From a virus (taxonomy: Duplodnaviria > Heunggongvirae > Uroviricota > Caudoviricetes), in the IMG/VR virus record IMGVR_UViG_3300014204_000107, positions 235,352 to 299,351 of that record: 64,000 bases of DNA. One strand, given 5' to 3'. The notes beneath the pieces were generated by a model. The model saw nothing but the letters and a program-made list of their open reading frames with translations, was not told the DNA's origin and searched no databases. Shown in pieces: positions 1 through 64,000 of the stretch (the first letter of the stretch is position 1; each line of letters begins with the position of its first letter). A program made the position numbers and the translations under genes.

Positions 1-1
1 A

Positions 2-745
2 GGCGTAGATTCATCCAAATTTACTACTGCCGAAATAAAAGTAAAAATTAAACAGTTAGAAGATGATATAGAAGCATCAAAGAAAAGAAATGGGTCGGAT
101 GAATTCGTTCAAAGCAGGACTAAAATACTTAATAAATTTAAAGATGCATTAAATAAGACTAATGAATCAGTAGCAAGACCAAAAAGGAAATTTTTACGCG
201 AATCTATTGATTTTACCCAATTACAAAAAGGGCAACGATTTATCTTTACACATAAATATTCAGGCAAACAGCTTACTTTAGCCTATAAAGACGATGAAAT
301 ATATAGCGGACAAAAACTATATAATTTTAAAGATGTTGATACAAAACGTGAATATACAGATACAAAATATGGATTTAATGAAAAATATGATATAGATAAA
401 TTGCCGGATGCAGAAACTACAAGAAAAGGCGGAGGACCGAAAGGGCCAACTGGCGCAAGAGGACCACGCAAATATTATACTAATTTAAGTGATAAGTATG
501 CTAATAGATTAATTAAAGACTTTGTGCAACCATGGAAGTGGGAATTAGAACAATGGGGTGCAGAAGGTAGTGCTGATGCATTAAATGGTGGATTACCATA
601 TTCTAAAAAGCACTATTTAGATTCAATTAGGGGATTTTTTCAAGATAACGGCGGAAAGAGGGAAGATAGTATTTATATATGGATGAAAGCATCAGGAATC
701 GAAAACCCAGTGCAATATTTATTTGATGAAATGAGTTCAAGTTAA
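2..745 (+). CDS. Hypothetical protein, 5'-truncated by the window edge
   Basis: The frame of ORF 401..745 stays open back to position 2 (GVDSSKFTTAEIKVKIKQLEDD...KFLRESIDF...), so the TTG at 401 is probably not the real start. Confidence 0.75.
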   Translation, partial: GVDSSKFTTAEIKVKIKQLEDDIEASKKRNGSDEFVQSRTKILNKFKDALNKTNESVARPKRKFLRESIDFTQLQKGQRFIFTHKYSGKQLTLAYKDDEIYSGQKLYNFKDVDTKREYTDTKYGFNEKYDIDKLPDAETTRKGGGPKGPTGARGPRKYYTNLSDKYANRLIKDFVQPWKWELEQWGAEGSADALNGGLPYSKKHYLDSIRGFFQDNGGKREDSIYIWMKASGIENPVQYLFDEMSSS

Positions 746-756
746 TAGGAGAGTAT

Positions 757-1080
757 ATGACAAAGCAAGAATTAAAACAATTGATTAAAGAAGAGCTTAA
801 AATTGCTTTAAAAGAAAGCAAAATTGATTATCAAATATATCACGGATCATATTCTTCTGCAATACAAACTGCAATAGAATATGCTAAAAAACGAGGGTAT
901 GATGTAGACGAAGATGATATATGGAATAGAATATCTGTTGGGCCTGCGAAACCGCAGGATGGTAAAACAAATAGATTTAGTATTTCATTGATAAAAGATG
1001 GCAAAGAACAAAAGAAAACATTAAATATACAAATATATGGTATGGGTAATAAATATGAATTAAATTGCTATATTAGCTAA
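757..1080 (+). CDS. Small protein with ELKQLIKEE leader (putative virion-internal protein)
   Basis: AGGAG Shine-Dalgarno; N-terminus MTKQELKQLIKEELKIALKE matches the leader found on several other ORFs. Confidence 0.75.
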   Translation: MTKQELKQLIKEELKIALKESKIDYQIYHGSYSSAIQTAIEYAKKRGYDVDEDDIWNRISVGPAKPQDGKTNRFSISLIKDGKEQKKTLNIQIYGMGNKYELNCYIS

Positions 1081-1898
1081 TGTCAAGAAGACTTAAAAAT
1101 AAAACACCTGCAGCTGCCACACAAGAAGAAATTTTTACTGGCATTCAAACACTTGAAACAGAGGATAGGGCAACCCATATTCGAGAAGATGCAACAATAA
1201 AGCAAACACCTGATTTCACTGTTACTTTGCTTGATATAGATGAGGCAATTGAATATTATTTTAAAAATATAATCATACCAAAAGTAGAAGATAATGGCAG
1301 TATAATAGATGTACCAATAGTATATGGCACACCAGAAAAGTGGAAAGCAATGCAAAAAGATGGTTATTACCATGACCAGCAAGGTAAAGCATTAATACCA
1401 TTAATAATGTATCGTAGAAGCTCTATGCGGAAAAATAGAACTTTAACAAGAAGCCAAGACGCAAATAATCCAAGGTTACATTATTATTATGGTGCTATAT
1501 ATTCACCAAAAGATAGGTATGATAAATTTTCATTACTCAATGGCAGCCACCCACCTAAACAGCATAAAAAGGTAGTTGTGCCAGACTACGTGACCCTAGC
1601 ATATGACTGTATAATTTGGACTGACTATGTAGAACATATGAACAAAATACAAGAGGCAATTGAATATGCTGAAAGTTCATATTGGGGAGATAAAGAACGG
1701 TACCAATTTTTATGCACTATTACTGACTTTGCACAAGATTCATCGAGCAATGCAGGTGAAGATAGAACTATAAAATCTACGTTTACGATTAATTTACTTG
1801 GATATTTAGTACCAGACGCATTACAAAAAGAACTTACAAAACATTCCGGCTTAGATTTTTCTCTTTCAAAAATCATTTTTTCTGAAAATTTAAAATAG
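1080..1898 (+). CDS. T4 gp15-like tail terminator / sheath-stabiliser (neck) protein
   Basis: VPIVYGTPEKW...PLIMYRR pattern resembles gp15-like proteins; lies just upstream of the sheath gene. Confidence 0.6.
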   Translation: MSRRLKNKTPAAATQEEIFTGIQTLETEDRATHIREDATIKQTPDFTVTLLDIDEAIEYYFKNIIIPKVEDNGSIIDVPIVYGTPEKWKAMQKDGYYHDQQGKALIPLIMYRRSSMRKNRTLTRSQDANNPRLHYYYGAIYSPKDRYDKFSLLNGSHPPKQHKKVVVPDYVTLAYDCIIWTDYVEHMNKIQEAIEYAESSYWGDKERYQFLCTITDFAQDSSSNAGEDRTIKSTFTINLLGYLVPDALQKELTKHSGLDFSLSKIIFSENLK

Positions 1899-1952
1899 CT
1901 ATAAGCTGAGGGTTTCGAAATAACAAAATAACAATTTAACAGGAGGTTACAA

Positions 1953-2234
1953 ATGGAAAACAATGAAATTAAGTTCTCAACAGAAGAACTCGAAAAAATC
2001 AAACAATTACAAACACGGTCAGCAGAACTAACATACCAGTTAGGCCAAGCGGTCGCCCAATTAGAATTTGTAAATAAACAAATAGACCAGCTAATTATTA
2101 CTAAAGAACAAACAATTACTAATTTATTTGACTTACAAAAAGAAAGTGAAGAGTTCACAAAAACGCTTCAATCTAAATATGGAGATGGTCAATTAAATTT
2201 GGAAACCGGCACATTTAGAAAGTTCTCGACATAA
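1953..2234 (+). CDS. Small coiled-coil hypothetical protein
   Basis: AGGAGG SD; heptad-rich helix ending KYGDGQLNLETGTF. Confidence 0.7.
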   Translation: MENNEIKFSTEELEKIKQLQTRSAELTYQLGQAVAQLEFVNKQIDQLIITKEQTITNLFDLQKESEEFTKTLQSKYGDGQLNLETGTFRKFST

Positions 2235-2261
2235 ATATTTAGCTAAAATTCATTCTTGATT

Positions 2262-2294
2262 AAGTTTGCACTATATATTGGTAGCAAACTTTTT
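2262..2294 (+). terminator. Intrinsic terminator with a putative promoter box (CTATATAT) inside the hairpin
   Basis: AAGTTTGC(2262-69)/GCAAACTT(2284-91) stem followed by a T-tract; CTATATAT at 2271-78. Confidence 0.6.
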
Positions 2295-2352
2295 CTATGA
2301 TGGCATGCATCATAAATAATAAATGTTAATATTAACAAACAAGGAGAAATAA

Positions 2353-4779
2353 ATGGAAAAATTAATGTCGGCAGGCGTATTTACAAATGAATACGACCAA
2401 ACCTACCTCCCTACTGGTATCAGCAATATTGGAGCTGCTGTCGTAGGGCCTACGCCAAAAGGACGATCTTTTGTACCAACAAAAGTTACGTCAATGGTAG
2501 AGTACGAAACATTATATGGCAAGTCTGATGGAAATTCATATGTGCCTTATACTGTTGAAAATTATGTAGCAGCAGGCGGCTCAATTACGGTACAGAAAGT
2601 ATCATTGGATGCTGGATATCAAGTGGCAAGTCCAGGTGTATTTTTAATCCAATCAGCAAGTATAACTTATGGTGTAATGCATCCAACCCAAAATACACCG
2701 ACTGCTATGCCTACCACTGAAGCGACATTTACACCTATTTTAATAGATAGTGCAAGTGTTATTATAACTACAACTGGCAGTGGAATTGCATTAACAGGAT
2801 ATACTGCATCAGTAAATCCAGCAAAATCAAACTATATTGGTAAATTATTTGGTTCTAACCCAAAAGAGGGAACTGCAAACCCAAAATACATATATAATTA
2901 TATGTTATTTACTGACGCATTGACTGCACTTAATTCCTCGAGTTATAACAGTGCGAGTGTCGGATTATTTGGTTCTGGTTCTGTAACTCTTAATTTGATG
3001 TCGTCAAGTAATACAGTTACCCCAACACAAGCATGGAGAAGCGCACATACACCATGGGTTACATCACAGTATACTAATGGAACCAGTACTGAAAATTTAT
3101 TTAGAGTATGGCATTTAGGTGATGGTACTGCAACTAACAACGACATTAAAGTTTCTGTTGAAGATATTAAATTTGGTGGTGAAGTAGCAGGAACTGATTA
3201 TGGGCAATTTATTATAATTGTACGTGATATCACTGACACTGACAAACAGCAAAAAGTACTTGAACAATTTATTGTTAATTTAGACCCAACATCAGAACGC
3301 TATATTGCTAAAGTGATTGGTGATAAATATCCGTCAATTCAGACCATACAAACATCACAGGGACAAGTAACCAAAATTACTTTTACTGGTGACTATGATA
3401 ATAAATCTAAGTATATTAGAGTTGAAGTTACAACTAATGTGAAAAATGCACAGATTGACCCAACATTGGTTCCGTTTGGTCACGCTGCATATGTACAACC
3501 GATATCGGGTAGTATTACATTACCAATAATGCCATTGATTACAACCCAATCATATAATAGTCTTTATACACCGTTAGTTCATTTTGGTGCAGACTATACG
3601 ACTGTTGATGCATATAACTATTTTAAACCATTACCACTTGGTGCTGGTGTAGGTAGTAATGCTGCATTTAGTTTATACCAATGTTTAGTACATGCGTCAG
3701 CTCCCTATACAACCTATGCTGGTATGAATATTGGTGCTATTGCAACTGGTTCTTATGGATTTACTTCAATACCAGCTACTTGCCGTAAATTTACATTAGG
3801 TTTACAAGATGGTTTTGATGGCATGAACCCAGCACAACCAAGAAACATGGACACTGCTATCACTTTGGCAAATATGAATGGTCTTGATTTAACATCAATT
3901 ACATCAACTGGTGCAGCGGCATATACAAGAGCAATTGATATTTTAGCAAATGCAGACGATTACGATATTAATTTATTAGTAACTCCAGGTGTTGTTGATA
4001 ATATAAGTGGTACGACAACTTCAAACGGCCATACTGCAGTAGTAAACTATGCTGTACAAATGGCAGAAGCACGTGAAGACTTAATGTACATATTTGACCC
4101 ATGCGGATTTAGTGGTGACTTAACAACAGTTGCTCCATCAGCAGCACAATATGATACAAATTATGCAGCAGCATATTATCCTTGGATAAAAATTTATGAC
4201 AGAAACTTAACAAAATATGTTTGGGTTCCAGCAACTACATTAGTAGCAGGAGCAATTGCATATAATGATAAGGTTGGTTATGAATGGTATGCACCTGCAG
4301 GTTTAAATCGTGGTGGTTTAACAAGCGCAGTAGATGTTAATTACAGACTTTCAAAGAAAGAACGTGATGACATTTATGAAGCACGCGTTAACCCTATTGC
4401 ATCATTTAAAGAAGGTATTGTTATTTGGGGACAAAAAACATTACAATCTAAACAAAGTGCGCTTGATAGAGTTAATGTTCGTAGGTTATTAATTGCAGCC
4501 AAGAAATATATTGCTTCGGCAACTAAATATTTGGTTTTCGAACCGAATGTAAGCGCTACGCGCAACAAATTCTTAGCTCTTGCTAATCCATACTTTGATT
4601 CAATCCAACAGAGAAATGGACTTTATGCATTTAAAGTAAAAATGGATGAAGAAAATAACACTAATGAAATGATTGACAGATTAATATTATTTGGTCAAAT
4701 CTGGCTACAGCCTACTAAAGCTGCAGAATATATCATATTGGATTTTAATATCACACCTTCTGGGGCAGTTTTCAGTTAA
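2353..4779 (+). CDS. Contractile tail sheath protein (gp18-like)
   Basis: N-terminal SAGVFTNEYD...GAAVVGPTPKG; C-terminal YYPW, WYAPAGLNRG, NPI, WGQKTLQ...SALDRVNVRRLL, QPTKAAEYIILDF sheath motifs. Confidence 0.95.
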   Translation: MEKLMSAGVFTNEYDQTYLPTGISNIGAAVVGPTPKGRSFVPTKVTSMVEYETLYGKSDGNSYVPYTVENYVAAGGSITVQKVSLDAGYQVASPGVFLIQSASITYGVMHPTQNTPTAMPTTEATFTPILIDSASVIITTTGSGIALTGYTASVNPAKSNYIGKLFGSNPKEGTANPKYIYNYMLFTDALTALNSSSYNSASVGLFGSGSVTLNLMSSSNTVTPTQAWRSAHTPWVTSQYTNGTSTENLFRVWHLGDGTATNNDIKVSVEDIKFGGEVAGTDYGQFIIIVRDITDTDKQQKVLEQFIVNLDPTSERYIAKVIGDKYPSIQTIQTSQGQVTKITFTGDYDNKSKYIRVEVTTNVKNAQIDPTLVPFGHAAYVQPISGSITLPIMPLITTQSYNSLYTPLVHFGADYTTVDAYNYFKPLPLGAGVGSNAAFSLYQCLVHASAPYTTYAGMNIGAIATGSYGFTSIPATCRKFTLGLQDGFDGMNPAQPRNMDTAITLANMNGLDLTSITSTGAAAYTRAIDILANADDYDINLLVTPGVVDNISGTTTSNGHTAVVNYAVQMAEAREDLMYIFDPCGFSGDLTTVAPSAAQYDTNYAAAYYPWIKIYDRNLTKYVWVPATTLVAGAIAYNDKVGYEWYAPAGLNRGGLTSAVDVNYRLSKKERDDIYEARVNPIASFKEGIVIWGQKTLQSKQSALDRVNVRRLLIAAKKYIASATKYLVFEPNVSATRNKFLALANPYFDSIQQRNGLYAFKVKMDEENNTNEMIDRLILFGQIWLQPTKAAEYIILDFNITPSGAVFS

Positions 4780-4815
4780 TAAATAATTATTTTAATGCTT
4801 ATTTAGCAATATTAG

Positions 4816-4848
4816 GAGGGAATAAAGAAATTTATTCCCTCTTTTTTT
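4816..4848 (+). terminator. Rho-independent terminator after sheath gene
   Basis: GAGGGAATAAA-GAAA-TTTATTCCCTC perfect 11-bp stem, then T7. Confidence 0.9.
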
Positions 4849-4904
4849 GATTATTTAATTATTGTGCCATATTTATTACTATAAACTAAATTTAGGGGAA
4901 TAAT

Positions 4905-6173
4905 ATGGAAAGTTTAAAATGTAAATATTGCGGAAAAGAATTAAAAAAAGGATTAAAATCATTTTGTAACCGTGAATGTTCAAGCAAATTTCAAAATAAG
5001 CAAGTAACAAAAATTTGTTTAGAATGCGGAAAAGAATTTGTAGTTGGATTAAATAGAGCAAATGCTGCTAAATATTGTTCATATGAATGTAAAGGCAAAG
5101 CAAAAATAAAAGAAACGCATGAAATTAGAATATGTAAAGTATGTGGCAAAGAATTTAATGAATATAAAAATAAAAAAAGAGAGATATGTAGTGACAATTG
5201 CAGGAAAGAATGGAATGCAAAATCAGAAAATAAAATTGCTAGGTTGGCAGCTACTGAGCAAGGTATTATTAAGAAATACGGAGTTAAAAGAGTTACAATG
5301 TTACCCCAATTTAAAGATAAAGTTAATAATACAAAACGCGTAAAGTATGGTGATAAATTGGAACAAATAGTTAAAAAAGGCAAAAAAACTAAATTAGAAA
5401 ATCATGGGAATGAAAATTATAACAATATAGAACAAGGTCGCAAAACTAAATTAGAAAACCACGGAGACGAAAACTATAATAATCGCCCAAAATTTAACGA
5501 AACTATGCAAGAATTATATGGTGTTGATTGGGCCATGCAGTCAGAAGAATTAAGACAACGAGCAATTAATACTTGGTTAATTAAATATGATGCTAATAAT
5601 CCAATGCAAAATGCAAATGTAATATTATCTGTTAAAAATACAAAAGATATAAAATATGGCGATTCTGGTTATAATAATTTTAATAAAACCAGGAAAACTA
5701 AAAAATTAAAATATAATGATGAATATTATAACAATTCAAAGAAAACACAACAAACGTTGATGAATTTATATGGTGTTAATAATGCATTTTTGATAAGAAA
5801 CGTAAAATCAAATGGTATATTAATATCAAAACCACAAAAAAGAGTATATGAAGCAGCGTTATCAGCATATAAATCAGCATTATTGGAAGAATTTTTAAAA
5901 GATGTAATGCACAGTGTTGATATTTACATTCCAGAATTGCATACTATTATTGAAGTATATGGTGATTATTGGCATTGCAATCCAAAAATGTTTGATTCTA
6001 CTTATTATCATAGCCAATTACATATGACTGCACAAGAACGATGGGATAGTGATGCAATACGAATAAAGAAGTTTACAGATAGCGGATATAAAGTTATTGT
6101 ATTGTGGGAGCGTGATATTAAAAGATATAAGAAAAAAGGTGCGTTAGTAGAATATATTAAAAAGATGCTATAA
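4905..6173 (+). CDS. Free-standing homing-endonuclease-like protein (Zn-ribbon repeats + KYG repeats + Vsr/DUF559-like nuclease)
   Basis: Three CxxCGK..(F/Y/I)C(N/S)xxC repeats; 19-aa tandem repeat KTKLENHGxENYNN (5385, 5442); C-terminal VDIY...IIEVYGDYWH...GYKVIVLWE. Confidence 0.75.
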   Translation: MESLKCKYCGKELKKGLKSFCNRECSSKFQNKQVTKICLECGKEFVVGLNRANAAKYCSYECKGKAKIKETHEIRICKVCGKEFNEYKNKKREICSDNCRKEWNAKSENKIARLAATEQGIIKKYGVKRVTMLPQFKDKVNNTKRVKYGDKLEQIVKKGKKTKLENHGNENYNNIEQGRKTKLENHGDENYNNRPKFNETMQELYGVDWAMQSEELRQRAINTWLIKYDANNPMQNANVILSVKNTKDIKYGDSGYNNFNKTRKTKKLKYNDEYYNNSKKTQQTLMNLYGVNNAFLIRNVKSNGILISKPQKRVYEAALSAYKSALLEEFLKDVMHSVDIYIPELHTIIEVYGDYWHCNPKMFDSTYYHSQLHMTAQERWDSDAIRIKKFTDSGYKVIVLWERDIKRYKKKGALVEYIKKML

Positions 6174-6228
6174 TTTTTTTTGATTAATATATATTAGAAA
6201 GACATTAAAATAACTCAAAGGAGATATT

Positions 6229-6462
6229 ATGAATAAGTTAGAACTGAAGCAATTAATTAAAGAGGAAATAAAACTTTCTTTAAAAGAAAATATGTCCATG
6301 TCTGCTTACGGAAAGCATAAAACACAGTCAATTAGTATTACGAGATGGGAAGAAATATTGAGAGATTTGGCATATAATTTTAGAATTAAATATGGTGCAT
6401 CTGAAATGGAATCATATTCTTTTAAAGAATGGATGAATCTTTTTTTAAGTGAAATTAAATAA
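6229..6462 (+). CDS. Small protein with ELKQLIKEE leader
   Basis: AAGGAG SD; MNKLELKQLIKEEIKLSLKE. Confidence 0.7.
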   Translation: MNKLELKQLIKEEIKLSLKENMSMSAYGKHKTQSISITRWEEILRDLAYNFRIKYGASEMESYSFKEWMNLFLSEIK

Positions 6463-6481
6463 AACGTGAGTCTGGTATAAT

Positions 6482-6511
6482 AAAAAAGAGCAAAATGATT
6501 TGCTCTTTTTT
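6482..6511. terminator. Bidirectional-type intrinsic terminator
   Basis: AAAAAAGAGCAAA-ATGA-TTTGCTCTTTTTT inverted repeat. Confidence 0.85.
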
Positions 6512-6555
6512 ATGAAAAAATGTATATTCATATATTTATTATAAAGTAGTAAATT

Positions 6556-6864
6556 ATGGGATATGTATATTTAATAGAGGCGTCAGATAATAATCAAACC
6601 ATATATAAAATTGGATATACCAAGCATAAATTTAAAAGTAGAATACAAGGATTGAATACTGGCACAGCTGCCGATTTAAAAGAATTATATAAATTTGAAA
6701 CAAAATATGGTAGATTGCTTGAAACATCTATGCATAATTTTTTAAAACATAAGCAAGTTAAGCGAGAATGGTTTGATTTAGACATTAATGATGTAATTAA
6801 TTTTTTGCCGATGTGTAAGAAGATTGAAAATAATTTAGATATAATATCGAGGAATATAGCATGA
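6556..6864 (+). CDS. GIY-YIG superfamily protein (T5orf172/MUG113-like)
   Basis: GYVYLI...YKIGYT...RIQGLNTG...LE..MH...REWF motif series. Confidence 0.85.
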   Translation: MGYVYLIEASDNNQTIYKIGYTKHKFKSRIQGLNTGTAADLKELYKFETKYGRLLETSMHNFLKHKQVKREWFDLDINDVINFLPMCKKIENNLDIISRNIA

Positions 6865-7631
6865 ATAAAATGGAATTAGTTCAATTAATTAGAGAATGCA
6901 TTAATGAAGAAATATCTAAATTTAAAGGTAATACAATTCGCTTAACTGAAGGTGGCAACGTATTTAAAAATGCTGATAATACTCCTGCGACAACAAGAAT
7001 TAATAAAGAAGATGTACTGCCGACTATTAAATGGTTGGAAAGTATAACAGGGTTGCCATTAGTAAATAATACACTTGGTAGTACTGGCATAGCTGCTCAA
7101 TCTGGAGATTTAGACCTGGCAGTTGACGTTAATAAAATATCTAAACAAGAATTAGAAACTATTTTAAAACAATGGACTGCTAAAAATGGGCTTGATCATA
7201 GACTATTTATAAAAAAGACTGGTGATTCTGTGCATTTTAAAACACCAATTGTTGGAAAAACAGGAGAATATGTGCAGACAGATTTCATGTTTAGTGATAA
7301 TTTAGAATTTACGAAATGGCGTATGCGAGGCACGAGCCCAACATCAAAATACAAAGCACAACATAGAAATATATTAATATCGAGCATAGCAACATCATTA
7401 GGACTTAAATGGTCATATTTTAATGGTTTGGTAAGTAGAGAATCTGGTAAAGTAATAACAGATAACCCAGATGAAATAGCTGAAATATTATTAGGCCCCG
7501 GGCATACTGATAAAGATTTAATATCTGTTGAATCCGTATTAGATGCAATTAAAGACTTGCCGAATAGGGATAAATTAATTGCAGACGCTAAAGAAACATT
7601 AAGTAGATTATATAATGTAAATATTGAATAG
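6861..7631 (+). CDS. Pol-beta-superfamily nucleotidyltransferase-like protein with leader
   Basis: LGSTG...SGDLDLAVD (GS...DxD) and a third acidic residue in VQTDFM; leader MNKMELVQLIRECINEE...RLTE/GG. Confidence 0.7.
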   Translation: MNKMELVQLIRECINEEISKFKGNTIRLTEGGNVFKNADNTPATTRINKEDVLPTIKWLESITGLPLVNNTLGSTGIAAQSGDLDLAVDVNKISKQELETILKQWTAKNGLDHRLFIKKTGDSVHFKTPIVGKTGEYVQTDFMFSDNLEFTKWRMRGTSPTSKYKAQHRNILISSIATSLGLKWSYFNGLVSRESGKVITDNPDEIAEILLGPGHTDKDLISVESVLDAIKDLPNRDKLIADAKETLSRLYNVNIE

Positions 7632-7635
7632 TGGT

Positions 7636-7986
7636 ATGAAATTAAGTGAATTAAGGCAGTTAATTAGAGAATGCACTAATGAGGTATTATCGGAAAAAAT
7701 TAGTGATAGAATATATAGTAAAGAGGGCCTTATTGCTAGCAGAACTATACCACAAGAAATGAAAGATAAAATATTGCCATATGTTACATCACAATCATAT
7801 TATATGAATAAAAAGATGTTTGATCTTGCAATACCTAAAATTAAAGGAAAAAGTTTCAATGGCGTGGACATTGGTGCTGATAAAGATGGTTTTTTTGTAT
7901 TTACACATCGCGCAAGATCTAAATCTTATTCTACTATTGCAGACATTCCTAATAAAGATATAAAATTTATAGAAAGCACAGGTTGA
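7636..7986 (+). CDS. Hypothetical protein with leader
   Basis: ATG at 7636 gives MKLSELRQLIRECTNEVLSE; preferred over the TTG at 7624. Confidence 0.7.
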   Translation: MKLSELRQLIRECTNEVLSEKISDRIYSKEGLIASRTIPQEMKDKILPYVTSQSYYMNKKMFDLAIPKIKGKSFNGVDIGADKDGFFVFTHRARSKSYSTIADIPNKDIKFIESTG

Positions 7987-7987
7987 T

Positions 7988-8962
7988 ATGAAATTAAGCG
8001 AACTCAAACAGTTAATTAGAGAATCTATCAAAGAATACCACGAAGACGCAATATCTGATAGTGAAGAATATCTATATACTGGTGCTTCACAAATAACAAA
8101 TGCTGGTGATGGATTATTTACTGCAATCGATATATACAAAGGAGAAATAATTAGTGAATTTAAAGGTGAAGTTCTTACTTATCAGCAATCATTAGAAAGA
8201 AAAAAAGAAAGTGGTGATGATTATTTTATGGATTTGCCGAATGGCAAGGTATTAGATTGTAAAAGAACAAATGGATTTGCTAAATATGCTAATGATGCAG
8301 AAGGTTTTGGTGCAGGACCACATAAAAATAATGCAAGAATTGAATTAGTATATGCTAAAGTTTGCTTGGTTGCTACAAAAAATATAAAAGCAAACAGTGA
8401 AATATTTGTTGGATATGGCAAGAATTATTGGAATAATTTTAAAACAAAACATGCTATGACGGAAGAAGTAAACAATGAATTACCCAAATTAGTTTTATTA
8501 GTTGGCATCCCAGGCAGTGGTAAATCTACTTGGATTAATAGTAATAAACCAAAATGGAAAAATACAATAGTAATATCGCCAGATAATATAAGAAGAACAA
8601 TGCTTGGTGATGTTAGTTCGCAGGCAGATAATAAAGCAGTTTTTGATATGGCAAAGAATAATACAATAGACGCATTAAAGAAAGGTACTAATGTAGTATT
8701 AGATGCAACGAATGTAAATACTCAATTACGAAAAAATTGGGTTAATAGTGCGCAAAGTCAAGTTAATTGCAAATTACAAGCTAAATTATTTTGGGTAGAT
8801 AAAGAAAAGGCATATCAAAGAATATCTAGGGATATTGTAAATAAAGTTGATAGGGCAAACGTACCAAAAGAAAATATAGATGTAATGTATATTCAGTTTC
8901 TGCAATCTGTAAAACATTTAAAAAGTGAAGGATATGAAATTATTAGAGATTATTTAGAATAA
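7988..8962 (+). CDS. Leader + SET-domain methyltransferase + PNK/AAA_33-like P-loop kinase fusion
   Basis: SET motifs AGDGLFT, AKYANDA...NNA, ATKNIKANSEIFVGYG..YW; kinase motifs LLVGIPGSGKSTW, SPDNIRR, VVLDATN. Confidence 0.85.
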   Translation: MKLSELKQLIRESIKEYHEDAISDSEEYLYTGASQITNAGDGLFTAIDIYKGEIISEFKGEVLTYQQSLERKKESGDDYFMDLPNGKVLDCKRTNGFAKYANDAEGFGAGPHKNNARIELVYAKVCLVATKNIKANSEIFVGYGKNYWNNFKTKHAMTEEVNNELPKLVLLVGIPGSGKSTWINSNKPKWKNTIVISPDNIRRTMLGDVSSQADNKAVFDMAKNNTIDALKKGTNVVLDATNVNTQLRKNWVNSAQSQVNCKLQAKLFWVDKEKAYQRISRDIVNKVDRANVPKENIDVMYIQFLQSVKHLKSEGYEIIRDYLE

Positions 8963-9040
8963 AAATCAGCTAAAAAAAGAAGAGAAAAAATATTAACGAC
9001 TATATATAAGCAGTAACATAAAATATAAAATGGAGAAAAC

Positions 9041-9424
9041 ATGATGAAACGAAATACCAATGATACGTTTGATTATTATTTAGGAATAACTTCTGGCTCA
9101 ACGTATGCACCATATAAACAATATACTTGTTTATTAGATGTGAGTTCAGTATTTACTTCATCTGCAACGGTATTAAATAATACATTAGGATCTACTGTAG
9201 CTTGGTCGTATGATGCACCAAATGCTGCTCTTTTAGCAATTGCAGCAAATAAATTTACGGCAAATAAAACATGGATTTTAACTGGCCCGGCCGTAGCAAC
9301 AGGTTCAACGGCAGCATCATCTTCTGTTCATGTTATTGGTATTTGGGTTAACGCAAGTACTTGTAGTTTTTCAGCAAGTGCAGTACCATTTATTAAATCA
9401 CCTATTGAAATAAGGGTGTACTAA
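9041..9424 (+). CDS. Ser/Thr/Ala-rich beta-strand protein, possibly structural
   Basis: GGAG SD, upstream CTATATAT box; composition only, no family recognised. Confidence 0.6.
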   Translation: MMKRNTNDTFDYYLGITSGSTYAPYKQYTCLLDVSSVFTSSATVLNNTLGSTVAWSYDAPNAALLAIAANKFTANKTWILTGPAVATGSTAASSSVHVIGIWVNASTCSFSASAVPFIKSPIEIRVY

Positions 9425-9508
9425 AAATAATTTAAAAAATATGTCTTTTTTTATTATGTAATATATATAATAGAAGCAAAGATAACAATAAATAAAAGGA
9501 GATGCTAA

Positions 9509-10000
9509 ATGGCACAATTAATTTCCCCAAACGAAATTTTCTTCACTAATTTTGAACCTAAGGTTAAATTCCGTTTCATCATGTATGTAGATGGCATTCC
9601 GGCATATCTTATCAGAAAAATAGATAGACCAAAAATTGAATCCCAAGAGATTGAATTACCGCACATCAATGTACAAAGATGGGTTAAAGGTAAATCAAAA
9701 TGGAGTGAAATTACAATGGAACTCTATGACCCAATTGTACCTTCTGGCGCGCAAATTGTAATGGAATGGATACGATTAGGCCACGAATCAGTAACCGGCC
9801 GCGATGGTTATTCCGATTTCTATAAGAAAGATGTAACTATTAATGTACTTGGCCCCGTCGGTGATAAAGTAGAAGAATGGATTTTAAAGGGAGCCTGGGC
9901 CAAAACATTTGACGGCGGTGACTTAGATTGGGCCGATGAATCTACATTTGTAGGTATCACTTGTACAATAAGATATGACTACGCACTGCTAAACTACTAG
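9509..10000 (+). CDS. Tail tube protein (gp19-like)
   Basis: FEPKVKFRF, KGKSKWSEITMELYDP, WI, YKKD, VEEWILKGAW, LDW, IRYDY motifs. Confidence 0.92.
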   Translation: MAQLISPNEIFFTNFEPKVKFRFIMYVDGIPAYLIRKIDRPKIESQEIELPHINVQRWVKGKSKWSEITMELYDPIVPSGAQIVMEWIRLGHESVTGRDGYSDFYKKDVTINVLGPVGDKVEEWILKGAWAKTFDGGDLDWADESTFVGITCTIRYDYALLNY

Positions 10001-10096
10001 ATTTTATGCTATAGTAGCACTATTTAGATTAATACGCAATATTAGCAATGGTTTTTAGTGAAGTAATTCATTAAGAACATTTCTATATATATTGGT

Positions 10097-10353
10097 ATGG
10101 AAAAAAGAAATTGTAAATTTTGTAATAAAGAATTTGAAGTGATCCCATCGAACCCCAAGCAATACTGTTCAAAAGAATGTGTTAGAATGGTAAAAGATAT
10201 CATCGATATTCATACAGAAAAAATGCATTGCATGATAAATTAAAAATATTTGATCCATCATTATCCGAATGGCAAAATATGCAATTAAATGGCTATGATA
10301 GAATATGGGATTGCGGCAGTATGAAATTTGAGTTGATTTTAAATAAAAGTTAG
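10097..10353 (+). pseudogene. Internally deleted homing-endonuclease remnant
   Basis: 10097..10243 encodes MEKRNCKFCNKEF...YCSKEC (Zn ribbon like ORF 4905). A different frame, 10186..10353, encodes GKRYHRYSYRK...FDPSLSEWQNMQLNGYDRIWDCGSMKF, which resembles the C-terminus of Hef-like phage endonucleases. Confidence 0.7.
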
Positions 10354-10433
10354 AAAAGGCAAAAGAAATTCTAAAACACCCATATATATTATGGAACAAT
10401 AAACTGGTTATAATTTAATTTAAGGAGTTACAA

Positions 10434-11324
10434 ATGGCAAAAATCACTGATAATGATAATATTGGCATAACCGATGCTGATCTTAAAACAAAAGCTGCCG
10501 CAGAGTGGCAACCTCTTCCAATGAACAATCCAACAATGGCACAATCGGATGAACCTGTGAAAACAGTATATCCAACTGAAATGGTAGATTTGCCATCAAA
10601 AGGATTAATATACGGTGAAAATAGTGCATTACGAAAAGGTAGTGTAGAAATACGGTATATGACTGCTAAGGAAGAAGACATTCTTACATCACCATCACTT
10701 ATTCAAAAGGGATTGGTATTTGATAGATTGCTTCAAACGCTTATAGTAGATAAAATTAATTTGGATGAAATGGTATTGGGTGATAAAAATGCTTTACTTG
10801 TTGCCATTCGTAGATTAGCTTATGGTGATGAATATGCAGTAGATATTACATGCCCTGAATGTGGTGCTAAAAATAAAGATGTAAATGTCGATTTAAGCTT
10901 GATAGAAGATAAAGCATTTCCAGAAGATAAATATAACGGTGTTAATGAATTTGATTTCTTCCTTCCTGCGACTAAAGTTGGTATTACATTTAAATTATTA
11001 ACCCACGTGGATGAGAAAAAAATTAATGATGAATTAACGTATCTTAAAAAGATTACGAAAGATTCAAAAGTAAATCCAGAATTATCAACAAGGTTAAAAT
11101 ATATTATCACATCAGTTAATGGTGACAAAGGCCAAAAACGCGTTCGTGAATTTGTTGATAAAGAATTATTATCAAGAGATAGCCTTGCATTAAGAAATTA
11201 CATTAGGGAAATTTCACCTGATGCGGATATGACATTTGGGTTTGCATGTACTGAATGTGACCATGTTGGCAAGTTATCTATTCCTATGGAAGTTCAGTTT
11301 TTTTGGCCTAACGCCCGAATATAA
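10434..11324 (+). CDS. Baseplate hub assembly / tail assembly chaperone (gp26-like)
   Basis: VDLPSKGLIY, IRYMTAKEEDIL, GDKNALLVAIR, CPECG, FKLLT, CTEC, FFWP; lies between tube and tape measure genes. Confidence 0.85.
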   Translation: MAKITDNDNIGITDADLKTKAAAEWQPLPMNNPTMAQSDEPVKTVYPTEMVDLPSKGLIYGENSALRKGSVEIRYMTAKEEDILTSPSLIQKGLVFDRLLQTLIVDKINLDEMVLGDKNALLVAIRRLAYGDEYAVDITCPECGAKNKDVNVDLSLIEDKAFPEDKYNGVNEFDFFLPATKVGITFKLLTHVDEKKINDELTYLKKITKDSKVNPELSTRLKYIITSVNGDKGQKRVREFVDKELLSRDSLALRNYIREISPDADMTFGFACTECDHVGKLSIPMEVQFFWPNARI

Positions 11325-11547
11325 ACGAATTAGGCTAGACCAATGTCTAGAATTAGGTTATTATTCAGAAGGGGCGTTTTCGTTTGAAAGTGCTTATAAT
11401 TTACCAATTGCTTGGCGTATATATGCTTATAATTGGTTAGCAGATAAGAAGAAGAAAGAGCAAGAACAAATTGATAATGCTAACAAGGGCAAGAAAGGCC
11501 CTCCAAAAGTAAATAGACCACATTTTGACCAACCATCTAGAAAATAG
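11299..11547 (+). CDS. Probable +1 frameshift extension of the chaperone (G-T-like)
   Basis: +1 frame reads FFGLTPEYK...YNLPIAWR from the T7 run at 11298-11304; no ATG in this stretch; a terminator overlaps its stop. Confidence 0.6.
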   Translation, partial: FFGLTPEYKRIRLDQCLELGYYSEGAFSFESAYNLPIAWRIYAYNWLADKKKKEQEQIDNANKGKKGPPKVNRPHFDQPSRK

Positions 11548-11567
11548 ATCTAGATGGTTGTTTTTTT
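11530..11567 (+). terminator. Intrinsic terminator
   Basis: CAACCATCTAGA/TCTAGATGGTTG 12-bp stem, then T7. Confidence 0.85.
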
Positions 11568-11608
11568 ATAGCTTCTAATATTTATTAATAGCAAAATGGA
11601 GACTGGTT

Positions 11609-11929
11609 ATGAACAAGGCTGAACTCAAGCAAATTATACAGGAAGAAATATATAATGCATTAGTTGATACATTTGAGCACAAATTATTAACTGAGGGAGT
11701 TGCTACGAGCATTGCAGACATGATATTTAAAATTATTGAAAAAAATAGAATACAGAGTCTTATGAATAGGGCGCAAAATATAGATCCTGAAATAGCTCGC
11801 CAAGTAAATAACTTTAAAATTGCATCAAAATCTCTTAAAGATTATTTAGAACAGGATTATGGTCGGGGTTCTAGCCCAAAAGATAAAGCAGAATTAATTA
11901 GCGTGTTACGAAACATTAATAAAAAATAA
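11609..11929 (+). CDS. Hypothetical protein with leader
   Basis: GGAG SD, ATATTTAT box at 11578; MNKAELKQIIQEEI...KLLTE/G. Confidence 0.75.
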   Translation: MNKAELKQIIQEEIYNALVDTFEHKLLTEGVATSIADMIFKIIEKNRIQSLMNRAQNIDPEIARQVNNFKIASKSLKDYLEQDYGRGSSPKDKAELISVLRNINKK

Positions 11930-11942
11930 ATAGGGTTGCTAA

Positions 11943-14900
11943 ATGGCGGACGAAAGGCCTGTAATATCAAATGAGGAATTAGAAAATTTACAGCTGGCTT
12001 CCAAAGCATGGGATAGTATTGCTATGTCTTTAGGTAGTCTTGCCATGGGCAATATTGAAATTGAAAAATTAGTTAAATCTATAACAATAATAGAAGATTC
12101 AATAACCACTACAATAAATAAGGTATTAGAGCTAAAAACGCCAGATAAATTATTAAAATCAATATCGAAAATTGAAACATCTATTGCTGGTATATCAAAT
12201 AACTTATTAAATTTACAAAAACCAGTTAGCATAAAAGTTATGTTAGTTGATAACATATCATCTAATATTGGAAAAGTATTAAGTGAAATACAACAAATTC
12301 CCGATTCTAAATCTATTAGGTTAGATATAGTAGACGATATAAGTAAAAACATACAAGGTATCAACCAACAGTTAGAGTCGATCAGAAACGATAAAATCGT
12401 TACTGTAAATCTAACTGATACAAATAATCAAATATTAGCTATTACTGATGTTATTACAAAATTACCACATTCAATTGAAATAATAGTTAATGCTATAGAT
12501 AAAGTAACTCCTGTATTACTTGATATTGAAACTGCACTTAATTTATTGCCAAATGAAAAAAACATAACTGCCAATATTAATGATAATATTACATCACAAA
12601 TACCAACTATTTCAGCAGGACTTCAAGAAAATTTAAATATTGCCTCCACATTAGATGCAAGTAAATTAGATTCGAGTATCAATTTACTTATTGGAACTAT
12701 TGGTAATTTACAAAATTCAATAAACCAAATATCTGCATCAAGTAAAGATGCAGGTATTGCAGTAGATACTGAATTTAGTGGGATGTCACAGAAATTACGT
12801 TCATATTCAGATCAACTTAAGACTGCAATAAAGAAGATTGGAACACAATCTTTAACTAATGAATTTAACGATTCCAGAAAAGCACTTGCGGATGTTGCAA
12901 AGGATTTTATGAATATGTTTAAAAAAGGCACATCCACCATAGCAAGCACGCAATCTGTTTTTAAACGATTCAAGGAAGATTATTTAGTTGATATGATGAA
13001 AGATGTATCACAACTTGGCAATCAATTTAGCATTCTCAAAGAACAAACAGATGATATAGGTTATGATAAAGCATTTGATATACATTTGAAATCTTCATCT
13101 GATAGTATTAAAAAATTAACGGCGGACGCAAAAGATTTTAGTATTGAAATTATGGGAGGTATCAAGAATCTTGATAGTTTAGGAAATACATTGATAAATA
13201 TTGTAAAATCAAAGGAATCATTGACAGAAGAGATTAATAAAGACAGCGAAAAATTAGTAAATTTAGCATTAAAACTAAAAGAAGCCACAGAAGTTAATGA
13301 TGCCGCACGAATTAATAGTTTGGAAAAACAAATCAATGCAACAAACCGAAATGTGCAGGCCGGAAAAGAATTAATATATGGTTTAGATATACAATATACT
13401 GCAATAAAGAAAAATCACGATTTACAAAAATCAGGTTTGAATGAAATAATATCATTTCAACAAGAACATTCACGAGAGTTGCTTGAAAATGAAATGCAAA
13501 ATCAAATGTTCCTAAAGCAACGCATCGATTTATATTCAAATATTGAAACATTATTATATAGCAATAACAATTTGTCATCTACTGAAAGGGCAGGGTTAGA
13601 GAAAAAATTGTTATTGTTAAAATCTGCAAATGTTATATCCGTGGACGATGTTAATAATATCAAAGAGCAAAATAGAGAATTAGCAATACAACTTAAGAAG
13701 AGAGAATTATTAGGAAATATTAAAGATTATATGTACGGCGAAGAGTTTATTAATTCGTTAGAGTTAACTAAAAATAGCGCCGATGGTGCATATGCATCTT
13801 TAAAAAAATTAATGGATGAAGTTGCAGCAGGAACGACGGATGTAAAAGTATTACAATTAGAATTTGAAAAACAGAAGAAAACTGCAAAAGATATTGCTGC
13901 TTTAACGGCCATTACTGGGGAATTTAATAAAAAATTAACAAACCAAACAACTGTAATACAGCGGCTTATTGCACTTAAAGAAAAATTAAAAACAGGCGAT
14001 ATTTCATTAATAGAAAAAACTGAACTTGAAAATTTAGCAAGAGCCGGAGGATATCTTAAGAATTTAGGTGACAATATTGATAAGTTGCAGTCAGAGCACG
14101 TTGTACTTGCTAATATTGGTGGAATGTCTAAAACATTTAAAAAAACTAAAGCTGATATATTAGCTACGAGCGAAATGATTACATTAGCAACGGAAGCTAT
14201 GTCAAAGCTAGGTGAAAAAGCAGATCAAACATCAGCAGATATATCTAACCAACAGCAAAAAATTATGCAATTAACAAATGAAATTGCAAATTTAAGTGGT
14301 GTTGCAAAAATTAGTAAAGAGGCTGAATTGGCCGTATTGCAAGATGAATTGTCATTAAATCAAAAACTATTAGATGAAACTAAAAAATTATATGATGAAA
14401 CATCCAATAGGGCAGGCGAATCCACAGAAAAATTATTAATACTTGATAAAAAAACCGCCGATTATGAAAAAACATTATCTACATTAAGACAACAAATACA
14501 ACAAACTGGCATTGATCCATTATTTGGTAATATATTGCAAGGGTTTAAAAATTTAACGTCCCAAGTAGCAACATTTATAGATAAACCAAAGATTGCATTT
14601 ACATTGCTAGGTGCAGCACTTAAGAAAAATTTCTTCAATCCTGTGTGGGATGGATTTATGAAAATCGGCGGTGGTGCGGCTGATTTATCTAAACTATTCA
14701 CCACTTCAGTTGGCGCAATGATGAGTTTCGAGGCAATTGGCATGGGTGTTGGTATGAAGGACGCATCAGAAGCAGCAGCCGCATTGACACAAAGTTTAGG
14801 AACTACTGGCGATATTAACAAAGATTTAGTCCGCGAAACCGCAATATTACAGTCAAGATATGGAGTATCTGCGCAAGAAGGAGCAGCATTAGCACGTTCG

Positions 14901-17519
14901 TTAAAACCATTAGTAGGTGGTTCTAATATAGCTGCTGCAAATACTATGAAGATGGCAAGAAATATGGCTACTGCGGAGGGAGTACCCATTGGTGAAATGA
15001 TGCACGATGTAGCAGCATCAACAGAAGATTTTGCTTTATTTGGCAAGCAAGGTGGTAAAAATATATTTGAAGCATCCATATTTGCTAGGAAATTGGGTGT
15101 TACAATGAAAGAAATTGGCGCTATTGCTAGAGGATTGCTCGATGTAGAAAATTCATTGCAAGCAGAAATGGAAGCACAGGTAATGACTGGCAGAAGCATG
15201 AATTTAAATAAAGCAAGAGAATTAGCATTAAGTAATGATTTAGAAGGTGCTACAAATGAAATGTTAAAACAAGTTGGTGGTATCAATGAATTCAATAAAA
15301 TGAATTATTACCAACGACAGTCAATAGCAAAAATGGCTGGTATTGAAGCAAGTCAATTACAACAAATGCTATCACAAAGAGAAGAAGAAGCAAGAATATT
15401 GCGTGATAATGGTAATTGGTTAGGTACGGCAATAATTAAGATGCAAATGGTAGGCAAATCTGTAATGGAGAATAAAGATTCCCTTATGATGCTTGTTATT
15501 GCTGCTGGTTCATTAGGGAATGCGTTAAAGACCGCCGGTGCATTTGCACAATTAATAGGGGGGGGATTTAAGAGTGCATTAATGTGGTCTGGAAGGTTGG
15601 TAGCAAGTATATGGCAAGCGGTTTTTGGCGAGAGAGGAATGTTAGCAGCTATTCGTGCAAGCACTGCAGCTAGAGAAGTAGGTGCTGGTGTATCAATGGC
15701 AGCAGGCAAAGTTGGTGGATTTTTAGGAAAAGCTACTGGTGTAACGAAAGTACGTAGATTAATGGCAGCAAGAAAATTGGCGTCTACTGCAGGTGGTGCT
15801 GCACCAATAACTAAAACAACGGACGCACTCGACAAATCCCGGCGAGTCGGCTCAAAGATACCAAGTAAAGCTGGCAGTGGTGTAAGAGTCTTTTTAACAA
15901 ATTTGGCTGGTGGATTAAAAGCAATGGGTAATGTGAAAGTATTATTTGGTGCACTTAATTTAATTCCAGCGTCAATAGGATTAGTAGCATTATTGCCAGC
16001 AATACCGAGTATGGCAGTAATATCAGCGTTGGGAAAATTTGTTGGTATTGGATTAAAAGGATTAGCAAATGGTTTGGGTATTAAAGGTATGGCACAACCA
16101 GGTGTTACTATGGGAGCAATAAATTTACTTGCTGCTGCCGGGGCATTATTAGTCGCAACTGCTGGAATTCCAGGTATGATAGTTATTAGTGCTTTTGGGT
16201 GGCTTACGGGGCAAGGATTAATAGGATTAGCAGCCGGTTTAACTGCTATGGCTGGTACATTACCTGGCAGTTTAGCACTACTTGCTGCTGGTGGTGCATT
16301 ATTAGTGGCTACTTTAGGAATCCCGGGTATGATTGCAATTAGTGCATTTGGATGGTTAGCCGGGCAAGGATTAATTGGGTTGTCTACTGGATTGACTGCG
16401 TTAGGTACAGCTGCTGCATCAGGAGCGCCATTGACTGGAATTGGTTTAATTGCATTATTTGGATTAGCATTAATACCATTAACATATGCACTATCAAAAT
16501 TAGCACCATTAATAGAACCAATAGGCAAAGCAATTGGAACCGTAATCGAAAGCATTGGAACTGCAATATCAACAATAGTACAAAGTATAGGTAATTTAAT
16601 AACTACATTATCGGCAATACCATTAAGTAATTTAATTGGATTATCAATTGGGTTTATGGCAATTGCTGGTTCTTTAACTGTATTAGCAGCATCGCTATCA
16701 ATAAGTATTATTCCATTAACATTGGGAAGCATTGCACTTGGCATATTTAGCGGTGCATTAGTTTTAGCAGGAATGGGATTACAAATGGTAATGCCACAAT
16801 TAACTAATTTGGGCAACTTCTTTAGTACATTTGATACTTCAAAATTAGCAGCATTTGGTGCAGGAATGTTACAAATGTCAATGTCATTATTATTGGCAGC
16901 ACCTGCTATAATTGGTGCATCTTTTGCAATGTTAGCTTCAGTTATTCCATTAGCAATTGTTGGTAATAGAATGATAAAAGTAGCAGAAGCATTAGAGCGT
17001 ATTGGTAAGAGTGTAAATAATATTCAATTATTGCAACAATCATTAATATCAATAGCTGGAATATCCAGCGGCATTAAAGAGTTAGCAGCAAGTTTAAGCA
17101 TGCTATCTATGGGTATCACGGATGTTGCTAAATCAAGTTGGAAAGCAGCATTATCACCAATGATGCTTATAATGGGAACATTAAAAGCAGTATCTGGTGC
17201 AGCACCATCTACATTAACTTCTAATGCCGTAACATCCACGCCAACAGCAACGGCGGTTACACCAACAGCCCCTGCTGCTGCTATGCCAACAACAACTGTA
17301 ACTAAAGCGGCTGAACCAATTAAACAACCAACACCACCGGTATTACCAAATACAGAAGAGCAAAAACAGCAAGTTAATATGAAAAATGTAGAAGATTTAT
17401 TAGGAAAGTTAATATCTATAATGAACGGAGGATTTAAGCTTGATGTAAATTCTGGAGAATTAGCATTATTTATGCAAAAGAAAGCAGCAATAGCAAAATC
17501 CAATTCTAGCGTTCATTAA
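11943..17519 (+). CDS. Tape measure protein
   Basis: 1858 aa, long coiled coil, Ala/Gly-rich hydrophobic repeats, LLDVENSLQAEMEAQVMTG..NLNKARELAL segment; canonical position after the chaperone. Confidence 0.9.
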   Translation: MADERPVISNEELENLQLASKAWDSIAMSLGSLAMGNIEIEKLVKSITIIEDSITTTINKVLELKTPDKLLKSISKIETSIAGISNNLLNLQKPVSIKVMLVDNISSNIGKVLSEIQQIPDSKSIRLDIVDDISKNIQGINQQLESIRNDKIVTVNLTDTNNQILAITDVITKLPHSIEIIVNAIDKVTPVLLDIETALNLLPNEKNITANINDNITSQIPTISAGLQENLNIASTLDASKLDSSINLLIGTIGNLQNSINQISASSKDAGIAVDTEFSGMSQKLRSYSDQLKTAIKKIGTQSLTNEFNDSRKALADVAKDFMNMFKKGTSTIASTQSVFKRFKEDYLVDMMKDVSQLGNQFSILKEQTDDIGYDKAFDIHLKSSSDSIKKLTADAKDFSIEIMGGIKNLDSLGNTLINIVKSKESLTEEINKDSEKLVNLALKLKEATEVNDAARINSLEKQINATNRNVQAGKELIYGLDIQYTAIKKNHDLQKSGLNEIISFQQEHSRELLENEMQNQMFLKQRIDLYSNIETLLYSNNNLSSTERAGLEKKLLLLKSANVISVDDVNNIKEQNRELAIQLKKRELLGNIKDYMYGEEFINSLELTKNSADGAYASLKKLMDEVAAGTTDVKVLQLEFEKQKKTAKDIAALTAITGEFNKKLTNQTTVIQRLIALKEKLKTGDISLIEKTELENLARAGGYLKNLGDNIDKLQSEHVVLANIGGMSKTFKKTKADILATSEMITLATEAMSKLGEKADQTSADISNQQQKIMQLTNEIANLSGVAKISKEAELAVLQDELSLNQKLLDETKKLYDETSNRAGESTEKLLILDKKTADYEKTLSTLRQQIQQTGIDPLFGNILQGFKNLTSQVATFIDKPKIAFTLLGAALKKNFFNPVWDGFMKIGGGAADLSKLFTTSVGAMMSFEAIGMGVGMKDASEAAAALTQSLGTTGDINKDLVRETAILQSRYGVSAQEGAALARSLKPLVGGSNIAAANTMKMARNMATAEGVPIGEMMHDVAASTEDFALFGKQGGKNIFEASIFARKLGVTMKEIGAIARGLLDVENSLQAEMEAQVMTGRSMNLNKARELALSNDLEGATNEMLKQVGGINEFNKMNYYQRQSIAKMAGIEASQLQQMLSQREEEARILRDNGNWLGTAIIKMQMVGKSVMENKDSLMMLVIAAGSLGNALKTAGAFAQLIGGGFKSALMWSGRLVASIWQAVFGERGMLAAIRASTAAREVGAGVSMAAGKVGGFLGKATGVTKVRRLMAARKLASTAGGAAPITKTTDALDKSRRVGSKIPSKAGSGVRVFLTNLAGGLKAMGNVKVLFGALNLIPASIGLVALLPAIPSMAVISALGKFVGIGLKGLANGLGIKGMAQPGVTMGAINLLAAAGALLVATAGIPGMIVISAFGWLTGQGLIGLAAGLTAMAGTLPGSLALLAAGGALLVATLGIPGMIAISAFGWLAGQGLIGLSTGLTALGTAAASGAPLTGIGLIALFGLALIPLTYALSKLAPLIEPIGKAIGTVIESIGTAISTIVQSIGNLITTLSAIPLSNLIGLSIGFMAIAGSLTVLAASLSISIIPLTLGSIALGIFSGALVLAGMGLQMVMPQLTNLGNFFSTFDTSKLAAFGAGMLQMSMSLLLAAPAIIGASFAMLASVIPLAIVGNRMIKVAEALERIGKSVNNIQLLQQSLISIAGISSGIKELAASLSMLSMGITDVAKSSWKAALSPMMLIMGTLKAVSGAAPSTLTSNAVTSTPTATAVTPTAPAAAMPTTTVTKAAEPIKQPTPPVLPNTEEQKQQVNMKNVEDLLGKLISIMNGGFKLDVNSGELALFMQKKAAIAKSNSSVH
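16126..16430 (+). repeat. 153-nt (51-aa) tandem repeat inside the tape measure gene
   Basis: LLAA(A/G)GALLVAT(A/L)GIPGMI(V/A)ISAFGWL(T/A)GQGLIGL starts at 16126 and 16279; a degenerate third copy lies upstream. Confidence 0.85.
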
Positions 17520-17539
17520 TTAAGTTATAGGAAATTATA

Positions 17540-20500
17540 ATGGCACTACGAAAATCAAATACAAATTTAGCAACACACCATACACCAGATATTGATACTT
17601 TTAATTATAGTAGAAATATACCTATGGACCAAGCTATTTTTGAAAAAGCATTAGTAGATAAAGTAAATAAGGTAGTATATCCTATAGCAATCAATATACC
17701 TAAATATATTATTATTGGAACTGATTTTGCTAAACCATTAAGTATATTAGAATCAAGCAATATAAAAATTACTAAATCTAAAAGTGAAATACTTAATATT
17801 CCAAAATTTAAGCTTGCAACGCCAGAATCTAATGTTATAACCATCCCTGAAGTTAAATTAAACACTCCTATCGGGAATATGGTAAATGCCCCAAATATAA
17901 TACCTAATATACCTAATCAAAATGTAATAACAGATCCAAATACTGTAATTGTACCGCCCAATTTAAATTTAATTATTGATCCTAATACACCAATTAACAA
18001 TGTAATTCCAATTAATCAAGTTAGTAATATTGCTACTTCACCATTTATAAATAGCGTGTATGGTTCTTGGGCATCATCCTTTATACAAATTGTACCATTT
18101 TTAAATACAACAATTAATATAACAGCTGAAACGCCACCAATGTTGCCATTTATTAATAGTATTTATGGGCAAATGCAAAATTCATTTGTGCAAATAATAC
18201 CATTTATGAATTTTTCTGCTAAACCACAACTACCACCATATGCGGCAAACTTAAATTATTTATGGAATGCACTTGCAACCCCCATGAATATTCCAAACCA
18301 ATATAAAAACATATTATTGTTTGGAACCAATGATATTGCACCACATATACCGTCAAGTATTATAATATCTAAATTTATTAATCAAATATATGGCAATTGG
18401 AAAACAACCCCTACTATAATTAACTTTTTTAGTAGCGGACAAATGAATGTTCCTGCAGCATATGATAATATTATATTGCTTGATTCAACTTTTGATTTAC
18501 CATTATCACAGTATAATTCGCCAGTTGTTCAATCTAGCCACATAAATTATACAAATATAACGGCATTAAATACTGCGACTAAAGATAATTTCTTAAAGGA
18601 TTTTAAATTTTCGTGGGGATTTAAAGATTATGATTCATTCTTTATGCCCGTGCATTTTAATACTTTAAAAATTGGTGCAGGGGATAATGTACAACCATTT
18701 ATAATGCATGCACCTGGAAATGTATTTGAAATTGGTAGAACAAGTATTAAAGAATCAATGGGCGTACCAAGGAGGTCATCAACTGAATTTATTAGGGGAA
18801 ATGAACAATCAGTACTGAGCATAAGTGAAGATGTTTATAGAATGACTATGTTTAGTGCAAGCCCTGCTGGTTTATTATGGAATATACAGCAAGCTGGTAT
18901 GCAATTAATGAACCCATTAACTGATAAAACAACGGGGCAATTAATACAACCAACTCGTATATATAACCCATTGATACCAATAGTTCAAGCAGGAATAAAT
19001 CCAATTGGTGGGCACATGCCTCGCCATTTATATTTGCTTAATAATTCTGATTATGAATCAGTAACTCGCGTAAATAACGACAATGAAACATTTGAAAAAA
19101 CAAATAGATTAGCAAAAATATCGCAGGATTTAGGAATATTTAAATATCACATTGGGTATCCATTTTCTGGCGATCCTATTAAGAATATATCTGGTTTTGG
19201 AGGCCCTAATTCAGTCTATGGTGTTGGGTGGACTGATTTTTATGTAGCACAAAAGCAAAATTTTGCATTTGATGCACAAATGACAAGTTTATTTGGTAAT
19301 GAATTAGATGCAATACGGAAAAAATATTTATCTTATTACGATGCAGGTAAGTATCCGCAATTGCAATATTCAACAGACGGCAAACATTTAAACATATATT
19401 CACAAATTACTGAAATATATGGTAGTAATATTATTGGAGATGAATTTGAATTTACCAAAACTCCTATAGCAAATGCTAATCATAATACTTATCATGATAT
19501 GATAATTGATACTAATGGGTATTATTATAACAATAGCTTGGTAAATAATATTATTTTTATTGGTGATGCTGGTGCCAAATATCAGTCATATACATATCCA
19601 TTTAATAATTGGGATGGGGATGATTCAAAAGCAAAAATATCATCTTACATTAATATGCAAAAATTGATTGATTCAAATATAATTAATATATTTGATAACA
19701 CTGCAAATAGCAAAAATCAAGATGATAGACAATTTTTTACATTCGATGATATATTTGCGTATTCAACGAGCATTTTAGATAATGAATTAAATACAAAAGA
19801 TGCCACTATTCCAGCAAACATCAGCAGTCAGCAGGATATTAATATCAGTCCTATTGTTGGTATGTTTAATGATACTATTTCAAACAGTGAATTTGCAGTT
19901 GACAATGGAAATCCATTAGATAAATCTGGCGTTATTTTAGCAGATAATCTAATATCCGCACCAGTTGGTAAAAATTGGAAAGGCGGATTTGATACTACAT
20001 ATAACTCATTTTTAACTTATAAAAATCTAAAATCGTTAGCAGACTTTCCAGGTGTTGGAGCAGGATTACCAGATAATATAGAAGGGTATCGACAATTAAT
20101 GATTGATAAAATAAAACCAACATATCCACCCGTAGAAGGCATTAATAGAATGGAACGTAGAGTTGGCATCTCCGATGCAGGAAATGATAATGCAGATTGG
20201 ATGTATGATAACACGCAATATTATAAAGATGCTGAAGGCCAGCAAGTTGCAATCAAGCAAGATTTTGTAAAGTTTTATATCACTATAATTAGATATAAGG
20301 AAGATGGCAGTAATGATAGTAAAATATCTAAACAACATATCCAATTTAGAAATACAATTGCATCGCTAACATATAATTTTTCACCTACTTGGCGGGGCAT
20401 AGATTATATAGGGAATCCAGGTAAATCATATATATTCCAAGATTTAGTGCGTAAAATATCGACTAAATTTATTGTTGCGGCCCAATCACGAACTGAAATG

Positions 20501-20842
20501 GCGGAAATATATAAAAAACTTAATTTATTAGCAAGGCAAGTAGCGCCAAGCTATACGATGGCTGGTAATATTATGAGTCCGATGGTTGAATTAACTATCG
20601 GTGATTATATTTCGCAAGAGCCTGCAATTATAGAAGGGCTATCATTTGAAGTACAAGATGACTTTATTTGGGATATTGGTTATAATAAAGTTAAAGATGG
20701 TGCAGATGACCCACGTTTTGGCCCAAGTGAGCAATATGAATTGCCAATGTATATAAGTGTAAATGCTGACTTTACATTTCTTAATAAAGAAACGCCGGAT
20801 AGAGATTTATCAAATTTCTTTGGCCCTGATAAATGGTTATAG
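17540..20842 (+). CDS. Baseplate / tail-tube-initiator-like protein with repetitive N-terminus
   Basis: C-terminal QFR...SPTW..IDYIG...YIF...RKIS.KF.VAA.S...P.VELTIGD, typical of gp48/gp54-like domains; follows the TMP gene. Confidence 0.6.
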   Translation: MALRKSNTNLATHHTPDIDTFNYSRNIPMDQAIFEKALVDKVNKVVYPIAINIPKYIIIGTDFAKPLSILESSNIKITKSKSEILNIPKFKLATPESNVITIPEVKLNTPIGNMVNAPNIIPNIPNQNVITDPNTVIVPPNLNLIIDPNTPINNVIPINQVSNIATSPFINSVYGSWASSFIQIVPFLNTTINITAETPPMLPFINSIYGQMQNSFVQIIPFMNFSAKPQLPPYAANLNYLWNALATPMNIPNQYKNILLFGTNDIAPHIPSSIIISKFINQIYGNWKTTPTIINFFSSGQMNVPAAYDNIILLDSTFDLPLSQYNSPVVQSSHINYTNITALNTATKDNFLKDFKFSWGFKDYDSFFMPVHFNTLKIGAGDNVQPFIMHAPGNVFEIGRTSIKESMGVPRRSSTEFIRGNEQSVLSISEDVYRMTMFSASPAGLLWNIQQAGMQLMNPLTDKTTGQLIQPTRIYNPLIPIVQAGINPIGGHMPRHLYLLNNSDYESVTRVNNDNETFEKTNRLAKISQDLGIFKYHIGYPFSGDPIKNISGFGGPNSVYGVGWTDFYVAQKQNFAFDAQMTSLFGNELDAIRKKYLSYYDAGKYPQLQYSTDGKHLNIYSQITEIYGSNIIGDEFEFTKTPIANANHNTYHDMIIDTNGYYYNNSLVNNIIFIGDAGAKYQSYTYPFNNWDGDDSKAKISSYINMQKLIDSNIINIFDNTANSKNQDDRQFFTFDDIFAYSTSILDNELNTKDATIPANISSQQDINISPIVGMFNDTISNSEFAVDNGNPLDKSGVILADNLISAPVGKNWKGGFDTTYNSFLTYKNLKSLADFPGVGAGLPDNIEGYRQLMIDKIKPTYPPVEGINRMERRVGISDAGNDNADWMYDNTQYYKDAEGQQVAIKQDFVKFYITIIRYKEDGSNDSKISKQHIQFRNTIASLTYNFSPTWRGIDYIGNPGKSYIFQDLVRKISTKFIVAAQSRTEMAEIYKKLNLLARQVAPSYTMAGNIMSPMVELTIGDYISQEPAIIEGLSFEVQDDFIWDIGYNKVKDGADDPRFGPSEQYELPMYISVNADFTFLNKETPDRDLSNFFGPDKWL

Positions 20843-20854
20843 GAGTGCAATATT

Positions 20855-21154
20855 ATGGATAGGTACAAAGCAACAAAAATTGAAACGAACGATGATAATA
20901 ATAGAGTATATGCAACAACCATTTATTCTGCTATTAAAATGACGGAAAATGATAAATATATCATATCAAAGTTGGGTGATAGGTTTGATTTGTATGCAAA
21001 AAAATATTATGATGGGCAAATATCTATGTGGCCAATTATAGCACACGCAAACCAATTGGGAAAAGGAACATTAATGGTTCCACCGGGAGTACAAATTAGA
21101 ATACCAATATTGCCAAGTTTTGACTTTCATTTAGAAGATTTACAAAACATTTAA
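20855..21154 (+). CDS. LysM / gp53-like baseplate wedge protein
   Basis: GDRFDLYAKKYY...MWPIIAHAN...PPGVQIRIP. Confidence 0.8.
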   Translation: MDRYKATKIETNDDNNRVYATTIYSAIKMTENDKYIISKLGDRFDLYAKKYYDGQISMWPIIAHANQLGKGTLMVPPGVQIRIPILPSFDFHLEDLQNI

Positions 21155-21171
21155 AATAAAGAGGTTACAAT

Positions 21172-24168
21172 ATGTCATTTTTAGTTACACAAGCATATCC
21201 CTGGCTTTTTAAGGTTATTGAGCACCGGGAAGAAAATGTGGCAAGTGCAGTGGGAGGAAACTGGTTTAATCAGCGGGCACCATGGATAAGAATAATGTCT
21301 TATGCAATACCATATACAAAGGTTAATGATAAATTAAGTGAAAACTTCACACCAGCACCAACCACGCAAAACTTATTTGAAAATGCATCGTTCAATAAGA
21401 CTGCTAATGAGTTTACATATGACGATGATGAATTAAGAAAAAAATGGGTTTTATATGGTGGCGTAACAGATGACCCTGAAAAAGCAGTACCAAAAAATGA
21501 AAATAGAAAAAAGTTTTTACAAATATATGATAAAACATTTAGGCCAATGCCTAATGTTACATCATTAGAAGTAACAAATAAAGGTTCCTGGGGTGCAGTA
21601 AGGGAAGCAACAATTAAATATACTGTTTGGTCATTAGAGCAATTAAATGCAATTGAAAAATTATATATGACGTTGGGAATCCATTGTGCTGTTGAATGGG
21701 GGTGGTCAATAGGGCTGAATCCAGATGGTGGATTATTAGATGTTATTCCTCCTAACGATTTATATAATTTTAATGGCGACCCATATGATTTTTTTAGAGA
21801 AACTTTGCCTAAATTAAGGGAAAATAATAATGGATGTTATGATGGAATGCTTGGTATAATTACGAATTTTGAATGGTCATTAAATGATGCTGGCGGATTT
21901 GAGTGTTCAACTACTGTTGCGTCAATGGGTTCTACCATATTGGCAGCAGATGTTAAAAGTAAAAGCAAAATGGTGCAATGTAAAGAAGAAACCACGGATG
22001 AAAATAAATCAACTAAAAACTTTGGTCTTTCAACTAATATTGATTCTACATTATTAGCAGTCAATGATGCGATTGATTCGGTTGGCAGTGGCGAGGCGTG
22101 GGACGGAAAAATAAATAACACCGAAGGTAGAGTTACTGCCGCATGGGTTAAAGAAAATGGATATCCAGGTGTTAAATTATTGCTAGATACAAGTAGTGAT
22201 GCAAACCCGCAATTAAATACTGATACTGAAAAAAGATTTGTTACTTGGGGATATATTGAAGATCATTTAATAACTGGCAATTTAACTTATTATAAAGACT
22301 GTAATATAATTGGTGACAAAAAATTATTTACTATAAATTCGGGCAATAATACAATATATAATCATGCCGAATTAAAATCAGCAAACCCATTAATATGCAT
22401 ACTACCAGGACAATTTAATCCAGGTAGCACTACCACCGTAAGAAAAATATTAACACTTGGAACAGATAGAACTTATAAGGATATATCAAATAATATAAGA
22501 AAATTTGCATATCCTGCGGTAGTTAAAGATATAAATCTTGGTAAGGATGCTAATGACCGATTGGCAATTGCAAGATTTAATGCTAATGCAAAAGTATATG
22601 CACAATGCCAAAGAGGTTATATTAGAAATATATTAGTTGAAACAGCATACATAAAAAATACCTTTGATGAATCAAGCACCCTGGAAGAGTTTATAATTAA
22701 CATGCTTAAAGGTATATCAGAAGCATGCGGAGGCATATGGGATTTTAGTATAATGGTTAATGAAGATACCGGCAATGTAGTTGAAATTATAGACCAGTCA
22801 GAAAAAAGTTCAGAAACAAAGATAGAGCCCGTTATGTTTCATGGATACTATGAATTTGGATTATTGAAAACAGTTAGTTTAAGCACACAGTTAGATGCTA
22901 ATATGAAAGGTATGATTATGTACGGTACCAATCGCCAACAAGATAATCCAATAGATGTGCACAAAGATGGCACATCTGCATATAGTGAGTTTTTCGGACA
23001 ATCAATAAAAGATAAATTATATAAATCAGGCCTATGTCCTGAAACTCGTAAATCTGATGACACAAAGGAAGAATGCCCGGATGCAAAGATTGTAGCAACT
23101 AAGCAAGAATTTGATACAAAATTAATAGAAGACTTGCAAAATGCATTTAAAGAATTACAAAGTAAGGTAACCCAGTCAAGAATAAATACTGCACAAAATG
23201 CATTAAATCAATATTTAATTGGAACTCGATATCCAAGAGCCACTACTGGTGCAAATAATGTAAAATATTTAACATTGCCAATAAAGCTTAAATTAACAAT
23301 TGATGGTATATCAGGATTTCAATTTGGGCAAGTAGTAGATTTAGATTATAAACCAGCCAGATATAGCGATAGAGCAGTATTTATGATTACAAATGTGACG
23401 CATAGAATAACACGCGATGGATGGGAAACTGAATTAGATACTATTTTACGCCCATTTATTGATACGCGTGCTGCTGCATTAGGTGGTACTGGTGTAGTAG
23501 GCGGAGTGCCAACTAATCCGGTGACGCAACTTGATACAAGATTCAGCACCCCATCAGGCGCAGATAGAATATCTGGTTATCTTAAAAGATTTCCACCGAA
23601 GAAACGTAAAGTTTTAAAAGGAATCCATGCAGGTGAGTTCGTTGATAACGGTAAATTGCCATTAGATAATGCGGTTATACGTGCAATTGATACAACTCAT
23701 ATTAATTTAACATCACCAGCAAAAAAACAATATTTAGAACTTACTGCTGCAGCCAAATTTGAAGAAATGGCAAAAGCATATTCTGATCAACACAACGGTA
23801 AAAAATTGCTTGTTAATAACACTTATAGAACATATGAAGATGGGGCATACTTATACCAAGACTATACTGAAAAGGGCAAAACAGTAGCATCTCCGGGTAG
23901 AAGTAACCATGGTTTTGGTACGGGAATTGATTTAAATTATGGTGTTACTGCTAATAAAGTTGGATTAACACAAAAAACATTAATGCAGCAATCACCAATG
24001 TATTCTTGGCTTGTAAATAATGCAAGTAGATACGGGTGGAAGCAAGAAAAGTTTGCATATGAACCAAAACCAGGCAAACCAACTGATATGGTGCATTGGG
24101 ATTATGCTGGTATTGATACCGTTTATCATAATACTGCAGGGAAGATGAGCCCAGAAAATACAGTATAA
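21172..24168 (+). CDS. Baseplate hub protein with C-terminal M15 (VanY/Ply500-like) peptidoglycan peptidase
   Basis: Hub-like N-terminus (EWGWS, NFEWSLNDAGGFECST, LTIDGISG); C-terminal YRTY...PGRSNHGFGTGIDL...WL.NNA.RYGW...DMVHWDY. Confidence 0.8.
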   Translation: MSFLVTQAYPWLFKVIEHREENVASAVGGNWFNQRAPWIRIMSYAIPYTKVNDKLSENFTPAPTTQNLFENASFNKTANEFTYDDDELRKKWVLYGGVTDDPEKAVPKNENRKKFLQIYDKTFRPMPNVTSLEVTNKGSWGAVREATIKYTVWSLEQLNAIEKLYMTLGIHCAVEWGWSIGLNPDGGLLDVIPPNDLYNFNGDPYDFFRETLPKLRENNNGCYDGMLGIITNFEWSLNDAGGFECSTTVASMGSTILAADVKSKSKMVQCKEETTDENKSTKNFGLSTNIDSTLLAVNDAIDSVGSGEAWDGKINNTEGRVTAAWVKENGYPGVKLLLDTSSDANPQLNTDTEKRFVTWGYIEDHLITGNLTYYKDCNIIGDKKLFTINSGNNTIYNHAELKSANPLICILPGQFNPGSTTTVRKILTLGTDRTYKDISNNIRKFAYPAVVKDINLGKDANDRLAIARFNANAKVYAQCQRGYIRNILVETAYIKNTFDESSTLEEFIINMLKGISEACGGIWDFSIMVNEDTGNVVEIIDQSEKSSETKIEPVMFHGYYEFGLLKTVSLSTQLDANMKGMIMYGTNRQQDNPIDVHKDGTSAYSEFFGQSIKDKLYKSGLCPETRKSDDTKEECPDAKIVATKQEFDTKLIEDLQNAFKELQSKVTQSRINTAQNALNQYLIGTRYPRATTGANNVKYLTLPIKLKLTIDGISGFQFGQVVDLDYKPARYSDRAVFMITNVTHRITRDGWETELDTILRPFIDTRAAALGGTGVVGGVPTNPVTQLDTRFSTPSGADRISGYLKRFPPKKRKVLKGIHAGEFVDNGKLPLDNAVIRAIDTTHINLTSPAKKQYLELTAAAKFEEMAKAYSDQHNGKKLLVNNTYRTYEDGAYLYQDYTEKGKTVASPGRSNHGFGTGIDLNYGVTANKVGLTQKTLMQQSPMYSWLVNNASRYGWKQEKFAYEPKPGKPTDMVHWDYAGIDTVYHNTAGKMSPENTV

Positions 24169-24226
24169 GCATATTTTTAACTTATTAATACAATTATGAA
24201 ATTATCAAATAAATACCATATATATA

Positions 24227-24715
24227 ATGAGATACACTCCTGATAAGATACAACAACTGCAAACTGATAGTATCAGTGATGCAATTGCTACGCAAGATGA
24301 TTCAGTATTACAACCTGATATTAGCGTTATATTTTATGATAACTTGACAGGCAATAAATTTATAACAGTACCCTTGCCCAAAAGAGATAAAATATCACCA
24401 ACAAGCAAGGACTATACTGCAGGCATTTTAAAGCGCTATTTTATTCAAAGAAAGAACGATATGGTTATAATTGAAGTAGGCAAAAAGCAATTTGAATACT
24501 ACACAGATGCATTTTTACTTACGGTTTATCGAAAATTAGATTTAGATTGGAAGATAATTGGGCCGCGAAATGACGTGGTTGATATTATGGGAAAAATTCT
24601 TGTATATGGCATAGAAGACACCAATTTGAGAACATTAAAACTTAAAGAAAAAGAAATGCGTGGTATAACGCAAACGTTACAAAATTTATCAGAATTCGCA
24701 ATAATTACAGAATGA
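24227..24715 (+). CDS. Hypothetical phage protein (baseplate region)
   Basis: PTSKDY.AG..KRYF and LDWKIIG segments; ATATATAT box immediately before the ATG. Confidence 0.65.
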   Translation: MRYTPDKIQQLQTDSISDAIATQDDSVLQPDISVIFYDNLTGNKFITVPLPKRDKISPTSKDYTAGILKRYFIQRKNDMVIIEVGKKQFEYYTDAFLLTVYRKLDLDWKIIGPRNDVVDIMGKILVYGIEDTNLRTLKLKEKEMRGITQTLQNLSEFAIITE

Positions 24716-26064
24716 TAATTGATACAATAGTTCAATTTGAAGCATTTAAGAATGAAATAATTGGTAAAGATGTGATTGTTCTCCAAGTATTGGACGATTC
24801 AAACTTACACCCTTGCACAGCAGACCTATCTATGCTATATATATTTAATGTACAAACAGGCCATGAATATAGCATATTATTTAATCATTCCGAAAAAATA
24901 ATTGATATTAGCAAAGAAGATGTTATTATAGCATTAAATAGTGCAAATATTAAATTTTCTATTAATAAAAAATATTTGTTACATTCTTTATATATAGATA
25001 ATGTATATGATTTGCTTTTATTATATTATTTGAGATCTCACAAGCTCTTTGATATGATCGACGAGAATGACATGATAATATATAACTTCTACTCCCGTAA
25101 ATTTTCGAGTGTACGGGGACGTAATAGAGTCATACCGGCTGTCAAGCATATTGAATATTGTAGGAAAATTAAAAACTCATGTATGTCTATCCTAAACATA
25201 ATAGACACAGATGATATTAATAGTTGTTATGAATATTATAATAATAGCGTTCTTAATGCATATTATAACATAGAAAAGAATGGTTTATTTATTGATACTT
25301 TTATACTAAATGCGGAAACAATAGATGATAAAGTATTTAGTGAATATAACTTATATACATCAACAGGAAGGCCATCAAATAGGTTTGGTGGTGTCAATTT
25401 TAGTGCACTAAATAAAAAAGATACTACAAGAGAAGCATTTATTAGTAGATTTAAAGATGATGGACTATTAATTGAATTTGATTTTGGAGGATACCATTTA
25501 GCATTAATTAATGATTTGATAGGGTATGACGTGCACAATGAAAATATGCATGAACATTTGGGTAAACAATATCTATCGGCAAACATTATAACTGAATATA
25601 ACCACGAAATAGTAAAATCTATGAACTTTCAATACTTATATGGTGGGGCACCCAAGGAAGTGTATGATAAGATTGAATACTTTAGATTGATTAAAGATTT
25701 TATTGATAGTATATGGGAGCGTGGCAAATATACATCAAAAATATCAGGTAGAGAAGTTAGAAGTGCGTTTATTGATAATGTAAATCCACATAAATTATTT
25801 AATTATGTATTGCAATTAACGGAAACAGAAAGCAATATTAGTAAAATAAATGAAATTAATGCATTTTTACAAGGATATAATTCAAAATTAATATTATATA
25901 CATATGATAGCTTTTTAATTGATTTTAGCAAGTCGGATGGTGCAAAGGTATTAAATGAAATATACAGAATATTAACAGATAACAAATATATTGTCAATGT
26001 CAAAGCAGGAAGGAATTATAAAGATATGGTAGACATTACAAATAAATTTAAAGGAGTTGCATAA
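24712..26064 (+). CDS. Divergent family-A DNA polymerase
   Basis: YNLYTSTGRPSN, motif A LIEFDFGGYH, motif B KSMNFQYLYG, FNYVLQ, motif C LYTYDSFLID, KAGRNY. Confidence 0.8.
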   Translation: MIIDTIVQFEAFKNEIIGKDVIVLQVLDDSNLHPCTADLSMLYIFNVQTGHEYSILFNHSEKIIDISKEDVIIALNSANIKFSINKKYLLHSLYIDNVYDLLLLYYLRSHKLFDMIDENDMIIYNFYSRKFSSVRGRNRVIPAVKHIEYCRKIKNSCMSILNIIDTDDINSCYEYYNNSVLNAYYNIEKNGLFIDTFILNAETIDDKVFSEYNLYTSTGRPSNRFGGVNFSALNKKDTTREAFISRFKDDGLLIEFDFGGYHLALINDLIGYDVHNENMHEHLGKQYLSANIITEYNHEIVKSMNFQYLYGGAPKEVYDKIEYFRLIKDFIDSIWERGKYTSKISGREVRSAFIDNVNPHKLFNYVLQLTETESNISKINEINAFLQGYNSKLILYTYDSFLIDFSKSDGAKVLNEIYRILTDNKYIVNVKAGRNYKDMVDITNKFKGVA

Positions 26065-28010
26065 TGCAAACATTAATAGAGAGAATATTGTCAGAATTGT
26101 CAATGGAATTTGGTATAGTTGATTTTACTAAAGAAGAACAATTACAATTAATGCATAAAATACTTATTAAAAATGGCATACCACTAACAGAGGCATCAAA
26201 TATTACTAATTATTTTCGCATAAGTGCAGAAGATAGACAATTATTAAAAGAAAAGAAAGTAAAAGAACCAAAACCCAAAAGAAATACTGTTGAACAAGCA
26301 GTATCTATGATAGGGCAAGAATATGGGATACAAACGGGTGCAAAATCATTATATATTGGTAAAAATTATGATATTAATGCATTAATTGATAAATTAAATA
26401 CAAATGATTCATTAAAATCAATACTCAATTATGAACACGCAAAAGAATTAACTCCTGATCAACCGGGAGCTATGACATCGTCAATGAATACATTGGCATT
26501 ATATAATGCGGAAGGTAATATTATTTATAAATTTAAATTGACAACAATATTTTCTGCTACGGGCGGTGAAGGAGAAGAAGGTACTGGAGAAATACCATCA
26601 GATTTATATGAATTAGGAATCGCAGTTGCATATAATATGTTAATGGGTGCAGATAAAGAAACTGCATTAATAGATGCAGGAATAACTAAAAAGATAGCAT
26701 TAAAAAAGTTTAATTCATTTGAGCAAGATATATTACCAATCGGACAAAAAATTGCCTCTAAAATAAAGGCTGACAATATAATGGAATGGACGGGTGGGAA
26801 ATCATCATTTGATACTTCCCCACTTTGGCCGTCTGACAATAAAACGCCAAAAACAGATTTATATTCTGGTGCGGAAAATAGAATTTCTCTTAAAAAAATG
26901 GGTGGGTCACAACTTATGAGTGGCGGAAAGGGGGACACTGCCGGTGTATTCAAAGCAGCATTAAAATATTATGATGTCCATGACGGCGCAAGAAGAAGAA
27001 CATTAATATCAGAATTTATTAAAGACGTAGAGAACAAATTTAAATATTATAATACTATCTCCGGTAGCACGGTTATTAAACAAAATTTAGTAAATCAATG
27101 GACGGAAAAACGCATTAATGAAATATTAGATGAATTAACTACCAAAGAAATAAGAGGAACGGGTATTAATACGGAAAAACAACGAATAGAACGTGCTAGA
27201 CAACATGCAATAGCCGAATTGATACAAGCAAATTTATCAGATTTTCATTCAAACTACAAATCTTGGTTTATTAATGGAATAGAAGATAAATCAATCTCCG
27301 CAGCAAAATGGTTTAAAGAAGAATTTTTAGCAACAGTTAAAAACTCAGACATTGTCGCAGGCATGATAAACACTGCCGTTGACCATAGAGAATTAACTAC
27401 TAAATTAGATACTATATTTAAAAAAGACCCCGAATTTAAAAAATGGATTATTTATGAGGCTGCAACAGGATGTTATAAATTTACTGGTGATGTGCAAGAT
27501 ACAATACTAATGCCAGTTGCAAATAAAATATTATCATTTAGTATTGATGGTGATGCAAAGATGATTCCCATTACCGTCCAATGGGCCAAACAATTATCTG
27601 ATACTGTGGTAACTAATGTTGGATATAAGACATCAAATGGCAGAACTGAATCTAGTTTTAGAATACTGGTTAAAGATAAAATTAAAAATGAAAACATTGC
27701 ACCAATAGATGAACAACCATTTGAATTTGAAATAGCAATAACTGAAATTATTGCGGATTCAATGGATAGAACGATTAATATATTTGATGTTCTTAATACT
27801 GAGATTGATTTACTTGAAGAAGGAAGTTGGAAGGATGGATTAAAAAATGCATGGAAGTCGATAGTTGACACCGTAGAACGCTTTTATAAAATTGTTATCA
27901 GTAAAATTATTCAAACATTATTTGAATACGCAGAAAAAGGTATTCAATATTTTGCAAATGCACTTGGTATAGAAATAGTTGGTGAAGGGTATGCCGACGT
28001 GGAATTTTAA
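26064..28010 (+). CDS. Large protein with a restriction-endonuclease-like core (putative)
   Basis: E...TPKTDL...RISLKK pattern resembles PD-(D/E)XK folds; several LxE motifs (LSE, LKE, LEE). Confidence 0.5.
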   Translation: MQTLIERILSELSMEFGIVDFTKEEQLQLMHKILIKNGIPLTEASNITNYFRISAEDRQLLKEKKVKEPKPKRNTVEQAVSMIGQEYGIQTGAKSLYIGKNYDINALIDKLNTNDSLKSILNYEHAKELTPDQPGAMTSSMNTLALYNAEGNIIYKFKLTTIFSATGGEGEEGTGEIPSDLYELGIAVAYNMLMGADKETALIDAGITKKIALKKFNSFEQDILPIGQKIASKIKADNIMEWTGGKSSFDTSPLWPSDNKTPKTDLYSGAENRISLKKMGGSQLMSGGKGDTAGVFKAALKYYDVHDGARRRTLISEFIKDVENKFKYYNTISGSTVIKQNLVNQWTEKRINEILDELTTKEIRGTGINTEKQRIERARQHAIAELIQANLSDFHSNYKSWFINGIEDKSISAAKWFKEEFLATVKNSDIVAGMINTAVDHRELTTKLDTIFKKDPEFKKWIIYEAATGCYKFTGDVQDTILMPVANKILSFSIDGDAKMIPITVQWAKQLSDTVVTNVGYKTSNGRTESSFRILVKDKIKNENIAPIDEQPFEFEIAITEIIADSMDRTINIFDVLNTEIDLLEEGSWKDGLKNAWKSIVDTVERFYKIVISKIIQTLFEYAEKGIQYFANALGIEIVGEGYADVEF

Positions 28011-28024
28011 TATAAGGAATTTGA

Positions 28025-28459
28025 ATGTTACAAAAACCAGAACAAAAGCAGTTATTAGCTACTTTTTCGTATAGGCATCAAATATTGCCAACATTAAAGA
28101 ATATACTTGAATATTATGTTCTTGCTAATGGATGTATTTATATATTTGATAACGAAGATAATAAGCGTGAAGTAATATTTACATATAATATCTACCATAG
28201 CCAGAACGATGGCATGTTACCGAATACTATTTTGGTGCATAGAAAGAAAGAATCTAATACATTATATACAATCAATGCTCTTAATGCATTAATTATGGAA
28301 ATAAATAATGGTGTATTGGACATAAATTATCAACTGAGTTGGAAAAATTATGAAAATATGCTTATAATCATAAGTTCTGATATATTACAGAGAATTAGGA
28401 TAAATTTAAGTGAAGTAATTAAGTTAAAATCTGTCAAAAGTTCACACTCGTCGAACTAA
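28025..28459 (+). CDS. Hypothetical phage protein upstream of SSB
   Basis: AAGGA SD; NTILVHRKKESNTLYTINALN; no function recognised. Confidence 0.7.
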   Translation: MLQKPEQKQLLATFSYRHQILPTLKNILEYYVLANGCIYIFDNEDNKREVIFTYNIYHSQNDGMLPNTILVHRKKESNTLYTINALNALIMEINNGVLDINYQLSWKNYENMLIIISSDILQRIRINLSEVIKLKSVKSSHSSN

Positions 28460-28484
28460 AAATTAAAAAAAGTTTCAAATTTTC

Positions 28485-28513
28485 TGATTTAATCGAAAAA
28501 TTATACTATTTAT
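28485..28513 (+). promoter_or_regulatory. Putative bipartite phage promoter (TGATTTAATCGA-N9-CTATTTAT)
   Basis: Near-identical arrangement at 38902-38931 and 49255-49284. Confidence 0.55.
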
Positions 28514-28520
28514 TTATAAC

Positions 28521-28560
28521 AATCACGACATGGTGTCCATCGAGACACGGCATGGTGATT
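28521..28560 (+). promoter_or_regulatory. Stem-loop in the 5' leader of the SSB gene
   Basis: AATCAC/GTGATT, CATG/CATG and GTGTC/GACAC nested stems; relatively GC-rich within an AT-rich spacer; no T-tract. Confidence 0.6.
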
Positions 28561-28597
28561 TATCTAAATTATTAACAAATTAAAAAAGGAAAACAAA

Positions 28598-29461
28598 ATG
28601 GGAATTAACTTAGACGCTGCAAAGCAAAAGTTGGATGACATGCAGAAAGCATCATCGGCAGGAAAACAAAACAAATTAATCTGGAAACCAAAACCAGGTA
28701 AGAATGTGATTAGAATTGTGCCGTATCAATTTAATAAAGATTGGCCGTTTATCGAACTTTATTTCCACTATGATATTGGAAAAAAGAAATCGATGATTAG
28801 TTTAAAATCATTTGGCGAAAATGACCCGATTGTAAACTTTGCAGAAAAGCTACAGTCGAACGGAAACAAGGAAGATTGGAAATTAGGTAAAAAACTTGAG
28901 CCTAAAATTAGAATTTTTGCACCGATTATTGTGCGTGGGGAAGAAGGAGAAGGTGTTAGATTTTGGGGATTTGGCAAGCAGATTTATAAAGAATTACTTG
29001 CTATTTTAAACGAAGAAGATTACGGTGATATTACTGATTTAAACAACGGTAAAGATGTTACTGTAACATTTACTACTGCAAAGGAAGCAGGAAATGATTT
29101 TGGTGAAATTAAAATTATGGTTAAGCCAAAAGATACCAAAGCAACTGAAGACAGGGACGTTGCGAATATGATCGTTAATGGGCAAACTAATATTGAGGAA
29201 GTTTTTCCACGCGTTGAATATGCTGAAATTAAAGCTGCGCTCGATGCATGGCTTAACGAAGGCACATCAGAGGACGAGGAAAACGTACCAGCTGCTAACT
29301 CAGTAACTGTAAATGATGACCTCCCTTTTGATAAAGATGTTGACGATACACCTACTAAAGCTACAAGAGCTGCAAAGAGTGCATCAACGGCAACATCTAA
29401 AACTGGCACAAATGCCAACATAGATGCAGACTTAGATGAATTATTTGGTGGTAAAAAGTAA
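28598..29461 (+). CDS. Single-stranded DNA-binding protein (T4 gp32-like)
   Basis: WKP..GKNVIRIVP, FHY, DPI, GVRFWGFGK.IY, DITD...GKD; acidic C-terminus DLDELF. Confidence 0.9.
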   Translation: MGINLDAAKQKLDDMQKASSAGKQNKLIWKPKPGKNVIRIVPYQFNKDWPFIELYFHYDIGKKKSMISLKSFGENDPIVNFAEKLQSNGNKEDWKLGKKLEPKIRIFAPIIVRGEEGEGVRFWGFGKQIYKELLAILNEEDYGDITDLNNGKDVTVTFTTAKEAGNDFGEIKIMVKPKDTKATEDRDVANMIVNGQTNIEEVFPRVEYAEIKAALDAWLNEGTSEDEENVPAANSVTVNDDLPFDKDVDDTPTKATRAAKSASTATSKTGTNANIDADLDELFGGKK

Positions 29462-29466
29462 TTAAT

Positions 29467-30675
29467 ATGGCAAAAACTACTAATGGTAAATCCGGCAAGG
29501 CTTCGAAAGAAGCCTTGCCTGTTTTAGAAAAAAAGAATAACAGTTTAGACATATTAGCTACTGTTCTTAAAAATGAACTAGAAAAGCAATTTAAGGGAGA
29601 AAATGTATCCTATTATTTAGATGGTTCAGAAGATACGCCAGCTGACGTATTAGATTGGATTTCTACTGGATCAACACTCTTAGATGTAGCAATATCAAAT
29701 AGAATAGACGGAGGACTACCTACTGGTCGTATAGTAGAATATACCGGACTTGAGGGGAGCGGAAAAAGTTTAGCTGCAGCACATGCAATTGCTAACACAC
29801 AAAAAAAAGGTGGTATTGGAATTTTAATAGACACAGAAAATTCTATTTCGAAAGAATATTTAACAGCAGTTGGTGTTGATTTAAATAAAATGTTATATGT
29901 TCAATTAGATACAGTTGAAGATATTTTTGATGCTATTGAAAAAGTAATATTAAAAGTCCGCACAGAATATCCAACTAAGCTTGTTACTATTGTTATTGAC
30001 TCTTTAAGTGCTGCGTCTTCAAAAGTAGAAATGGAAGCTGGGTATGAAAAAGAAGGTTATGGAACAGCAAAGGCAGCATTAATTAGTTTGGCAATGAGAA
30101 AATTAACTTTGGTTATTGCTAAATATCGTATTCTTCTTATTATTACTAACCAATTACGTTTTAAAGTTGGCCAAATGGTTGGGTTTGGTGGAGATCCATA
30201 CACAACTTCAGGTGGCAAAGCCGTGGCATTTCACTCAAGTGTGAGGGTAAGATTTAAACAAGTTGGTAAGATTAAGGGGGATGTAAATGGCATTGAAAGA
30301 ATAATTGGTGTTAATAGTATTGGTGAAGTAATAAAAAGTAGAGTTGGGCCACCACATGGTAAAGCAGAATTCAATATTTATTTTGCAAGTGGAATAGATG
30401 ACTATGGCGGATGGTTTGATACGTTGAAAAAACATAAAATAATTACAGGCGGTGCAGCAGGTAAATATGAATTAATTGATGAATCTACTGGCGAAGTAAT
30501 TGATATTAAATCAACAACTTTTACTCAGAATATGAGAGACAATGAAGTAACGCGTAATAAAATAAAAGCAATATTATGTAATAAATTTATTATGCCATAT
30601 TCAAATATTAATACTTTTGACTTAGATGCTGTTAAAGTAGCGGCACCAGAAGATGATGTTGCAGATGAATCATAA
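29467..30675 (+). CDS. uvsX: RecA/UvsX recombinase
   Basis: ISTGS..LD, GRIVEYTGLEGSGKS, IDTE, IDSL, NQLR, TSGGKAVAFHSSVR, KSRVGPP. Confidence 0.93.
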   Translation: MAKTTNGKSGKASKEALPVLEKKNNSLDILATVLKNELEKQFKGENVSYYLDGSEDTPADVLDWISTGSTLLDVAISNRIDGGLPTGRIVEYTGLEGSGKSLAAAHAIANTQKKGGIGILIDTENSISKEYLTAVGVDLNKMLYVQLDTVEDIFDAIEKVILKVRTEYPTKLVTIVIDSLSAASSKVEMEAGYEKEGYGTAKAALISLAMRKLTLVIAKYRILLIITNQLRFKVGQMVGFGGDPYTTSGGKAVAFHSSVRVRFKQVGKIKGDVNGIERIIGVNSIGEVIKSRVGPPHGKAEFNIYFASGIDDYGGWFDTLKKHKIITGGAAGKYELIDESTGEVIDIKSTTFTQNMRDNEVTRNKIKAILCNKFIMPYSNINTFDLDAVKVAAPEDDVADES

Positions 30676-30693
30676 TAATTAATAAATAAATGT

Positions 30694-30726
30694 AGAATCC
30701 CTTGCTATTATGTAGTAGGGGATTCT
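30694..30726 (+). terminator. Hairpin between uvsX and the nuclease gene (possible weak terminator)
   Basis: AGAATCCCTTGCTA/TAGTAGGGGATTCT stem; only an interrupted T-tract follows. Confidence 0.5.
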
Positions 30727-30740
30727 TATTCTTGGAAAGT

Positions 30741-31769
30741 ATGGAAAATAGAATAAAAGAATTATTCAAAGATATTAATATTATCGATGATAATAAAAAG
30801 AGAGTATTAATAATCGATGGTACAAATCGATTTATAGCTGCATTTAGTGCATTTGATCTTATAAATGAATCTGGATATCACATAGGTGGTTTATATGGAT
30901 TTCTTGCGAGCATGTGTATAGCAATAAGAACAATACAACCAGATAAATTAGTAATAACGTTTGATGGCAAAGATGGCTCTCTACGCAGAAAAAAGATATA
31001 TAGTGATTATAAAGCACATAGCAGTCCTAAATATAAAATGCGTGACTTATCTTTTACAAGCGATAATGAAAAGGAGCAGTCAATGATACAACAGTTTAGA
31101 CGACTTATAGAGTATTTAGATATGCTGCCAGTGCAAATTATATCATTAGATAATATAGAAGCGGACGATGTAATAGCATATTTAATTACAGATGTATATA
31201 CTGAAGAAAGCACCGAATGCTATGTTATGTCAACAGACAAAGATTTCTTACAGCTTATAAATGACAGGGTATTCGTTTGGCATCCACAACTAAAGAAAAT
31301 AATAACAAAAGGAGATATATTGAAAGATTATTTCGTCACTCACCATAATTATATAATGTACAAGGTTTTGGTTGGAGACGTTTCTGATAATGTTAAAGGA
31401 ATTAGAGGGATTGGCAGGAAGACAGCATCGAAATATTTTCCAATACTTAATGAAAATAGAGTTATAACCATTGATGATATGCTACAATATGCAAAGGATC
31501 ATCAGCTCAAATACAAAATTTATGAGAATATATTAAAACAAAGAAAATTGCTTGAAATGAATTTCAAATTAATGCAGTTATCTGATGTTAATATATCTGG
31601 TATAACTAAACTTAAGATACAAAGCATGATTAGAGATAATAAAAATACATTAAATCGGGCAAGAATAAACCAAATGTTTAAAGAAGATGGGTTGCTCGAT
31701 AAAATAAAAGATCCAATAGAATGGATAAATAAACATTTTTTAAAACTTAGCTTGCATACTGCAAGATAA
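30741..31769 (+). CDS. rnh: 5'-3' exonuclease / T4 RNase H-like flap nuclease
   Basis: LIIDG, FDG, RKKIYSDYKA, EADD, STDKDFLQL, GDVSDNVKG..GIG.KT; ATG at 30741 preferred because TTG 30702 lies inside the hairpin. Confidence 0.9.
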   Translation: MENRIKELFKDINIIDDNKKRVLIIDGTNRFIAAFSAFDLINESGYHIGGLYGFLASMCIAIRTIQPDKLVITFDGKDGSLRRKKIYSDYKAHSSPKYKMRDLSFTSDNEKEQSMIQQFRRLIEYLDMLPVQIISLDNIEADDVIAYLITDVYTEESTECYVMSTDKDFLQLINDRVFVWHPQLKKIITKGDILKDYFVTHHNYIMYKVLVGDVSDNVKGIRGIGRKTASKYFPILNENRVITIDDMLQYAKDHQLKYKIYENILKQRKLLEMNFKLMQLSDVNISGITKLKIQSMIRDNKNTLNRARINQMFKEDGLLDKIKDPIEWINKHFLKLSLHTAR

Positions 31770-31782
31770 AGGAGAGATTATA

Positions 31783-32181
31783 ATGAAGAGAAAAGGAAAA
31801 TTTACTATTTACAAAGACATACAAAAACAATATAGATTTAATCTTAAAGGTAGCAATGGACGAATTATTGTATTTAGTGAAGGTTACCACAATAAAAAAG
31901 ATTGTGTTAATGGTATTAGCGTAGTTAAAGAATGGGCAATAAAATATACAAAAGATTCAGCACAAAATTATATTTGGGTGCGGAAATCAAAAAACGAACA
32001 ATATTATTTTGTTATTAAATCTACAAATGGTAAGAAAGTAGCAATTAGTGAAACATATAAAACCCTAACTGCAGCAAAACATGGGCAAATTACTGTTAGT
32101 GAAATAGCAGCAGATGCAAAGATAGTAAATACAACCGGATTTATTAGTAATATAATTAAATTATTTACAATAACTGAATAA
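31783..32181 (+). CDS. YegP/DUF1508-family protein (two repeats)
   Basis: QYRFNLKGSNGRIIVFSEGY and QYYFVIKSTNGKKVAISETY. Confidence 0.85.
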   Translation: MKRKGKFTIYKDIQKQYRFNLKGSNGRIIVFSEGYHNKKDCVNGISVVKEWAIKYTKDSAQNYIWVRKSKNEQYYFVIKSTNGKKVAISETYKTLTAAKHGQITVSEIAADAKIVNTTGFISNIIKLFTITE

Positions 32182-32182
32182 C

Positions 32183-33565
32183 ATGAGCAATAAAAGCGAT
32201 AGCTTTGGTGAGTATGGATACAGTTTTCAAGTTAAGTTAATATCGCATTTATTAACAGATTTAGAGTTTTTAAAACGCATATTTGACATGCTGGAACCAA
32301 CAATGTTTGATTCAGAGTCAATGGCATTAATAGTAAAAACTATTAAAGATAATTATAAAAAGCATAAGACGCGCACGACGTCAGATGTTTTTAAAATTAA
32401 AATTAAAGAACTTGAAGACCCGTTGCTTAAGGCAACGTTAATGGAAAATATTAAAGATATCTATAAAAGAGTAGATTCTGTACAAGAAGATGCTGACGCA
32501 ATTAAGGAAGAAGCGCTCGAGTTTTGTTTTAACCAAAACTTATCTAATACGCTTTTAGAATGCGTTGATCTGCAAAAACAAAAGAAATATGATATAATAA
32601 AATCAAAGTTGGATGCAGCTATGAAAGCTGGTATCAGCCAATCTATTGGTGTAGACTATAAAGAATCTATTAGACAAAGATATGAAGAAAGCAAGAGATA
32701 TCCAGTTGAAACCGGATTTGAACAAATAGATGCAATCATGGATGGAGGACTTGGGGCTGGTGAGTTGGGCGTTTATATGGCGCCCCCGGGATCAGCAAAA
32801 ACTTGGTTTTTATGTAATTTGGGATTATCTGCAGTTAAAAAAGGATTAAATGTATTACATTATTCATTAGAATTGGAAGAGGGATATACAAATAGGAGAT
32901 ATGATTCAATTTTATCCGGCGTTAAATTTGCAAATTTAAAATATCACATTGATGATATTGAGCATAGTGTAAAAAAATTACCAGGAAGATTATTTACACG
33001 ATATTCACCAATGAAAACAATATCAACTGATCATATTGCAGCTCACGTCGACCATATGCTAATGATAGGATATAAACCAGATTTATTAATTATTGACTAT
33101 GCAGATCTTTTAAAGTTTACGTTTCAAAATAAAAATACTAATTTTAGAACAGATGAATTATTAGGAAATGTATATGGGGAATTAATTGGTATTGCAAGTT
33201 TATATAAGCTGCCATGCTGGACGGCCAGCCAATCTGGCAGGGCCAGCGTTTCAAAAGAAATAGTTGAAAGTGATACGGTAACTGGGTCATTCGAAAAAAT
33301 AATGCATGCCCATTTTATAATGTCGGGGTCAAGAACATTGAACGATAAGATTGGTAATACTATGAGAATACATATAATTAAAAATAGATTTGGTCACGAT
33401 GGAATAACGTTTCCTACCAAAGTTGATCTTGATAATGGGCATATAAACATATATGAGCCTGAATCAATAGCTGGAAGGCAGGCTAAAAAAGAAATGGATA
33501 ATGGTGAGGCAGTTGAAACGCAATTATTAAGAAAAAAATATCTGTCATTAATCGACGAAGAATAA
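32183..33565 (+). CDS. Replicative DnaB-like helicase (gp41-like)
   Basis: TGF..ID..MDGGL..GEL, APPGSAKT, YSLEL, IIDYADL, WTASQ, KNRFG.DG. Confidence 0.92.
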   Translation: MSNKSDSFGEYGYSFQVKLISHLLTDLEFLKRIFDMLEPTMFDSESMALIVKTIKDNYKKHKTRTTSDVFKIKIKELEDPLLKATLMENIKDIYKRVDSVQEDADAIKEEALEFCFNQNLSNTLLECVDLQKQKKYDIIKSKLDAAMKAGISQSIGVDYKESIRQRYEESKRYPVETGFEQIDAIMDGGLGAGELGVYMAPPGSAKTWFLCNLGLSAVKKGLNVLHYSLELEEGYTNRRYDSILSGVKFANLKYHIDDIEHSVKKLPGRLFTRYSPMKTISTDHIAAHVDHMLMIGYKPDLLIIDYADLLKFTFQNKNTNFRTDELLGNVYGELIGIASLYKLPCWTASQSGRASVSKEIVESDTVTGSFEKIMHAHFIMSGSRTLNDKIGNTMRIHIIKNRFGHDGITFPTKVDLDNGHINIYEPESIAGRQAKKEMDNGEAVETQLLRKKYLSLIDEE

Positions 33566-33576
33566 AGGAGAGTATA

Positions 33577-36500
33577 ATGGAAAAAACAGTAATGACTACG
33601 CAATTTAATAATGAATTTTCAAAAGAAATATATGAATTAACGTATAAATATGGTAATGAAAATATCAATGATACGTTATCTCGTGTTGCAAAAACAATGG
33701 CCAACACAGAAATTGAATCAGAATATTGGGAAGAACAATTTAAAAAAGTATTAAATAATTTTGCATTTATACCGGGTGGTAGAATACTATCAAATGCCGG
33801 GTTATCTATAAAAAATACCAGCTTTTTAAATTGTTTTGTTAGTGGATTTCGCGGAACCTCCCAAGATTCCATGGAATCTATTATGGATGAATTAAAAAGA
33901 CAATCATTAATATTGAAATCGGAGGGTGGATACGGTATTAACATAGATGTATTACGTCCAAGAGGATCATTTATTGGTGGAGTTGGCGTTGAATCCCCCG
34001 GCCCAATTAAAATGCTTGAAATGTGGGATAAACAAAGTGAAGTTATAACAGAGGGAAGTGGTAGAAAATCAAATAATAAATTAGCAAAAAATAAAATAAG
34101 AAAGGGAGCCCAACTCGTTAGCATGGCATGTTGGAATCCCAGCATAGAAGAATTTATAACCGCGAAACATTCATCAGGTAAATTAAATAAATTTAATATG
34201 TCTGTATTAGTGTCAGATAAATTTATTGAAAATATAAAAAATCATAAACCATGGAGCTTAATATTTCCTGCATATGATGATACGAGAGAAGATATTTTAA
34301 TATTGTGGAAATCATATTATGATTTGCATAATGATTCCCGAACGGCAAAACAAATATATAACGAAGAATGGAATGGAAATGTTGATACGTGGCAAGAAAA
34401 AGGATACCCAGTTGAAATATATAAAACATTTGCGGATGCCAATGAATTATGGGATTTGTTAATGAAATCAACATATAATTATAATGAACCGGGTGTTTTA
34501 TTTGTAGATACAATTAATAGGTTAAATAACTTATATTATGACGAATATATAAATGCCACTAATCCATGCGTCATTGGCGATACAAAGGTGCTCACTAATT
34601 ATGGTTGGATTAGAATGAAGAATTTACATGAACGACGTAGTATATACCCTGACGTTAAAATAGTCACCAGAGATGAGCAAAATCGATTGCAACTATCTTT
34701 ATTAGAGGATGTAATGTTAACAGAAAAGAATGCTAAATTATATTGTACTTTATTTGAAACAGGTGAAAAGGCTATTACAAACGGTAAACATAAATTTTAT
34801 AAAGAAGATTATGGCAAAATAAGTGTTGAAGAATTACATACATTAATTCATAATGCTGGAGATGTAGCAGTTGCGCCAAAAATTATAGGTGGTGACCAAT
34901 TATTAGTAATTGAAAATATATTTCCATTGGATTATTGTGAAGATGTATATGATTTAACAGCAAACCCCAACTATAATTTTTATTCTACCCTACTAATAGA
35001 TGAAGAAATAACAATAACAACACCTGCAGAAACTATATCAGATTTATTTAATTATAAATTAATTGATTATTATTTTAAGCATTCTGTATTAAATGTAGAT
35101 TGCGGGGAAGAGCCGCTTCCGCCTGGAAATGTATGCTTGCTTGGCAATATTAATTTGACTCAATTTATAAAAGATAATAATTGGGATTATGATAAATTAG
35201 GAGAATACATTCCAACTATTATTCGGTTTATGGATAATGTAAATGATATAACATATGCACCATTACAAGAACATTATGAAAATTTAAAAAATAAACGTCG
35301 ATTGGGGATGGGTGTTATGGGATACGCATCTGCATTGATTATGATGAATATAAGATATGGGGGTGATGACGCATTAAAAATAACGGAAGAATTAATGCAG
35401 TATATAGCTAATACTGCATATAGATCATCAGCCGTGCTGGCTAAAGAAAAAGGTGCATTTTCATTGTATATTAAAGATAAATATTTGAATAGCAACTATA
35501 TTAAATTATTATCAATTGATACATTAGATATTATTCGGCAATATGGAATTAGAAATTCCCATTTACTTACTATAGCGCCAACCGGAAATACTTCTATTAT
35601 TGCGAATAATGTTAGTGGTGGTTTGGAACCATTATTTTTAACAGAATATAGAAGAACATTTATAATCACAGAGCCTCCGGTTGGATTAAAGATTCCAAAG
35701 ATAGATTGGGTGCAGCATAAAATAATTAATAATTATAATAATTGGAACTGGGTGATAGAAGGGCAAGACGATTTAATTAAAACCACATACAATGGTGTTT
35801 CCTATAAAATTGATAAAAATAGGGGGTTAACAAAAGAAGCAATTATTAAAGATTATGCAATATCTTATTTAGCAAATATTAATAAGTTGGACACAGCAGC
35901 AAATTATATTGCTACAACCGATACTCTATCAATTGATGATCACATTAATACAATGGAAATATTTGCAAAATGGACTGATGCTGCATGCTCCAAAACACTT
36001 AATTTCCCACAGGACTATGAATATGATGAATTCAAAGATGTTTATTTTAAAGCGCATTCTACTGGCAAAATAAAAGGATTTACAACATATCGTGCAGGAA
36101 CAATGGCAAATGTGTTATCGAGCACCACCGATGATAAAAGAAAAGAAGATGACAATTGCATTCACAAAAATAGTGCGCCAAAAAGGCCAAAGGTATTAGA
36201 ATGCGATATACATCAACTTACTACTCGCGGAGAAGAATGGTTGGTACTTGTTGGATTAATGTGCAATGAGCCATATGAAATATTTGCATTTAAACGTAAA
36301 TTAATTAAATTGCCGTCTAAAACCAAAGAAGGTAAATTAATAAAAGTAAAAAGTGGCAATTATACGCTTGAAACAAACGATGGATTAATTATTGAAGATA
36401 TAACATCGTTTTTTGAACAAGCAGGGCAAGAAGCGTTAACAAGAATGATTTCTATGGCATTACGGCACGGTGCTGATATTAAATTTGTAATAGAACAACT

Positions 36501-36681
36501 AAATAAATCGGAAGCAGACTTTCAATCGTTTGCAAAGTCAATGAGTAGGGCATTAAAGAAATATATTAAAGAAGGAGAAAAACCGTCCAATACAACTTGC
36601 CCCAATTGTGGAAAAGAAGATGGATTAATATATGTGGAAGGATGTGTTAAGTGCAAATATTGCAGTCACAGTTTATGTTAA
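33577..36681 (+). CDS. nrdJ: Class II (B12-dependent) ribonucleotide reductase with mini-intein
   Basis: PGGRIL.NAG, NCF, EPGVLF, ATNP|CGE after splicing, CLLG.INL, TIAPTG, SKTLN; C-terminal TSCPD-like domain and Zn ribbon; no ATP cone or beta subunit nearby. Confidence 0.9.
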   Translation: MEKTVMTTQFNNEFSKEIYELTYKYGNENINDTLSRVAKTMANTEIESEYWEEQFKKVLNNFAFIPGGRILSNAGLSIKNTSFLNCFVSGFRGTSQDSMESIMDELKRQSLILKSEGGYGINIDVLRPRGSFIGGVGVESPGPIKMLEMWDKQSEVITEGSGRKSNNKLAKNKIRKGAQLVSMACWNPSIEEFITAKHSSGKLNKFNMSVLVSDKFIENIKNHKPWSLIFPAYDDTREDILILWKSYYDLHNDSRTAKQIYNEEWNGNVDTWQEKGYPVEIYKTFADANELWDLLMKSTYNYNEPGVLFVDTINRLNNLYYDEYINATNPCVIGDTKVLTNYGWIRMKNLHERRSIYPDVKIVTRDEQNRLQLSLLEDVMLTEKNAKLYCTLFETGEKAITNGKHKFYKEDYGKISVEELHTLIHNAGDVAVAPKIIGGDQLLVIENIFPLDYCEDVYDLTANPNYNFYSTLLIDEEITITTPAETISDLFNYKLIDYYFKHSVLNVDCGEEPLPPGNVCLLGNINLTQFIKDNNWDYDKLGEYIPTIIRFMDNVNDITYAPLQEHYENLKNKRRLGMGVMGYASALIMMNIRYGGDDALKITEELMQYIANTAYRSSAVLAKEKGAFSLYIKDKYLNSNYIKLLSIDTLDIIRQYGIRNSHLLTIAPTGNTSIIANNVSGGLEPLFLTEYRRTFIITEPPVGLKIPKIDWVQHKIINNYNNWNWVIEGQDDLIKTTYNGVSYKIDKNRGLTKEAIIKDYAISYLANINKLDTAANYIATTDTLSIDDHINTMEIFAKWTDAACSKTLNFPQDYEYDEFKDVYFKAHSTGKIKGFTTYRAGTMANVLSSTTDDKRKEDDNCIHKNSAPKRPKVLECDIHQLTTRGEEWLVLVGLMCNEPYEIFAFKRKLIKLPSKTKEGKLIKVKSGNYTLETNDGLIIEDITSFFEQAGQEALTRMISMALRHGADIKFVIEQLNKSEADFQSFAKSMSRALKKYIKEGEKPSNTTCPNCGKEDGLIYVEGCVKCKYCSHSLC
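34567..35100 (+). mobile_element. 178-aa mini-intein in RNR ending in Asp
   Basis: Interrupts NP|CGE; starts CVIGDTKV; block B TNGKHKF; block F VYDLT; ends HSVLNVD/C; no endonuclease domain. Confidence 0.85.
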
Positions 36682-36712
36682 TTTTTTAATATTAAATCGA
36701 ATATAAAATTAT

Positions 36713-36742
36713 AAAGCATCATATATATAGCTGGTGCTTTTT
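36713..36742 (+). terminator. Terminator after nrdJ with an ATATATAT box in the loop
   Basis: AAAGCATCA/TGGTGCTTT stem plus TT; ATATATAT at 36721-28. Confidence 0.6.
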
Positions 36743-36767
36743 AATTACTAATCCGGAGGAATTCCAA

Positions 36768-37148
36768 ATGGCAATAAAATATTCACGAGTAAAGCAAATA
36801 ATCAAAGAAGAAGTTCAAAAAGTAGTTGAAGAAAAGACTGAGGAAGTCAATAACTTTAATGCGCTAAGAGACTTATATATTTTTCTAAAACAGTCATTAC
36901 GAACAGAAGGCATGCATAAATTATTATACAATCGCCATCAAAATATATTAGAGATTAAAAATCCTGATATTAACAGCGTTAATATGAAAGAAAATTATAC
37001 TCTTAAAATTGAAGTTAAAGGCGATAAGTTTAGTGTTACTGCTGGTTCCTTATTTGAAGGAATAGATAATAAAACCGAAACATTTGGTTTGCGCGACTTT
37101 AATAAAGTTTTAAGATTTTGCCAATACCAACTTAATGCGGATTTATAA
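36768..37148 (+). CDS. Hypothetical protein with leader variant
   Basis: GGAG SD; MAIKYSRVKQIIKEEVQKVVEE. Confidence 0.75.
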   Translation: MAIKYSRVKQIIKEEVQKVVEEKTEEVNNFNALRDLYIFLKQSLRTEGMHKLLYNRHQNILEIKNPDINSVNMKENYTLKIEVKGDKFSVTAGSLFEGIDNKTETFGLRDFNKVLRFCQYQLNADL

Positions 37149-37150
37149 CA

Positions 37151-38455
37151 ATGGCTGATAAATTGAAAGGTGGTAAGGCAGATAAAATGACGCTAAGAGA
37201 TATTGCCGCATATTGGGCCGATAAACAAGATAGTCCATTCGATGTAATTTATGATATATGCCAAAAACAATATACTATTGGTTTAAAAATAGAAGCAGAA
37301 CACACAAAAGACCCGGCAGAATGTGCAGAAATAGTTAAAGACCATATTAAAGAAGATTTGAAATACTATACTAATGCAAAACCAAAAGACTGGGCAAAGA
37401 AAGAATTAAAGAAAGAAAAAGTAGATGAGGGGGAAGGTGAAGAACAGCCAAATCCAATATCACCGCCATGGAAATTAAAAAATAACCCGCCAATACAGCC
37501 CCAACCAGTGGCTCCAACATGGACTAATATAAAGGAGATAAAAATGAAAGCAAGCAGACTACGTGAATTAATAAAAGAAGCTATTAACGAGGTTGAGAGT
37601 GCAGGAAGTATATTTCTTGGGGTTGAAGATCCGGCAAAGATGTATGAAACTAAAGAATGCTTGTCAGAAAAGAAAGAATCAACTAAATTTAATGTAAGGG
37701 AAAATATGCAAAAGTTAACAGAAGCAATCTTAAAAGTAGGTGAAGTCGTATTTACTCCAAGGTGGAGCGGAGATAGATATTATAAATTCTATGAGAAATC
37801 ATTACCCGCAACATTAACCCAAGAAGAAAGAGAAAATTACAAAACAACTCCATTATTAGCTGGAACAGAAGATAATATAGCAAGCCAACTACAAGATTTA
37901 GGTATAGATACCCAATCTATATTTGCTGCATTTGCAAGAGCGCGTGGATTAAAAGAACGACCCAGAGATCCAGCAAATAGTTTAGCTCGCCTTCCATATG
38001 ATGAAACATTGGTATCAAATGTTGACAGATATAAAGAGCCAGAGCCTGATTTATTAAGCTTAAAATATACAGACGTTGTAGCCCCGGATGAAGAGCCAGT
38101 AGTGGCAGAACCAGCAATAGCACCAACACCTGAACCAATTATAAAGCCAGAAAAAGCAGTAAAACCAGCAATGGTACAAGAGCCTGTTGATTTCAGCGGT
38201 AGAAAAATAACTCCAGCGTTAGCTGAATTATTATTTTATAATGGACAATTGCGCGATGCAACAAAACAAGCATCCGGTGTAGCAACTGAGCAAGAATTAG
38301 TTGGATATGATGTTACTGAATTAGTAAACGCATTGCAACAAATTGGTACCCGTGGTGCCAAACAAGCTATATATGCAATTAAGAATACCAATGAAGGAAT
38401 AATTCGCAGGTTATTGGGGGAGCTTAAAGAATCTAAAAAGAATAATAAAAAATAG
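37151..38455 (+). CDS. DUF5661-like N-terminal domain fused to a leader-bearing protein (internal start at 37544)
   Basis: GLKIEAEHTKD...EIVKDH.KED.KYY; internal AGGAG(37533)-ATG(37544) gives MKASRLRELIKEAINE. Confidence 0.7.
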   Translation: MADKLKGGKADKMTLRDIAAYWADKQDSPFDVIYDICQKQYTIGLKIEAEHTKDPAECAEIVKDHIKEDLKYYTNAKPKDWAKKELKKEKVDEGEGEEQPNPISPPWKLKNNPPIQPQPVAPTWTNIKEIKMKASRLRELIKEAINEVESAGSIFLGVEDPAKMYETKECLSEKKESTKFNVRENMQKLTEAILKVGEVVFTPRWSGDRYYKFYEKSLPATLTQEERENYKTTPLLAGTEDNIASQLQDLGIDTQSIFAAFARARGLKERPRDPANSLARLPYDETLVSNVDRYKEPEPDLLSLKYTDVVAPDEEPVVAEPAIAPTPEPIIKPEKAVKPAMVQEPVDFSGRKITPALAELLFYNGQLRDATKQASGVATEQELVGYDVTELVNALQQIGTRGAKQAIYAIKNTNEGIIRRLLGELKESKKNNKK

Positions 38456-38485
38456 TGCATTCTTAAATTTTAAAGTATCTATGTG

Positions 38486-38527
38486 GATGCTATTACTGCA
38501 ATATGTAATAGCATCTTCCTTTTTTTA
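38486..38527 (+). terminator. Intrinsic terminator
   Basis: GATGCTATTAC/GTAATAGCATC 11-bp stem, then TTCC and a T-tract. Confidence 0.8.
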
Positions 38528-38606
38528 TCGGAGAACATCACTTTTTTAGAAAAACTTCATACTTATATGGAATAAAACACAATTAACTTAACAAGGAGAT
38601 TACATT

Positions 38607-38804
38607 ATGAATGAAAAATTCTATGGTTTATTTGAACAAATGCAGGTTCTATGGACTGAGTTTGATGAAAATCACACTAAATTCGTTACAAAGAAAAACA
38701 AACAAGCTGCTAAACGTGCCCGCAAAGCTATTGGTGAGATCAAGAAACTCGTGACCGATTATAGGCAATTATCAGTTGATGTAGAAAAAACTACTGTAAA
38801 GTAA
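38607..38804 (+). CDS. Histone H1-like protein (Hc1 family)
   Basis: 65 aa; NKQAAKRARKAIGEIKKLVTDYRQLSV matches the Hc1 consensus GNKAAGxRARKxSxExxKxxKxFRKxS; stand-alone unit between two terminators. Confidence 0.75.
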   Translation: MNEKFYGLFEQMQVLWTEFDENHTKFVTKKNKQAAKRARKAIGEIKKLVTDYRQLSVDVEKTTVK

Positions 38805-38825
38805 GTTTGAACCGAAAACATTTTT

Positions 38826-38855
38826 GAAGAGTGCATACCCGTGCACTCTTTTTTT
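38826..38855 (+). terminator. Intrinsic terminator
   Basis: AAGAGTGCA/TGCACTCTT stem, then T-tract. Confidence 0.85.
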
Positions 38856-38901
38856 CTTCAATAATTATTATGTGAAAAATTGTTAAAAATTAGCAAAAAA
38901 A

Positions 38902-38931
38902 TGATTTTTATCGAAATTTTTTACTATTTAT
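38902..38931 (+). promoter_or_regulatory. Putative bipartite phage promoter (TGATTTTTATCGA-N9-CTATTTAT)
   Basis: Matches 28485-28513, including the downstream TTATAACAAT. Confidence 0.55.
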
Positions 38932-38950
38932 TATAACAATGGGATAAAAA

Positions 38951-39499
38951 ATGAAATTTAACGAAAAAACGGAGAATTTATTTAAATTGATAGATGAAAA
39001 AATCCTGTCCGATAGAGATTACTTGAAATTAAATACATTTTTGGATAAACATTTATTTGAAAATTACGCTCTATTAGGAGAATTGCTTAACCCAGATAAT
39101 GCATATCCGTATATTGAATCAAATTTAAAGGGTATGTGGGTATTTACGGATGAATTTGGGTTTGATTATTTTGTAAGAATATATTACACACCATCAAATA
39201 CTGCAATGTTTGAACTTAAAATGGGGTGGGTAGATCTTGATAAGCAAGAAAAATATTTAAGACAATCTGCAAGGGGCATAGATGAACGAAGAAGTGATAC
39301 TATTGCAAAGATATATAGAGATGAAATATTGCCATTTTTTAAAAAAATGAAAGAGTTATCAAATACCTTAGTAATAAAGCCGAATGATATAAAACGATAT
39401 CAATTTTCAATTCGATTGGTGCAGAAATTTACACCAAATGAGTTTGAGATAATAGAAGATAAGCCAACAAAAATAACAATTAAAATAAAAAATATATGA
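38951..39499 (+). CDS. Hypothetical protein, probable distant paralog of 52051..52587
   Basis: Shared pattern LxE...NxY, F.(D/N)(E/D).G, E...W, D....(D/N)T, (K/R)P.D..R; stop overlaps the queD start (ATGA). Confidence 0.65.
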   Translation: MKFNEKTENLFKLIDEKILSDRDYLKLNTFLDKHLFENYALLGELLNPDNAYPYIESNLKGMWVFTDEFGFDYFVRIYYTPSNTAMFELKMGWVDLDKQEKYLRQSARGIDERRSDTIAKIYRDEILPFFKKMKELSNTLVIKPNDIKRYQFSIRLVQKFTPNEFEIIEDKPTKITIKIKNI

Positions 39500-40110
39500 T
39501 AATACGCAAATTATTTAAGTTTGAAGCTTCGCACATGGTGCGTAATTGTACAACAAAACGATGCTCCACCAGCTTGCATGGTCATTCGTTTAGAGTGGAG
39601 ATATTTTTAGAATCGGACCAGTTGGATTTTGGCGGGATGGTTGCGGATTTTGGCATAGTTAAGATGTTTTTAAATGACTTTATAGATAGTTTTGACCATT
39701 GTTATATGCTATGGGACAAAGAATCAGATGAAGTCAAAGAATCAATTAAAAAGCTAAGTGCAAGGTGGATTGAATTACCAATGTCACCAAGCGCAGAATC
39801 ATTGTCAATTATGTTTTATTGGGTAATTGACCAAATTATTAACAATATTAGGTTTGCTAATGGTGAAGAAGGTGTAACATTATATGCTGTTAGAGTACAC
39901 GAAACTGATACTGGTTATGCAGAAGCTAGATTTGAAGATTTAGCATTGACTATTGGTTACGAGTTAGAAGATATTAAGTTTAGTGATCAAGTGCGTATTG
40001 AATGGAAAGATAAAAAATGGTGGTATGATTTATTAGAAGGTGCTATATTTGAAGCGCCTAAGCCAATACACCAAATAAATCCAAGTTTAAATGAAACGCA
40101 TATTTTATGA
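39496..40110 (+). CDS. queD: 6-carboxy-5,6,7,8-tetrahydropterin synthase (QueD2-type)
   Basis: FEASH, CX4HGH (CSTSLHGH), GMVADFG, FDH, PSAE, VRVHET. Confidence 0.92.
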   Translation: MIIRKLFKFEASHMVRNCTTKRCSTSLHGHSFRVEIFLESDQLDFGGMVADFGIVKMFLNDFIDSFDHCYMLWDKESDEVKESIKKLSARWIELPMSPSAESLSIMFYWVIDQIINNIRFANGEEGVTLYAVRVHETDTGYAEARFEDLALTIGYELEDIKFSDQVRIEWKDKKWWYDLLEGAIFEAPKPIHQINPSLNETHIL

Positions 40111-40964
40111 CGCAAATAAAATTAACAAAGAATGGTATATTTCCAATTAAAAGAAATTATGCTGGAGAACTGATTGATGATAGTAGCAACGACATTGCTA
40201 TGCAGGGTGAAGGGAAATTAGCTGGCGTGCCTTCTTTGTTTATAAGAACGAGCGGTTGTGATCTCCGCTGTTGTTGGCATGATTGGGATACTAAAACATT
40301 TGAAATATGTGATACGGCATATTCTTCATTTGATATAAAAAAAAGTTCCTATTATACTGTTGAAGAATGCGTTAATGAAGTACGTTACAATATGGGTAAT
40401 ATAAACCATTTAGTTGTAACTGGCGGGGAGCCAATGATACATTCATTTCCATTAATTGAAATATTTGAAGAACTTAAATCTTATATACCAAATTTACATA
40501 TCACATTAGAAACTAATGGAACATTGTTTGATGAAAACATTGTAGAATATGTAGACTTATTTTCAATTTCTCCTAAGTTGCAGTCGACTGAGCCAGACGT
40601 AAAAGTGTTAAAGGAATACGGTATCATTTTAGAACCTCGATGGAGCATATCGCATAAAAACCGACGCATTAACTATACTATCTTACAGCAATTAATAAGC
40701 AGTTGTTATATTGATACATTTTGTAAAGCAAAGAAGTATAACAAAGATTTTCAATTAAAATTTGTTGTCTTTAAAGAAGCGGATATTATTGAAATTAAAG
40801 ATATATTATCCGGCTTAATTGGCGTTAATAATAGCGATGTATATTTAATGCCATTGGGCAGCACTAAAGAAATGTTACAAAAGAATATACAGTTTTGCTT
40901 AGATAAGTGTATAGAAAATAATTGGAGATATTCTCCGCGCATACAAGTTGAATTATTAAAATAA
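40107..40964 (+). CDS. queE: 7-carboxy-7-deazaguanine synthase (radical SAM)
   Basis: MQGEG..AGVPSLFIR.SGC, expanded CX3C...CDT cluster, VVTGGEP, ETNGT, SISPKL, LKFVV, YLMP, SPR. Confidence 0.92.
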   Translation: MTQIKLTKNGIFPIKRNYAGELIDDSSNDIAMQGEGKLAGVPSLFIRTSGCDLRCCWHDWDTKTFEICDTAYSSFDIKKSSYYTVEECVNEVRYNMGNINHLVVTGGEPMIHSFPLIEIFEELKSYIPNLHITLETNGTLFDENIVEYVDLFSISPKLQSTEPDVKVLKEYGIILEPRWSISHKNRRINYTILQQLISSCYIDTFCKAKKYNKDFQLKFVVFKEADIIEIKDILSGLIGVNNSDVYLMPLGSTKEMLQKNIQFCLDKCIENNWRYSPRIQVELLK

Positions 40965-41091
40965 ATAAAATTGCAAATTATGATGGGTGGAAGTACAATA
41001 AAGAATCATAATGGTCTGCATTCATAAAGGGGCTTATAGATTAGAATAGCACTTCAAGAATATAGGATCTTGCACAGACCGGCAATTTTAT
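40965..41091. ncRNA. Candidate structured RNA or small inverted-repeat element
   Basis: Nested stems ATAAAATTGC/GCAATTTTAT, ATTATGAT/ATCATAAT, GGTCTG/CAGACC and CAAGA/TCTTG fill the intergenic gap. Confidence 0.4.
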
Positions 41092-41110
41092 ATTAATCAA
41101 ATTAAATAAT

Positions 41111-41353
41111 ATGGAATCTAACTTATTGGCACCACATAAATCGATAATGAGTCGATACAGCTTAAAAGCTATGGCCGAATCAAAAGGTTTAACTGAAGAA
41201 CAATTTAAAAATTACCTTGAAAAGGAAATACAACTGAAGCAAAAAATGATTGATGATAGATTAGCAAAAGGATATACATTAGAACAGGCAACTAACGAAA
41301 CATTAAGATGTTTATATATTCCCGGATTTAGCGGACCAACATTTAAAGATTAA
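41111..41353 (+). CDS. Hypothetical protein
   Basis: ORF track; packed on the + strand. Confidence 0.6.
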   Translation: MESNLLAPHKSIMSRYSLKAMAESKGLTEEQFKNYLEKEIQLKQKMIDDRLAKGYTLEQATNETLRCLYIPGFSGPTFKD

Positions 41354-41369
41354 CATAAATTTAAACAAA

Positions 41370-41555
41370 ATGGAAACAATTACAATTTCAAAAGAAAAAT
41401 TACAAAAATTGCTTAGTAATTTTTACGCAGTATGCGGATTATGTGATGAAATGGACATATATGAAGCAGAAGAGTTAGATGATGCAATGCAAGAAATGAA
41501 AGAATGGGCAGAGGAAGAGTTTGGACGCACTATTGATAATGAACAATATATTTAA
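41370..41555 (+). CDS. Small acidic hypothetical protein
   Basis: ORF track; A-rich translation initiation region. Confidence 0.6.
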   Translation: METITISKEKLQKLLSNFYAVCGLCDEMDIYEAEELDDAMQEMKEWAEEEFGRTIDNEQYI

Positions 41556-41557
41556 TT

Positions 41558-42049
41558 ATGCGCGGATTTGTAATAGTACAAGATAAGCATAGAGCATTCC
41601 CGGATGCAGAAATTATAATGCCCACGCAGCAAACACATAGTTCTGCTGGATATGATTTCTTTAGTAATGAAGAAGCAACAATATATCCAATACACTATCA
41701 ATACAAATCAGATGCAATATATGAACAAAAGCATGTATTCTGGTTTGACATTGCAGCAATCATGCCGCCTGACGAAGTATTAAAAGTATATTTAAGATCT
41801 TCTTTAGGATTCAAGCATAGTTTAATAATACCAAATTCTGTTGGTGTAATAGACGCGGATTACGCGGGAAATGAAACAAATGGCGGCAACATTGGATGTT
41901 GTTTAATAAATCTTGGCAATACCCCATATACGGTACATAAAGGTGATAGAATATGTCAAGGTATATTTGAAAAGCATTGGCCAGCTTTATTTGGCTATAA
42001 TGTAAATAATGAAATCCGCAATGGTGGAATAGGATCAACAAATAAATAA
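41558..42049 (+). CDS. dut: Trimeric dUTPase
   Basis: SAGYD, RSSLG, GVIDADY, GDRICQG, RNGGIGST motifs. Confidence 0.95.
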   Translation: MRGFVIVQDKHRAFPDAEIIMPTQQTHSSAGYDFFSNEEATIYPIHYQYKSDAIYEQKHVFWFDIAAIMPPDEVLKVYLRSSLGFKHSLIIPNSVGVIDADYAGNETNGGNIGCCLINLGNTPYTVHKGDRICQGIFEKHWPALFGYNVNNEIRNGGIGSTNK

Positions 42050-42051
42050 TT

Positions 42052-42180
42052 ATGAATATAGCATGGATAGCATTAATTTTTGGGCTAATGGTTGGATTTT
42101 GCTTAGGCAATATGTTCCAACTATTAATAAAAGATTATATAATTAAAAATAAAAACAATGGAACAAATACAACTAATTAA
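42052..42180 (+). CDS. 42-aa single-TM peptide (not in ORF track)
   Basis: MNIAWIALIFGLMVGFCLGNMFQLL...; fills the dut-folE gap. Confidence 0.5.
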   Translation: MNIAWIALIFGLMVGFCLGNMFQLLIKDYIIKNKNNGTNTTN

Positions 42181-42814
42181 AGATTCGCAGTCTAACAGGC
42201 CAATTACAGATAAGCAAAGAGAAAAGCTTATTAAGAAAGCAACTAAATCCTATGGCAAATTCTTAACAGATTTGGGATTCGATTGGGAGCAAGACCCACA
42301 AATGAGAGAAACACCCCACCGCGTGGCAAAGATGTACATTAATGAACTATTTGCTGGCACATATTCAGAAGCGCCAGTTATAAAAGATTTTGAAAATTCA
42401 ACTGGCTACGGTGGCATGGTTTTCAGTGGGGGTATTTCGGTAAACTCGATCTGTGCGCATCACCACGTTGGATTTTTTGGAAATGCTTTTATATCATATA
42501 TTCCTGGTAAAACTGGCAATGTTATTGGATTGTCAAAGCTTAATCGAATAGTAGATTTCTTTGCACGCAGACCCCAAATACAAGAATCGTTGACCCAACA
42601 AATACATAACTATATAAAAGAAGTTATTGCTGATAATGAGGGCATAGCTGTATATATCGAAGCCAGACATATGTGTACTCATGCAAGGGGAGTCAAGCAA
42701 AATTCAATCATGGCAACATCTGTATTAAGTGGGTCATTCCTTGAACTTGATAGGGTTAAAGACGAATTCTATCAACAAGTAAATAATATAAAGCAACAAA
42801 TGGGAAAATTTTAA
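42158..42814 (+). CDS. folE: GTP cyclohydrolase I
   Basis: ETPHRVAKMY, SICAHH, GLSKLNRIV..FARRPQIQE.LT, ARHMC...RGV. Confidence 0.95.
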   Translation: MEQIQLIKDSQSNRPITDKQREKLIKKATKSYGKFLTDLGFDWEQDPQMRETPHRVAKMYINELFAGTYSEAPVIKDFENSTGYGGMVFSGGISVNSICAHHHVGFFGNAFISYIPGKTGNVIGLSKLNRIVDFFARRPQIQESLTQQIHNYIKEVIADNEGIAVYIEARHMCTHARGVKQNSIMATSVLSGSFLELDRVKDEFYQQVNNIKQQMGKF

Positions 42815-42820
42815 GAGTAT

Positions 42821-43006
42821 ATGGATAATAGTAGCGGGCATCAAAAAAGAACGAAATGGGATGGTAATTGGGATACTACATCAAATTTTGAGTGGTTATG
42901 TGCAGAATATATACAGGACCAAGATTATGAAAATCACAAAATAACTGCATATGAAATTGCAATTGGCAATGTAAAAACAAAAAACGAAATAGCAAAACAA
43001 AAATGA
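42821..43006 (+). CDS. Hypothetical protein
   Basis: ORF track. Confidence 0.5.
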   Translation: MDNSSGHQKRTKWDGNWDTTSNFEWLCAEYIQDQDYENHKITAYEIAIGNVKTKNEIAKQK

Positions 43007-43182
43007 AAGAGTACTTTCCTGAATTTATACGCAAAGAAGTTAGAACTGTTGTATATAATGCATATATTGATGCATTAGATTATAAACAAATAGCATGCAA
43101 AGTTAGTGATGTCTTAAAGCAAGAAATATCGGAGGATGAAATAGATGCAATTATTGATTATTATAATATGATTTATATATGA
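43003..43182 (+). CDS. 59-aa hypothetical protein (not in ORF track)
   Basis: MKEYFPEFIRKEVR...YYNMIYI; ATGA overlaps on both sides. Confidence 0.55.
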   Translation: MKEYFPEFIRKEVRTVVYNAYIDALDYKQIACKVSDVLKQEISEDEIDAIIDYYNMIYI

Positions 43183-43742
43183 TAGTATTACCAGCAATAA
43201 AAGAAAGAAAACTATATCTCGCAGACCAAGTAGACCAAAAGAAAATAGCAGAATTAGCATCTGTCATTATAGATATTAATGAATCCGACGATGAAATTGA
43301 AGAAGTAGCAAAAATAAGTGGGTTTAAATATGAACGTAAGCCAATTAAATTATATATAGATAGTTATGGTGGTAGAGTGTACCAATGTTTTGGATTGCTC
43401 GGTGTCATGGAACATTCTAAAACGCCAGTCCATACAATAGTTACAGGATGTGCAATGAGTTGTGGATTTTTAATATCAATAACCGGCCATAAAAGATTTG
43501 GATATAATAAATCAACATATTTATACCATCAAGTATCGGGCGGCATGGATGGCAAAATTGCAGATATGGAGGAAGAGGTAATTGAAACAAAACGATTACA
43601 AAAGATGATAGAGGAACATACTTTGCAACATACTAAAATTACAAAGGAAAGATTAAAAGAAGTTTATGAAAAAAAGCAGGATTGGTTTATAAATACACAC
43701 CAAGCATTGCAACTTAATATTATAGACGAAATAATAAAATGA
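43179..43742 (+). CDS. clpP: ClpP-like serine protease
   Basis: PIKLYIDSYGG, VHTIV.G.AMSCG (Ser), YLYHQ (His), QDWF (Asp), IIDEI. Confidence 0.88.
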   Translation: MIVLPAIKERKLYLADQVDQKKIAELASVIIDINESDDEIEEVAKISGFKYERKPIKLYIDSYGGRVYQCFGLLGVMEHSKTPVHTIVTGCAMSCGFLISITGHKRFGYNKSTYLYHQVSGGMDGKIADMEEEVIETKRLQKMIEEHTLQHTKITKERLKEVYEKKQDWFINTHQALQLNIIDEIIK

Positions 43743-43762
43743 TGAAAACAAGGAGAATTAAC

Positions 43763-44434
43763 ATGCCAGAATTAGATTTAAACAGTATCGTGCAGTATCC
43801 GTTTTCTACAAACCAATACATGCAAGAAGAATATCCAAAGAAGCAGATATTCTTACACCACACAGCAGGTAACCATGACCCATTTGGAGTATTTAGATGG
43901 TGGGAAGCAAACCAAGAACGCGTAGCTGTATGTGCCGTAATAGGTGGCAGACCAGATGCTAATGATAATTGGCGCGACGGTGAAATAGTTCAAGGTTATA
44001 GTTCAAAGTTTTGGGCGTACCATTTGGGGCTCCGACAAGCAGTTTTTGCCCAATTTGGAGTACCATACCAACCGTTAGATAAAACCAGCATAGCTATAGA
44101 AATATGTAATTGGGGCGAATTAAGATATATAAATGGTAAATTCTATACATATGTTAACACAATAGTTCCGCGAGACCAAGTAGTGCAGCTAAATTATAGA
44201 GGATCACAATATTTTCATGCTTACACAGATGCGCAAATTGAATCAGTACGGCAATTACTTGTTTATTGGGGCAATAGATATAACATTCCATTAACATATA
44301 ACCCAAATATGTTTGAAGTAAATGCAAAAGCATTGGCAGGAATGCCTGGTGTATGGACACATACATCTGTGAGATATGACAAAAACGACTTGGCACCACA
44401 ACCAAAACTATTAGCAATGCTGCAAAGTTTATGA
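43763..44434 (+). CDS. N-acetylmuramoyl-L-alanine amidase (probable endolysin)
   Basis: IFLHHTAG, WAYH, SIAIEI, YTDAQ, H...DK.D; AAGGAG SD supports ATG 43763. Confidence 0.85.
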   Translation: MPELDLNSIVQYPFSTNQYMQEEYPKKQIFLHHTAGNHDPFGVFRWWEANQERVAVCAVIGGRPDANDNWRDGEIVQGYSSKFWAYHLGLRQAVFAQFGVPYQPLDKTSIAIEICNWGELRYINGKFYTYVNTIVPRDQVVQLNYRGSQYFHAYTDAQIESVRQLLVYWGNRYNIPLTYNPNMFEVNAKALAGMPGVWTHTSVRYDKNDLAPQPKLLAMLQSL

Positions 44435-44778
44435 AAAATATATTTATAATTTGTACTGTGCGTTCCGCAACACCTGAATATGTGCAAGTGTTAGAAGAAT
44501 ATGCCAAACAACTTGAAAAAGATGGCAATATAGTTTACCTCCCACACAGGGATACAGATCAAACTGCGTCTGGATTAGAAATTTGTAAACAAAATGCTAC
44601 TGCTATTGCAGCAGCTGATGAAGTGCATATATTTTATAATTCAAAATCGCAAGGCACCCATTTTGATATGGGTGTTGCATTTGCATTAGGAAAGAGAATT
44701 GTAGTAATTGAAAATGAAACTTATGGCGAAGGTAAAAGTTATTCACGTATGTTAATGGAATGGCAAGCACAAGTATGA
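44431..44778 (+). CDS. Nucleoside 2-deoxyribosyltransferase / nucleotide N-hydrolase-like protein
   Basis: VYLPHRD, N..AI..ADEV, SQGTHFDMGVAFALGKRI. Confidence 0.75.
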   Translation: MKNIFIICTVRSATPEYVQVLEEYAKQLEKDGNIVYLPHRDTDQTASGLEICKQNATAIAAADEVHIFYNSKSQGTHFDMGVAFALGKRIVVIENETYGEGKSYSRMLMEWQAQV

Positions 44779-44972
44779 CAAAGTTTTTTAATAGATTTTC
44801 ATTATCAACAATTATTATTTATTTTACAAGTTCGTTAATAAGTAATTCACTAATTATATATAATTGGACACAAGGTGCAAGATGGTGTGCAGCAATTGCT
44901 TGGTTTTTGGCATTTGTAATATCATCATTAGCTACATATGGAGAAACGATAGAAAAAGGAAAACAAAGATGA
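44775..44972 (+). CDS. Small two-TM membrane protein (holin candidate)
   Basis: Two hydrophobic segments and a basic C-terminus, near the amidase; the function is inferred only. Confidence 0.4.
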   Translation: MTKFFNRFSLSTIIIYFTSSLISNSLIIYNWTQGARWCAAIAWFLAFVISSLATYGETIEKGKQR

Positions 44973-45184
44973 ACCCACAAGCGTATGAACAAGGTAAAAG
45001 AAGGTTAAAGGAATTAACCCGTTTACTTGATGCAATCTTAAAGAAAAACTCGATTGTAAATGAAAATGGTGAAAGAGTTATGAATTTCACAGATGACGAA
45101 AAACAGCAACAGTATTTTGCAATGTTAGAAGAATTTAATATTCTTAGCGAGCAGATTGGAAATAAACAAATATTATTAGATTAA
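44969..45184 (+). CDS. Hypothetical protein
   Basis: AAGGA SD, ATG 44969 (MNPQAYEQG...); overlaps the polB start. Confidence 0.6.
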   Translation: MNPQAYEQGKRRLKELTRLLDAILKKNSIVNENGERVMNFTDDEKQQQYFAMLEEFNILSEQIGNKQILLD

Positions 45185-48100
45185 TGTACATAAATAGCTA
45201 CTACGACAAGAAACAAAAGATAGTGCACATATGGGATGATATGCGTGGTCATATTCAAATTCCATATAAAAGATATGCATTTAAGAAGACTAACAAAAAG
45301 GAAGGCAATTTTATAACATTAGATGGCCACCCTGCAAAGAAAGTATATGATTGGACTGATGAAGACATTGAAAGTGGCTTAATATATGAATCAGATGTGC
45401 ACCCGGAAACGCGCACACTAATTGATATGTATTATGAATCTGATGAGCAATCTAAAAACCATTGCGACTTATTTCTTGATATAGAAGTTTCAACTAAAAA
45501 TGGCTTTCCTATTATTAAGGAAGCCAATAATGAAATTACAGCCATCGGCAATTATGCACGTGGTTCACTTGAAGAAAAATATTATTGCTTTGCTCTTGAT
45601 AAGGAAGATAAAACAAAAGATCTTAAGTTAGAAAATACTAAGATAATAAGATGCCATACAGAAGAAGAGCTATTAAATAAATGGCTTGATTGGTATGAAT
45701 ACGAACAAGTTACTTGCTTGACAGGATGGAATTGTTTGGATGTAAATAGTTCAATATGGTTGCAAAACCAAATAATTAAATTATCAGATTGTAAAATCAA
45801 TGATAAATTAGATAAATATGGTATAATTAACAATGTTATAAATACTGGATTTAAAAAAAGTTACAATATTAATTTATATGGTGGCACTAATATAACTACA
45901 TCTGGCAATCATATATTTCCTTCATATATTGTTCCAAAAAATAAATATATCGATGATGCATTAATAACACAATATATATCTGAAAAATCAACAGTTGAAC
46001 TATCAAAACAATTAATAAATAATAATATTTATTGTAGAGTTGAAAAGCATAATAATATTAATGTCGAATTAACATATAAAGATATTATTTTAAATAATTT
46101 AAAATTATATCTGTCATATTCTTGGTTTGATGTTATGGTTGGCGGAGAAAAAATTAAAAATTATTTATTACAACATCATTATGATGAAACAATAAATATC
46201 ATAAAAAACAAAAGATATCTTTCCAAATTTGATTATGGTAATAGCAGCTGCTGGCGATATAAAAACTTTAAACACTTATTGCCATTTGAATTATTATATG
46301 AATATATACAAACATCACATGAATTTAAAATCTACATTAAACATTCTAAGACAATAATTAGGGATGATAAGATTACATTTGATGCATGTAAATTATTAGG
46401 ATTATTGTTTACTGATGGATGTATTGATAAAAATCTAGTAGATTCAAATATTTGCAACGGTGATATTGGTATTGTTACAGACTATACTAATATCATTAAT
46501 GAATTATATGCTAGAAAATCATTATCAATTTTTAAAAAATCAAAACGAGATAATTGTTACTATGGTACATTTAGTTCTAACGTATTTAGAATATTATTAC
46601 CCTGCATATATGATCAAAAATTTAAAAAACACATAAATACTAATCTGATATCTCAATTTTCAAATTCACAATTTAATTCTTTTTTTAGTGGGATGATAGA
46701 TGGCGATGGATCTGTTACTGGTGGTGTTTCATTATGCAATTATGAAAATAATTTGATTAACATTCAAGAATTATTAATGTGGAATGGCGTATTTTCAACG
46801 CTAAATCATAATAAAACCGTTCTATGGATTTCACCTAATCAATATAATAAATCATTTATTGAATCGTTAAATATATCCCACCATACCAAAAAAATAACTC
46901 AAGCAAATCTTAAATTTAAATTTAGAAATCATGCCAAGTCTAAATTATTACGATATATAGATAGAGAAGATCACGTTTTAGTTAGAATTGATTCGATAAT
47001 CGATGATAAAGATATTGAAATGATGGATTTAACTACATCTACGCATTATTTTATTGCAAATAGTATTAAAACTCATAATTGTGATGATTTTGACATCCCA
47101 TATTTATATCGCCGTATAACTAAAGTATTAGGAAAGCAAGCTGCAAATAGATTGAGCCCTATTGGTATAGTTGAAATAGATGATTTTATGGGCGTTAAGA
47201 TTGCGGGTGTTTCATCACTTGACTATATGATGCTTTATAAGTTATATACTTACAACCAGGAGCCATCGTATTCATTAGAATATATTTCGACTAAAGAACT
47301 TGGTGAAGGCAAGAAAAAATATGAAGGTTCATTACAACAATTATATGAAACTGATATATGTTCTTATGTAGAATATAATATAATTGACGTTATGCGAGTA
47401 TTGCAATTAGATGAAAAATTGCAATTTATGGATAGGGCAAAGGACATTAGTCACCAAGCACATACTCCATATGAAAGTATATCAATGGCATCAAGGGTTA
47501 TTGATGGATTTTGTTTAACTGAATCAAAGAAAATAAATATAGTATTACCCAATAGAAAAAAACATAAAGAATTAGGTCTCTTGCAGGACCACGATGAAGG
47601 AGATGATAAAATATTTGTAAAAGACCCAATACCAGCTGAATTACCAAAGCGTGGTATGCTTAAAATATATAAAACAAAATCATCGTGGTTAGAAATAAAC
47701 TTTGTTGATTGGAAAGACAATTATTTTATTCTTGAAGAACCGCTGGAAGAGCATATAGATGAGGAATTTCCAATTATATTAGCATTAATTGGTGCATATG
47801 TTAAAGAACCAATACCTGGATTATATAAGTGGATATTTGATATTGACGTAACATCTGAGTACCCAAACACAATGATCACGCTTAATATTTCACCAGAAAC
47901 GAAAATGGGTAGGATTATCAATTGGGATGCGGAAGAATATATACAGGGGCATATTAAACAGTATGACGTTCGCGTAAAAGGTAGGAAGCAAATTCTTACA
48001 AAAGAAGAGTTAGCAGAAATGCTTGAAGATAATAAATATGCAGTAGCTGCTAATGGCGTATTTTATAGAACGGATAAAGTTGGACTTATTCCAAAATTGC

Positions 48101-49248
48101 TTATTAAATTATTTGCAAATAGGAAAGAATATCGTGAATTAGCTAAGAAATATGGCAAAGCTGGCGATAAAGATAAACATAGATATTTTGATAAAAAGCA
48201 ACTTATCCAAAAGATTTTACTTAATTCGTTTTATGGAGTGCTTGGCTTAACATCATTTAGATTCTATGACATCGATAATGCTGAAGGCGTAACAAGTTCG
48301 GGACAGTGCATGATAAAATTTACTGCTAAAGTTGCAAATAAATACATTAATAAAATTGTAAATACTGCAGACCATGAGGAAGATATTGACTATGTGATCT
48401 ATGCAGATACTGATAGTTGCTATATACAAGCGTTACCATTAGTATTAAAGCGGTATTCGGATATTAATTTAACAAACGACGATGAAATTGCTGAAAAAGT
48501 AATTGACGTCGCAGTGGAAGTAGAAAATTATGTCAATAAAGCATATGATTATTATGCTAAAAAGTTTTATAATGTAGACATACATACGCTTGAAGTCAAG
48601 CAGGAATATGTTTCTAAATCTATGTTGTTATTAGCAAAGAAGAGATATGCACAAAAACTTATTCGTGAAAAAGGTTTAGTAATTAATAAACTTGATGTAA
48701 AGGGCATGGATGTAGTTCGTTCAGATTTCCCGATGTCATTTAGGCAATTCTTTACTGAAATACTTATTGATATACTAGATTTAAATGGCTATGCGGACGT
48801 AAGTTCTAAAATTTTAGAATTTAAATACAGCTTGCATAAACGGGAATTAGACCAGATTATGAATCCAAAGGCAGTTAAGAATGTTTCTAAATACGATAAG
48901 AATCGCCATAAATTTGGAAATACAAAGGGAGCTCCGGTTCACGTTAAAGCCGCGTTAATGTACAATGATTTCTTACAGTTATATGGCATTAAAGACGTAA
49001 AACCAATTTCAAATGGTGAAAAGATTAAATGGTGCTATCTCAAAGACAATAACTATAATATTGAAACATTAGCGTTACGGGATTCCAATGACCCACAACA
49101 AATTATAGATTTTATAAAAGCATTTATTAACTATGAATATATGTTCGATAAAGCGTTTGGAAAGAAGATAAATGCAATATATAATGCATTAAAGTGGGGA
49201 AGTTTGCCAAAATCTAATGTTTCAACTAAATTTTTCGATTTTTCATAA
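45184..49248 (+). CDS. polB: Family-B DNA polymerase with intein
   Basis: ExoI DIE, ExoII GWN|CDDFD, ExoIII YNIID, GAYV, motif A DVTSEYP, motif B KILLNSFYG, motif C YADTDS, KKRY. Confidence 0.95.
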   Translation: MYINSYYDKKQKIVHIWDDMRGHIQIPYKRYAFKKTNKKEGNFITLDGHPAKKVYDWTDEDIESGLIYESDVHPETRTLIDMYYESDEQSKNHCDLFLDIEVSTKNGFPIIKEANNEITAIGNYARGSLEEKYYCFALDKEDKTKDLKLENTKIIRCHTEEELLNKWLDWYEYEQVTCLTGWNCLDVNSSIWLQNQIIKLSDCKINDKLDKYGIINNVINTGFKKSYNINLYGGTNITTSGNHIFPSYIVPKNKYIDDALITQYISEKSTVELSKQLINNNIYCRVEKHNNINVELTYKDIILNNLKLYLSYSWFDVMVGGEKIKNYLLQHHYDETINIIKNKRYLSKFDYGNSSCWRYKNFKHLLPFELLYEYIQTSHEFKIYIKHSKTIIRDDKITFDACKLLGLLFTDGCIDKNLVDSNICNGDIGIVTDYTNIINELYARKSLSIFKKSKRDNCYYGTFSSNVFRILLPCIYDQKFKKHINTNLISQFSNSQFNSFFSGMIDGDGSVTGGVSLCNYENNLINIQELLMWNGVFSTLNHNKTVLWISPNQYNKSFIESLNISHHTKKITQANLKFKFRNHAKSKLLRYIDREDHVLVRIDSIIDDKDIEMMDLTTSTHYFIANSIKTHNCDDFDIPYLYRRITKVLGKQAANRLSPIGIVEIDDFMGVKIAGVSSLDYMMLYKLYTYNQEPSYSLEYISTKELGEGKKKYEGSLQQLYETDICSYVEYNIIDVMRVLQLDEKLQFMDRAKDISHQAHTPYESISMASRVIDGFCLTESKKINIVLPNRKKHKELGLLQDHDEGDDKIFVKDPIPAELPKRGMLKIYKTKSSWLEINFVDWKDNYFILEEPLEEHIDEEFPIILALIGAYVKEPIPGLYKWIFDIDVTSEYPNTMITLNISPETKMGRIINWDAEEYIQGHIKQYDVRVKGRKQILTKEELAEMLEDNKYAVAANGVFYRTDKVGLIPKLLIKLFANRKEYRELAKKYGKAGDKDKHRYFDKKQLIQKILLNSFYGVLGLTSFRFYDIDNAEGVTSSGQCMIKFTAKVANKYINKIVNTADHEEDIDYVIYADTDSCYIQALPLVLKRYSDINLTNDDEIAEKVIDVAVEVENYVNKAYDYYAKKFYNVDIHTLEVKQEYVSKSMLLLAKKRYAQKLIREKGLVINKLDVKGMDVVRSDFPMSFRQFFTEILIDILDLNGYADVSSKILEFKYSLHKRELDQIMNPKAVKNVSKYDKNRHKFGNTKGAPVHVKAALMYNDFLQLYGIKDVKPISNGEKIKWCYLKDNNYNIETLALRDSNDPQQIIDFIKAFINYEYMFDKAFGKKINAIYNALKWGSLPKSNVSTKFFDFS
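45733..47079 (+). mobile_element. 449-aa LAGLIDADG intein in the polB exonuclease domain
   Basis: Starts CLDVNS; block B TSGNH; LLGLLFTDG and FFSGMIDGDG; ends THN/C; removal restores GWNCDDFD. Confidence 0.93.
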
Positions 49249-49254
49249 AAAAGT

Positions 49255-49284
49255 TGATAAAATCGACACCGTATTCATATTTAT
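49255..49284 (+). promoter_or_regulatory. Putative bipartite phage promoter (TGATAAAATCGA-N10-ATATTTAT)
   Basis: Third copy of the two-box arrangement; heads the DpdL/glycosyltransferase/DpdA/clamp operon. Confidence 0.55.
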
Positions 49285-49322
49285 TAGTAAAACAGTTACA
49301 AATTAACTAAAAATTATAAGTT

Positions 49323-49754
49323 ATGCAAGGAAAGCCATATTTCTACGGCCCGGAAGTCGAAGGCCGTTATACGGGCATTCAGACTGTATTTGTGAGAGAA
49401 CAGTTTCCAGAAGATGCGCCCAAGTACCCACATATATACTTCACAGTTGAATTCATGGAAAAAGCAATCCACGATGAGCGACTGATGCAAGATATTATTA
49501 CAATATCAGATTTAAAAACACAGCAAATTACGCTTGAGATATTTCCAAGCCAATTTGATAAAATTCCATATGCGCTACGCAATACATGCCATATATTAGT
49601 TAGAGTATCTCTTCCTATAATAGAAAAGCTTAAACCAAGTGATACGATTACTCTTGATGTCGAGCCATACAACGTATATACGATTACAAAATGGAATATG
49701 CAGCATGTAGCACCAACCGATTATAGTTTCGATTCGAATAAACCAACAGTATAA
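49323..49754 (+). CDS. Hypothetical protein heading the DNA-modification operon
   Basis: YFYGPEVEG...TVFV...PHIYF; no function recognised. Confidence 0.65.
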   Translation: MQGKPYFYGPEVEGRYTGIQTVFVREQFPEDAPKYPHIYFTVEFMEKAIHDERLMQDIITISDLKTQQITLEIFPSQFDKIPYALRNTCHILVRVSLPIIEKLKPSDTITLDVEPYNVYTITKWNMQHVAPTDYSFDSNKPTV

Positions 49755-49764
49755 AACATAGCAA

Positions 49765-50067
49765 ATGAAAAGATTAGTAAAAGACGGTGACTTTATTTCA
49801 ATGAAAGACAGCACACAAAGTGATGTTAAATTAATATTAGATAAAATAAAAGATGGTTGGGTATATACAAATAAAAAATTATGGAAGCAATGGAAGCAAT
49901 GGAAGCGCGGCACACTTGTTATAGATGAGCCAGTTTTAACTGAACAAACAAAAGAATTGCCTAAAAAAGAAAAAGTTAAAAAGGTTAAACATGCAGATAC
50001 TGCAGTTGAAGAAAAGAAGAAAAGCAGATTTGAACGCAACAAAGAAAAGAAAAACAAAAGAAAATAA
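49765..50067 (+). CDS. Basic, Lys-rich hypothetical protein
   Basis: ORF track; WKQWKQWK repeat. Confidence 0.6.
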   Translation: MKRLVKDGDFISMKDSTQSDVKLILDKIKDGWVYTNKKLWKQWKQWKRGTLVIDEPVLTEQTKELPKKEKVKKVKHADTAVEEKKKSRFERNKEKKNKRK

Positions 50068-50414
50068 TGAAAACAAATATAATAGTTAATTTAACAGTTG
50101 AAGGTTTGCATTGCTGGAAAGAAGCAGAAATAAAGCTTCCGGAAGTAGCTTATTTATCTAATTTGCACAGACATAATTTTTATATTACGTGCAAGCAAGA
50201 AGTTCAACACCATAACAGACAAAAAGAATTTATAATGCTTAAGCATGAAATATTTGATCATTTGTTATTAACGTATTTTGATGAACAATTTAATTGCATG
50301 AATTTTGACACAATGTCTTGTGAAATGATTGCAGTTGAATTATTTGAGAAGTTTGGTTTAAGCTACTGCAGCGTTTTAGAAGACGGGGAATGTGGTGGAG
50401 AAATAGTAAAATAA
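50067..50414 (+). CDS. dpdL: QueD-paralog T-fold protein, DpdL-like (predicted CDG decarboxylase)
   Basis: EGLHCW, LSNLHRHNF (LxxxHRHxF), MSCE.IA, V.EDGE.G; second QueD-like gene in a deazaguanine cluster. Confidence 0.7.
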   Translation: MKTNIIVNLTVEGLHCWKEAEIKLPEVAYLSNLHRHNFYITCKQEVQHHNRQKEFIMLKHEIFDHLLLTYFDEQFNCMNFDTMSCEMIAVELFEKFGLSYCSVLEDGECGGEIVK

Positions 50415-50415
50415 T

Positions 50416-50586
50416 ATGGAAGAAGATATAATTCGTATTGAATATGATGATGAGATTTGGGATGTTATTGATGCCATAAGTGCAGCATTAGACAAATATG
50501 ATTTAAGAATAGAACAATGCAAAGAGCAGGACGAAGAGCCTAACGGTGTTACAAAGTATCAAATAATACAATTATTAAGAATATAA
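50416..50586 (+). CDS. 56-aa acidic protein (not in ORF track)
   Basis: MEEDIIRIEYDDEIWDVID...; exactly fills the gap between its neighbours. Confidence 0.55.
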   Translation: MEEDIIRIEYDDEIWDVIDAISAALDKYDLRIEQCKEQDEEPNGVTKYQIIQLLRI

Positions 50587-50587
50587 T

Positions 50588-51700
50588 ATGAAAAATATAT
50601 TTATATTGCCCATAGAAAGCATTGATACGCGCTACACAGCACAATGGAAAACATATATTCCAAAGTTACTTAATGAACATATTGCAGCAAATAACTTAGA
50701 TTACCAAGTTATTGATATAGATGGCATTATTGAAGAAGGAACTAACGAAACTACTCCCGGTGCATTTTTAAACTTTGCGAAAACAAATATTTATAAAAGT
50801 TCGCAGGCCATTACAGTTGCTAAATTATTTGAACAAGATTTAGTTAAAGATGGTGACCAATTCATATTCACAGACGCATGGAACCCAATTATAATACAGC
50901 TTAAGTATATGGCTGAATTATTTAGAAAAAGAATTGTTATTCATGGACTATGGCATGCTGGAAGTTATGACCCAATGGATTGGCTTGGCAGGCATTTTAA
51001 CCATGCATGGTCGTTTCCATTTGAGCAATCTTTATTTTGGGCAATAGATAAGAATTATTTTGCATCTGACTTTCATATTCGTATGTTTATATATGAGTTA
51101 TTTAATGTAAAGGGTTCTGGTGCAAAAGTAGACCAAATGATAAGTAGGTTGCATAATAAAATAGTTCGATGCGGCTGGCCGATGGACTATATGCCGAAAA
51201 TACTTGAAAAATATAAAACGGAAGAAAAAAGAAATTTAATATTGTTCCCACATAGAATAGCACCAGAAAAACAATTAGATATATTCAAAGACTTGGCGGA
51301 AGCATTGCCAGAATATGAATGGATTGTTTGTCAAGAACAAAATCTAACTAAAGACGAGTACCATAAACTATTGGGCGAATCAAAAATAGTATTCTCGGCA
51401 AACTTACAAGAAACATTAGGTATATCAGTTTATGAAGGTGCAATAGTTGGTGCATTACCATTAATGCCAGATAGATTAAGCTATATGGAAATATGGCCAC
51501 CTGAATTTAAATATCCAAGCGAATGGACTGAAAGCTTTGATAAATACATTGAACATAAAGATAAAGTAATTGCACTTATAAAACAATATATTGAAGAATA
51601 TGATACCTATTCATCCTTATTGATTAATTTAGTCCCGAAAATAACATCAAAATATTTTACTGCTGATGCACTTATTAATGAATTATTTAAATCTAATTAG
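50588..51700 (+). CDS. GT-B fold glycosyltransferase (GT4-like)
   Basis: FPHR...EK, SKIVFS..LQETLGIS.YEG...GA.P..P...SY.E nucleotide-sugar-binding segment; WHAGSYD. Confidence 0.8.
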   Translation: MKNIFILPIESIDTRYTAQWKTYIPKLLNEHIAANNLDYQVIDIDGIIEEGTNETTPGAFLNFAKTNIYKSSQAITVAKLFEQDLVKDGDQFIFTDAWNPIIIQLKYMAELFRKRIVIHGLWHAGSYDPMDWLGRHFNHAWSFPFEQSLFWAIDKNYFASDFHIRMFIYELFNVKGSGAKVDQMISRLHNKIVRCGWPMDYMPKILEKYKTEEKRNLILFPHRIAPEKQLDIFKDLAEALPEYEWIVCQEQNLTKDEYHKLLGESKIVFSANLQETLGISVYEGAIVGALPLMPDRLSYMEIWPPEFKYPSEWTESFDKYIEHKDKVIALIKQYIEEYDTYSSLLINLVPKITSKYFTADALINELFKSN

Positions 51701-51701
51701 T

Positions 51702-52049
51702 ATGGAAAATATTGATGTTGCTGAAGTATTAATAAAAAATGGCTTTTATTTAGGCCGATTAATGGCAGGTTCTAAATCATTGTATCGTAAAGCATATCCA
51801 GATAATTTTGCAGTATTTAATGCAAATATAATAACGGATAATGGTAAAATATGGTATGGCGACATAGATGTAACTTTAGATGAACCAAAGTTATTACGAA
51901 TAGCAAAAGAAACAGACACAGATTTATACATCTTGCGTGAAATGGATTGCAGATTTGAACATGAAAATGATTCAGTAGAAATAATGAAAAGTAAAGCAGT
52001 AGCAATAATAACTAAAAGTGGCGCTGAAATTATAATCAAAACGAAATAA
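51702..52049 (+). CDS. Hypothetical protein
   Basis: ATG 51702; GR...GSKS.Y...FNAN...IWYGD.D. Confidence 0.65.
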   Translation: MENIDVAEVLIKNGFYLGRLMAGSKSLYRKAYPDNFAVFNANIITDNGKIWYGDIDVTLDEPKLLRIAKETDTDLYILREMDCRFEHENDSVEIMKSKAVAIITKSGAEIIIKTK

Positions 52050-52050
52050 A

Positions 52051-52587
52051 ATGGATCAATTAACTACATTAATTAAAAAAATTGTACGGGAAGTTTTAAT
52101 AGAAGAGGAAGATAAAAAACTATTAAAAGAATTTAATTTTGATATAGAAAATAGATACGAAAATACAGCAGATAGTACCGATACAGTAAAGATATTTATA
52201 AATGATTCTGGTATGTACAATTATACTATAATGGAACCAATTAAATCAAATGCTAATAGTAAGTTATCATATGAAATAGTAGAAATTATATTTATGTGGT
52301 CAAAAGAAAAAAATAAAAATTTATCCGTTGAAAAACCAAATACCGTTGATCAAAAAGTATTTAATACGCATTTATATAATTTTTTAACATATTTTATTGA
52401 TTCAGCAGATATAGTATTACTGCGACCAATTGATAGATTTCGTGTTAGATTATTTAGAATGGCATTAAATAGTACATTAAATCATGATTTATATGATATG
52501 AAAGATAATGAAGATGTTCTTCGTATATTAATAGCAAAAAAAGATACATTTTTAACTGAAATACTAAAATTAATTAAAACTAAATGA
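52051..52587 (+). CDS. Hypothetical protein with leader variant; probable paralog of 38951..39499
   Basis: MDQLTTLIKKIVREVLIEEEDKKLLKE/F; stop overlaps the dpdA start (ATGA). Confidence 0.65.
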   Translation: MDQLTTLIKKIVREVLIEEEDKKLLKEFNFDIENRYENTADSTDTVKIFINDSGMYNYTIMEPIKSNANSKLSYEIVEIIFMWSKEKNKNLSVEKPNTVDQKVFNTHLYNFLTYFIDSADIVLLRPIDRFRVRLFRMALNSTLNHDLYDMKDNEDVLRILIAKKDTFLTEILKLIKTK

Positions 52588-53888
52588 ACAAAAAATTCTC
52601 AGAAATTAACCCAGACCAAAAGTTTATCTATTTTCCATCATTATCTAATGGGGCAGCAAAGCAATGGTTTATAAAAGATGACCATATTGACGATAAGACG
52701 CCATTTAGATTTTATTCAAAAGATTTTGAAGGAACACCTTGGTATTATCCATATTTTTTGATATCGGCTGGACACAATATGAAGGACATAACAATGAGGG
52801 ATAAAATGGGATTGCATCCCGATTCTCTTGTGTTAGGTGACAGTGGTGGATACCAAATAGTAACAGGGGCCATCAAATGGGATCCCTCGCTCAAACAGAC
52901 CGTATTCGATTGGCTCGAAAACAATAGTGACATTGCCATGATATTGGATATTCCACCCCGTGGTAATTATTTGGGCAAATTCAATGAAGCATTAACTACA
53001 AGTTTAGATAACTTTGCGTTTTTTGAAAAACATCAAACAGGCAAAACACAATTCTTAAATGTTATGCAAGGTGCAGGAGTTGATGAAGAATATAAAGCTT
53101 GGTATGAAGCAGTTAAACATTTTGATTTTAGTGGTTGGGCAATAGCTGCAGCAAGAGATCCACGTAGAATGTTATATACATTAGCATTATTGCTTGAAGG
53201 AAAAGAATTTGAAAAGAATAAGAAGCAATTTGTGCATTATTTGGGTATATCCGGTATTGACCATTTCTTAATGTTGTCAATAATGCAGGAAGCGTTAAAT
53301 AAACGGTATGGCGGAAAGATAGCATTAACGACAGATAGCTCGACACCAAACCGGGCAACTATATTTGGAACTTATTATTATGATGTAAATTGGCGCACAC
53401 TTAATTATATATCATTGTATTTTGGCAAAAATGGCAAAACAGATTATAATCCAAAAGCCAAATTACCTTGTAGAATTGATTGCGCAGCATGCCACGATAA
53501 AACGTACGAAGTAATTGAACCGTTTGACGCAAGGGCAATGATGATTATGACAAACCATAATGTTTATTTATACAATAACATTGTAGACATGATAAATAAA
53601 ATGGTTCAAAGTCCAGCAGGCATAATACAAGAAGTATTATCAAAAGAATGGTTCCAAATATATAATTCAATATTTGAAATGGTTAACAGCGATCACCCAA
53701 TATTGGTGTATAATAAATACAAACAATTATACCAATCAGTTAGTTCTGAAGTACATACAGGATTGGAAGTTAACCATATGTCACAGTGGTTTGAATTTGA
53801 TGCAAGTGCTGAACCTAAAAAGAAAACGAAAAAAGAAAAACGTGCAGAACTACCTGCAATATTAACACCAGATGATTTACCGTTTTAA
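52584..53888 (+). CDS. dpdA: TGT-fold guanine transglycosylase (DpdA-like, DNA 7-deazaguanine insertion)
   Basis: DSGGYQ, MILDIPP, VMQG, GWAI, HYLG, TDSS, Zn site CRIDCAAC...HN; co-occurs with folE/queD/queE. Confidence 0.8.
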   Translation: MNKKFSEINPDQKFIYFPSLSNGAAKQWFIKDDHIDDKTPFRFYSKDFEGTPWYYPYFLISAGHNMKDITMRDKMGLHPDSLVLGDSGGYQIVTGAIKWDPSLKQTVFDWLENNSDIAMILDIPPRGNYLGKFNEALTTSLDNFAFFEKHQTGKTQFLNVMQGAGVDEEYKAWYEAVKHFDFSGWAIAAARDPRRMLYTLALLLEGKEFEKNKKQFVHYLGISGIDHFLMLSIMQEALNKRYGGKIALTTDSSTPNRATIFGTYYYDVNWRTLNYISLYFGKNGKTDYNPKAKLPCRIDCAACHDKTYEVIEPFDARAMMIMTNHNVYLYNNIVDMINKMVQSPAGIIQEVLSKEWFQIYNSIFEMVNSDHPILVYNKYKQLYQSVSSEVHTGLEVNHMSQWFEFDASAEPKKKTKKEKRAELPAILTPDDLPF

Positions 53889-53897
53889 TATAATATT

Positions 53898-54158
53898 ATG
53901 GAAAAGAAATATACTTTTTGGCAACATCTTTATGCAGCATTTTTAAATACAAATGCTACTTGGTTATATGCTACAGAGGCAGAAAAATTGTTAATGGGAT
54001 ATGATTCACTAACAAAAGAAGAACGAGAAATAGTAATAGCAAAGCTATCTCCTACAGAAGAAGACATAGAAAAAGAATTAGAAAATGTAAATCCATCGCA
54101 CGCAGGATATGTTGTGCATGGAATACATTTAGTAAAAAATTATATGAAAAACATTTAA
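53898..54158 (+). CDS. Hypothetical protein
   Basis: ORF track. Confidence 0.55.
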   Translation: MEKKYTFWQHLYAAFLNTNATWLYATEAEKLLMGYDSLTKEEREIVIAKLSPTEEDIEKELENVNPSHAGYVVHGIHLVKNYMKNI

Positions 54159-54171
54159 ACAAATATAACGC

Positions 54172-54897
54172 ATGAAAAAAGAACAAATTGAAAAATTCAT
54201 TGACAAATATAATCTTGGTAAGATTATTGAATTGGCAATGTGGACAGTAAAAAAGAATAAGTTAAGTACAGACTTCGTTAATGCGAATAAAACGCTTATT
54301 GGGCGGGTTGAAATGAAAAAGTTTGACCACGAAGATTGTGAGTTTGGTATATTCGATACCAGCTTGTTACAAAACATTATTGCATCAATGTCTGACGATA
54401 TTGATTTCAAATTAAACATGGTTGGTGCAAAGGAAGTTAATATTGAAATGAGTGATAATGTATTTAAAAGCAAATACGTTACAGCCGACAAAGCAGTCAT
54501 GCCACCAGCAGGAAAGCCAAAGAACTTACCTGGATTTGATGTAGAATTTGATATAACACCAGCATTTATTACTAAATTTATTAAAGGTAAAAATGCATTG
54601 GGCAGTGAATCATTCGCCGTGGCAGTAAAGGATAAGGAGTTAACAATAACAATTGGTTATGCAAATATCAATTCCAATAGGATTGAATTTACAGAATCAG
54701 TAGATGGCGACCCGGAAGACGTAGATGTAATGCTCTTTTCTGCTGATGTATTGAAAAATATATTAATAGCCAATAAGGACATGGACAAAGGAACATTAAA
54801 ACTATCTGCACAGGGATTGATGAAGGTTGAATTTGAATCTGATGATTTTGTAACTGAATATTATTTAGTAAGATATCAACAAATAGATAACGCATAA
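54172..54897 (+). CDS. Sliding clamp (gp45-like)
   Basis: About 240 aa, acidic and beta-rich; EFGIFDTS.L, S.QGLMKVEF...EYYLV; directly upstream of the clamp loader. Confidence 0.8.
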   Translation: MKKEQIEKFIDKYNLGKIIELAMWTVKKNKLSTDFVNANKTLIGRVEMKKFDHEDCEFGIFDTSLLQNIIASMSDDIDFKLNMVGAKEVNIEMSDNVFKSKYVTADKAVMPPAGKPKNLPGFDVEFDITPAFITKFIKGKNALGSESFAVAVKDKELTITIGYANINSNRIEFTESVDGDPEDVDVMLFSADVLKNILIANKDMDKGTLKLSAQGLMKVEFESDDFVTEYYLVRYQQIDNA

Positions 54898-54900
54898 AAT

Positions 54901-57438
54901 ATGATTGGAAATAAAGAACATTACATTTGGGTAGAGCGGTATCGCCCAAAAACATTAGATGATTTTGTTGGCAACGACCACATCAAAGAAAAGTTTAAAT
55001 TATATATTGATAGTGGTCAAATACCAATGGTTTTGCTATCAAGCGGACCAGGCACGGGAAAGACTACTTTAGCAAAAATAGTTATAAATAATTTGGATTG
55101 CGATTATTTGTATATTAATGCATCTGACGAAAATAGTGTTGATGTGATGCGTGATAAGATAAGGAGATTTGCAAGTACATCTGGATTTAAAGATTTAAAA
55201 ATAGTCATTCTTGATGAAGCAGATTTTTTAACCATACAAAGTCAAGCGGCATTGCGCAATATTCTAGAAACATTTAGTTTAACTACGCGGTTTATATTAA
55301 CGTGCGTAGATGAAAATACAAAGATATATACTGATCATGGCTATAAATTAGTACAAAATTTATTAAATGATAATATTTGTACTAAAAATGGTAATCAAAA
55401 GAATAAAGGTCTAAATATATCAAATAAGTCAAATGTATTACAAATAAAAACGTTGCATGGCAATGATATTACGGTTACGAAAGAACACAAATTAGATACG
55501 CCGACTGGGTGGGTAGAGGCCAAAAATCTAAAATTAGATGATATTATCTCATTCCCCGTTAAAAATTTATATGGTACTGATTTTGAATTGCAATCGCATA
55601 GTGATTTGTTATTCGACGTCGATGACTTTAACAAATTTTTAGATTCTAGAAACATATTATCACGCGCGGACATTGAAATTATTAAAAATAATAGTAACTA
55701 TTTTTTCTCAAAAAATCAATGGATTATTTTAGATAGTATTGATAATTTTGATTCTTTTACTATTGAAGACATTCAATTTGATACAAACTGCACTATACCA
55801 CAAATAAGGAAGGTTGTTACTCAACTATTGAATATTGACTGCATTCAATCTTTTGATACTGCTAAACGTGGGTGGTTAAAATATAAAAAAAATAAAAATA
55901 TATTGGATTGTATTCATAGTAAAGAAAAAGAATTAAATTTTGACTTAAATAAATCATTAACCAATCTAGATTTTTATAGAATAAAGCATTCACACCATAT
56001 AATTTTTTCAAAGGACGATATTAATGTGCAATTATCAAAGGTGTTTTCAACAACATCACTGGAGTATGATAAAATAGCTTCATTAGCAAGAATAGTTGGA
56101 TTTATGTTTGGTGATGGTCATATTGTCGGTTGCAATTTGCATTTTGCATCTAATGATTCAGTATCATTATTGCATAAGGTAAAAAATGATTTAGATTCAT
56201 TATTTTTAAATGTGTCATGCAACATAAGAAAAAATGGATATTTAAATGGGAAAGGTTTAACATTTGTATATGGTAATTCTGCAGCATCATTATTTTTAGA
56301 ATATTTAGGGTGCCCCGTTGGCAATAAGACTATCCAAAATTTAAAAATACCAAAAATATGTTATTATAATGAATTATTTATGAAATATTATTTACAATCA
56401 TTATTTGATTGTGAATCATTAAATATTAAAATTGGAAAAAATAATAAAACATTTGAACCAATACGTTTTTCGCAGCGGGTATTAGAATCGATATATCAAG
56501 ACGATACGTTTTTTGATGAAATATTAAATATTTTACAATCATATGGCATTAATTGTTATTATACAACAGAAATTTTAAACGATAATAAAGCAAAAATAAA
56601 TAGAGTTAATAGAAGTTTGTATATTTGCCGACAAGAAAGTATTATGAAATATTTAATGAAGTTTGGTAATTATTATGAAGATTATAAAATACATTATGAT
56701 TATTTGGGATATTTGATGTATAAAAAATCAGTCACCGGCTATAATTTTTTGACTTTTAATCAGTGGGCCGAAAAATATTATTATGACGGCATAATAAAGG
56801 ACAAAATAATTGAAATAAAAGTTATAGAACATGATCATAAGGTATATGATCCTTGCTTAGAGTTTGATCATTCTTATATATCGAATGGATTGATATCCCA
56901 TAATTGTAATTACGCTGAAAAAATTATAGAACCTATACAAAGCAGGTGTCAAACATTTATTGTACAGCCTCCCTCGAAAAAAGAAGCAGCAATACGAGTC
57001 AAATATATATTAGATGAAGAAAAAGTAGAATATGATATCCAAGACTTGGCAGTCATAGTAAATGCGCATTATCCAGACATAAGAAAGATCATTAATACTT
57101 GCCAAGAGCAAACTATCAATGGTAAATTAACATTGTCAAAGCAGGATATAATAGAATCCAATTATTTTAGCAAAGTCATTGAATTCCTTAAATCTGATGA
57201 TAAACCGTTTAATATAATTAACAATATAAGGCAACTAATAGCTGATAACCAAATAAAACACTTTGAACCATTATTTAGGCATTTATATGACAATGTTGAT
57301 AACTTTGCAAAAGGTAGAGTATCCAATGTTATATTAATCATAGCAGAGCATTCTTCGCTAGATGTGAGCGTGGTCGACAAAGAAATCAACGCAGTAGCAA
57401 TGATAATTAAGATTGTTGCTGAAATTAAATCAAAATAA
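54901..57438 (+). CDS. Clamp loader ATPase subunit (gp44/RFC-like) with intein
   Basis: WVERYRP, GPGTGKTT, NASDE, ILDEAD, RFILT|CNY, IQSRC, PDIRK.IN. Confidence 0.95.
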   Translation: MIGNKEHYIWVERYRPKTLDDFVGNDHIKEKFKLYIDSGQIPMVLLSSGPGTGKTTLAKIVINNLDCDYLYINASDENSVDVMRDKIRRFASTSGFKDLKIVILDEADFLTIQSQAALRNILETFSLTTRFILTCVDENTKIYTDHGYKLVQNLLNDNICTKNGNQKNKGLNISNKSNVLQIKTLHGNDITVTKEHKLDTPTGWVEAKNLKLDDIISFPVKNLYGTDFELQSHSDLLFDVDDFNKFLDSRNILSRADIEIIKNNSNYFFSKNQWIILDSIDNFDSFTIEDIQFDTNCTIPQIRKVVTQLLNIDCIQSFDTAKRGWLKYKKNKNILDCIHSKEKELNFDLNKSLTNLDFYRIKHSHHIIFSKDDINVQLSKVFSTTSLEYDKIASLARIVGFMFGDGHIVGCNLHFASNDSVSLLHKVKNDLDSLFLNVSCNIRKNGYLNGKGLTFVYGNSAASLFLEYLGCPVGNKTIQNLKIPKICYYNELFMKYYLQSLFDCESLNIKIGKNNKTFEPIRFSQRVLESIYQDDTFFDEILNILQSYGINCYYTTEILNDNKAKINRVNRSLYICRQESIMKYLMKFGNYYEDYKIHYDYLGYLMYKKSVTGYNFLTFNQWAEKYYYDGIIKDKIIEIKVIEHDHKVYDPCLEFDHSYISNGLISHNCNYAEKIIEPIQSRCQTFIVQPPSKKEAAIRVKYILDEEKVEYDIQDLAVIVNAHYPDIRKIINTCQEQTINGKLTLSKQDIIESNYFSKVIEFLKSDDKPFNIINNIRQLIADNQIKHFEPLFRHLYDNVDNFAKGRVSNVILIIAEHSSLDVSVVDKEINAVAMIIKIVAEIKSK
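55303..56904 (+). mobile_element. 534-aa LAGLIDADG intein in the clamp loader
   Basis: Starts CVDENT; block B VTKEH; IVGFMFGDG and degenerate YLQSLFDCE; ends SHN/C. Confidence 0.92.
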
Positions 57439-57540
57439 TAGAAAATATGGAAACAATAATAATATTATTATGTGCAATGTCATTGCTGGTTGTAAAAATT
57501 GCAGTACAAGATAATACAATTAGAAAATTAAAACAAAATA

Positions 57541-57777
57541 ATGGAAAAACTAATTGATATTGTAAGAAACAGCCCTGCACGATTGGTATGGATATGTAAT
57601 GGTAAAGTTTATTTCGAAATAACAACAGATAAACATTTATACCAACTCGAAATAGACAGCACGTCCCCTGACTGGAAAGATTCTTATATTGTAAAAGAAT
57701 ATAATGCAAGAGAATTAATGAGATGGATTAGGTTGGGTATTGATAATAACGATGGAACTTTTATTATATTAAAATAA
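57541..57777 (+). CDS. Hypothetical protein
   Basis: ORF track; LMRWIR motif. Confidence 0.6.
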   Translation: MEKLIDIVRNSPARLVWICNGKVYFEITTDKHLYQLEIDSTSPDWKDSYIVKEYNARELMRWIRLGIDNNDGTFIILK

Positions 57778-57826
57778 TTTAGTATATTTTTGTATATTTT
57801 TTTATTTTATACTATATATAATTACT

Positions 57827-58561
57827 ATGGATTACAAAAGTCTTAAATTAACGGTCGAAGCTCACGATATACTTAAAAAGTATTGTGATGATAACTATTT
57901 GAAAATAGCTGACTATGTTAGTTTTTTGATTGTTGATTCCATTGGAAAACTTACAAAAAAAGGAGAAAATAAAATGGAAAACAATGAAAAATCTTTAGCA
58001 GGGCAGTTGTTATCAAAGGTATTAGAAGAATACTTAGCAACTCACCAATTCGAAACATTTAATATGTCAGAATTAATGACATTTGTGCGCGACCATATTA
58101 ATATGGATATGTTTGAACATTTAGAATTTATATTTGATAATGTTACTATACGTGATATTGATAATGTTATGTTTGGGCAAGCATATTTTAGAGCAGTTGG
58201 CATGGAAAAAATTAGAGTATTGCATATTACAATATTCCCGGTTAGAACTGAAATTAAAGAAGTTACAACTGATAAATCAACAGTCGGTAGATATTCGTCA
58301 AGCGACTTAGATATTACAAAAGATATTAATTTGCTTGATGCAAGGACGCTAAATCCAGAATTAAAGATTGCCGGAACATCTTTTAAACGCATACATGAAA
58401 TATTTAAAAAATCAATGGTAGCAAAAGAGCCAATAAGTAGAGAATTTATTAAACAAGATACAATACCAGAATTAAGTAATGAAATATTTGATAGTGCACC
58501 TGGAGACGGTTATGAATTTGTTATAGGCGAAACTGGTGGACTTTCTTTAAAAGAAAAATAA
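57827..58561 (+). CDS. RHH-like N-terminal domain in frame with a second protein (internal start at 57974)
   Basis: YKSLKLTVEAHDILKKYC...KIADYV; internal AGGAG(57961)-ATG(57974); upstream 10-nt direct repeat GTATATTTTT x2 and a CTATATAT box. Confidence 0.6.
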   Translation: MDYKSLKLTVEAHDILKKYCDDNYLKIADYVSFLIVDSIGKLTKKGENKMENNEKSLAGQLLSKVLEEYLATHQFETFNMSELMTFVRDHINMDMFEHLEFIFDNVTIRDIDNVMFGQAYFRAVGMEKIRVLHITIFPVRTEIKEVTTDKSTVGRYSSSDLDITKDINLLDARTLNPELKIAGTSFKRIHEIFKKSMVAKEPISREFIKQDTIPELSNEIFDSAPGDGYEFVIGETGGLSLKEK

Positions 58562-58771
58562 ATGGATACAGAATTAAAGCAAATAGGGCCAACTAAATTA
58601 GTTTCAATACAGTTCGAATATGAAGACCATATTTGGAAAATATCTGGCAAACTGGCAGAAGACTGGAACGATAGGATTAATGCTGCCGTGGTAGATGCAG
58701 CAGCATTTAATAATAAACAATATTTTGATGATTTTCCTTTTGATAATGCAGAAATTATTTTAAAGAAATAG
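58562..58771 (+). CDS. Hypothetical protein
   Basis: ORF track. Confidence 0.55.
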   Translation: MDTELKQIGPTKLVSIQFEYEDHIWKISGKLAEDWNDRINAAVVDAAAFNNKQYFDDFPFDNAEIILKK

Positions 58772-58884
58772 TATGACCAAAGAAAATATAGCAGTAAATA
58801 AGGGTGAAATTAGAAATAATTTTATAAAATTTAATATAAATTAAAATTTATAGCAAGTAAAACATTTAATTGGTACTAAAAATA

Positions 58885-59406
58885 ATGGCAAAGAAAGCAG
58901 TAAATAAAGAAGAAAAGCCAAAAAAGAAAAAGGCGATAACAAAGCCTGGTGCGTTTGGACCCTTACAGCACATGGATAACCTAACAATAAATAAATTGCC
59001 ATGGGAATCTATGACAGAAACAGAGCAAAAGAGCTTTTTAGTATTTATTATTAATAAGTGGCTTAGCATGAACCATAGTTATACAGATATTATTAATCAG
59101 TTGCAACGCTATACCATAGGTATATTAGAGCCAAGAGAAGTGTATAAATTGTATTTGGGATTTTTTCCTAATTCAAAATTACCATTTTCTCGATATATTA
59201 AATCCAAAAGACTAATTAACTATAACAAGGAATTGCTTGAATATATGGTTATTTGGTTTGGATGTTCAGAACAGCAAGCTATAAGTTATTTAAATATTTA
59301 TTATAAAACAGATAGTGGTTTACAGCAAGTAATAGACATATTACGAAAATTCGGAATTGAAAATAAGAAAATAGATAAGTTAATTAAAGTTAAACAGGAG
59401 GATTAA
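58885..59406 (+). CDS. Clamp loader small subunit (gp62-like)
   Basis: F..FIINKWLSM, F.RYIK, WF.CS...A..YL pattern; ATG 58885. Confidence 0.75.
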   Translation: MAKKAVNKEEKPKKKKAITKPGAFGPLQHMDNLTINKLPWESMTETEQKSFLVFIINKWLSMNHSYTDIINQLQRYTIGILEPREVYKLYLGFFPNSKLPFSRYIKSKRLINYNKELLEYMVIWFGCSEQQAISYLNIYYKTDSGLQQVIDILRKFGIENKKIDKLIKVKQED

Positions 59407-59407
59407 A

Positions 59408-59707
59408 ATGGTTACATTCAGGCCAATCGAAGATAAGGTTATCATCGAGCCAATCAAAAAAGAACTAAAGTCCAATGGTGGTATTATTATACCAGATATT
59501 GGTAAAGAAGAAGCGTTATCAGGAACTATTATAGCAATAGGACCAGGAAGAACATTAGAAAACGGCACTGCAAAGCCACCAACGGTTAACGTAGGTGATA
59601 TTGTAGTATATCCAAAATTTGGTGCGTCAATACTAAAGTATGGCAATAAGGAATATATTGTTATGAGTGAAAGAGATTTGTTTGCAATTATAACAGAACA
59701 AGATTAA
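59408..59707 (+). CDS. groES: Co-chaperonin GroES
   Basis: FRPIEDKVII, GGIIIPD, G.IIAIGPG, VGDIV.Y.KFG, E.D.FAII. Confidence 0.93.
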   Translation: MVTFRPIEDKVIIEPIKKELKSNGGIIIPDIGKEEALSGTIIAIGPGRTLENGTAKPPTVNVGDIVVYPKFGASILKYGNKEYIVMSERDLFAIITEQD

Positions 59708-59718
59708 ATATAAATTTT

Positions 59719-59907
59719 ATGGTACGGGAACGCGCAAAACGGTTCGATAATGACGATTGGGAATTAATTACATCGTTTAGATTTAACAATCTATATGACA
59801 GAGAAAAATTATTAATTTTAAGGCTTGCATATGAACAATGCACTTTAGAAGAGTTACAAACAAAATTTAAAACAATTATAGGAAAGGAATATCAGTATGT
59901 TAAGTAA
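59719..59907 (+). CDS. Hypothetical protein between groES and groEL
   Basis: ORF track. Confidence 0.5.
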   Translation: MVRERAKRFDNDDWELITSFRFNNLYDREKLLILRLAYEQCTLEELQTKFKTIIGKEYQYVK

Positions 59908-61594
59908 ACAAATTGAATACGGGGAAAATGCAAAATATAAACTCATGTCGGGATGCAATAAACTTGCTCTTGCAGTAGGCGCGACGCTGGGGCCCGGCGG
60001 CCGGAACATAATCATTGAGAAAGATAATGGCTTTCCTCAATCAACAAGAGATGGTGTAACAGTTGCAAAATCAATTAAATTAAAAGACCCAATTGAAAAC
60101 TTAGGTGCAACTATTGTAAAAGAAGCAGCCGCACAAACAGCTGAAATTGCTGGTGACGGTACTACAACCTCTACTATTTTAGCGCAAACCATTATTAATA
60201 GTAGTTTTAAAGCTATTTCAAATGGCACTAACCCAATTGAATTAAAACGTGGTATGGATAAAGTAATAAATCTTATTACACATAAGCTTAAAACAATGTC
60301 TAAAGACGTATTAAGCAATAGTGAAATTGAGAATGTAGGAACCATATCAGCAAATAATGATGCAGAAATAGGCAAGTTAATAGCCAGTGCAATGGATAAA
60401 GTGGGGCACGAAGGCATTATTACTATTGAAGAGAATAAAACATCAGATACTAAGCTTGAATTAGTTGATGGTATGCAATTTAAACGTGGATATATATCAC
60501 CATATTTTATTAATAACCAACATGATATGAGTTCTGTATTGGAAGATGCATTAATTCTCATATATGATAAAAGAATAAGTGCAGTAAAAGACATTCTTCC
60601 AATACTCGAAGGTATTGCAAAGATTAATAAATCTTTGTTAATTATAGCAGATGACGTAGAAGGTGAGGCATTAGCTGCGTTGGTAGTAAATAATGTTCGT
60701 GGTATATTAAAAGCAGTTGCAGTAAAAGCACCAGAATTTGGTGAAAGAAAAGTTCATACTTTACAAGATATTGCAACATTAACGGGTGGTGTATTAATAT
60801 CGCCGGATAAAGGCATGAAATTAGAAGATGCCACTATGGAAATGCTTGGGAGAGCAAAAAAGATTATTGTTACAAGCAAAGATACTACCATTATTAATGG
60901 TGGCGGGGACCAAGAATTAATTTTTGAGCGCGTTGCAGCTATTAAAGAACAAATTGATAATGCTGAATCAGACTATGATCGCGAATCGTTACAAGAACGT
61001 TTAGCAAAATTAGTTGGTGGTGTTGCAATATTATCAATTGGTGCTGGAACTGAAATAGAATTAAAAGAAAAAATGGACAGGGTTGATGATGCATTGCATG
61101 CAACGAGGGCTGCAGTAGAAGAAGGTATTATACCTGGCGGTGGTGTTGCATTTATGAAGATAAAAGAATATATTATACGCGGTGACCAATTGCCGAATGA
61201 ATTGCCGTTTGAAGTAACGTACGAAAACGAAGACCAAAAAATTGGAGCACAAATTGTTATAACTGCGTTAGGTGCGCCATTTGCAAAAATTATTACAAAC
61301 TGTGGCAAGAACGCGGATGTAATATGGAACAATATTACTTTGGAAAAGGCCATAGCATCACATTTTACTGGGTATGATGCAAGGAACGATAAAATTGTTG
61401 ATTTGTATAATTCAGGAATTGTAGATCCAACCAAGGTTGCAAGAATTGCAATTGAGAAAGCAGTATCCGTCGCAGGAACATTAATTACGACAGAAGCAGT
61501 AATAACAAATGACCAGGATGAATTAAAAGAATTAACAAAAGCTGCCATGATGGGGCAATATGCCGGTGGCGGTGGTGGTTATGATGGAATGTAA
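59897..61594 (+). CDS. groEL: Chaperonin GroEL
   Basis: TLGP.GRN, DGVTVAK, GDGTTTS, GMQFKRGYISPYF, KAPEFG, ERLAKL.GGVA, GIVDPTKV; Gly/Met-rich tail. Confidence 0.97.
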   Translation: MLSKQIEYGENAKYKLMSGCNKLALAVGATLGPGGRNIIIEKDNGFPQSTRDGVTVAKSIKLKDPIENLGATIVKEAAAQTAEIAGDGTTTSTILAQTIINSSFKAISNGTNPIELKRGMDKVINLITHKLKTMSKDVLSNSEIENVGTISANNDAEIGKLIASAMDKVGHEGIITIEENKTSDTKLELVDGMQFKRGYISPYFINNQHDMSSVLEDALILIYDKRISAVKDILPILEGIAKINKSLLIIADDVEGEALAALVVNNVRGILKAVAVKAPEFGERKVHTLQDIATLTGGVLISPDKGMKLEDATMEMLGRAKKIIVTSKDTTIINGGGDQELIFERVAAIKEQIDNAESDYDRESLQERLAKLVGGVAILSIGAGTEIELKEKMDRVDDALHATRAAVEEGIIPGGGVAFMKIKEYIIRGDQLPNELPFEVTYENEDQKIGAQIVITALGAPFAKIITNCGKNADVIWNNITLEKAIASHFTGYDARNDKIVDLYNSGIVDPTKVARIAIEKAVSVAGTLITTEAVITNDQDELKELTKAAMMGQYAGGGGGYDGM

Positions 61595-61596
61595 AA

Positions 61597-61806
61597 ATGA
61601 AACTTAAAGAATTTAAACAAGTTTTAGCAAGAATGTCGGGGGAGAACGATGAATTAGAAGTTACTATCGTACAATATGATAGTGGTGGTGTAATTCATCG
61701 CCCTCTTGCTGGTTGGGCAATTACAATTGATGGCGAATTTGTAATTGGAGATAAGTTAGCCATGAATTTTATTATTAATGATATAGGGGAAAAATATAAT
61801 GAATAA
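61597..61806 (+). CDS. Hypothetical protein
   Basis: ORF track. Confidence 0.55.
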   Translation: MKLKEFKQVLARMSGENDELEVTIVQYDSGGVIHRPLAGWAITIDGEFVIGDKLAMNFIINDIGEKYNE

Positions 61807-62065
61807 ACCGCAGCAATTAAATTTACAAGTAGATTTATCACAAACAGAACCAATAATTTGTGAAGCTTGCTCAAACCAAACTTTTCAGCAAGTAGTATTA
61901 ATGCGGAGAATATCTGCATTATTATCCCCAACGGGGCAGGAAGCGCTTGTACCAATCCCAGTGTTCGAATGTGCGAGTTGTGGCCATATTAATTCTCAAT
62001 TTTATCCGACAGATTTAAAGCCGGACTCAAATCCAAAACAAGAAAGTAATATTGTAATGCCATAA
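61799..62065 (+). CDS. Small Zn-ribbon protein
   Basis: CEAC...CASCGH. Confidence 0.7.
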   Translation: MNKPQQLNLQVDLSQTEPIICEACSNQTFQQVVLMRRISALLSPTGQEALVPIPVFECASCGHINSQFYPTDLKPDSNPKQESNIVMP

Positions 62066-62068
62066 TAC

Positions 62069-62977
62069 ATGCCAGATTACAAACAGTTATCAGAAGAAGC
62101 AGTAAAGCAGGGTAAAAAGACTATATCATATTCACAGATTTCATTATATAATAGTTGCCCGTACCAATGGAAGGTTAAATATATAGATGGTTTAAAAGAC
62201 CCGCCTAATATTCATACCGTATTTGGATCGGCAATACATGAAGCAATTCAAGAATATTTAAAGGTTTGTTTCACTATATCTGCAAAAAAGGCAGATGAAA
62301 TAGATTTCGAAACATATTTTCTCAAAGTCTTTAAAGATACTTTTATTAAAGAAGCAGAAAATCACCCGCTCGGAATGCAAATGAGCAATAAAAAAGAGTT
62401 TAATGAATTCTACGAAGACGGGTTGGAAATATTAAACTATTTAAGAAAACGAAGAACTCTTTATTTTAGCAGCAGGGATACCAAATTACTTGCTATAGAA
62501 AAGCCATTATTATATCCTATAGAAGGCAATGACAATTTACTATTTATGGGATTTATTGATATGGTAGTGCAGGATGACAGCGACCATAGAATTAAAATAA
62601 TTGATTTTAAAACATCAACCCGCGGTTGGAAAGACGACCAAAAGAAAGACATTAATAAAATAGCGCAATTACTTTTGTATAAAAAATATTATGCAAAACA
62701 ATACTTTGTTAGCTATGACCATATAGATACTGAATTTTTAATATTAAAGCGTAAACTATTAGACTATTCACCGTATCCGCAAAAAAGATTTCAAGTAATA
62801 AATCCAGCAAGCGGTACACGAAAAATTAAAGAAGTTGATACTTTAGTTACTAATTTTTTAGAATCATTTGGTGCAGATGGCTTGCCAAAACCTGGGTTTA
62901 AATACATGAAAAATCCAGGTGACGCATGTAAATATTGTCCATTTAATAAACCAGATTTGTGTGATAAGCGCAACTAA
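62069..62977 (+). CDS. PD-(D/E)XK nuclease, Cas4/RecB-like
   Basis: SYSQ...CP, GSAIHE, E...GFID...IIDFKT, QL.LY, C-terminal CKYCPF....C. Confidence 0.88.
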   Translation: MPDYKQLSEEAVKQGKKTISYSQISLYNSCPYQWKVKYIDGLKDPPNIHTVFGSAIHEAIQEYLKVCFTISAKKADEIDFETYFLKVFKDTFIKEAENHPLGMQMSNKKEFNEFYEDGLEILNYLRKRRTLYFSSRDTKLLAIEKPLLYPIEGNDNLLFMGFIDMVVQDDSDHRIKIIDFKTSTRGWKDDQKKDINKIAQLLLYKKYYAKQYFVSYDHIDTEFLILKRKLLDYSPYPQKRFQVINPASGTRKIKEVDTLVTNFLESFGADGLPKPGFKYMKNPGDACKYCPFNKPDLCDKRN

Positions 62978-62979
62978 CT

Positions 62980-63408
62980 ATGGAGCCAGAAGTTTTAAAA
63001 GTAGCTATGACTGGAAGTGTCTATTATGAAAACAAAACTACAATTAAAAATTATATTTTTGCTATTCGTGAAAGATGCAAGAAAGAAAATAAAGAGTTAA
63101 TTATTTTTAGTGCAGGCAAAAATATGGGTGCAGACAAGTATGTTAAAAAGTTTGCATTAGAATTAGAAGTTGATTATGCTGAATTTAATCCAGCATATAC
63201 TGAAATGAATCTATATTCATTTTACAGGGGCAATAACTATTATTTGAAGAAAAAAGCATTATTTCTTGATTTCTTAAGAAATAAACTTATGGCACAAAAA
63301 GCAGATAGTATTATAATATTTCTAAAAACTGCCGATAAATCAATCGAGATGTCACAGTTTATAAAAGATTTAAAAAAAATCAATAAAACTCCAATAATTG
63401 TCAATTAA
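62980..63408 (+). CDS. SLOG/YspA-like protein
   Basis: VAMTGS, SAG...GADKY...FA, RN..MA..AD. Confidence 0.7.
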   Translation: MEPEVLKVAMTGSVYYENKTTIKNYIFAIRERCKKENKELIIFSAGKNMGADKYVKKFALELEVDYAEFNPAYTEMNLYSFYRGNNYYLKKKALFLDFLRNKLMAQKADSIIIFLKTADKSIEMSQFIKDLKKINKTPIIVN

Positions 63409-63419
63409 AATAAAAATTG

Positions 63420-63448
63420 CCACTATTTATTTACATAATAGTGGTTTT
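63420..63448 (+). terminator. Terminator-like hairpin overlapping a CTATTTAT box
   Basis: CCACTATT/AATAGTGG stem plus TTTT; box at 63423-30. Confidence 0.55.
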
Positions 63449-63468
63449 ACTCATTTAAATAGTTATAC

Positions 63469-64000
63469 ATGAAAAAATACGAAGTTGGGGATATCAAAAA
63501 TGGATTTCCTGTTTTACCGATTACCAAACGCAAAAAATTATTATGGTTAAGTGACGATGCCAGAACTCATTCAGGAGTTGGCACAGTATCTCGTGAAGTT
63601 ATTTGGGGCATATTACACCAATATAATATTGTACAAGTAGGTGGTGCAGCAAACCACCCAGAAGCTGGTAAAATAGCAGATATGTCTGAAATATTGCGGT
63701 CTGAAGTTGGATTAGAAGATATTTATTTTAGGATATACGCTACAAATGGATATGGTGACCAGGACTTAATTCGCCATTTAATTAAAGAAGAAGAGCCCGA
63801 TGCAATTTTGCATTTTACTGATCCGCGTTTTTGGGTATGGTTATATCAAATGGAGCATGAAATAAGGCAAAAAATGTCAATTATTTATTATAATATTTGG
63901 GATGATCTTCCCCTGCCCCATTACAATAAGAATTTTTATAAATCATGCGATATGCTACTTGGCATTTCAAAGCAAACTTATAATATTAATAGAACAGTTC
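63469..64000 (+). CDS. GT4-like glycosyltransferase, 3'-truncated by the window edge
   Basis: KKLLWLSDD...SGVG.VSRE, EEPDAILHFTDPRFW, YYNIWD, ISKQT; open to the window end. Confidence 0.8.
   Translation, partial: MKKYEVGDIKNGFPVLPITKRKKLLWLSDDARTHSGVGTVSREVIWGILHQYNIVQVGGAANHPEAGKIADMSEILRSEVGLEDIYFRIYATNGYGDQDLIRHLIKEEEPDAILHFTDPRFWVWLYQMEHEIRQKMSIIYYNIWDDLPLPHYNKNFYKSCDMLLGISKQTYNINRTV

Follow-up and report, generated by a model that had tools for sequence, protein, structure and literature searches.

A shared N-terminal leader on 27 otherwise unrelated proteins of a T4-like phage is a candidate capsid-targeting propeptide

Why do proteins with unrelated bodies begin with the same short sequence? 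The question is raised by a window of 64,000 nucleotides, the whole stretch of DNA analysed here (positions 235,352 to 299,351 of IMG/VR record IMGVR_UViG_3300014204_000107), from the 299,351-bp genome of a T4-like phage. A preliminary description of this window had reported about nine copies of one leader. All nine quoted N-termini were read correctly in the sequence and the shared leader is real, although only eight were detected by a profile HMM and the ninth, at 52051, was not. By running the leader HMM against the genome translated in all six frames, we found 27 matches (E ≤ 6e-4), more than previously reported, followed after a clean gap in the scores by noise (E > 1). The family had thus been understated, with 27 members genome-wide and hundreds elsewhere. 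All 27 matches lie on the plus strand and begin with Met, directly at the start codon, and the profile describes a 20-residue N-terminal helix with the consensus M-[NK]-K-x-E-L-K-Q-L-I-K-E-E-[IV]-x-x-x-L-x-E. A Sec/Tat or lipoprotein signal peptide, which would need some 10 or more hydrophobic residues as a core behind a basic N-region, was rejected, as single hydrophobic residues alternate with Lys/Glu in the leader and a hydrophobic stretch is lacking. We propose that the leader serves as a capsid-targeting propeptide of the T4 type and loads proteins into the head, and put the probability of this reading at roughly 65%.

The eight members detected in the window, all on the plus strand, differ widely in size and content. 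The 107-aa ORF at 757–1080 (HMM E = 1.2e-8; AGGAG at −10) has its leader at residues 1–20 (757–816), ending in L-K-E followed by Ser, and its body has no family match in Pfam or PHROGs; the 77-aa ORF at 6229–6462 (E = 2.4e-8; AGGAG upstream) has its leader at 6229–6288, ending in L-K-E followed by Asn. The 256-aa ORF at 6861–7631 (E = 2e-8) has a Pol-beta/lambda-like nucleotidyltransferase (NTase) body. The ORF at 7636–7986, 116 aa from the ATG at 7636 (E = 2.4e-11), has a leader ending in L-S-E followed by Lys, and its C-terminal half matches phrog_3666, a family of unknown function. In the 324-aa ORF at 7988–8962 (E = 2.3e-8) the leader precedes a fusion of a SET domain (residues 40–144; Pfam PF00856, 3e-11) and an AAA_33/zeta-toxin-like P-loop kinase (residues 161–315; PF13671, 1e-18). 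For the 106-aa ORF at 11609–11929 (E = 2.2e-9), the cut-site scan gave an extension ending in L-T-E with Gly next, at residue 29. The 126-aa ORF at 36768–37148 (E = 5.6e-4) has a divergent leader from residue 3. The eighth leader is internal and in frame (37544–37609; E = 4.4e-6) in a 434-aa ORF at 37151–38455, with an AAGGAGA ribosome-binding site (37532–37538) at −12; the N-terminal part of this ORF is DUF5661-like and untagged, and in the cultured Flavobacterium phage immuto the leader sits on the DUF5661 part itself. Either an internal start yields a 303-aa tagged protein, or the ORF is a two-part fusion. The 178-aa ORF at 52051–52587 (plus strand), with a loosely leader-like N-terminus, is a doubtful member; we rejected it as a secure one because it was missed by both HMMs and has no upstream Shine-Dalgarno sequence, and its 8 or more identities over 21 residues with five tagged ORFs only are at a threshold that passes many chance pairs.

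Once the leader is removed, the bodies of the 27 proteins show no all-vs-all BLASTP match below E = 0.1, in agreement with the earlier claim that the sequences after the leader are unrelated. The majority have no Pfam or PHROGs match and most are small proteins of unknown function; for the bodies of 435 and 374 aa, a search of the protein atlas likewise yielded nothing usable. The view that the tagged proteins are diverse enzymes stands for 6861 and 7988, the two of the 27 bodies with a recognisable enzyme fold, and was overstated for the others. It is very improbable that the 27 proteins form one paralogous family with C-terminal parts diverged past recognition: many are indeed small and encoded side by side, but distinct folds are represented among the bodies (Pol-beta-like NTase, SET plus P-loop kinase, DUF5661) and homologues of tagged bodies are known without the leader. 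The three codon strings quoted as synonymous variants are also present, and same-amino-acid pairs across the leaders use the identical codon in 62% of cases versus 57% expected from genome codon usage, which therefore argues for selection on the leader peptide and not for a recent DNA repeat. The same figures bear on the idea that the repeated leader DNA serves above all for recombination, as a handle by which small gene cassettes move, with the peptide as a by-product. T4 offers a precedent in ipII and ipIII, whose tags are identical at all 30 of 30 bases, whereas the codons of the 27 leaders are nearly as varied as usage permits and the amino-acid sequence is kept across hundreds of distant phages. 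We consider a handle of this kind improbable as the main role, and it would be compatible with capsid targeting rather than a replacement for it.

The NTase at 6861 allows the junction between leader and body to be followed across homologues. Its 30-residue extension (6861–6950) ends in L-T-E directly before G-G-N-V-F, and in the AlphaFold2 model residues 3–22 form a helix, residues 24–29 are disordered and the body has pLDDT > 90, so that the leader is modelled as a separate helix with the predicted cut site within a disordered linker. Foldseek with the body retrieved Pol lambda/beta (E about 1e-5). The body has 1812 homologues, and nearly all of the best ones listed carry extensions of 4 to 224 residues with hydrophobic-x-E before G-G-N-[VI]-F; more than 100 among the matches listed have extensions other than this leader with hydrophobic-x-E at the same junction, and some extensions resemble the T4 capsid-targeting sequence (CTS). 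A few homologues, including that of immuto, begin at M-G-G-N-V-F, and Agrobacterium phage Atu_ph07 encodes an NTase homologue without the tag. Homologues of tagged bodies that are untagged, or extended differently at the same junction, support the description of the leader as a portable module. The hydrophobic-x-E ahead of G-G-N-V-F could nevertheless be part of the fold rather than a cut site.

The tag is present on at least 751 protein clusters of uncultured T4-like phages and also in immuto. Among the 150 best-scoring of the 751 cluster representatives, which as top HMM matches are partly selected for positions 1–20, I10 and E12 are conserved at 100%, L18 at 81% and E20 at 83%, and information drops at residue 21 from 3–4 bits to under 1 bit. 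In this same set of 150 the residue after E20 is mainly S/N/D/G, and the leader begins at residue 1 in 120. Taking the 149 distinct leaders among the best matches, I-x-E occurs at residues 10–12 in 100% and [LIVM]-x-E at 18–20 in 82%, which bears out the earlier claim that the leader ends in hydrophobic-x-E. In the present genome such a site falls within residues 17–30 in 20 of the 27 tagged proteins; about seven have no clean one there and rely on I-x-E at 10–12. A Met lies exactly four residues upstream in 67 of 76 exact motif matches in IMG/VR, and relatives with 160-kb genomes carry about 8 tagged genes each. In immuto (vB_FspM_immuto, host Flavobacterium sp. LMO8), the genes with this leader start at positions 81481, 102250, 102836, 113144 and 123311 of its record. 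Two further shared leader types, B and C, accompany it there, and all three end in [LI]-x-E; an HMM scan of the present genome found neither type B nor type C. A tblastn search of cultured phages with the 24-residue leader gave no match, owing to the shortness and low complexity of the query. A full-text literature search with the leader motif as a word found no paper, nor did we find any proteomic analysis of virions, N-terminal sequences or expression data for leader-bearing phages.

The tagged genes are associated with virion genes. Seventeen of the 27 lie in the head-tail module at 209–247 kb, which makes up 12.8% of the genome (p = 1.5e-9), and the other ten lie outside the structural module. 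A GGAG-type ribosome-binding site precedes 70% of tagged genes versus 13% of other genes (p = 7e-9), and the capsid, scaffold, protease, sheath and tube genes have one as well. Promoter class is of no use as a criterion here because none of the tagged genes has the T4 late promoter TATAAATA in the 120 bases before it. The strong ribosome-binding sites and the A-rich first codons would also fit a role of the leader in translation, with A-rich codons at the 5' end of the gene raising initiation in a group of hosts that seldom rely on Shine-Dalgarno sites; we give this little credence, as synonymous sites in the leader vary freely while its amino acids are conserved over 20 residues with a defined end. 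Somewhat more plausible, though still unlikely, is that the shared helix docks or oligomerises with a partner other than the capsid (for example a membrane site, the chaperonin of the phage or one of its hub proteins), and that hydrophobic-x-E simply mirrors the heptad of a Glu/Lys-rich amphipathic helix. The leader hydrophobics do have a coiled-coil-like spacing (6, 9/10, 13/14, 17/18), GroES/GroEL are encoded in the genome (by N-terminal sequence only) and some tagged genes are distant from structural genes. However, docking of this kind leaves unexplained the sharp loss of conservation right after E20, the [LI]-x-E ends of the three immuto leader types, the single junction of the NTase-family extensions and the clustering in the head-tail module.

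Capsid targeting would require a matching protease, and the genome encodes a gp21-type Peptidase S77 prohead protease (PF03420 at 52.5 and 35.9 bits; phrog_207) as a single 571-aa frame with an inserted, presumably self-splicing element, adjoined by the portal, scaffold and T4-like (gp23-like) capsid-protein genes. Of 23 contigs with the leader, 13 also encode an S77 protease, as do all three that are near-complete. When the capsid proteins of this phage, of immuto and of Mel-JY01 are aligned with T4 gp23, the cut site L-T-E|A falls on an E63 that is invariant in the clade, in an [LI]-[VI]-[TS]-E context. Judged from this maturation site, protease specificity appears to be conserved, and cleavage of the leader is predicted. 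We infer the following course for the tagged proteins. As an exposed N-terminal amphipathic helix, the leader would dock each protein to the scaffolding core during prohead assembly; the gp21-family protease would then cut after Glu, at I-K-E (residues 10–12) and/or L-x-E (residues 18–20), so that the mature protein would be set free within the head and could exit with the DNA at infection. An hhalign comparison of the leader with scaffold N-termini was not significant (P = 0.29). The T4 sequences covered were the CTS and the N-terminus of gp22.

A portable peptide tag on unrelated proteins is an established concept for T4, in which a conserved CTS occurs on diverse internal proteins (PMC3012670, PMC9026906) and gp21 cuts after L/I-x-E (PMC9026906). 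As in the CTS of IPI, IPII, IPIII and the Alt propeptide, a short N-terminal tag with a hydrophobic-x-E end is followed here by unrelated bodies; gp21 removes the CTS in T4, and this phage likewise encodes a protease of the gp21 family, along with a T4-like capsid protein in which the cut site is conserved. Tagged genes are gained and lost between relatives in both. The differences are also clear. The leader has 20 residues and two hydrophobic-x-E motifs, whereas the CTS of IPII and IPIII has 10 residues; its sequence is not significantly similar to that of the T4 CTS (M-K-T-Y-Q-E-F-I-A-E), with only a hydrophobic-I/L-K/A-E core in common. There are 27 tagged genes here versus 4–5 in T4, their leader codons have diverged, and the mature bodies have mixed predicted pI (4.1–10.6) whereas T4 internal proteins are basic. 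Unlike in T4, several leader types coexist in one relative (immuto), and the present system is known from sequence alone. Encapsulin cargo-loading peptides are, like the leader proposed here, short and portable and bring diverse cargo into an HK97-fold shell, but they mostly sit at the C-terminus, attach to the shell protein itself and stay uncleaved, in a system without scaffold, protease or DNA ejection. In phiKZ-like giants (phiKZ, 201phi2-1, SPN3US), a gp21 homologue that has diverged cleaves the propeptides of head and ejection proteins at S/A/G-x-E (PMC9026906). Many head-internal proteins are thus cut after Glu by a T4-related protease there too, and propeptides can hold several sites (PMC9026906), but these are long, with no single conserved portable tag, and have a small residue at P3 where the leader has a hydrophobic one.

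If the tag acts as in T4, it would provide a sequence rule for proteins that are packaged in the head and probably injected, in a group of aquatic T4-like phages that is large but has hardly been studied. Head-packaged injected proteins are the first phage factors to face host defences, and what is a curiosity of 3–5 proteins in T4 would become a system at scale, with 27 genes here and at least 751 clusters. More tentatively, the tag may be a cargo code that marks every head-loaded, DNA-delivered protein throughout a clade of T4-like phages that are uncultured and probably infect Bacteroidota, with orthogonal leader classes within a phage sorting cargo by amount or timing. Under such a code the cargo here would comprise 27 proteins, encoded by roughly one in ten of the coding genes, with a nucleotidyltransferase of Pol-beta type and a fusion of SET methyltransferase and kinase among them, and repertoires of injected effectors and counter-defence proteins could be listed directly from genomes. 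The cultured immuto is available as a test phage, and the tag may be usable as a packaging handle in phage engineering.

The shared 20-residue N-terminal leader, in which the preliminary description had seen a portable tag for loading diverse enzymes into the phage head, is a confirmed feature of this genome. All nine N-termini quoted there are present as given, the three quoted codon strings are found in the sequence, and the suggested leader-profile scan of the whole genome returned 27 matches in the six-frame translation (all at E ≤ 6e-4 with a broader profile, for which the next match had E = 1.5). All 27 are on the + strand and each opens an ORF at Met, except for the copy at position 37544 of the window, which lies in frame (+ strand) within a 434-aa ORF at 37151–38455; since AAGGAGA is found at −12, an internal start at 37544 is likely. 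About nine tagged ORFs had been claimed for the window, and eight were matched by the profile, but the one at 52051 was undetected and has only loose similarity to the leader. Two tagged ORFs encode only 35 and 36 aa (L013:9112–9219 and L013:10366–10476; genome 209112 and 210366), and the body behind the leader is therefore ~15 residues. A degenerate leader remnant is located at genome 209901.

The sequences after the leader are unrelated, as had been reported: pairwise BLASTP of the 27 bodies with the leader removed gave nothing below E = 0.1. Descent of the 27 proteins from a single diverged paralogue family is contradicted by the fold of a body (Pol-beta-like nucleotidyltransferase by Foldseek) and by homologues of bodies that lack the leader or carry other extensions. 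Synonymous codon variation was also borne out: where two leaders share an amino acid, the same-codon rate was 62% versus 57% expected from codon usage, and conservation therefore acts on the peptide. The same synonymous diversity contradicts a leader acting at the level of translation. Leader DNA as a recombination handle would be compatible with a targeting role of the peptide, but cannot be the main constraint because the codons of the leaders are diverse.

In the best profile matches, each of positions 1–14 carries 3–4.3 bits; I10 and E12 never vary, and L18 is conserved at 81% and E20 at 83%. At residue 21, where S, N, D or G predominates, less than 1 bit remains. Because these figures derive from top-scoring matches, positions 1–20 are partly selected for. 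The break in conservation after residue 20 is also evident in the 27 unselected copies of this genome. With I10/E12 and L18/E20, the tag thus has two hydrophobic-x-E motifs, at 10–12 and 18–20; about 7 of the 27 leaders have no clean site near residue 20. In an AlphaFold model of the protein starting at 6861 (pLDDT 93), the leader is predicted to be a separate helix (residues 3–22), followed by a disordered linker (24–29) containing L-T-E and then a compact body.

T4 internal proteins carry a 10–19-residue N-terminal capsid targeting sequence (CTS) that loads them into the scaffolding core and is later removed (PMC9026906; PMC3012670), and the T4 prohead protease gp21 cuts after Glu in L/I-x-E (PMC9026906). 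Judged by its sequence, the phage studied here is a distant T4-like myovirus (GC 32%, nearly every gene on the + strand); its 299,351-bp record has direct terminal repeats, and the window is the final 64 kb (G000:C1:235352–299351). Identity to Microcystis phage Mel-JY01 is 41% for the tail sheath and 53% for the major capsid protein, and comparable figures hold for Flavobacterium phage vB_FspM_immuto (immuto) and an uncultured phage of 484 kb. Immediately upstream of the window lies the head module, with terminase, portal, two core-position genes, a Peptidase_S77 protease, an acidic coiled-coil scaffold-like protein and a gp23-like capsid protein. The protease belongs to the family of T4 gp21 (S77), and its gene contains an inserted element. 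In a four-way capsid alignment, the T4 gp23 maturation site shares a column with E63, which is invariant in this phage, immuto and Mel-JY01 and preceded in all three by [VI]-[TS], which argues that the specificity of the prohead protease is probably conserved.

The portal (L013:13026–16826, 1266 aa) and the protease (L001:160–1872, 570 aa) are each ~2–3 times the usual size, with inserted HNH or intein-like segments and intact reading frames. Between the protease and scaffold genes, an 81-aa ORF (L014:2844–3089; genome 222844–223089) has an N-terminus resembling ribosomal protein bS21; PMC9723584 reports phage-encoded bS21 from large Bacteroidota phages. Portal and protease genes flank a 301-aa gene in the position of gp67/gp68 (L013:17723–18628; genome 217723–218628), which contains internal leader-like helices ending I-x-E / A-E, and the 73-aa immuto gene in that position has a leader-like start, M-K-K-S-Q-I-V-K. 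Within the window, N-terminal sequences only were used to assign QueD/QueE/FolE-like genes of the 7-deazaguanine pathway (39496–42814), a family-B-like DNA polymerase with room for an insert (45184–49248, 1354 aa) and a GroES/GroEL pair (59408–61594).

The body of the 6861 protein belongs to a family with 1812 members detected. N-terminal extensions of 4–224 residues are present in nearly all of the 120 best homologues listed, and these extensions finish in hydrophobic-x-E immediately ahead of G-G-N-[VI]-F; some are T4-CTS-like (M-R-A-K-E-F-I-x-E), and a few homologues, including those of immuto and Atu_ph07, begin at M-G-G. A constant junction behind a lineage-variable address part would fit a cut site followed by the mature N-terminus, but the hydrophobic-x-E could instead be part of the fold. 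In homologues P0152–P0270, a large family of Pol-beta-like nucleotidyltransferases of uncultured phages, nearly all members listed have such an extension ahead of G-G-N-V-F-K, and some have long additional N-terminal domains that themselves start T4-CTS-like (M-R-A-x-E-F-[IV]-x-E). Immuto has two further shared N-terminus families (L111–L118; genes starting at record positions 1803, 103762, 117587, 118588 and 25470, 111631), which are unrelated in sequence to the leader and both finish [LI]-x-E before a small residue; a search of this genome found neither. Gain and loss of the tag is illustrated by a DUF5661-like domain that is tagged in immuto and untagged in the window, where the tag is located farther along the same ORF.

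Seventeen of the 27 tagged genes lie within 209–247.3 kb, the head-neck-tail module comprising 12.8% of the genome (binomial p = 1.5e-9), and ten lie outside the structural module. GGAG-type ribosome-binding sites were found for 70% of tagged genes versus 13% of other genes (Fisher p = 7e-9), and the non-tagged genes with such sites include those for capsid protein, scaffold, protease, sheath and tube. The leader may instead be a general docking helix that binds a different hub, but this would leave unexplained why tagged genes cluster with virion genes, why conservation stops at a fixed point and why three unrelated leader types end alike.

Elsewhere in IMG/VR, 70 stretches match a degenerate DNA pattern that encodes nine residues of the leader core, with Met exactly four residues upstream in 67 of 76 pattern matches and several tagged genes at many loci (at most seven in 13.5 kb). 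Of 1.84 billion cluster representatives searched with a profile, 751 matched at E ≤ 0.001, and the match began at residue 1 in 120 of the best 150. Leader-bearing contigs are pieces of ~160 kb phages, with about eight tagged genes per complete relative; an S77 protease was found in 13 of 23 such contigs and in all three near-complete ones. At least four genes of the cultured phage immuto carry the leader, and the uncultured 484-kb phage has weaker copies, while searches of the Mel-JY01, pelagiphage HTVC008M and cyanophage P-SSM2 genomes found none. Three adjacent Mel-JY01 paralogues (L104, record 60276–62718; L102, record 26740) start M-I-K-L-K-S-L-L-x-E. In the literature, we found no paper describing the motif and no virion proteome for any leader-carrying phage.

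Among known systems, the T4 CTS with gp21 comes nearest, and the features that define it at the sequence level are present here. There is no significant similarity between leader and T4 CTS, and the leader differs in being unrelated in sequence, twice as long, equipped with two candidate sites, carried by 27 genes and found beside other leader classes in a relative. Two T4 CTS copies (W06 65689–65718 and 66386–66415) are identical at all 30 bases, whereas the 27 leaders are diverse in codons. In T4, the tag and the start of the scaffold protein gp22 look alike, and the scaffold family here starts L-L-K-E-A-I ... V-R-E, reminiscent of the leader; profile comparison of leader and scaffold N-termini was not significant (P = 0.29), so this resemblance counts as a hint only. 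T4 core protein gp67 (L085:5782–6024) contains D-L-I-K-E-E-K-I ... L-I-E|G, and the L-I-K-E-E core common with the leader may be due to chance.

Recognizable enzyme folds were found in only two bodies, and "diverse enzymes" is therefore too strong a description of the cargo. The 6861 body is a Pol-beta/lambda-like nucleotidyltransferase (Foldseek E about 1e-5, TM 0.45–0.48) and that of 7988 a SET domain fused to an AAA_33/zeta-toxin-like P-loop kinase; no family was found for the remaining bodies, in proteins of 35–435 residues. T4 internal proteins are basic, whereas mature bodies here have mixed pI (4.1 to 10.6). The proposed portable head-loading tag is partly supported, among other findings by the 27 unrelated bodies, the S77 protease, the aligned gp23 site and the clustering in the module, and we estimate a probability of roughly 65% that the leader would act as a capsid targeting tag with proteolytic release.
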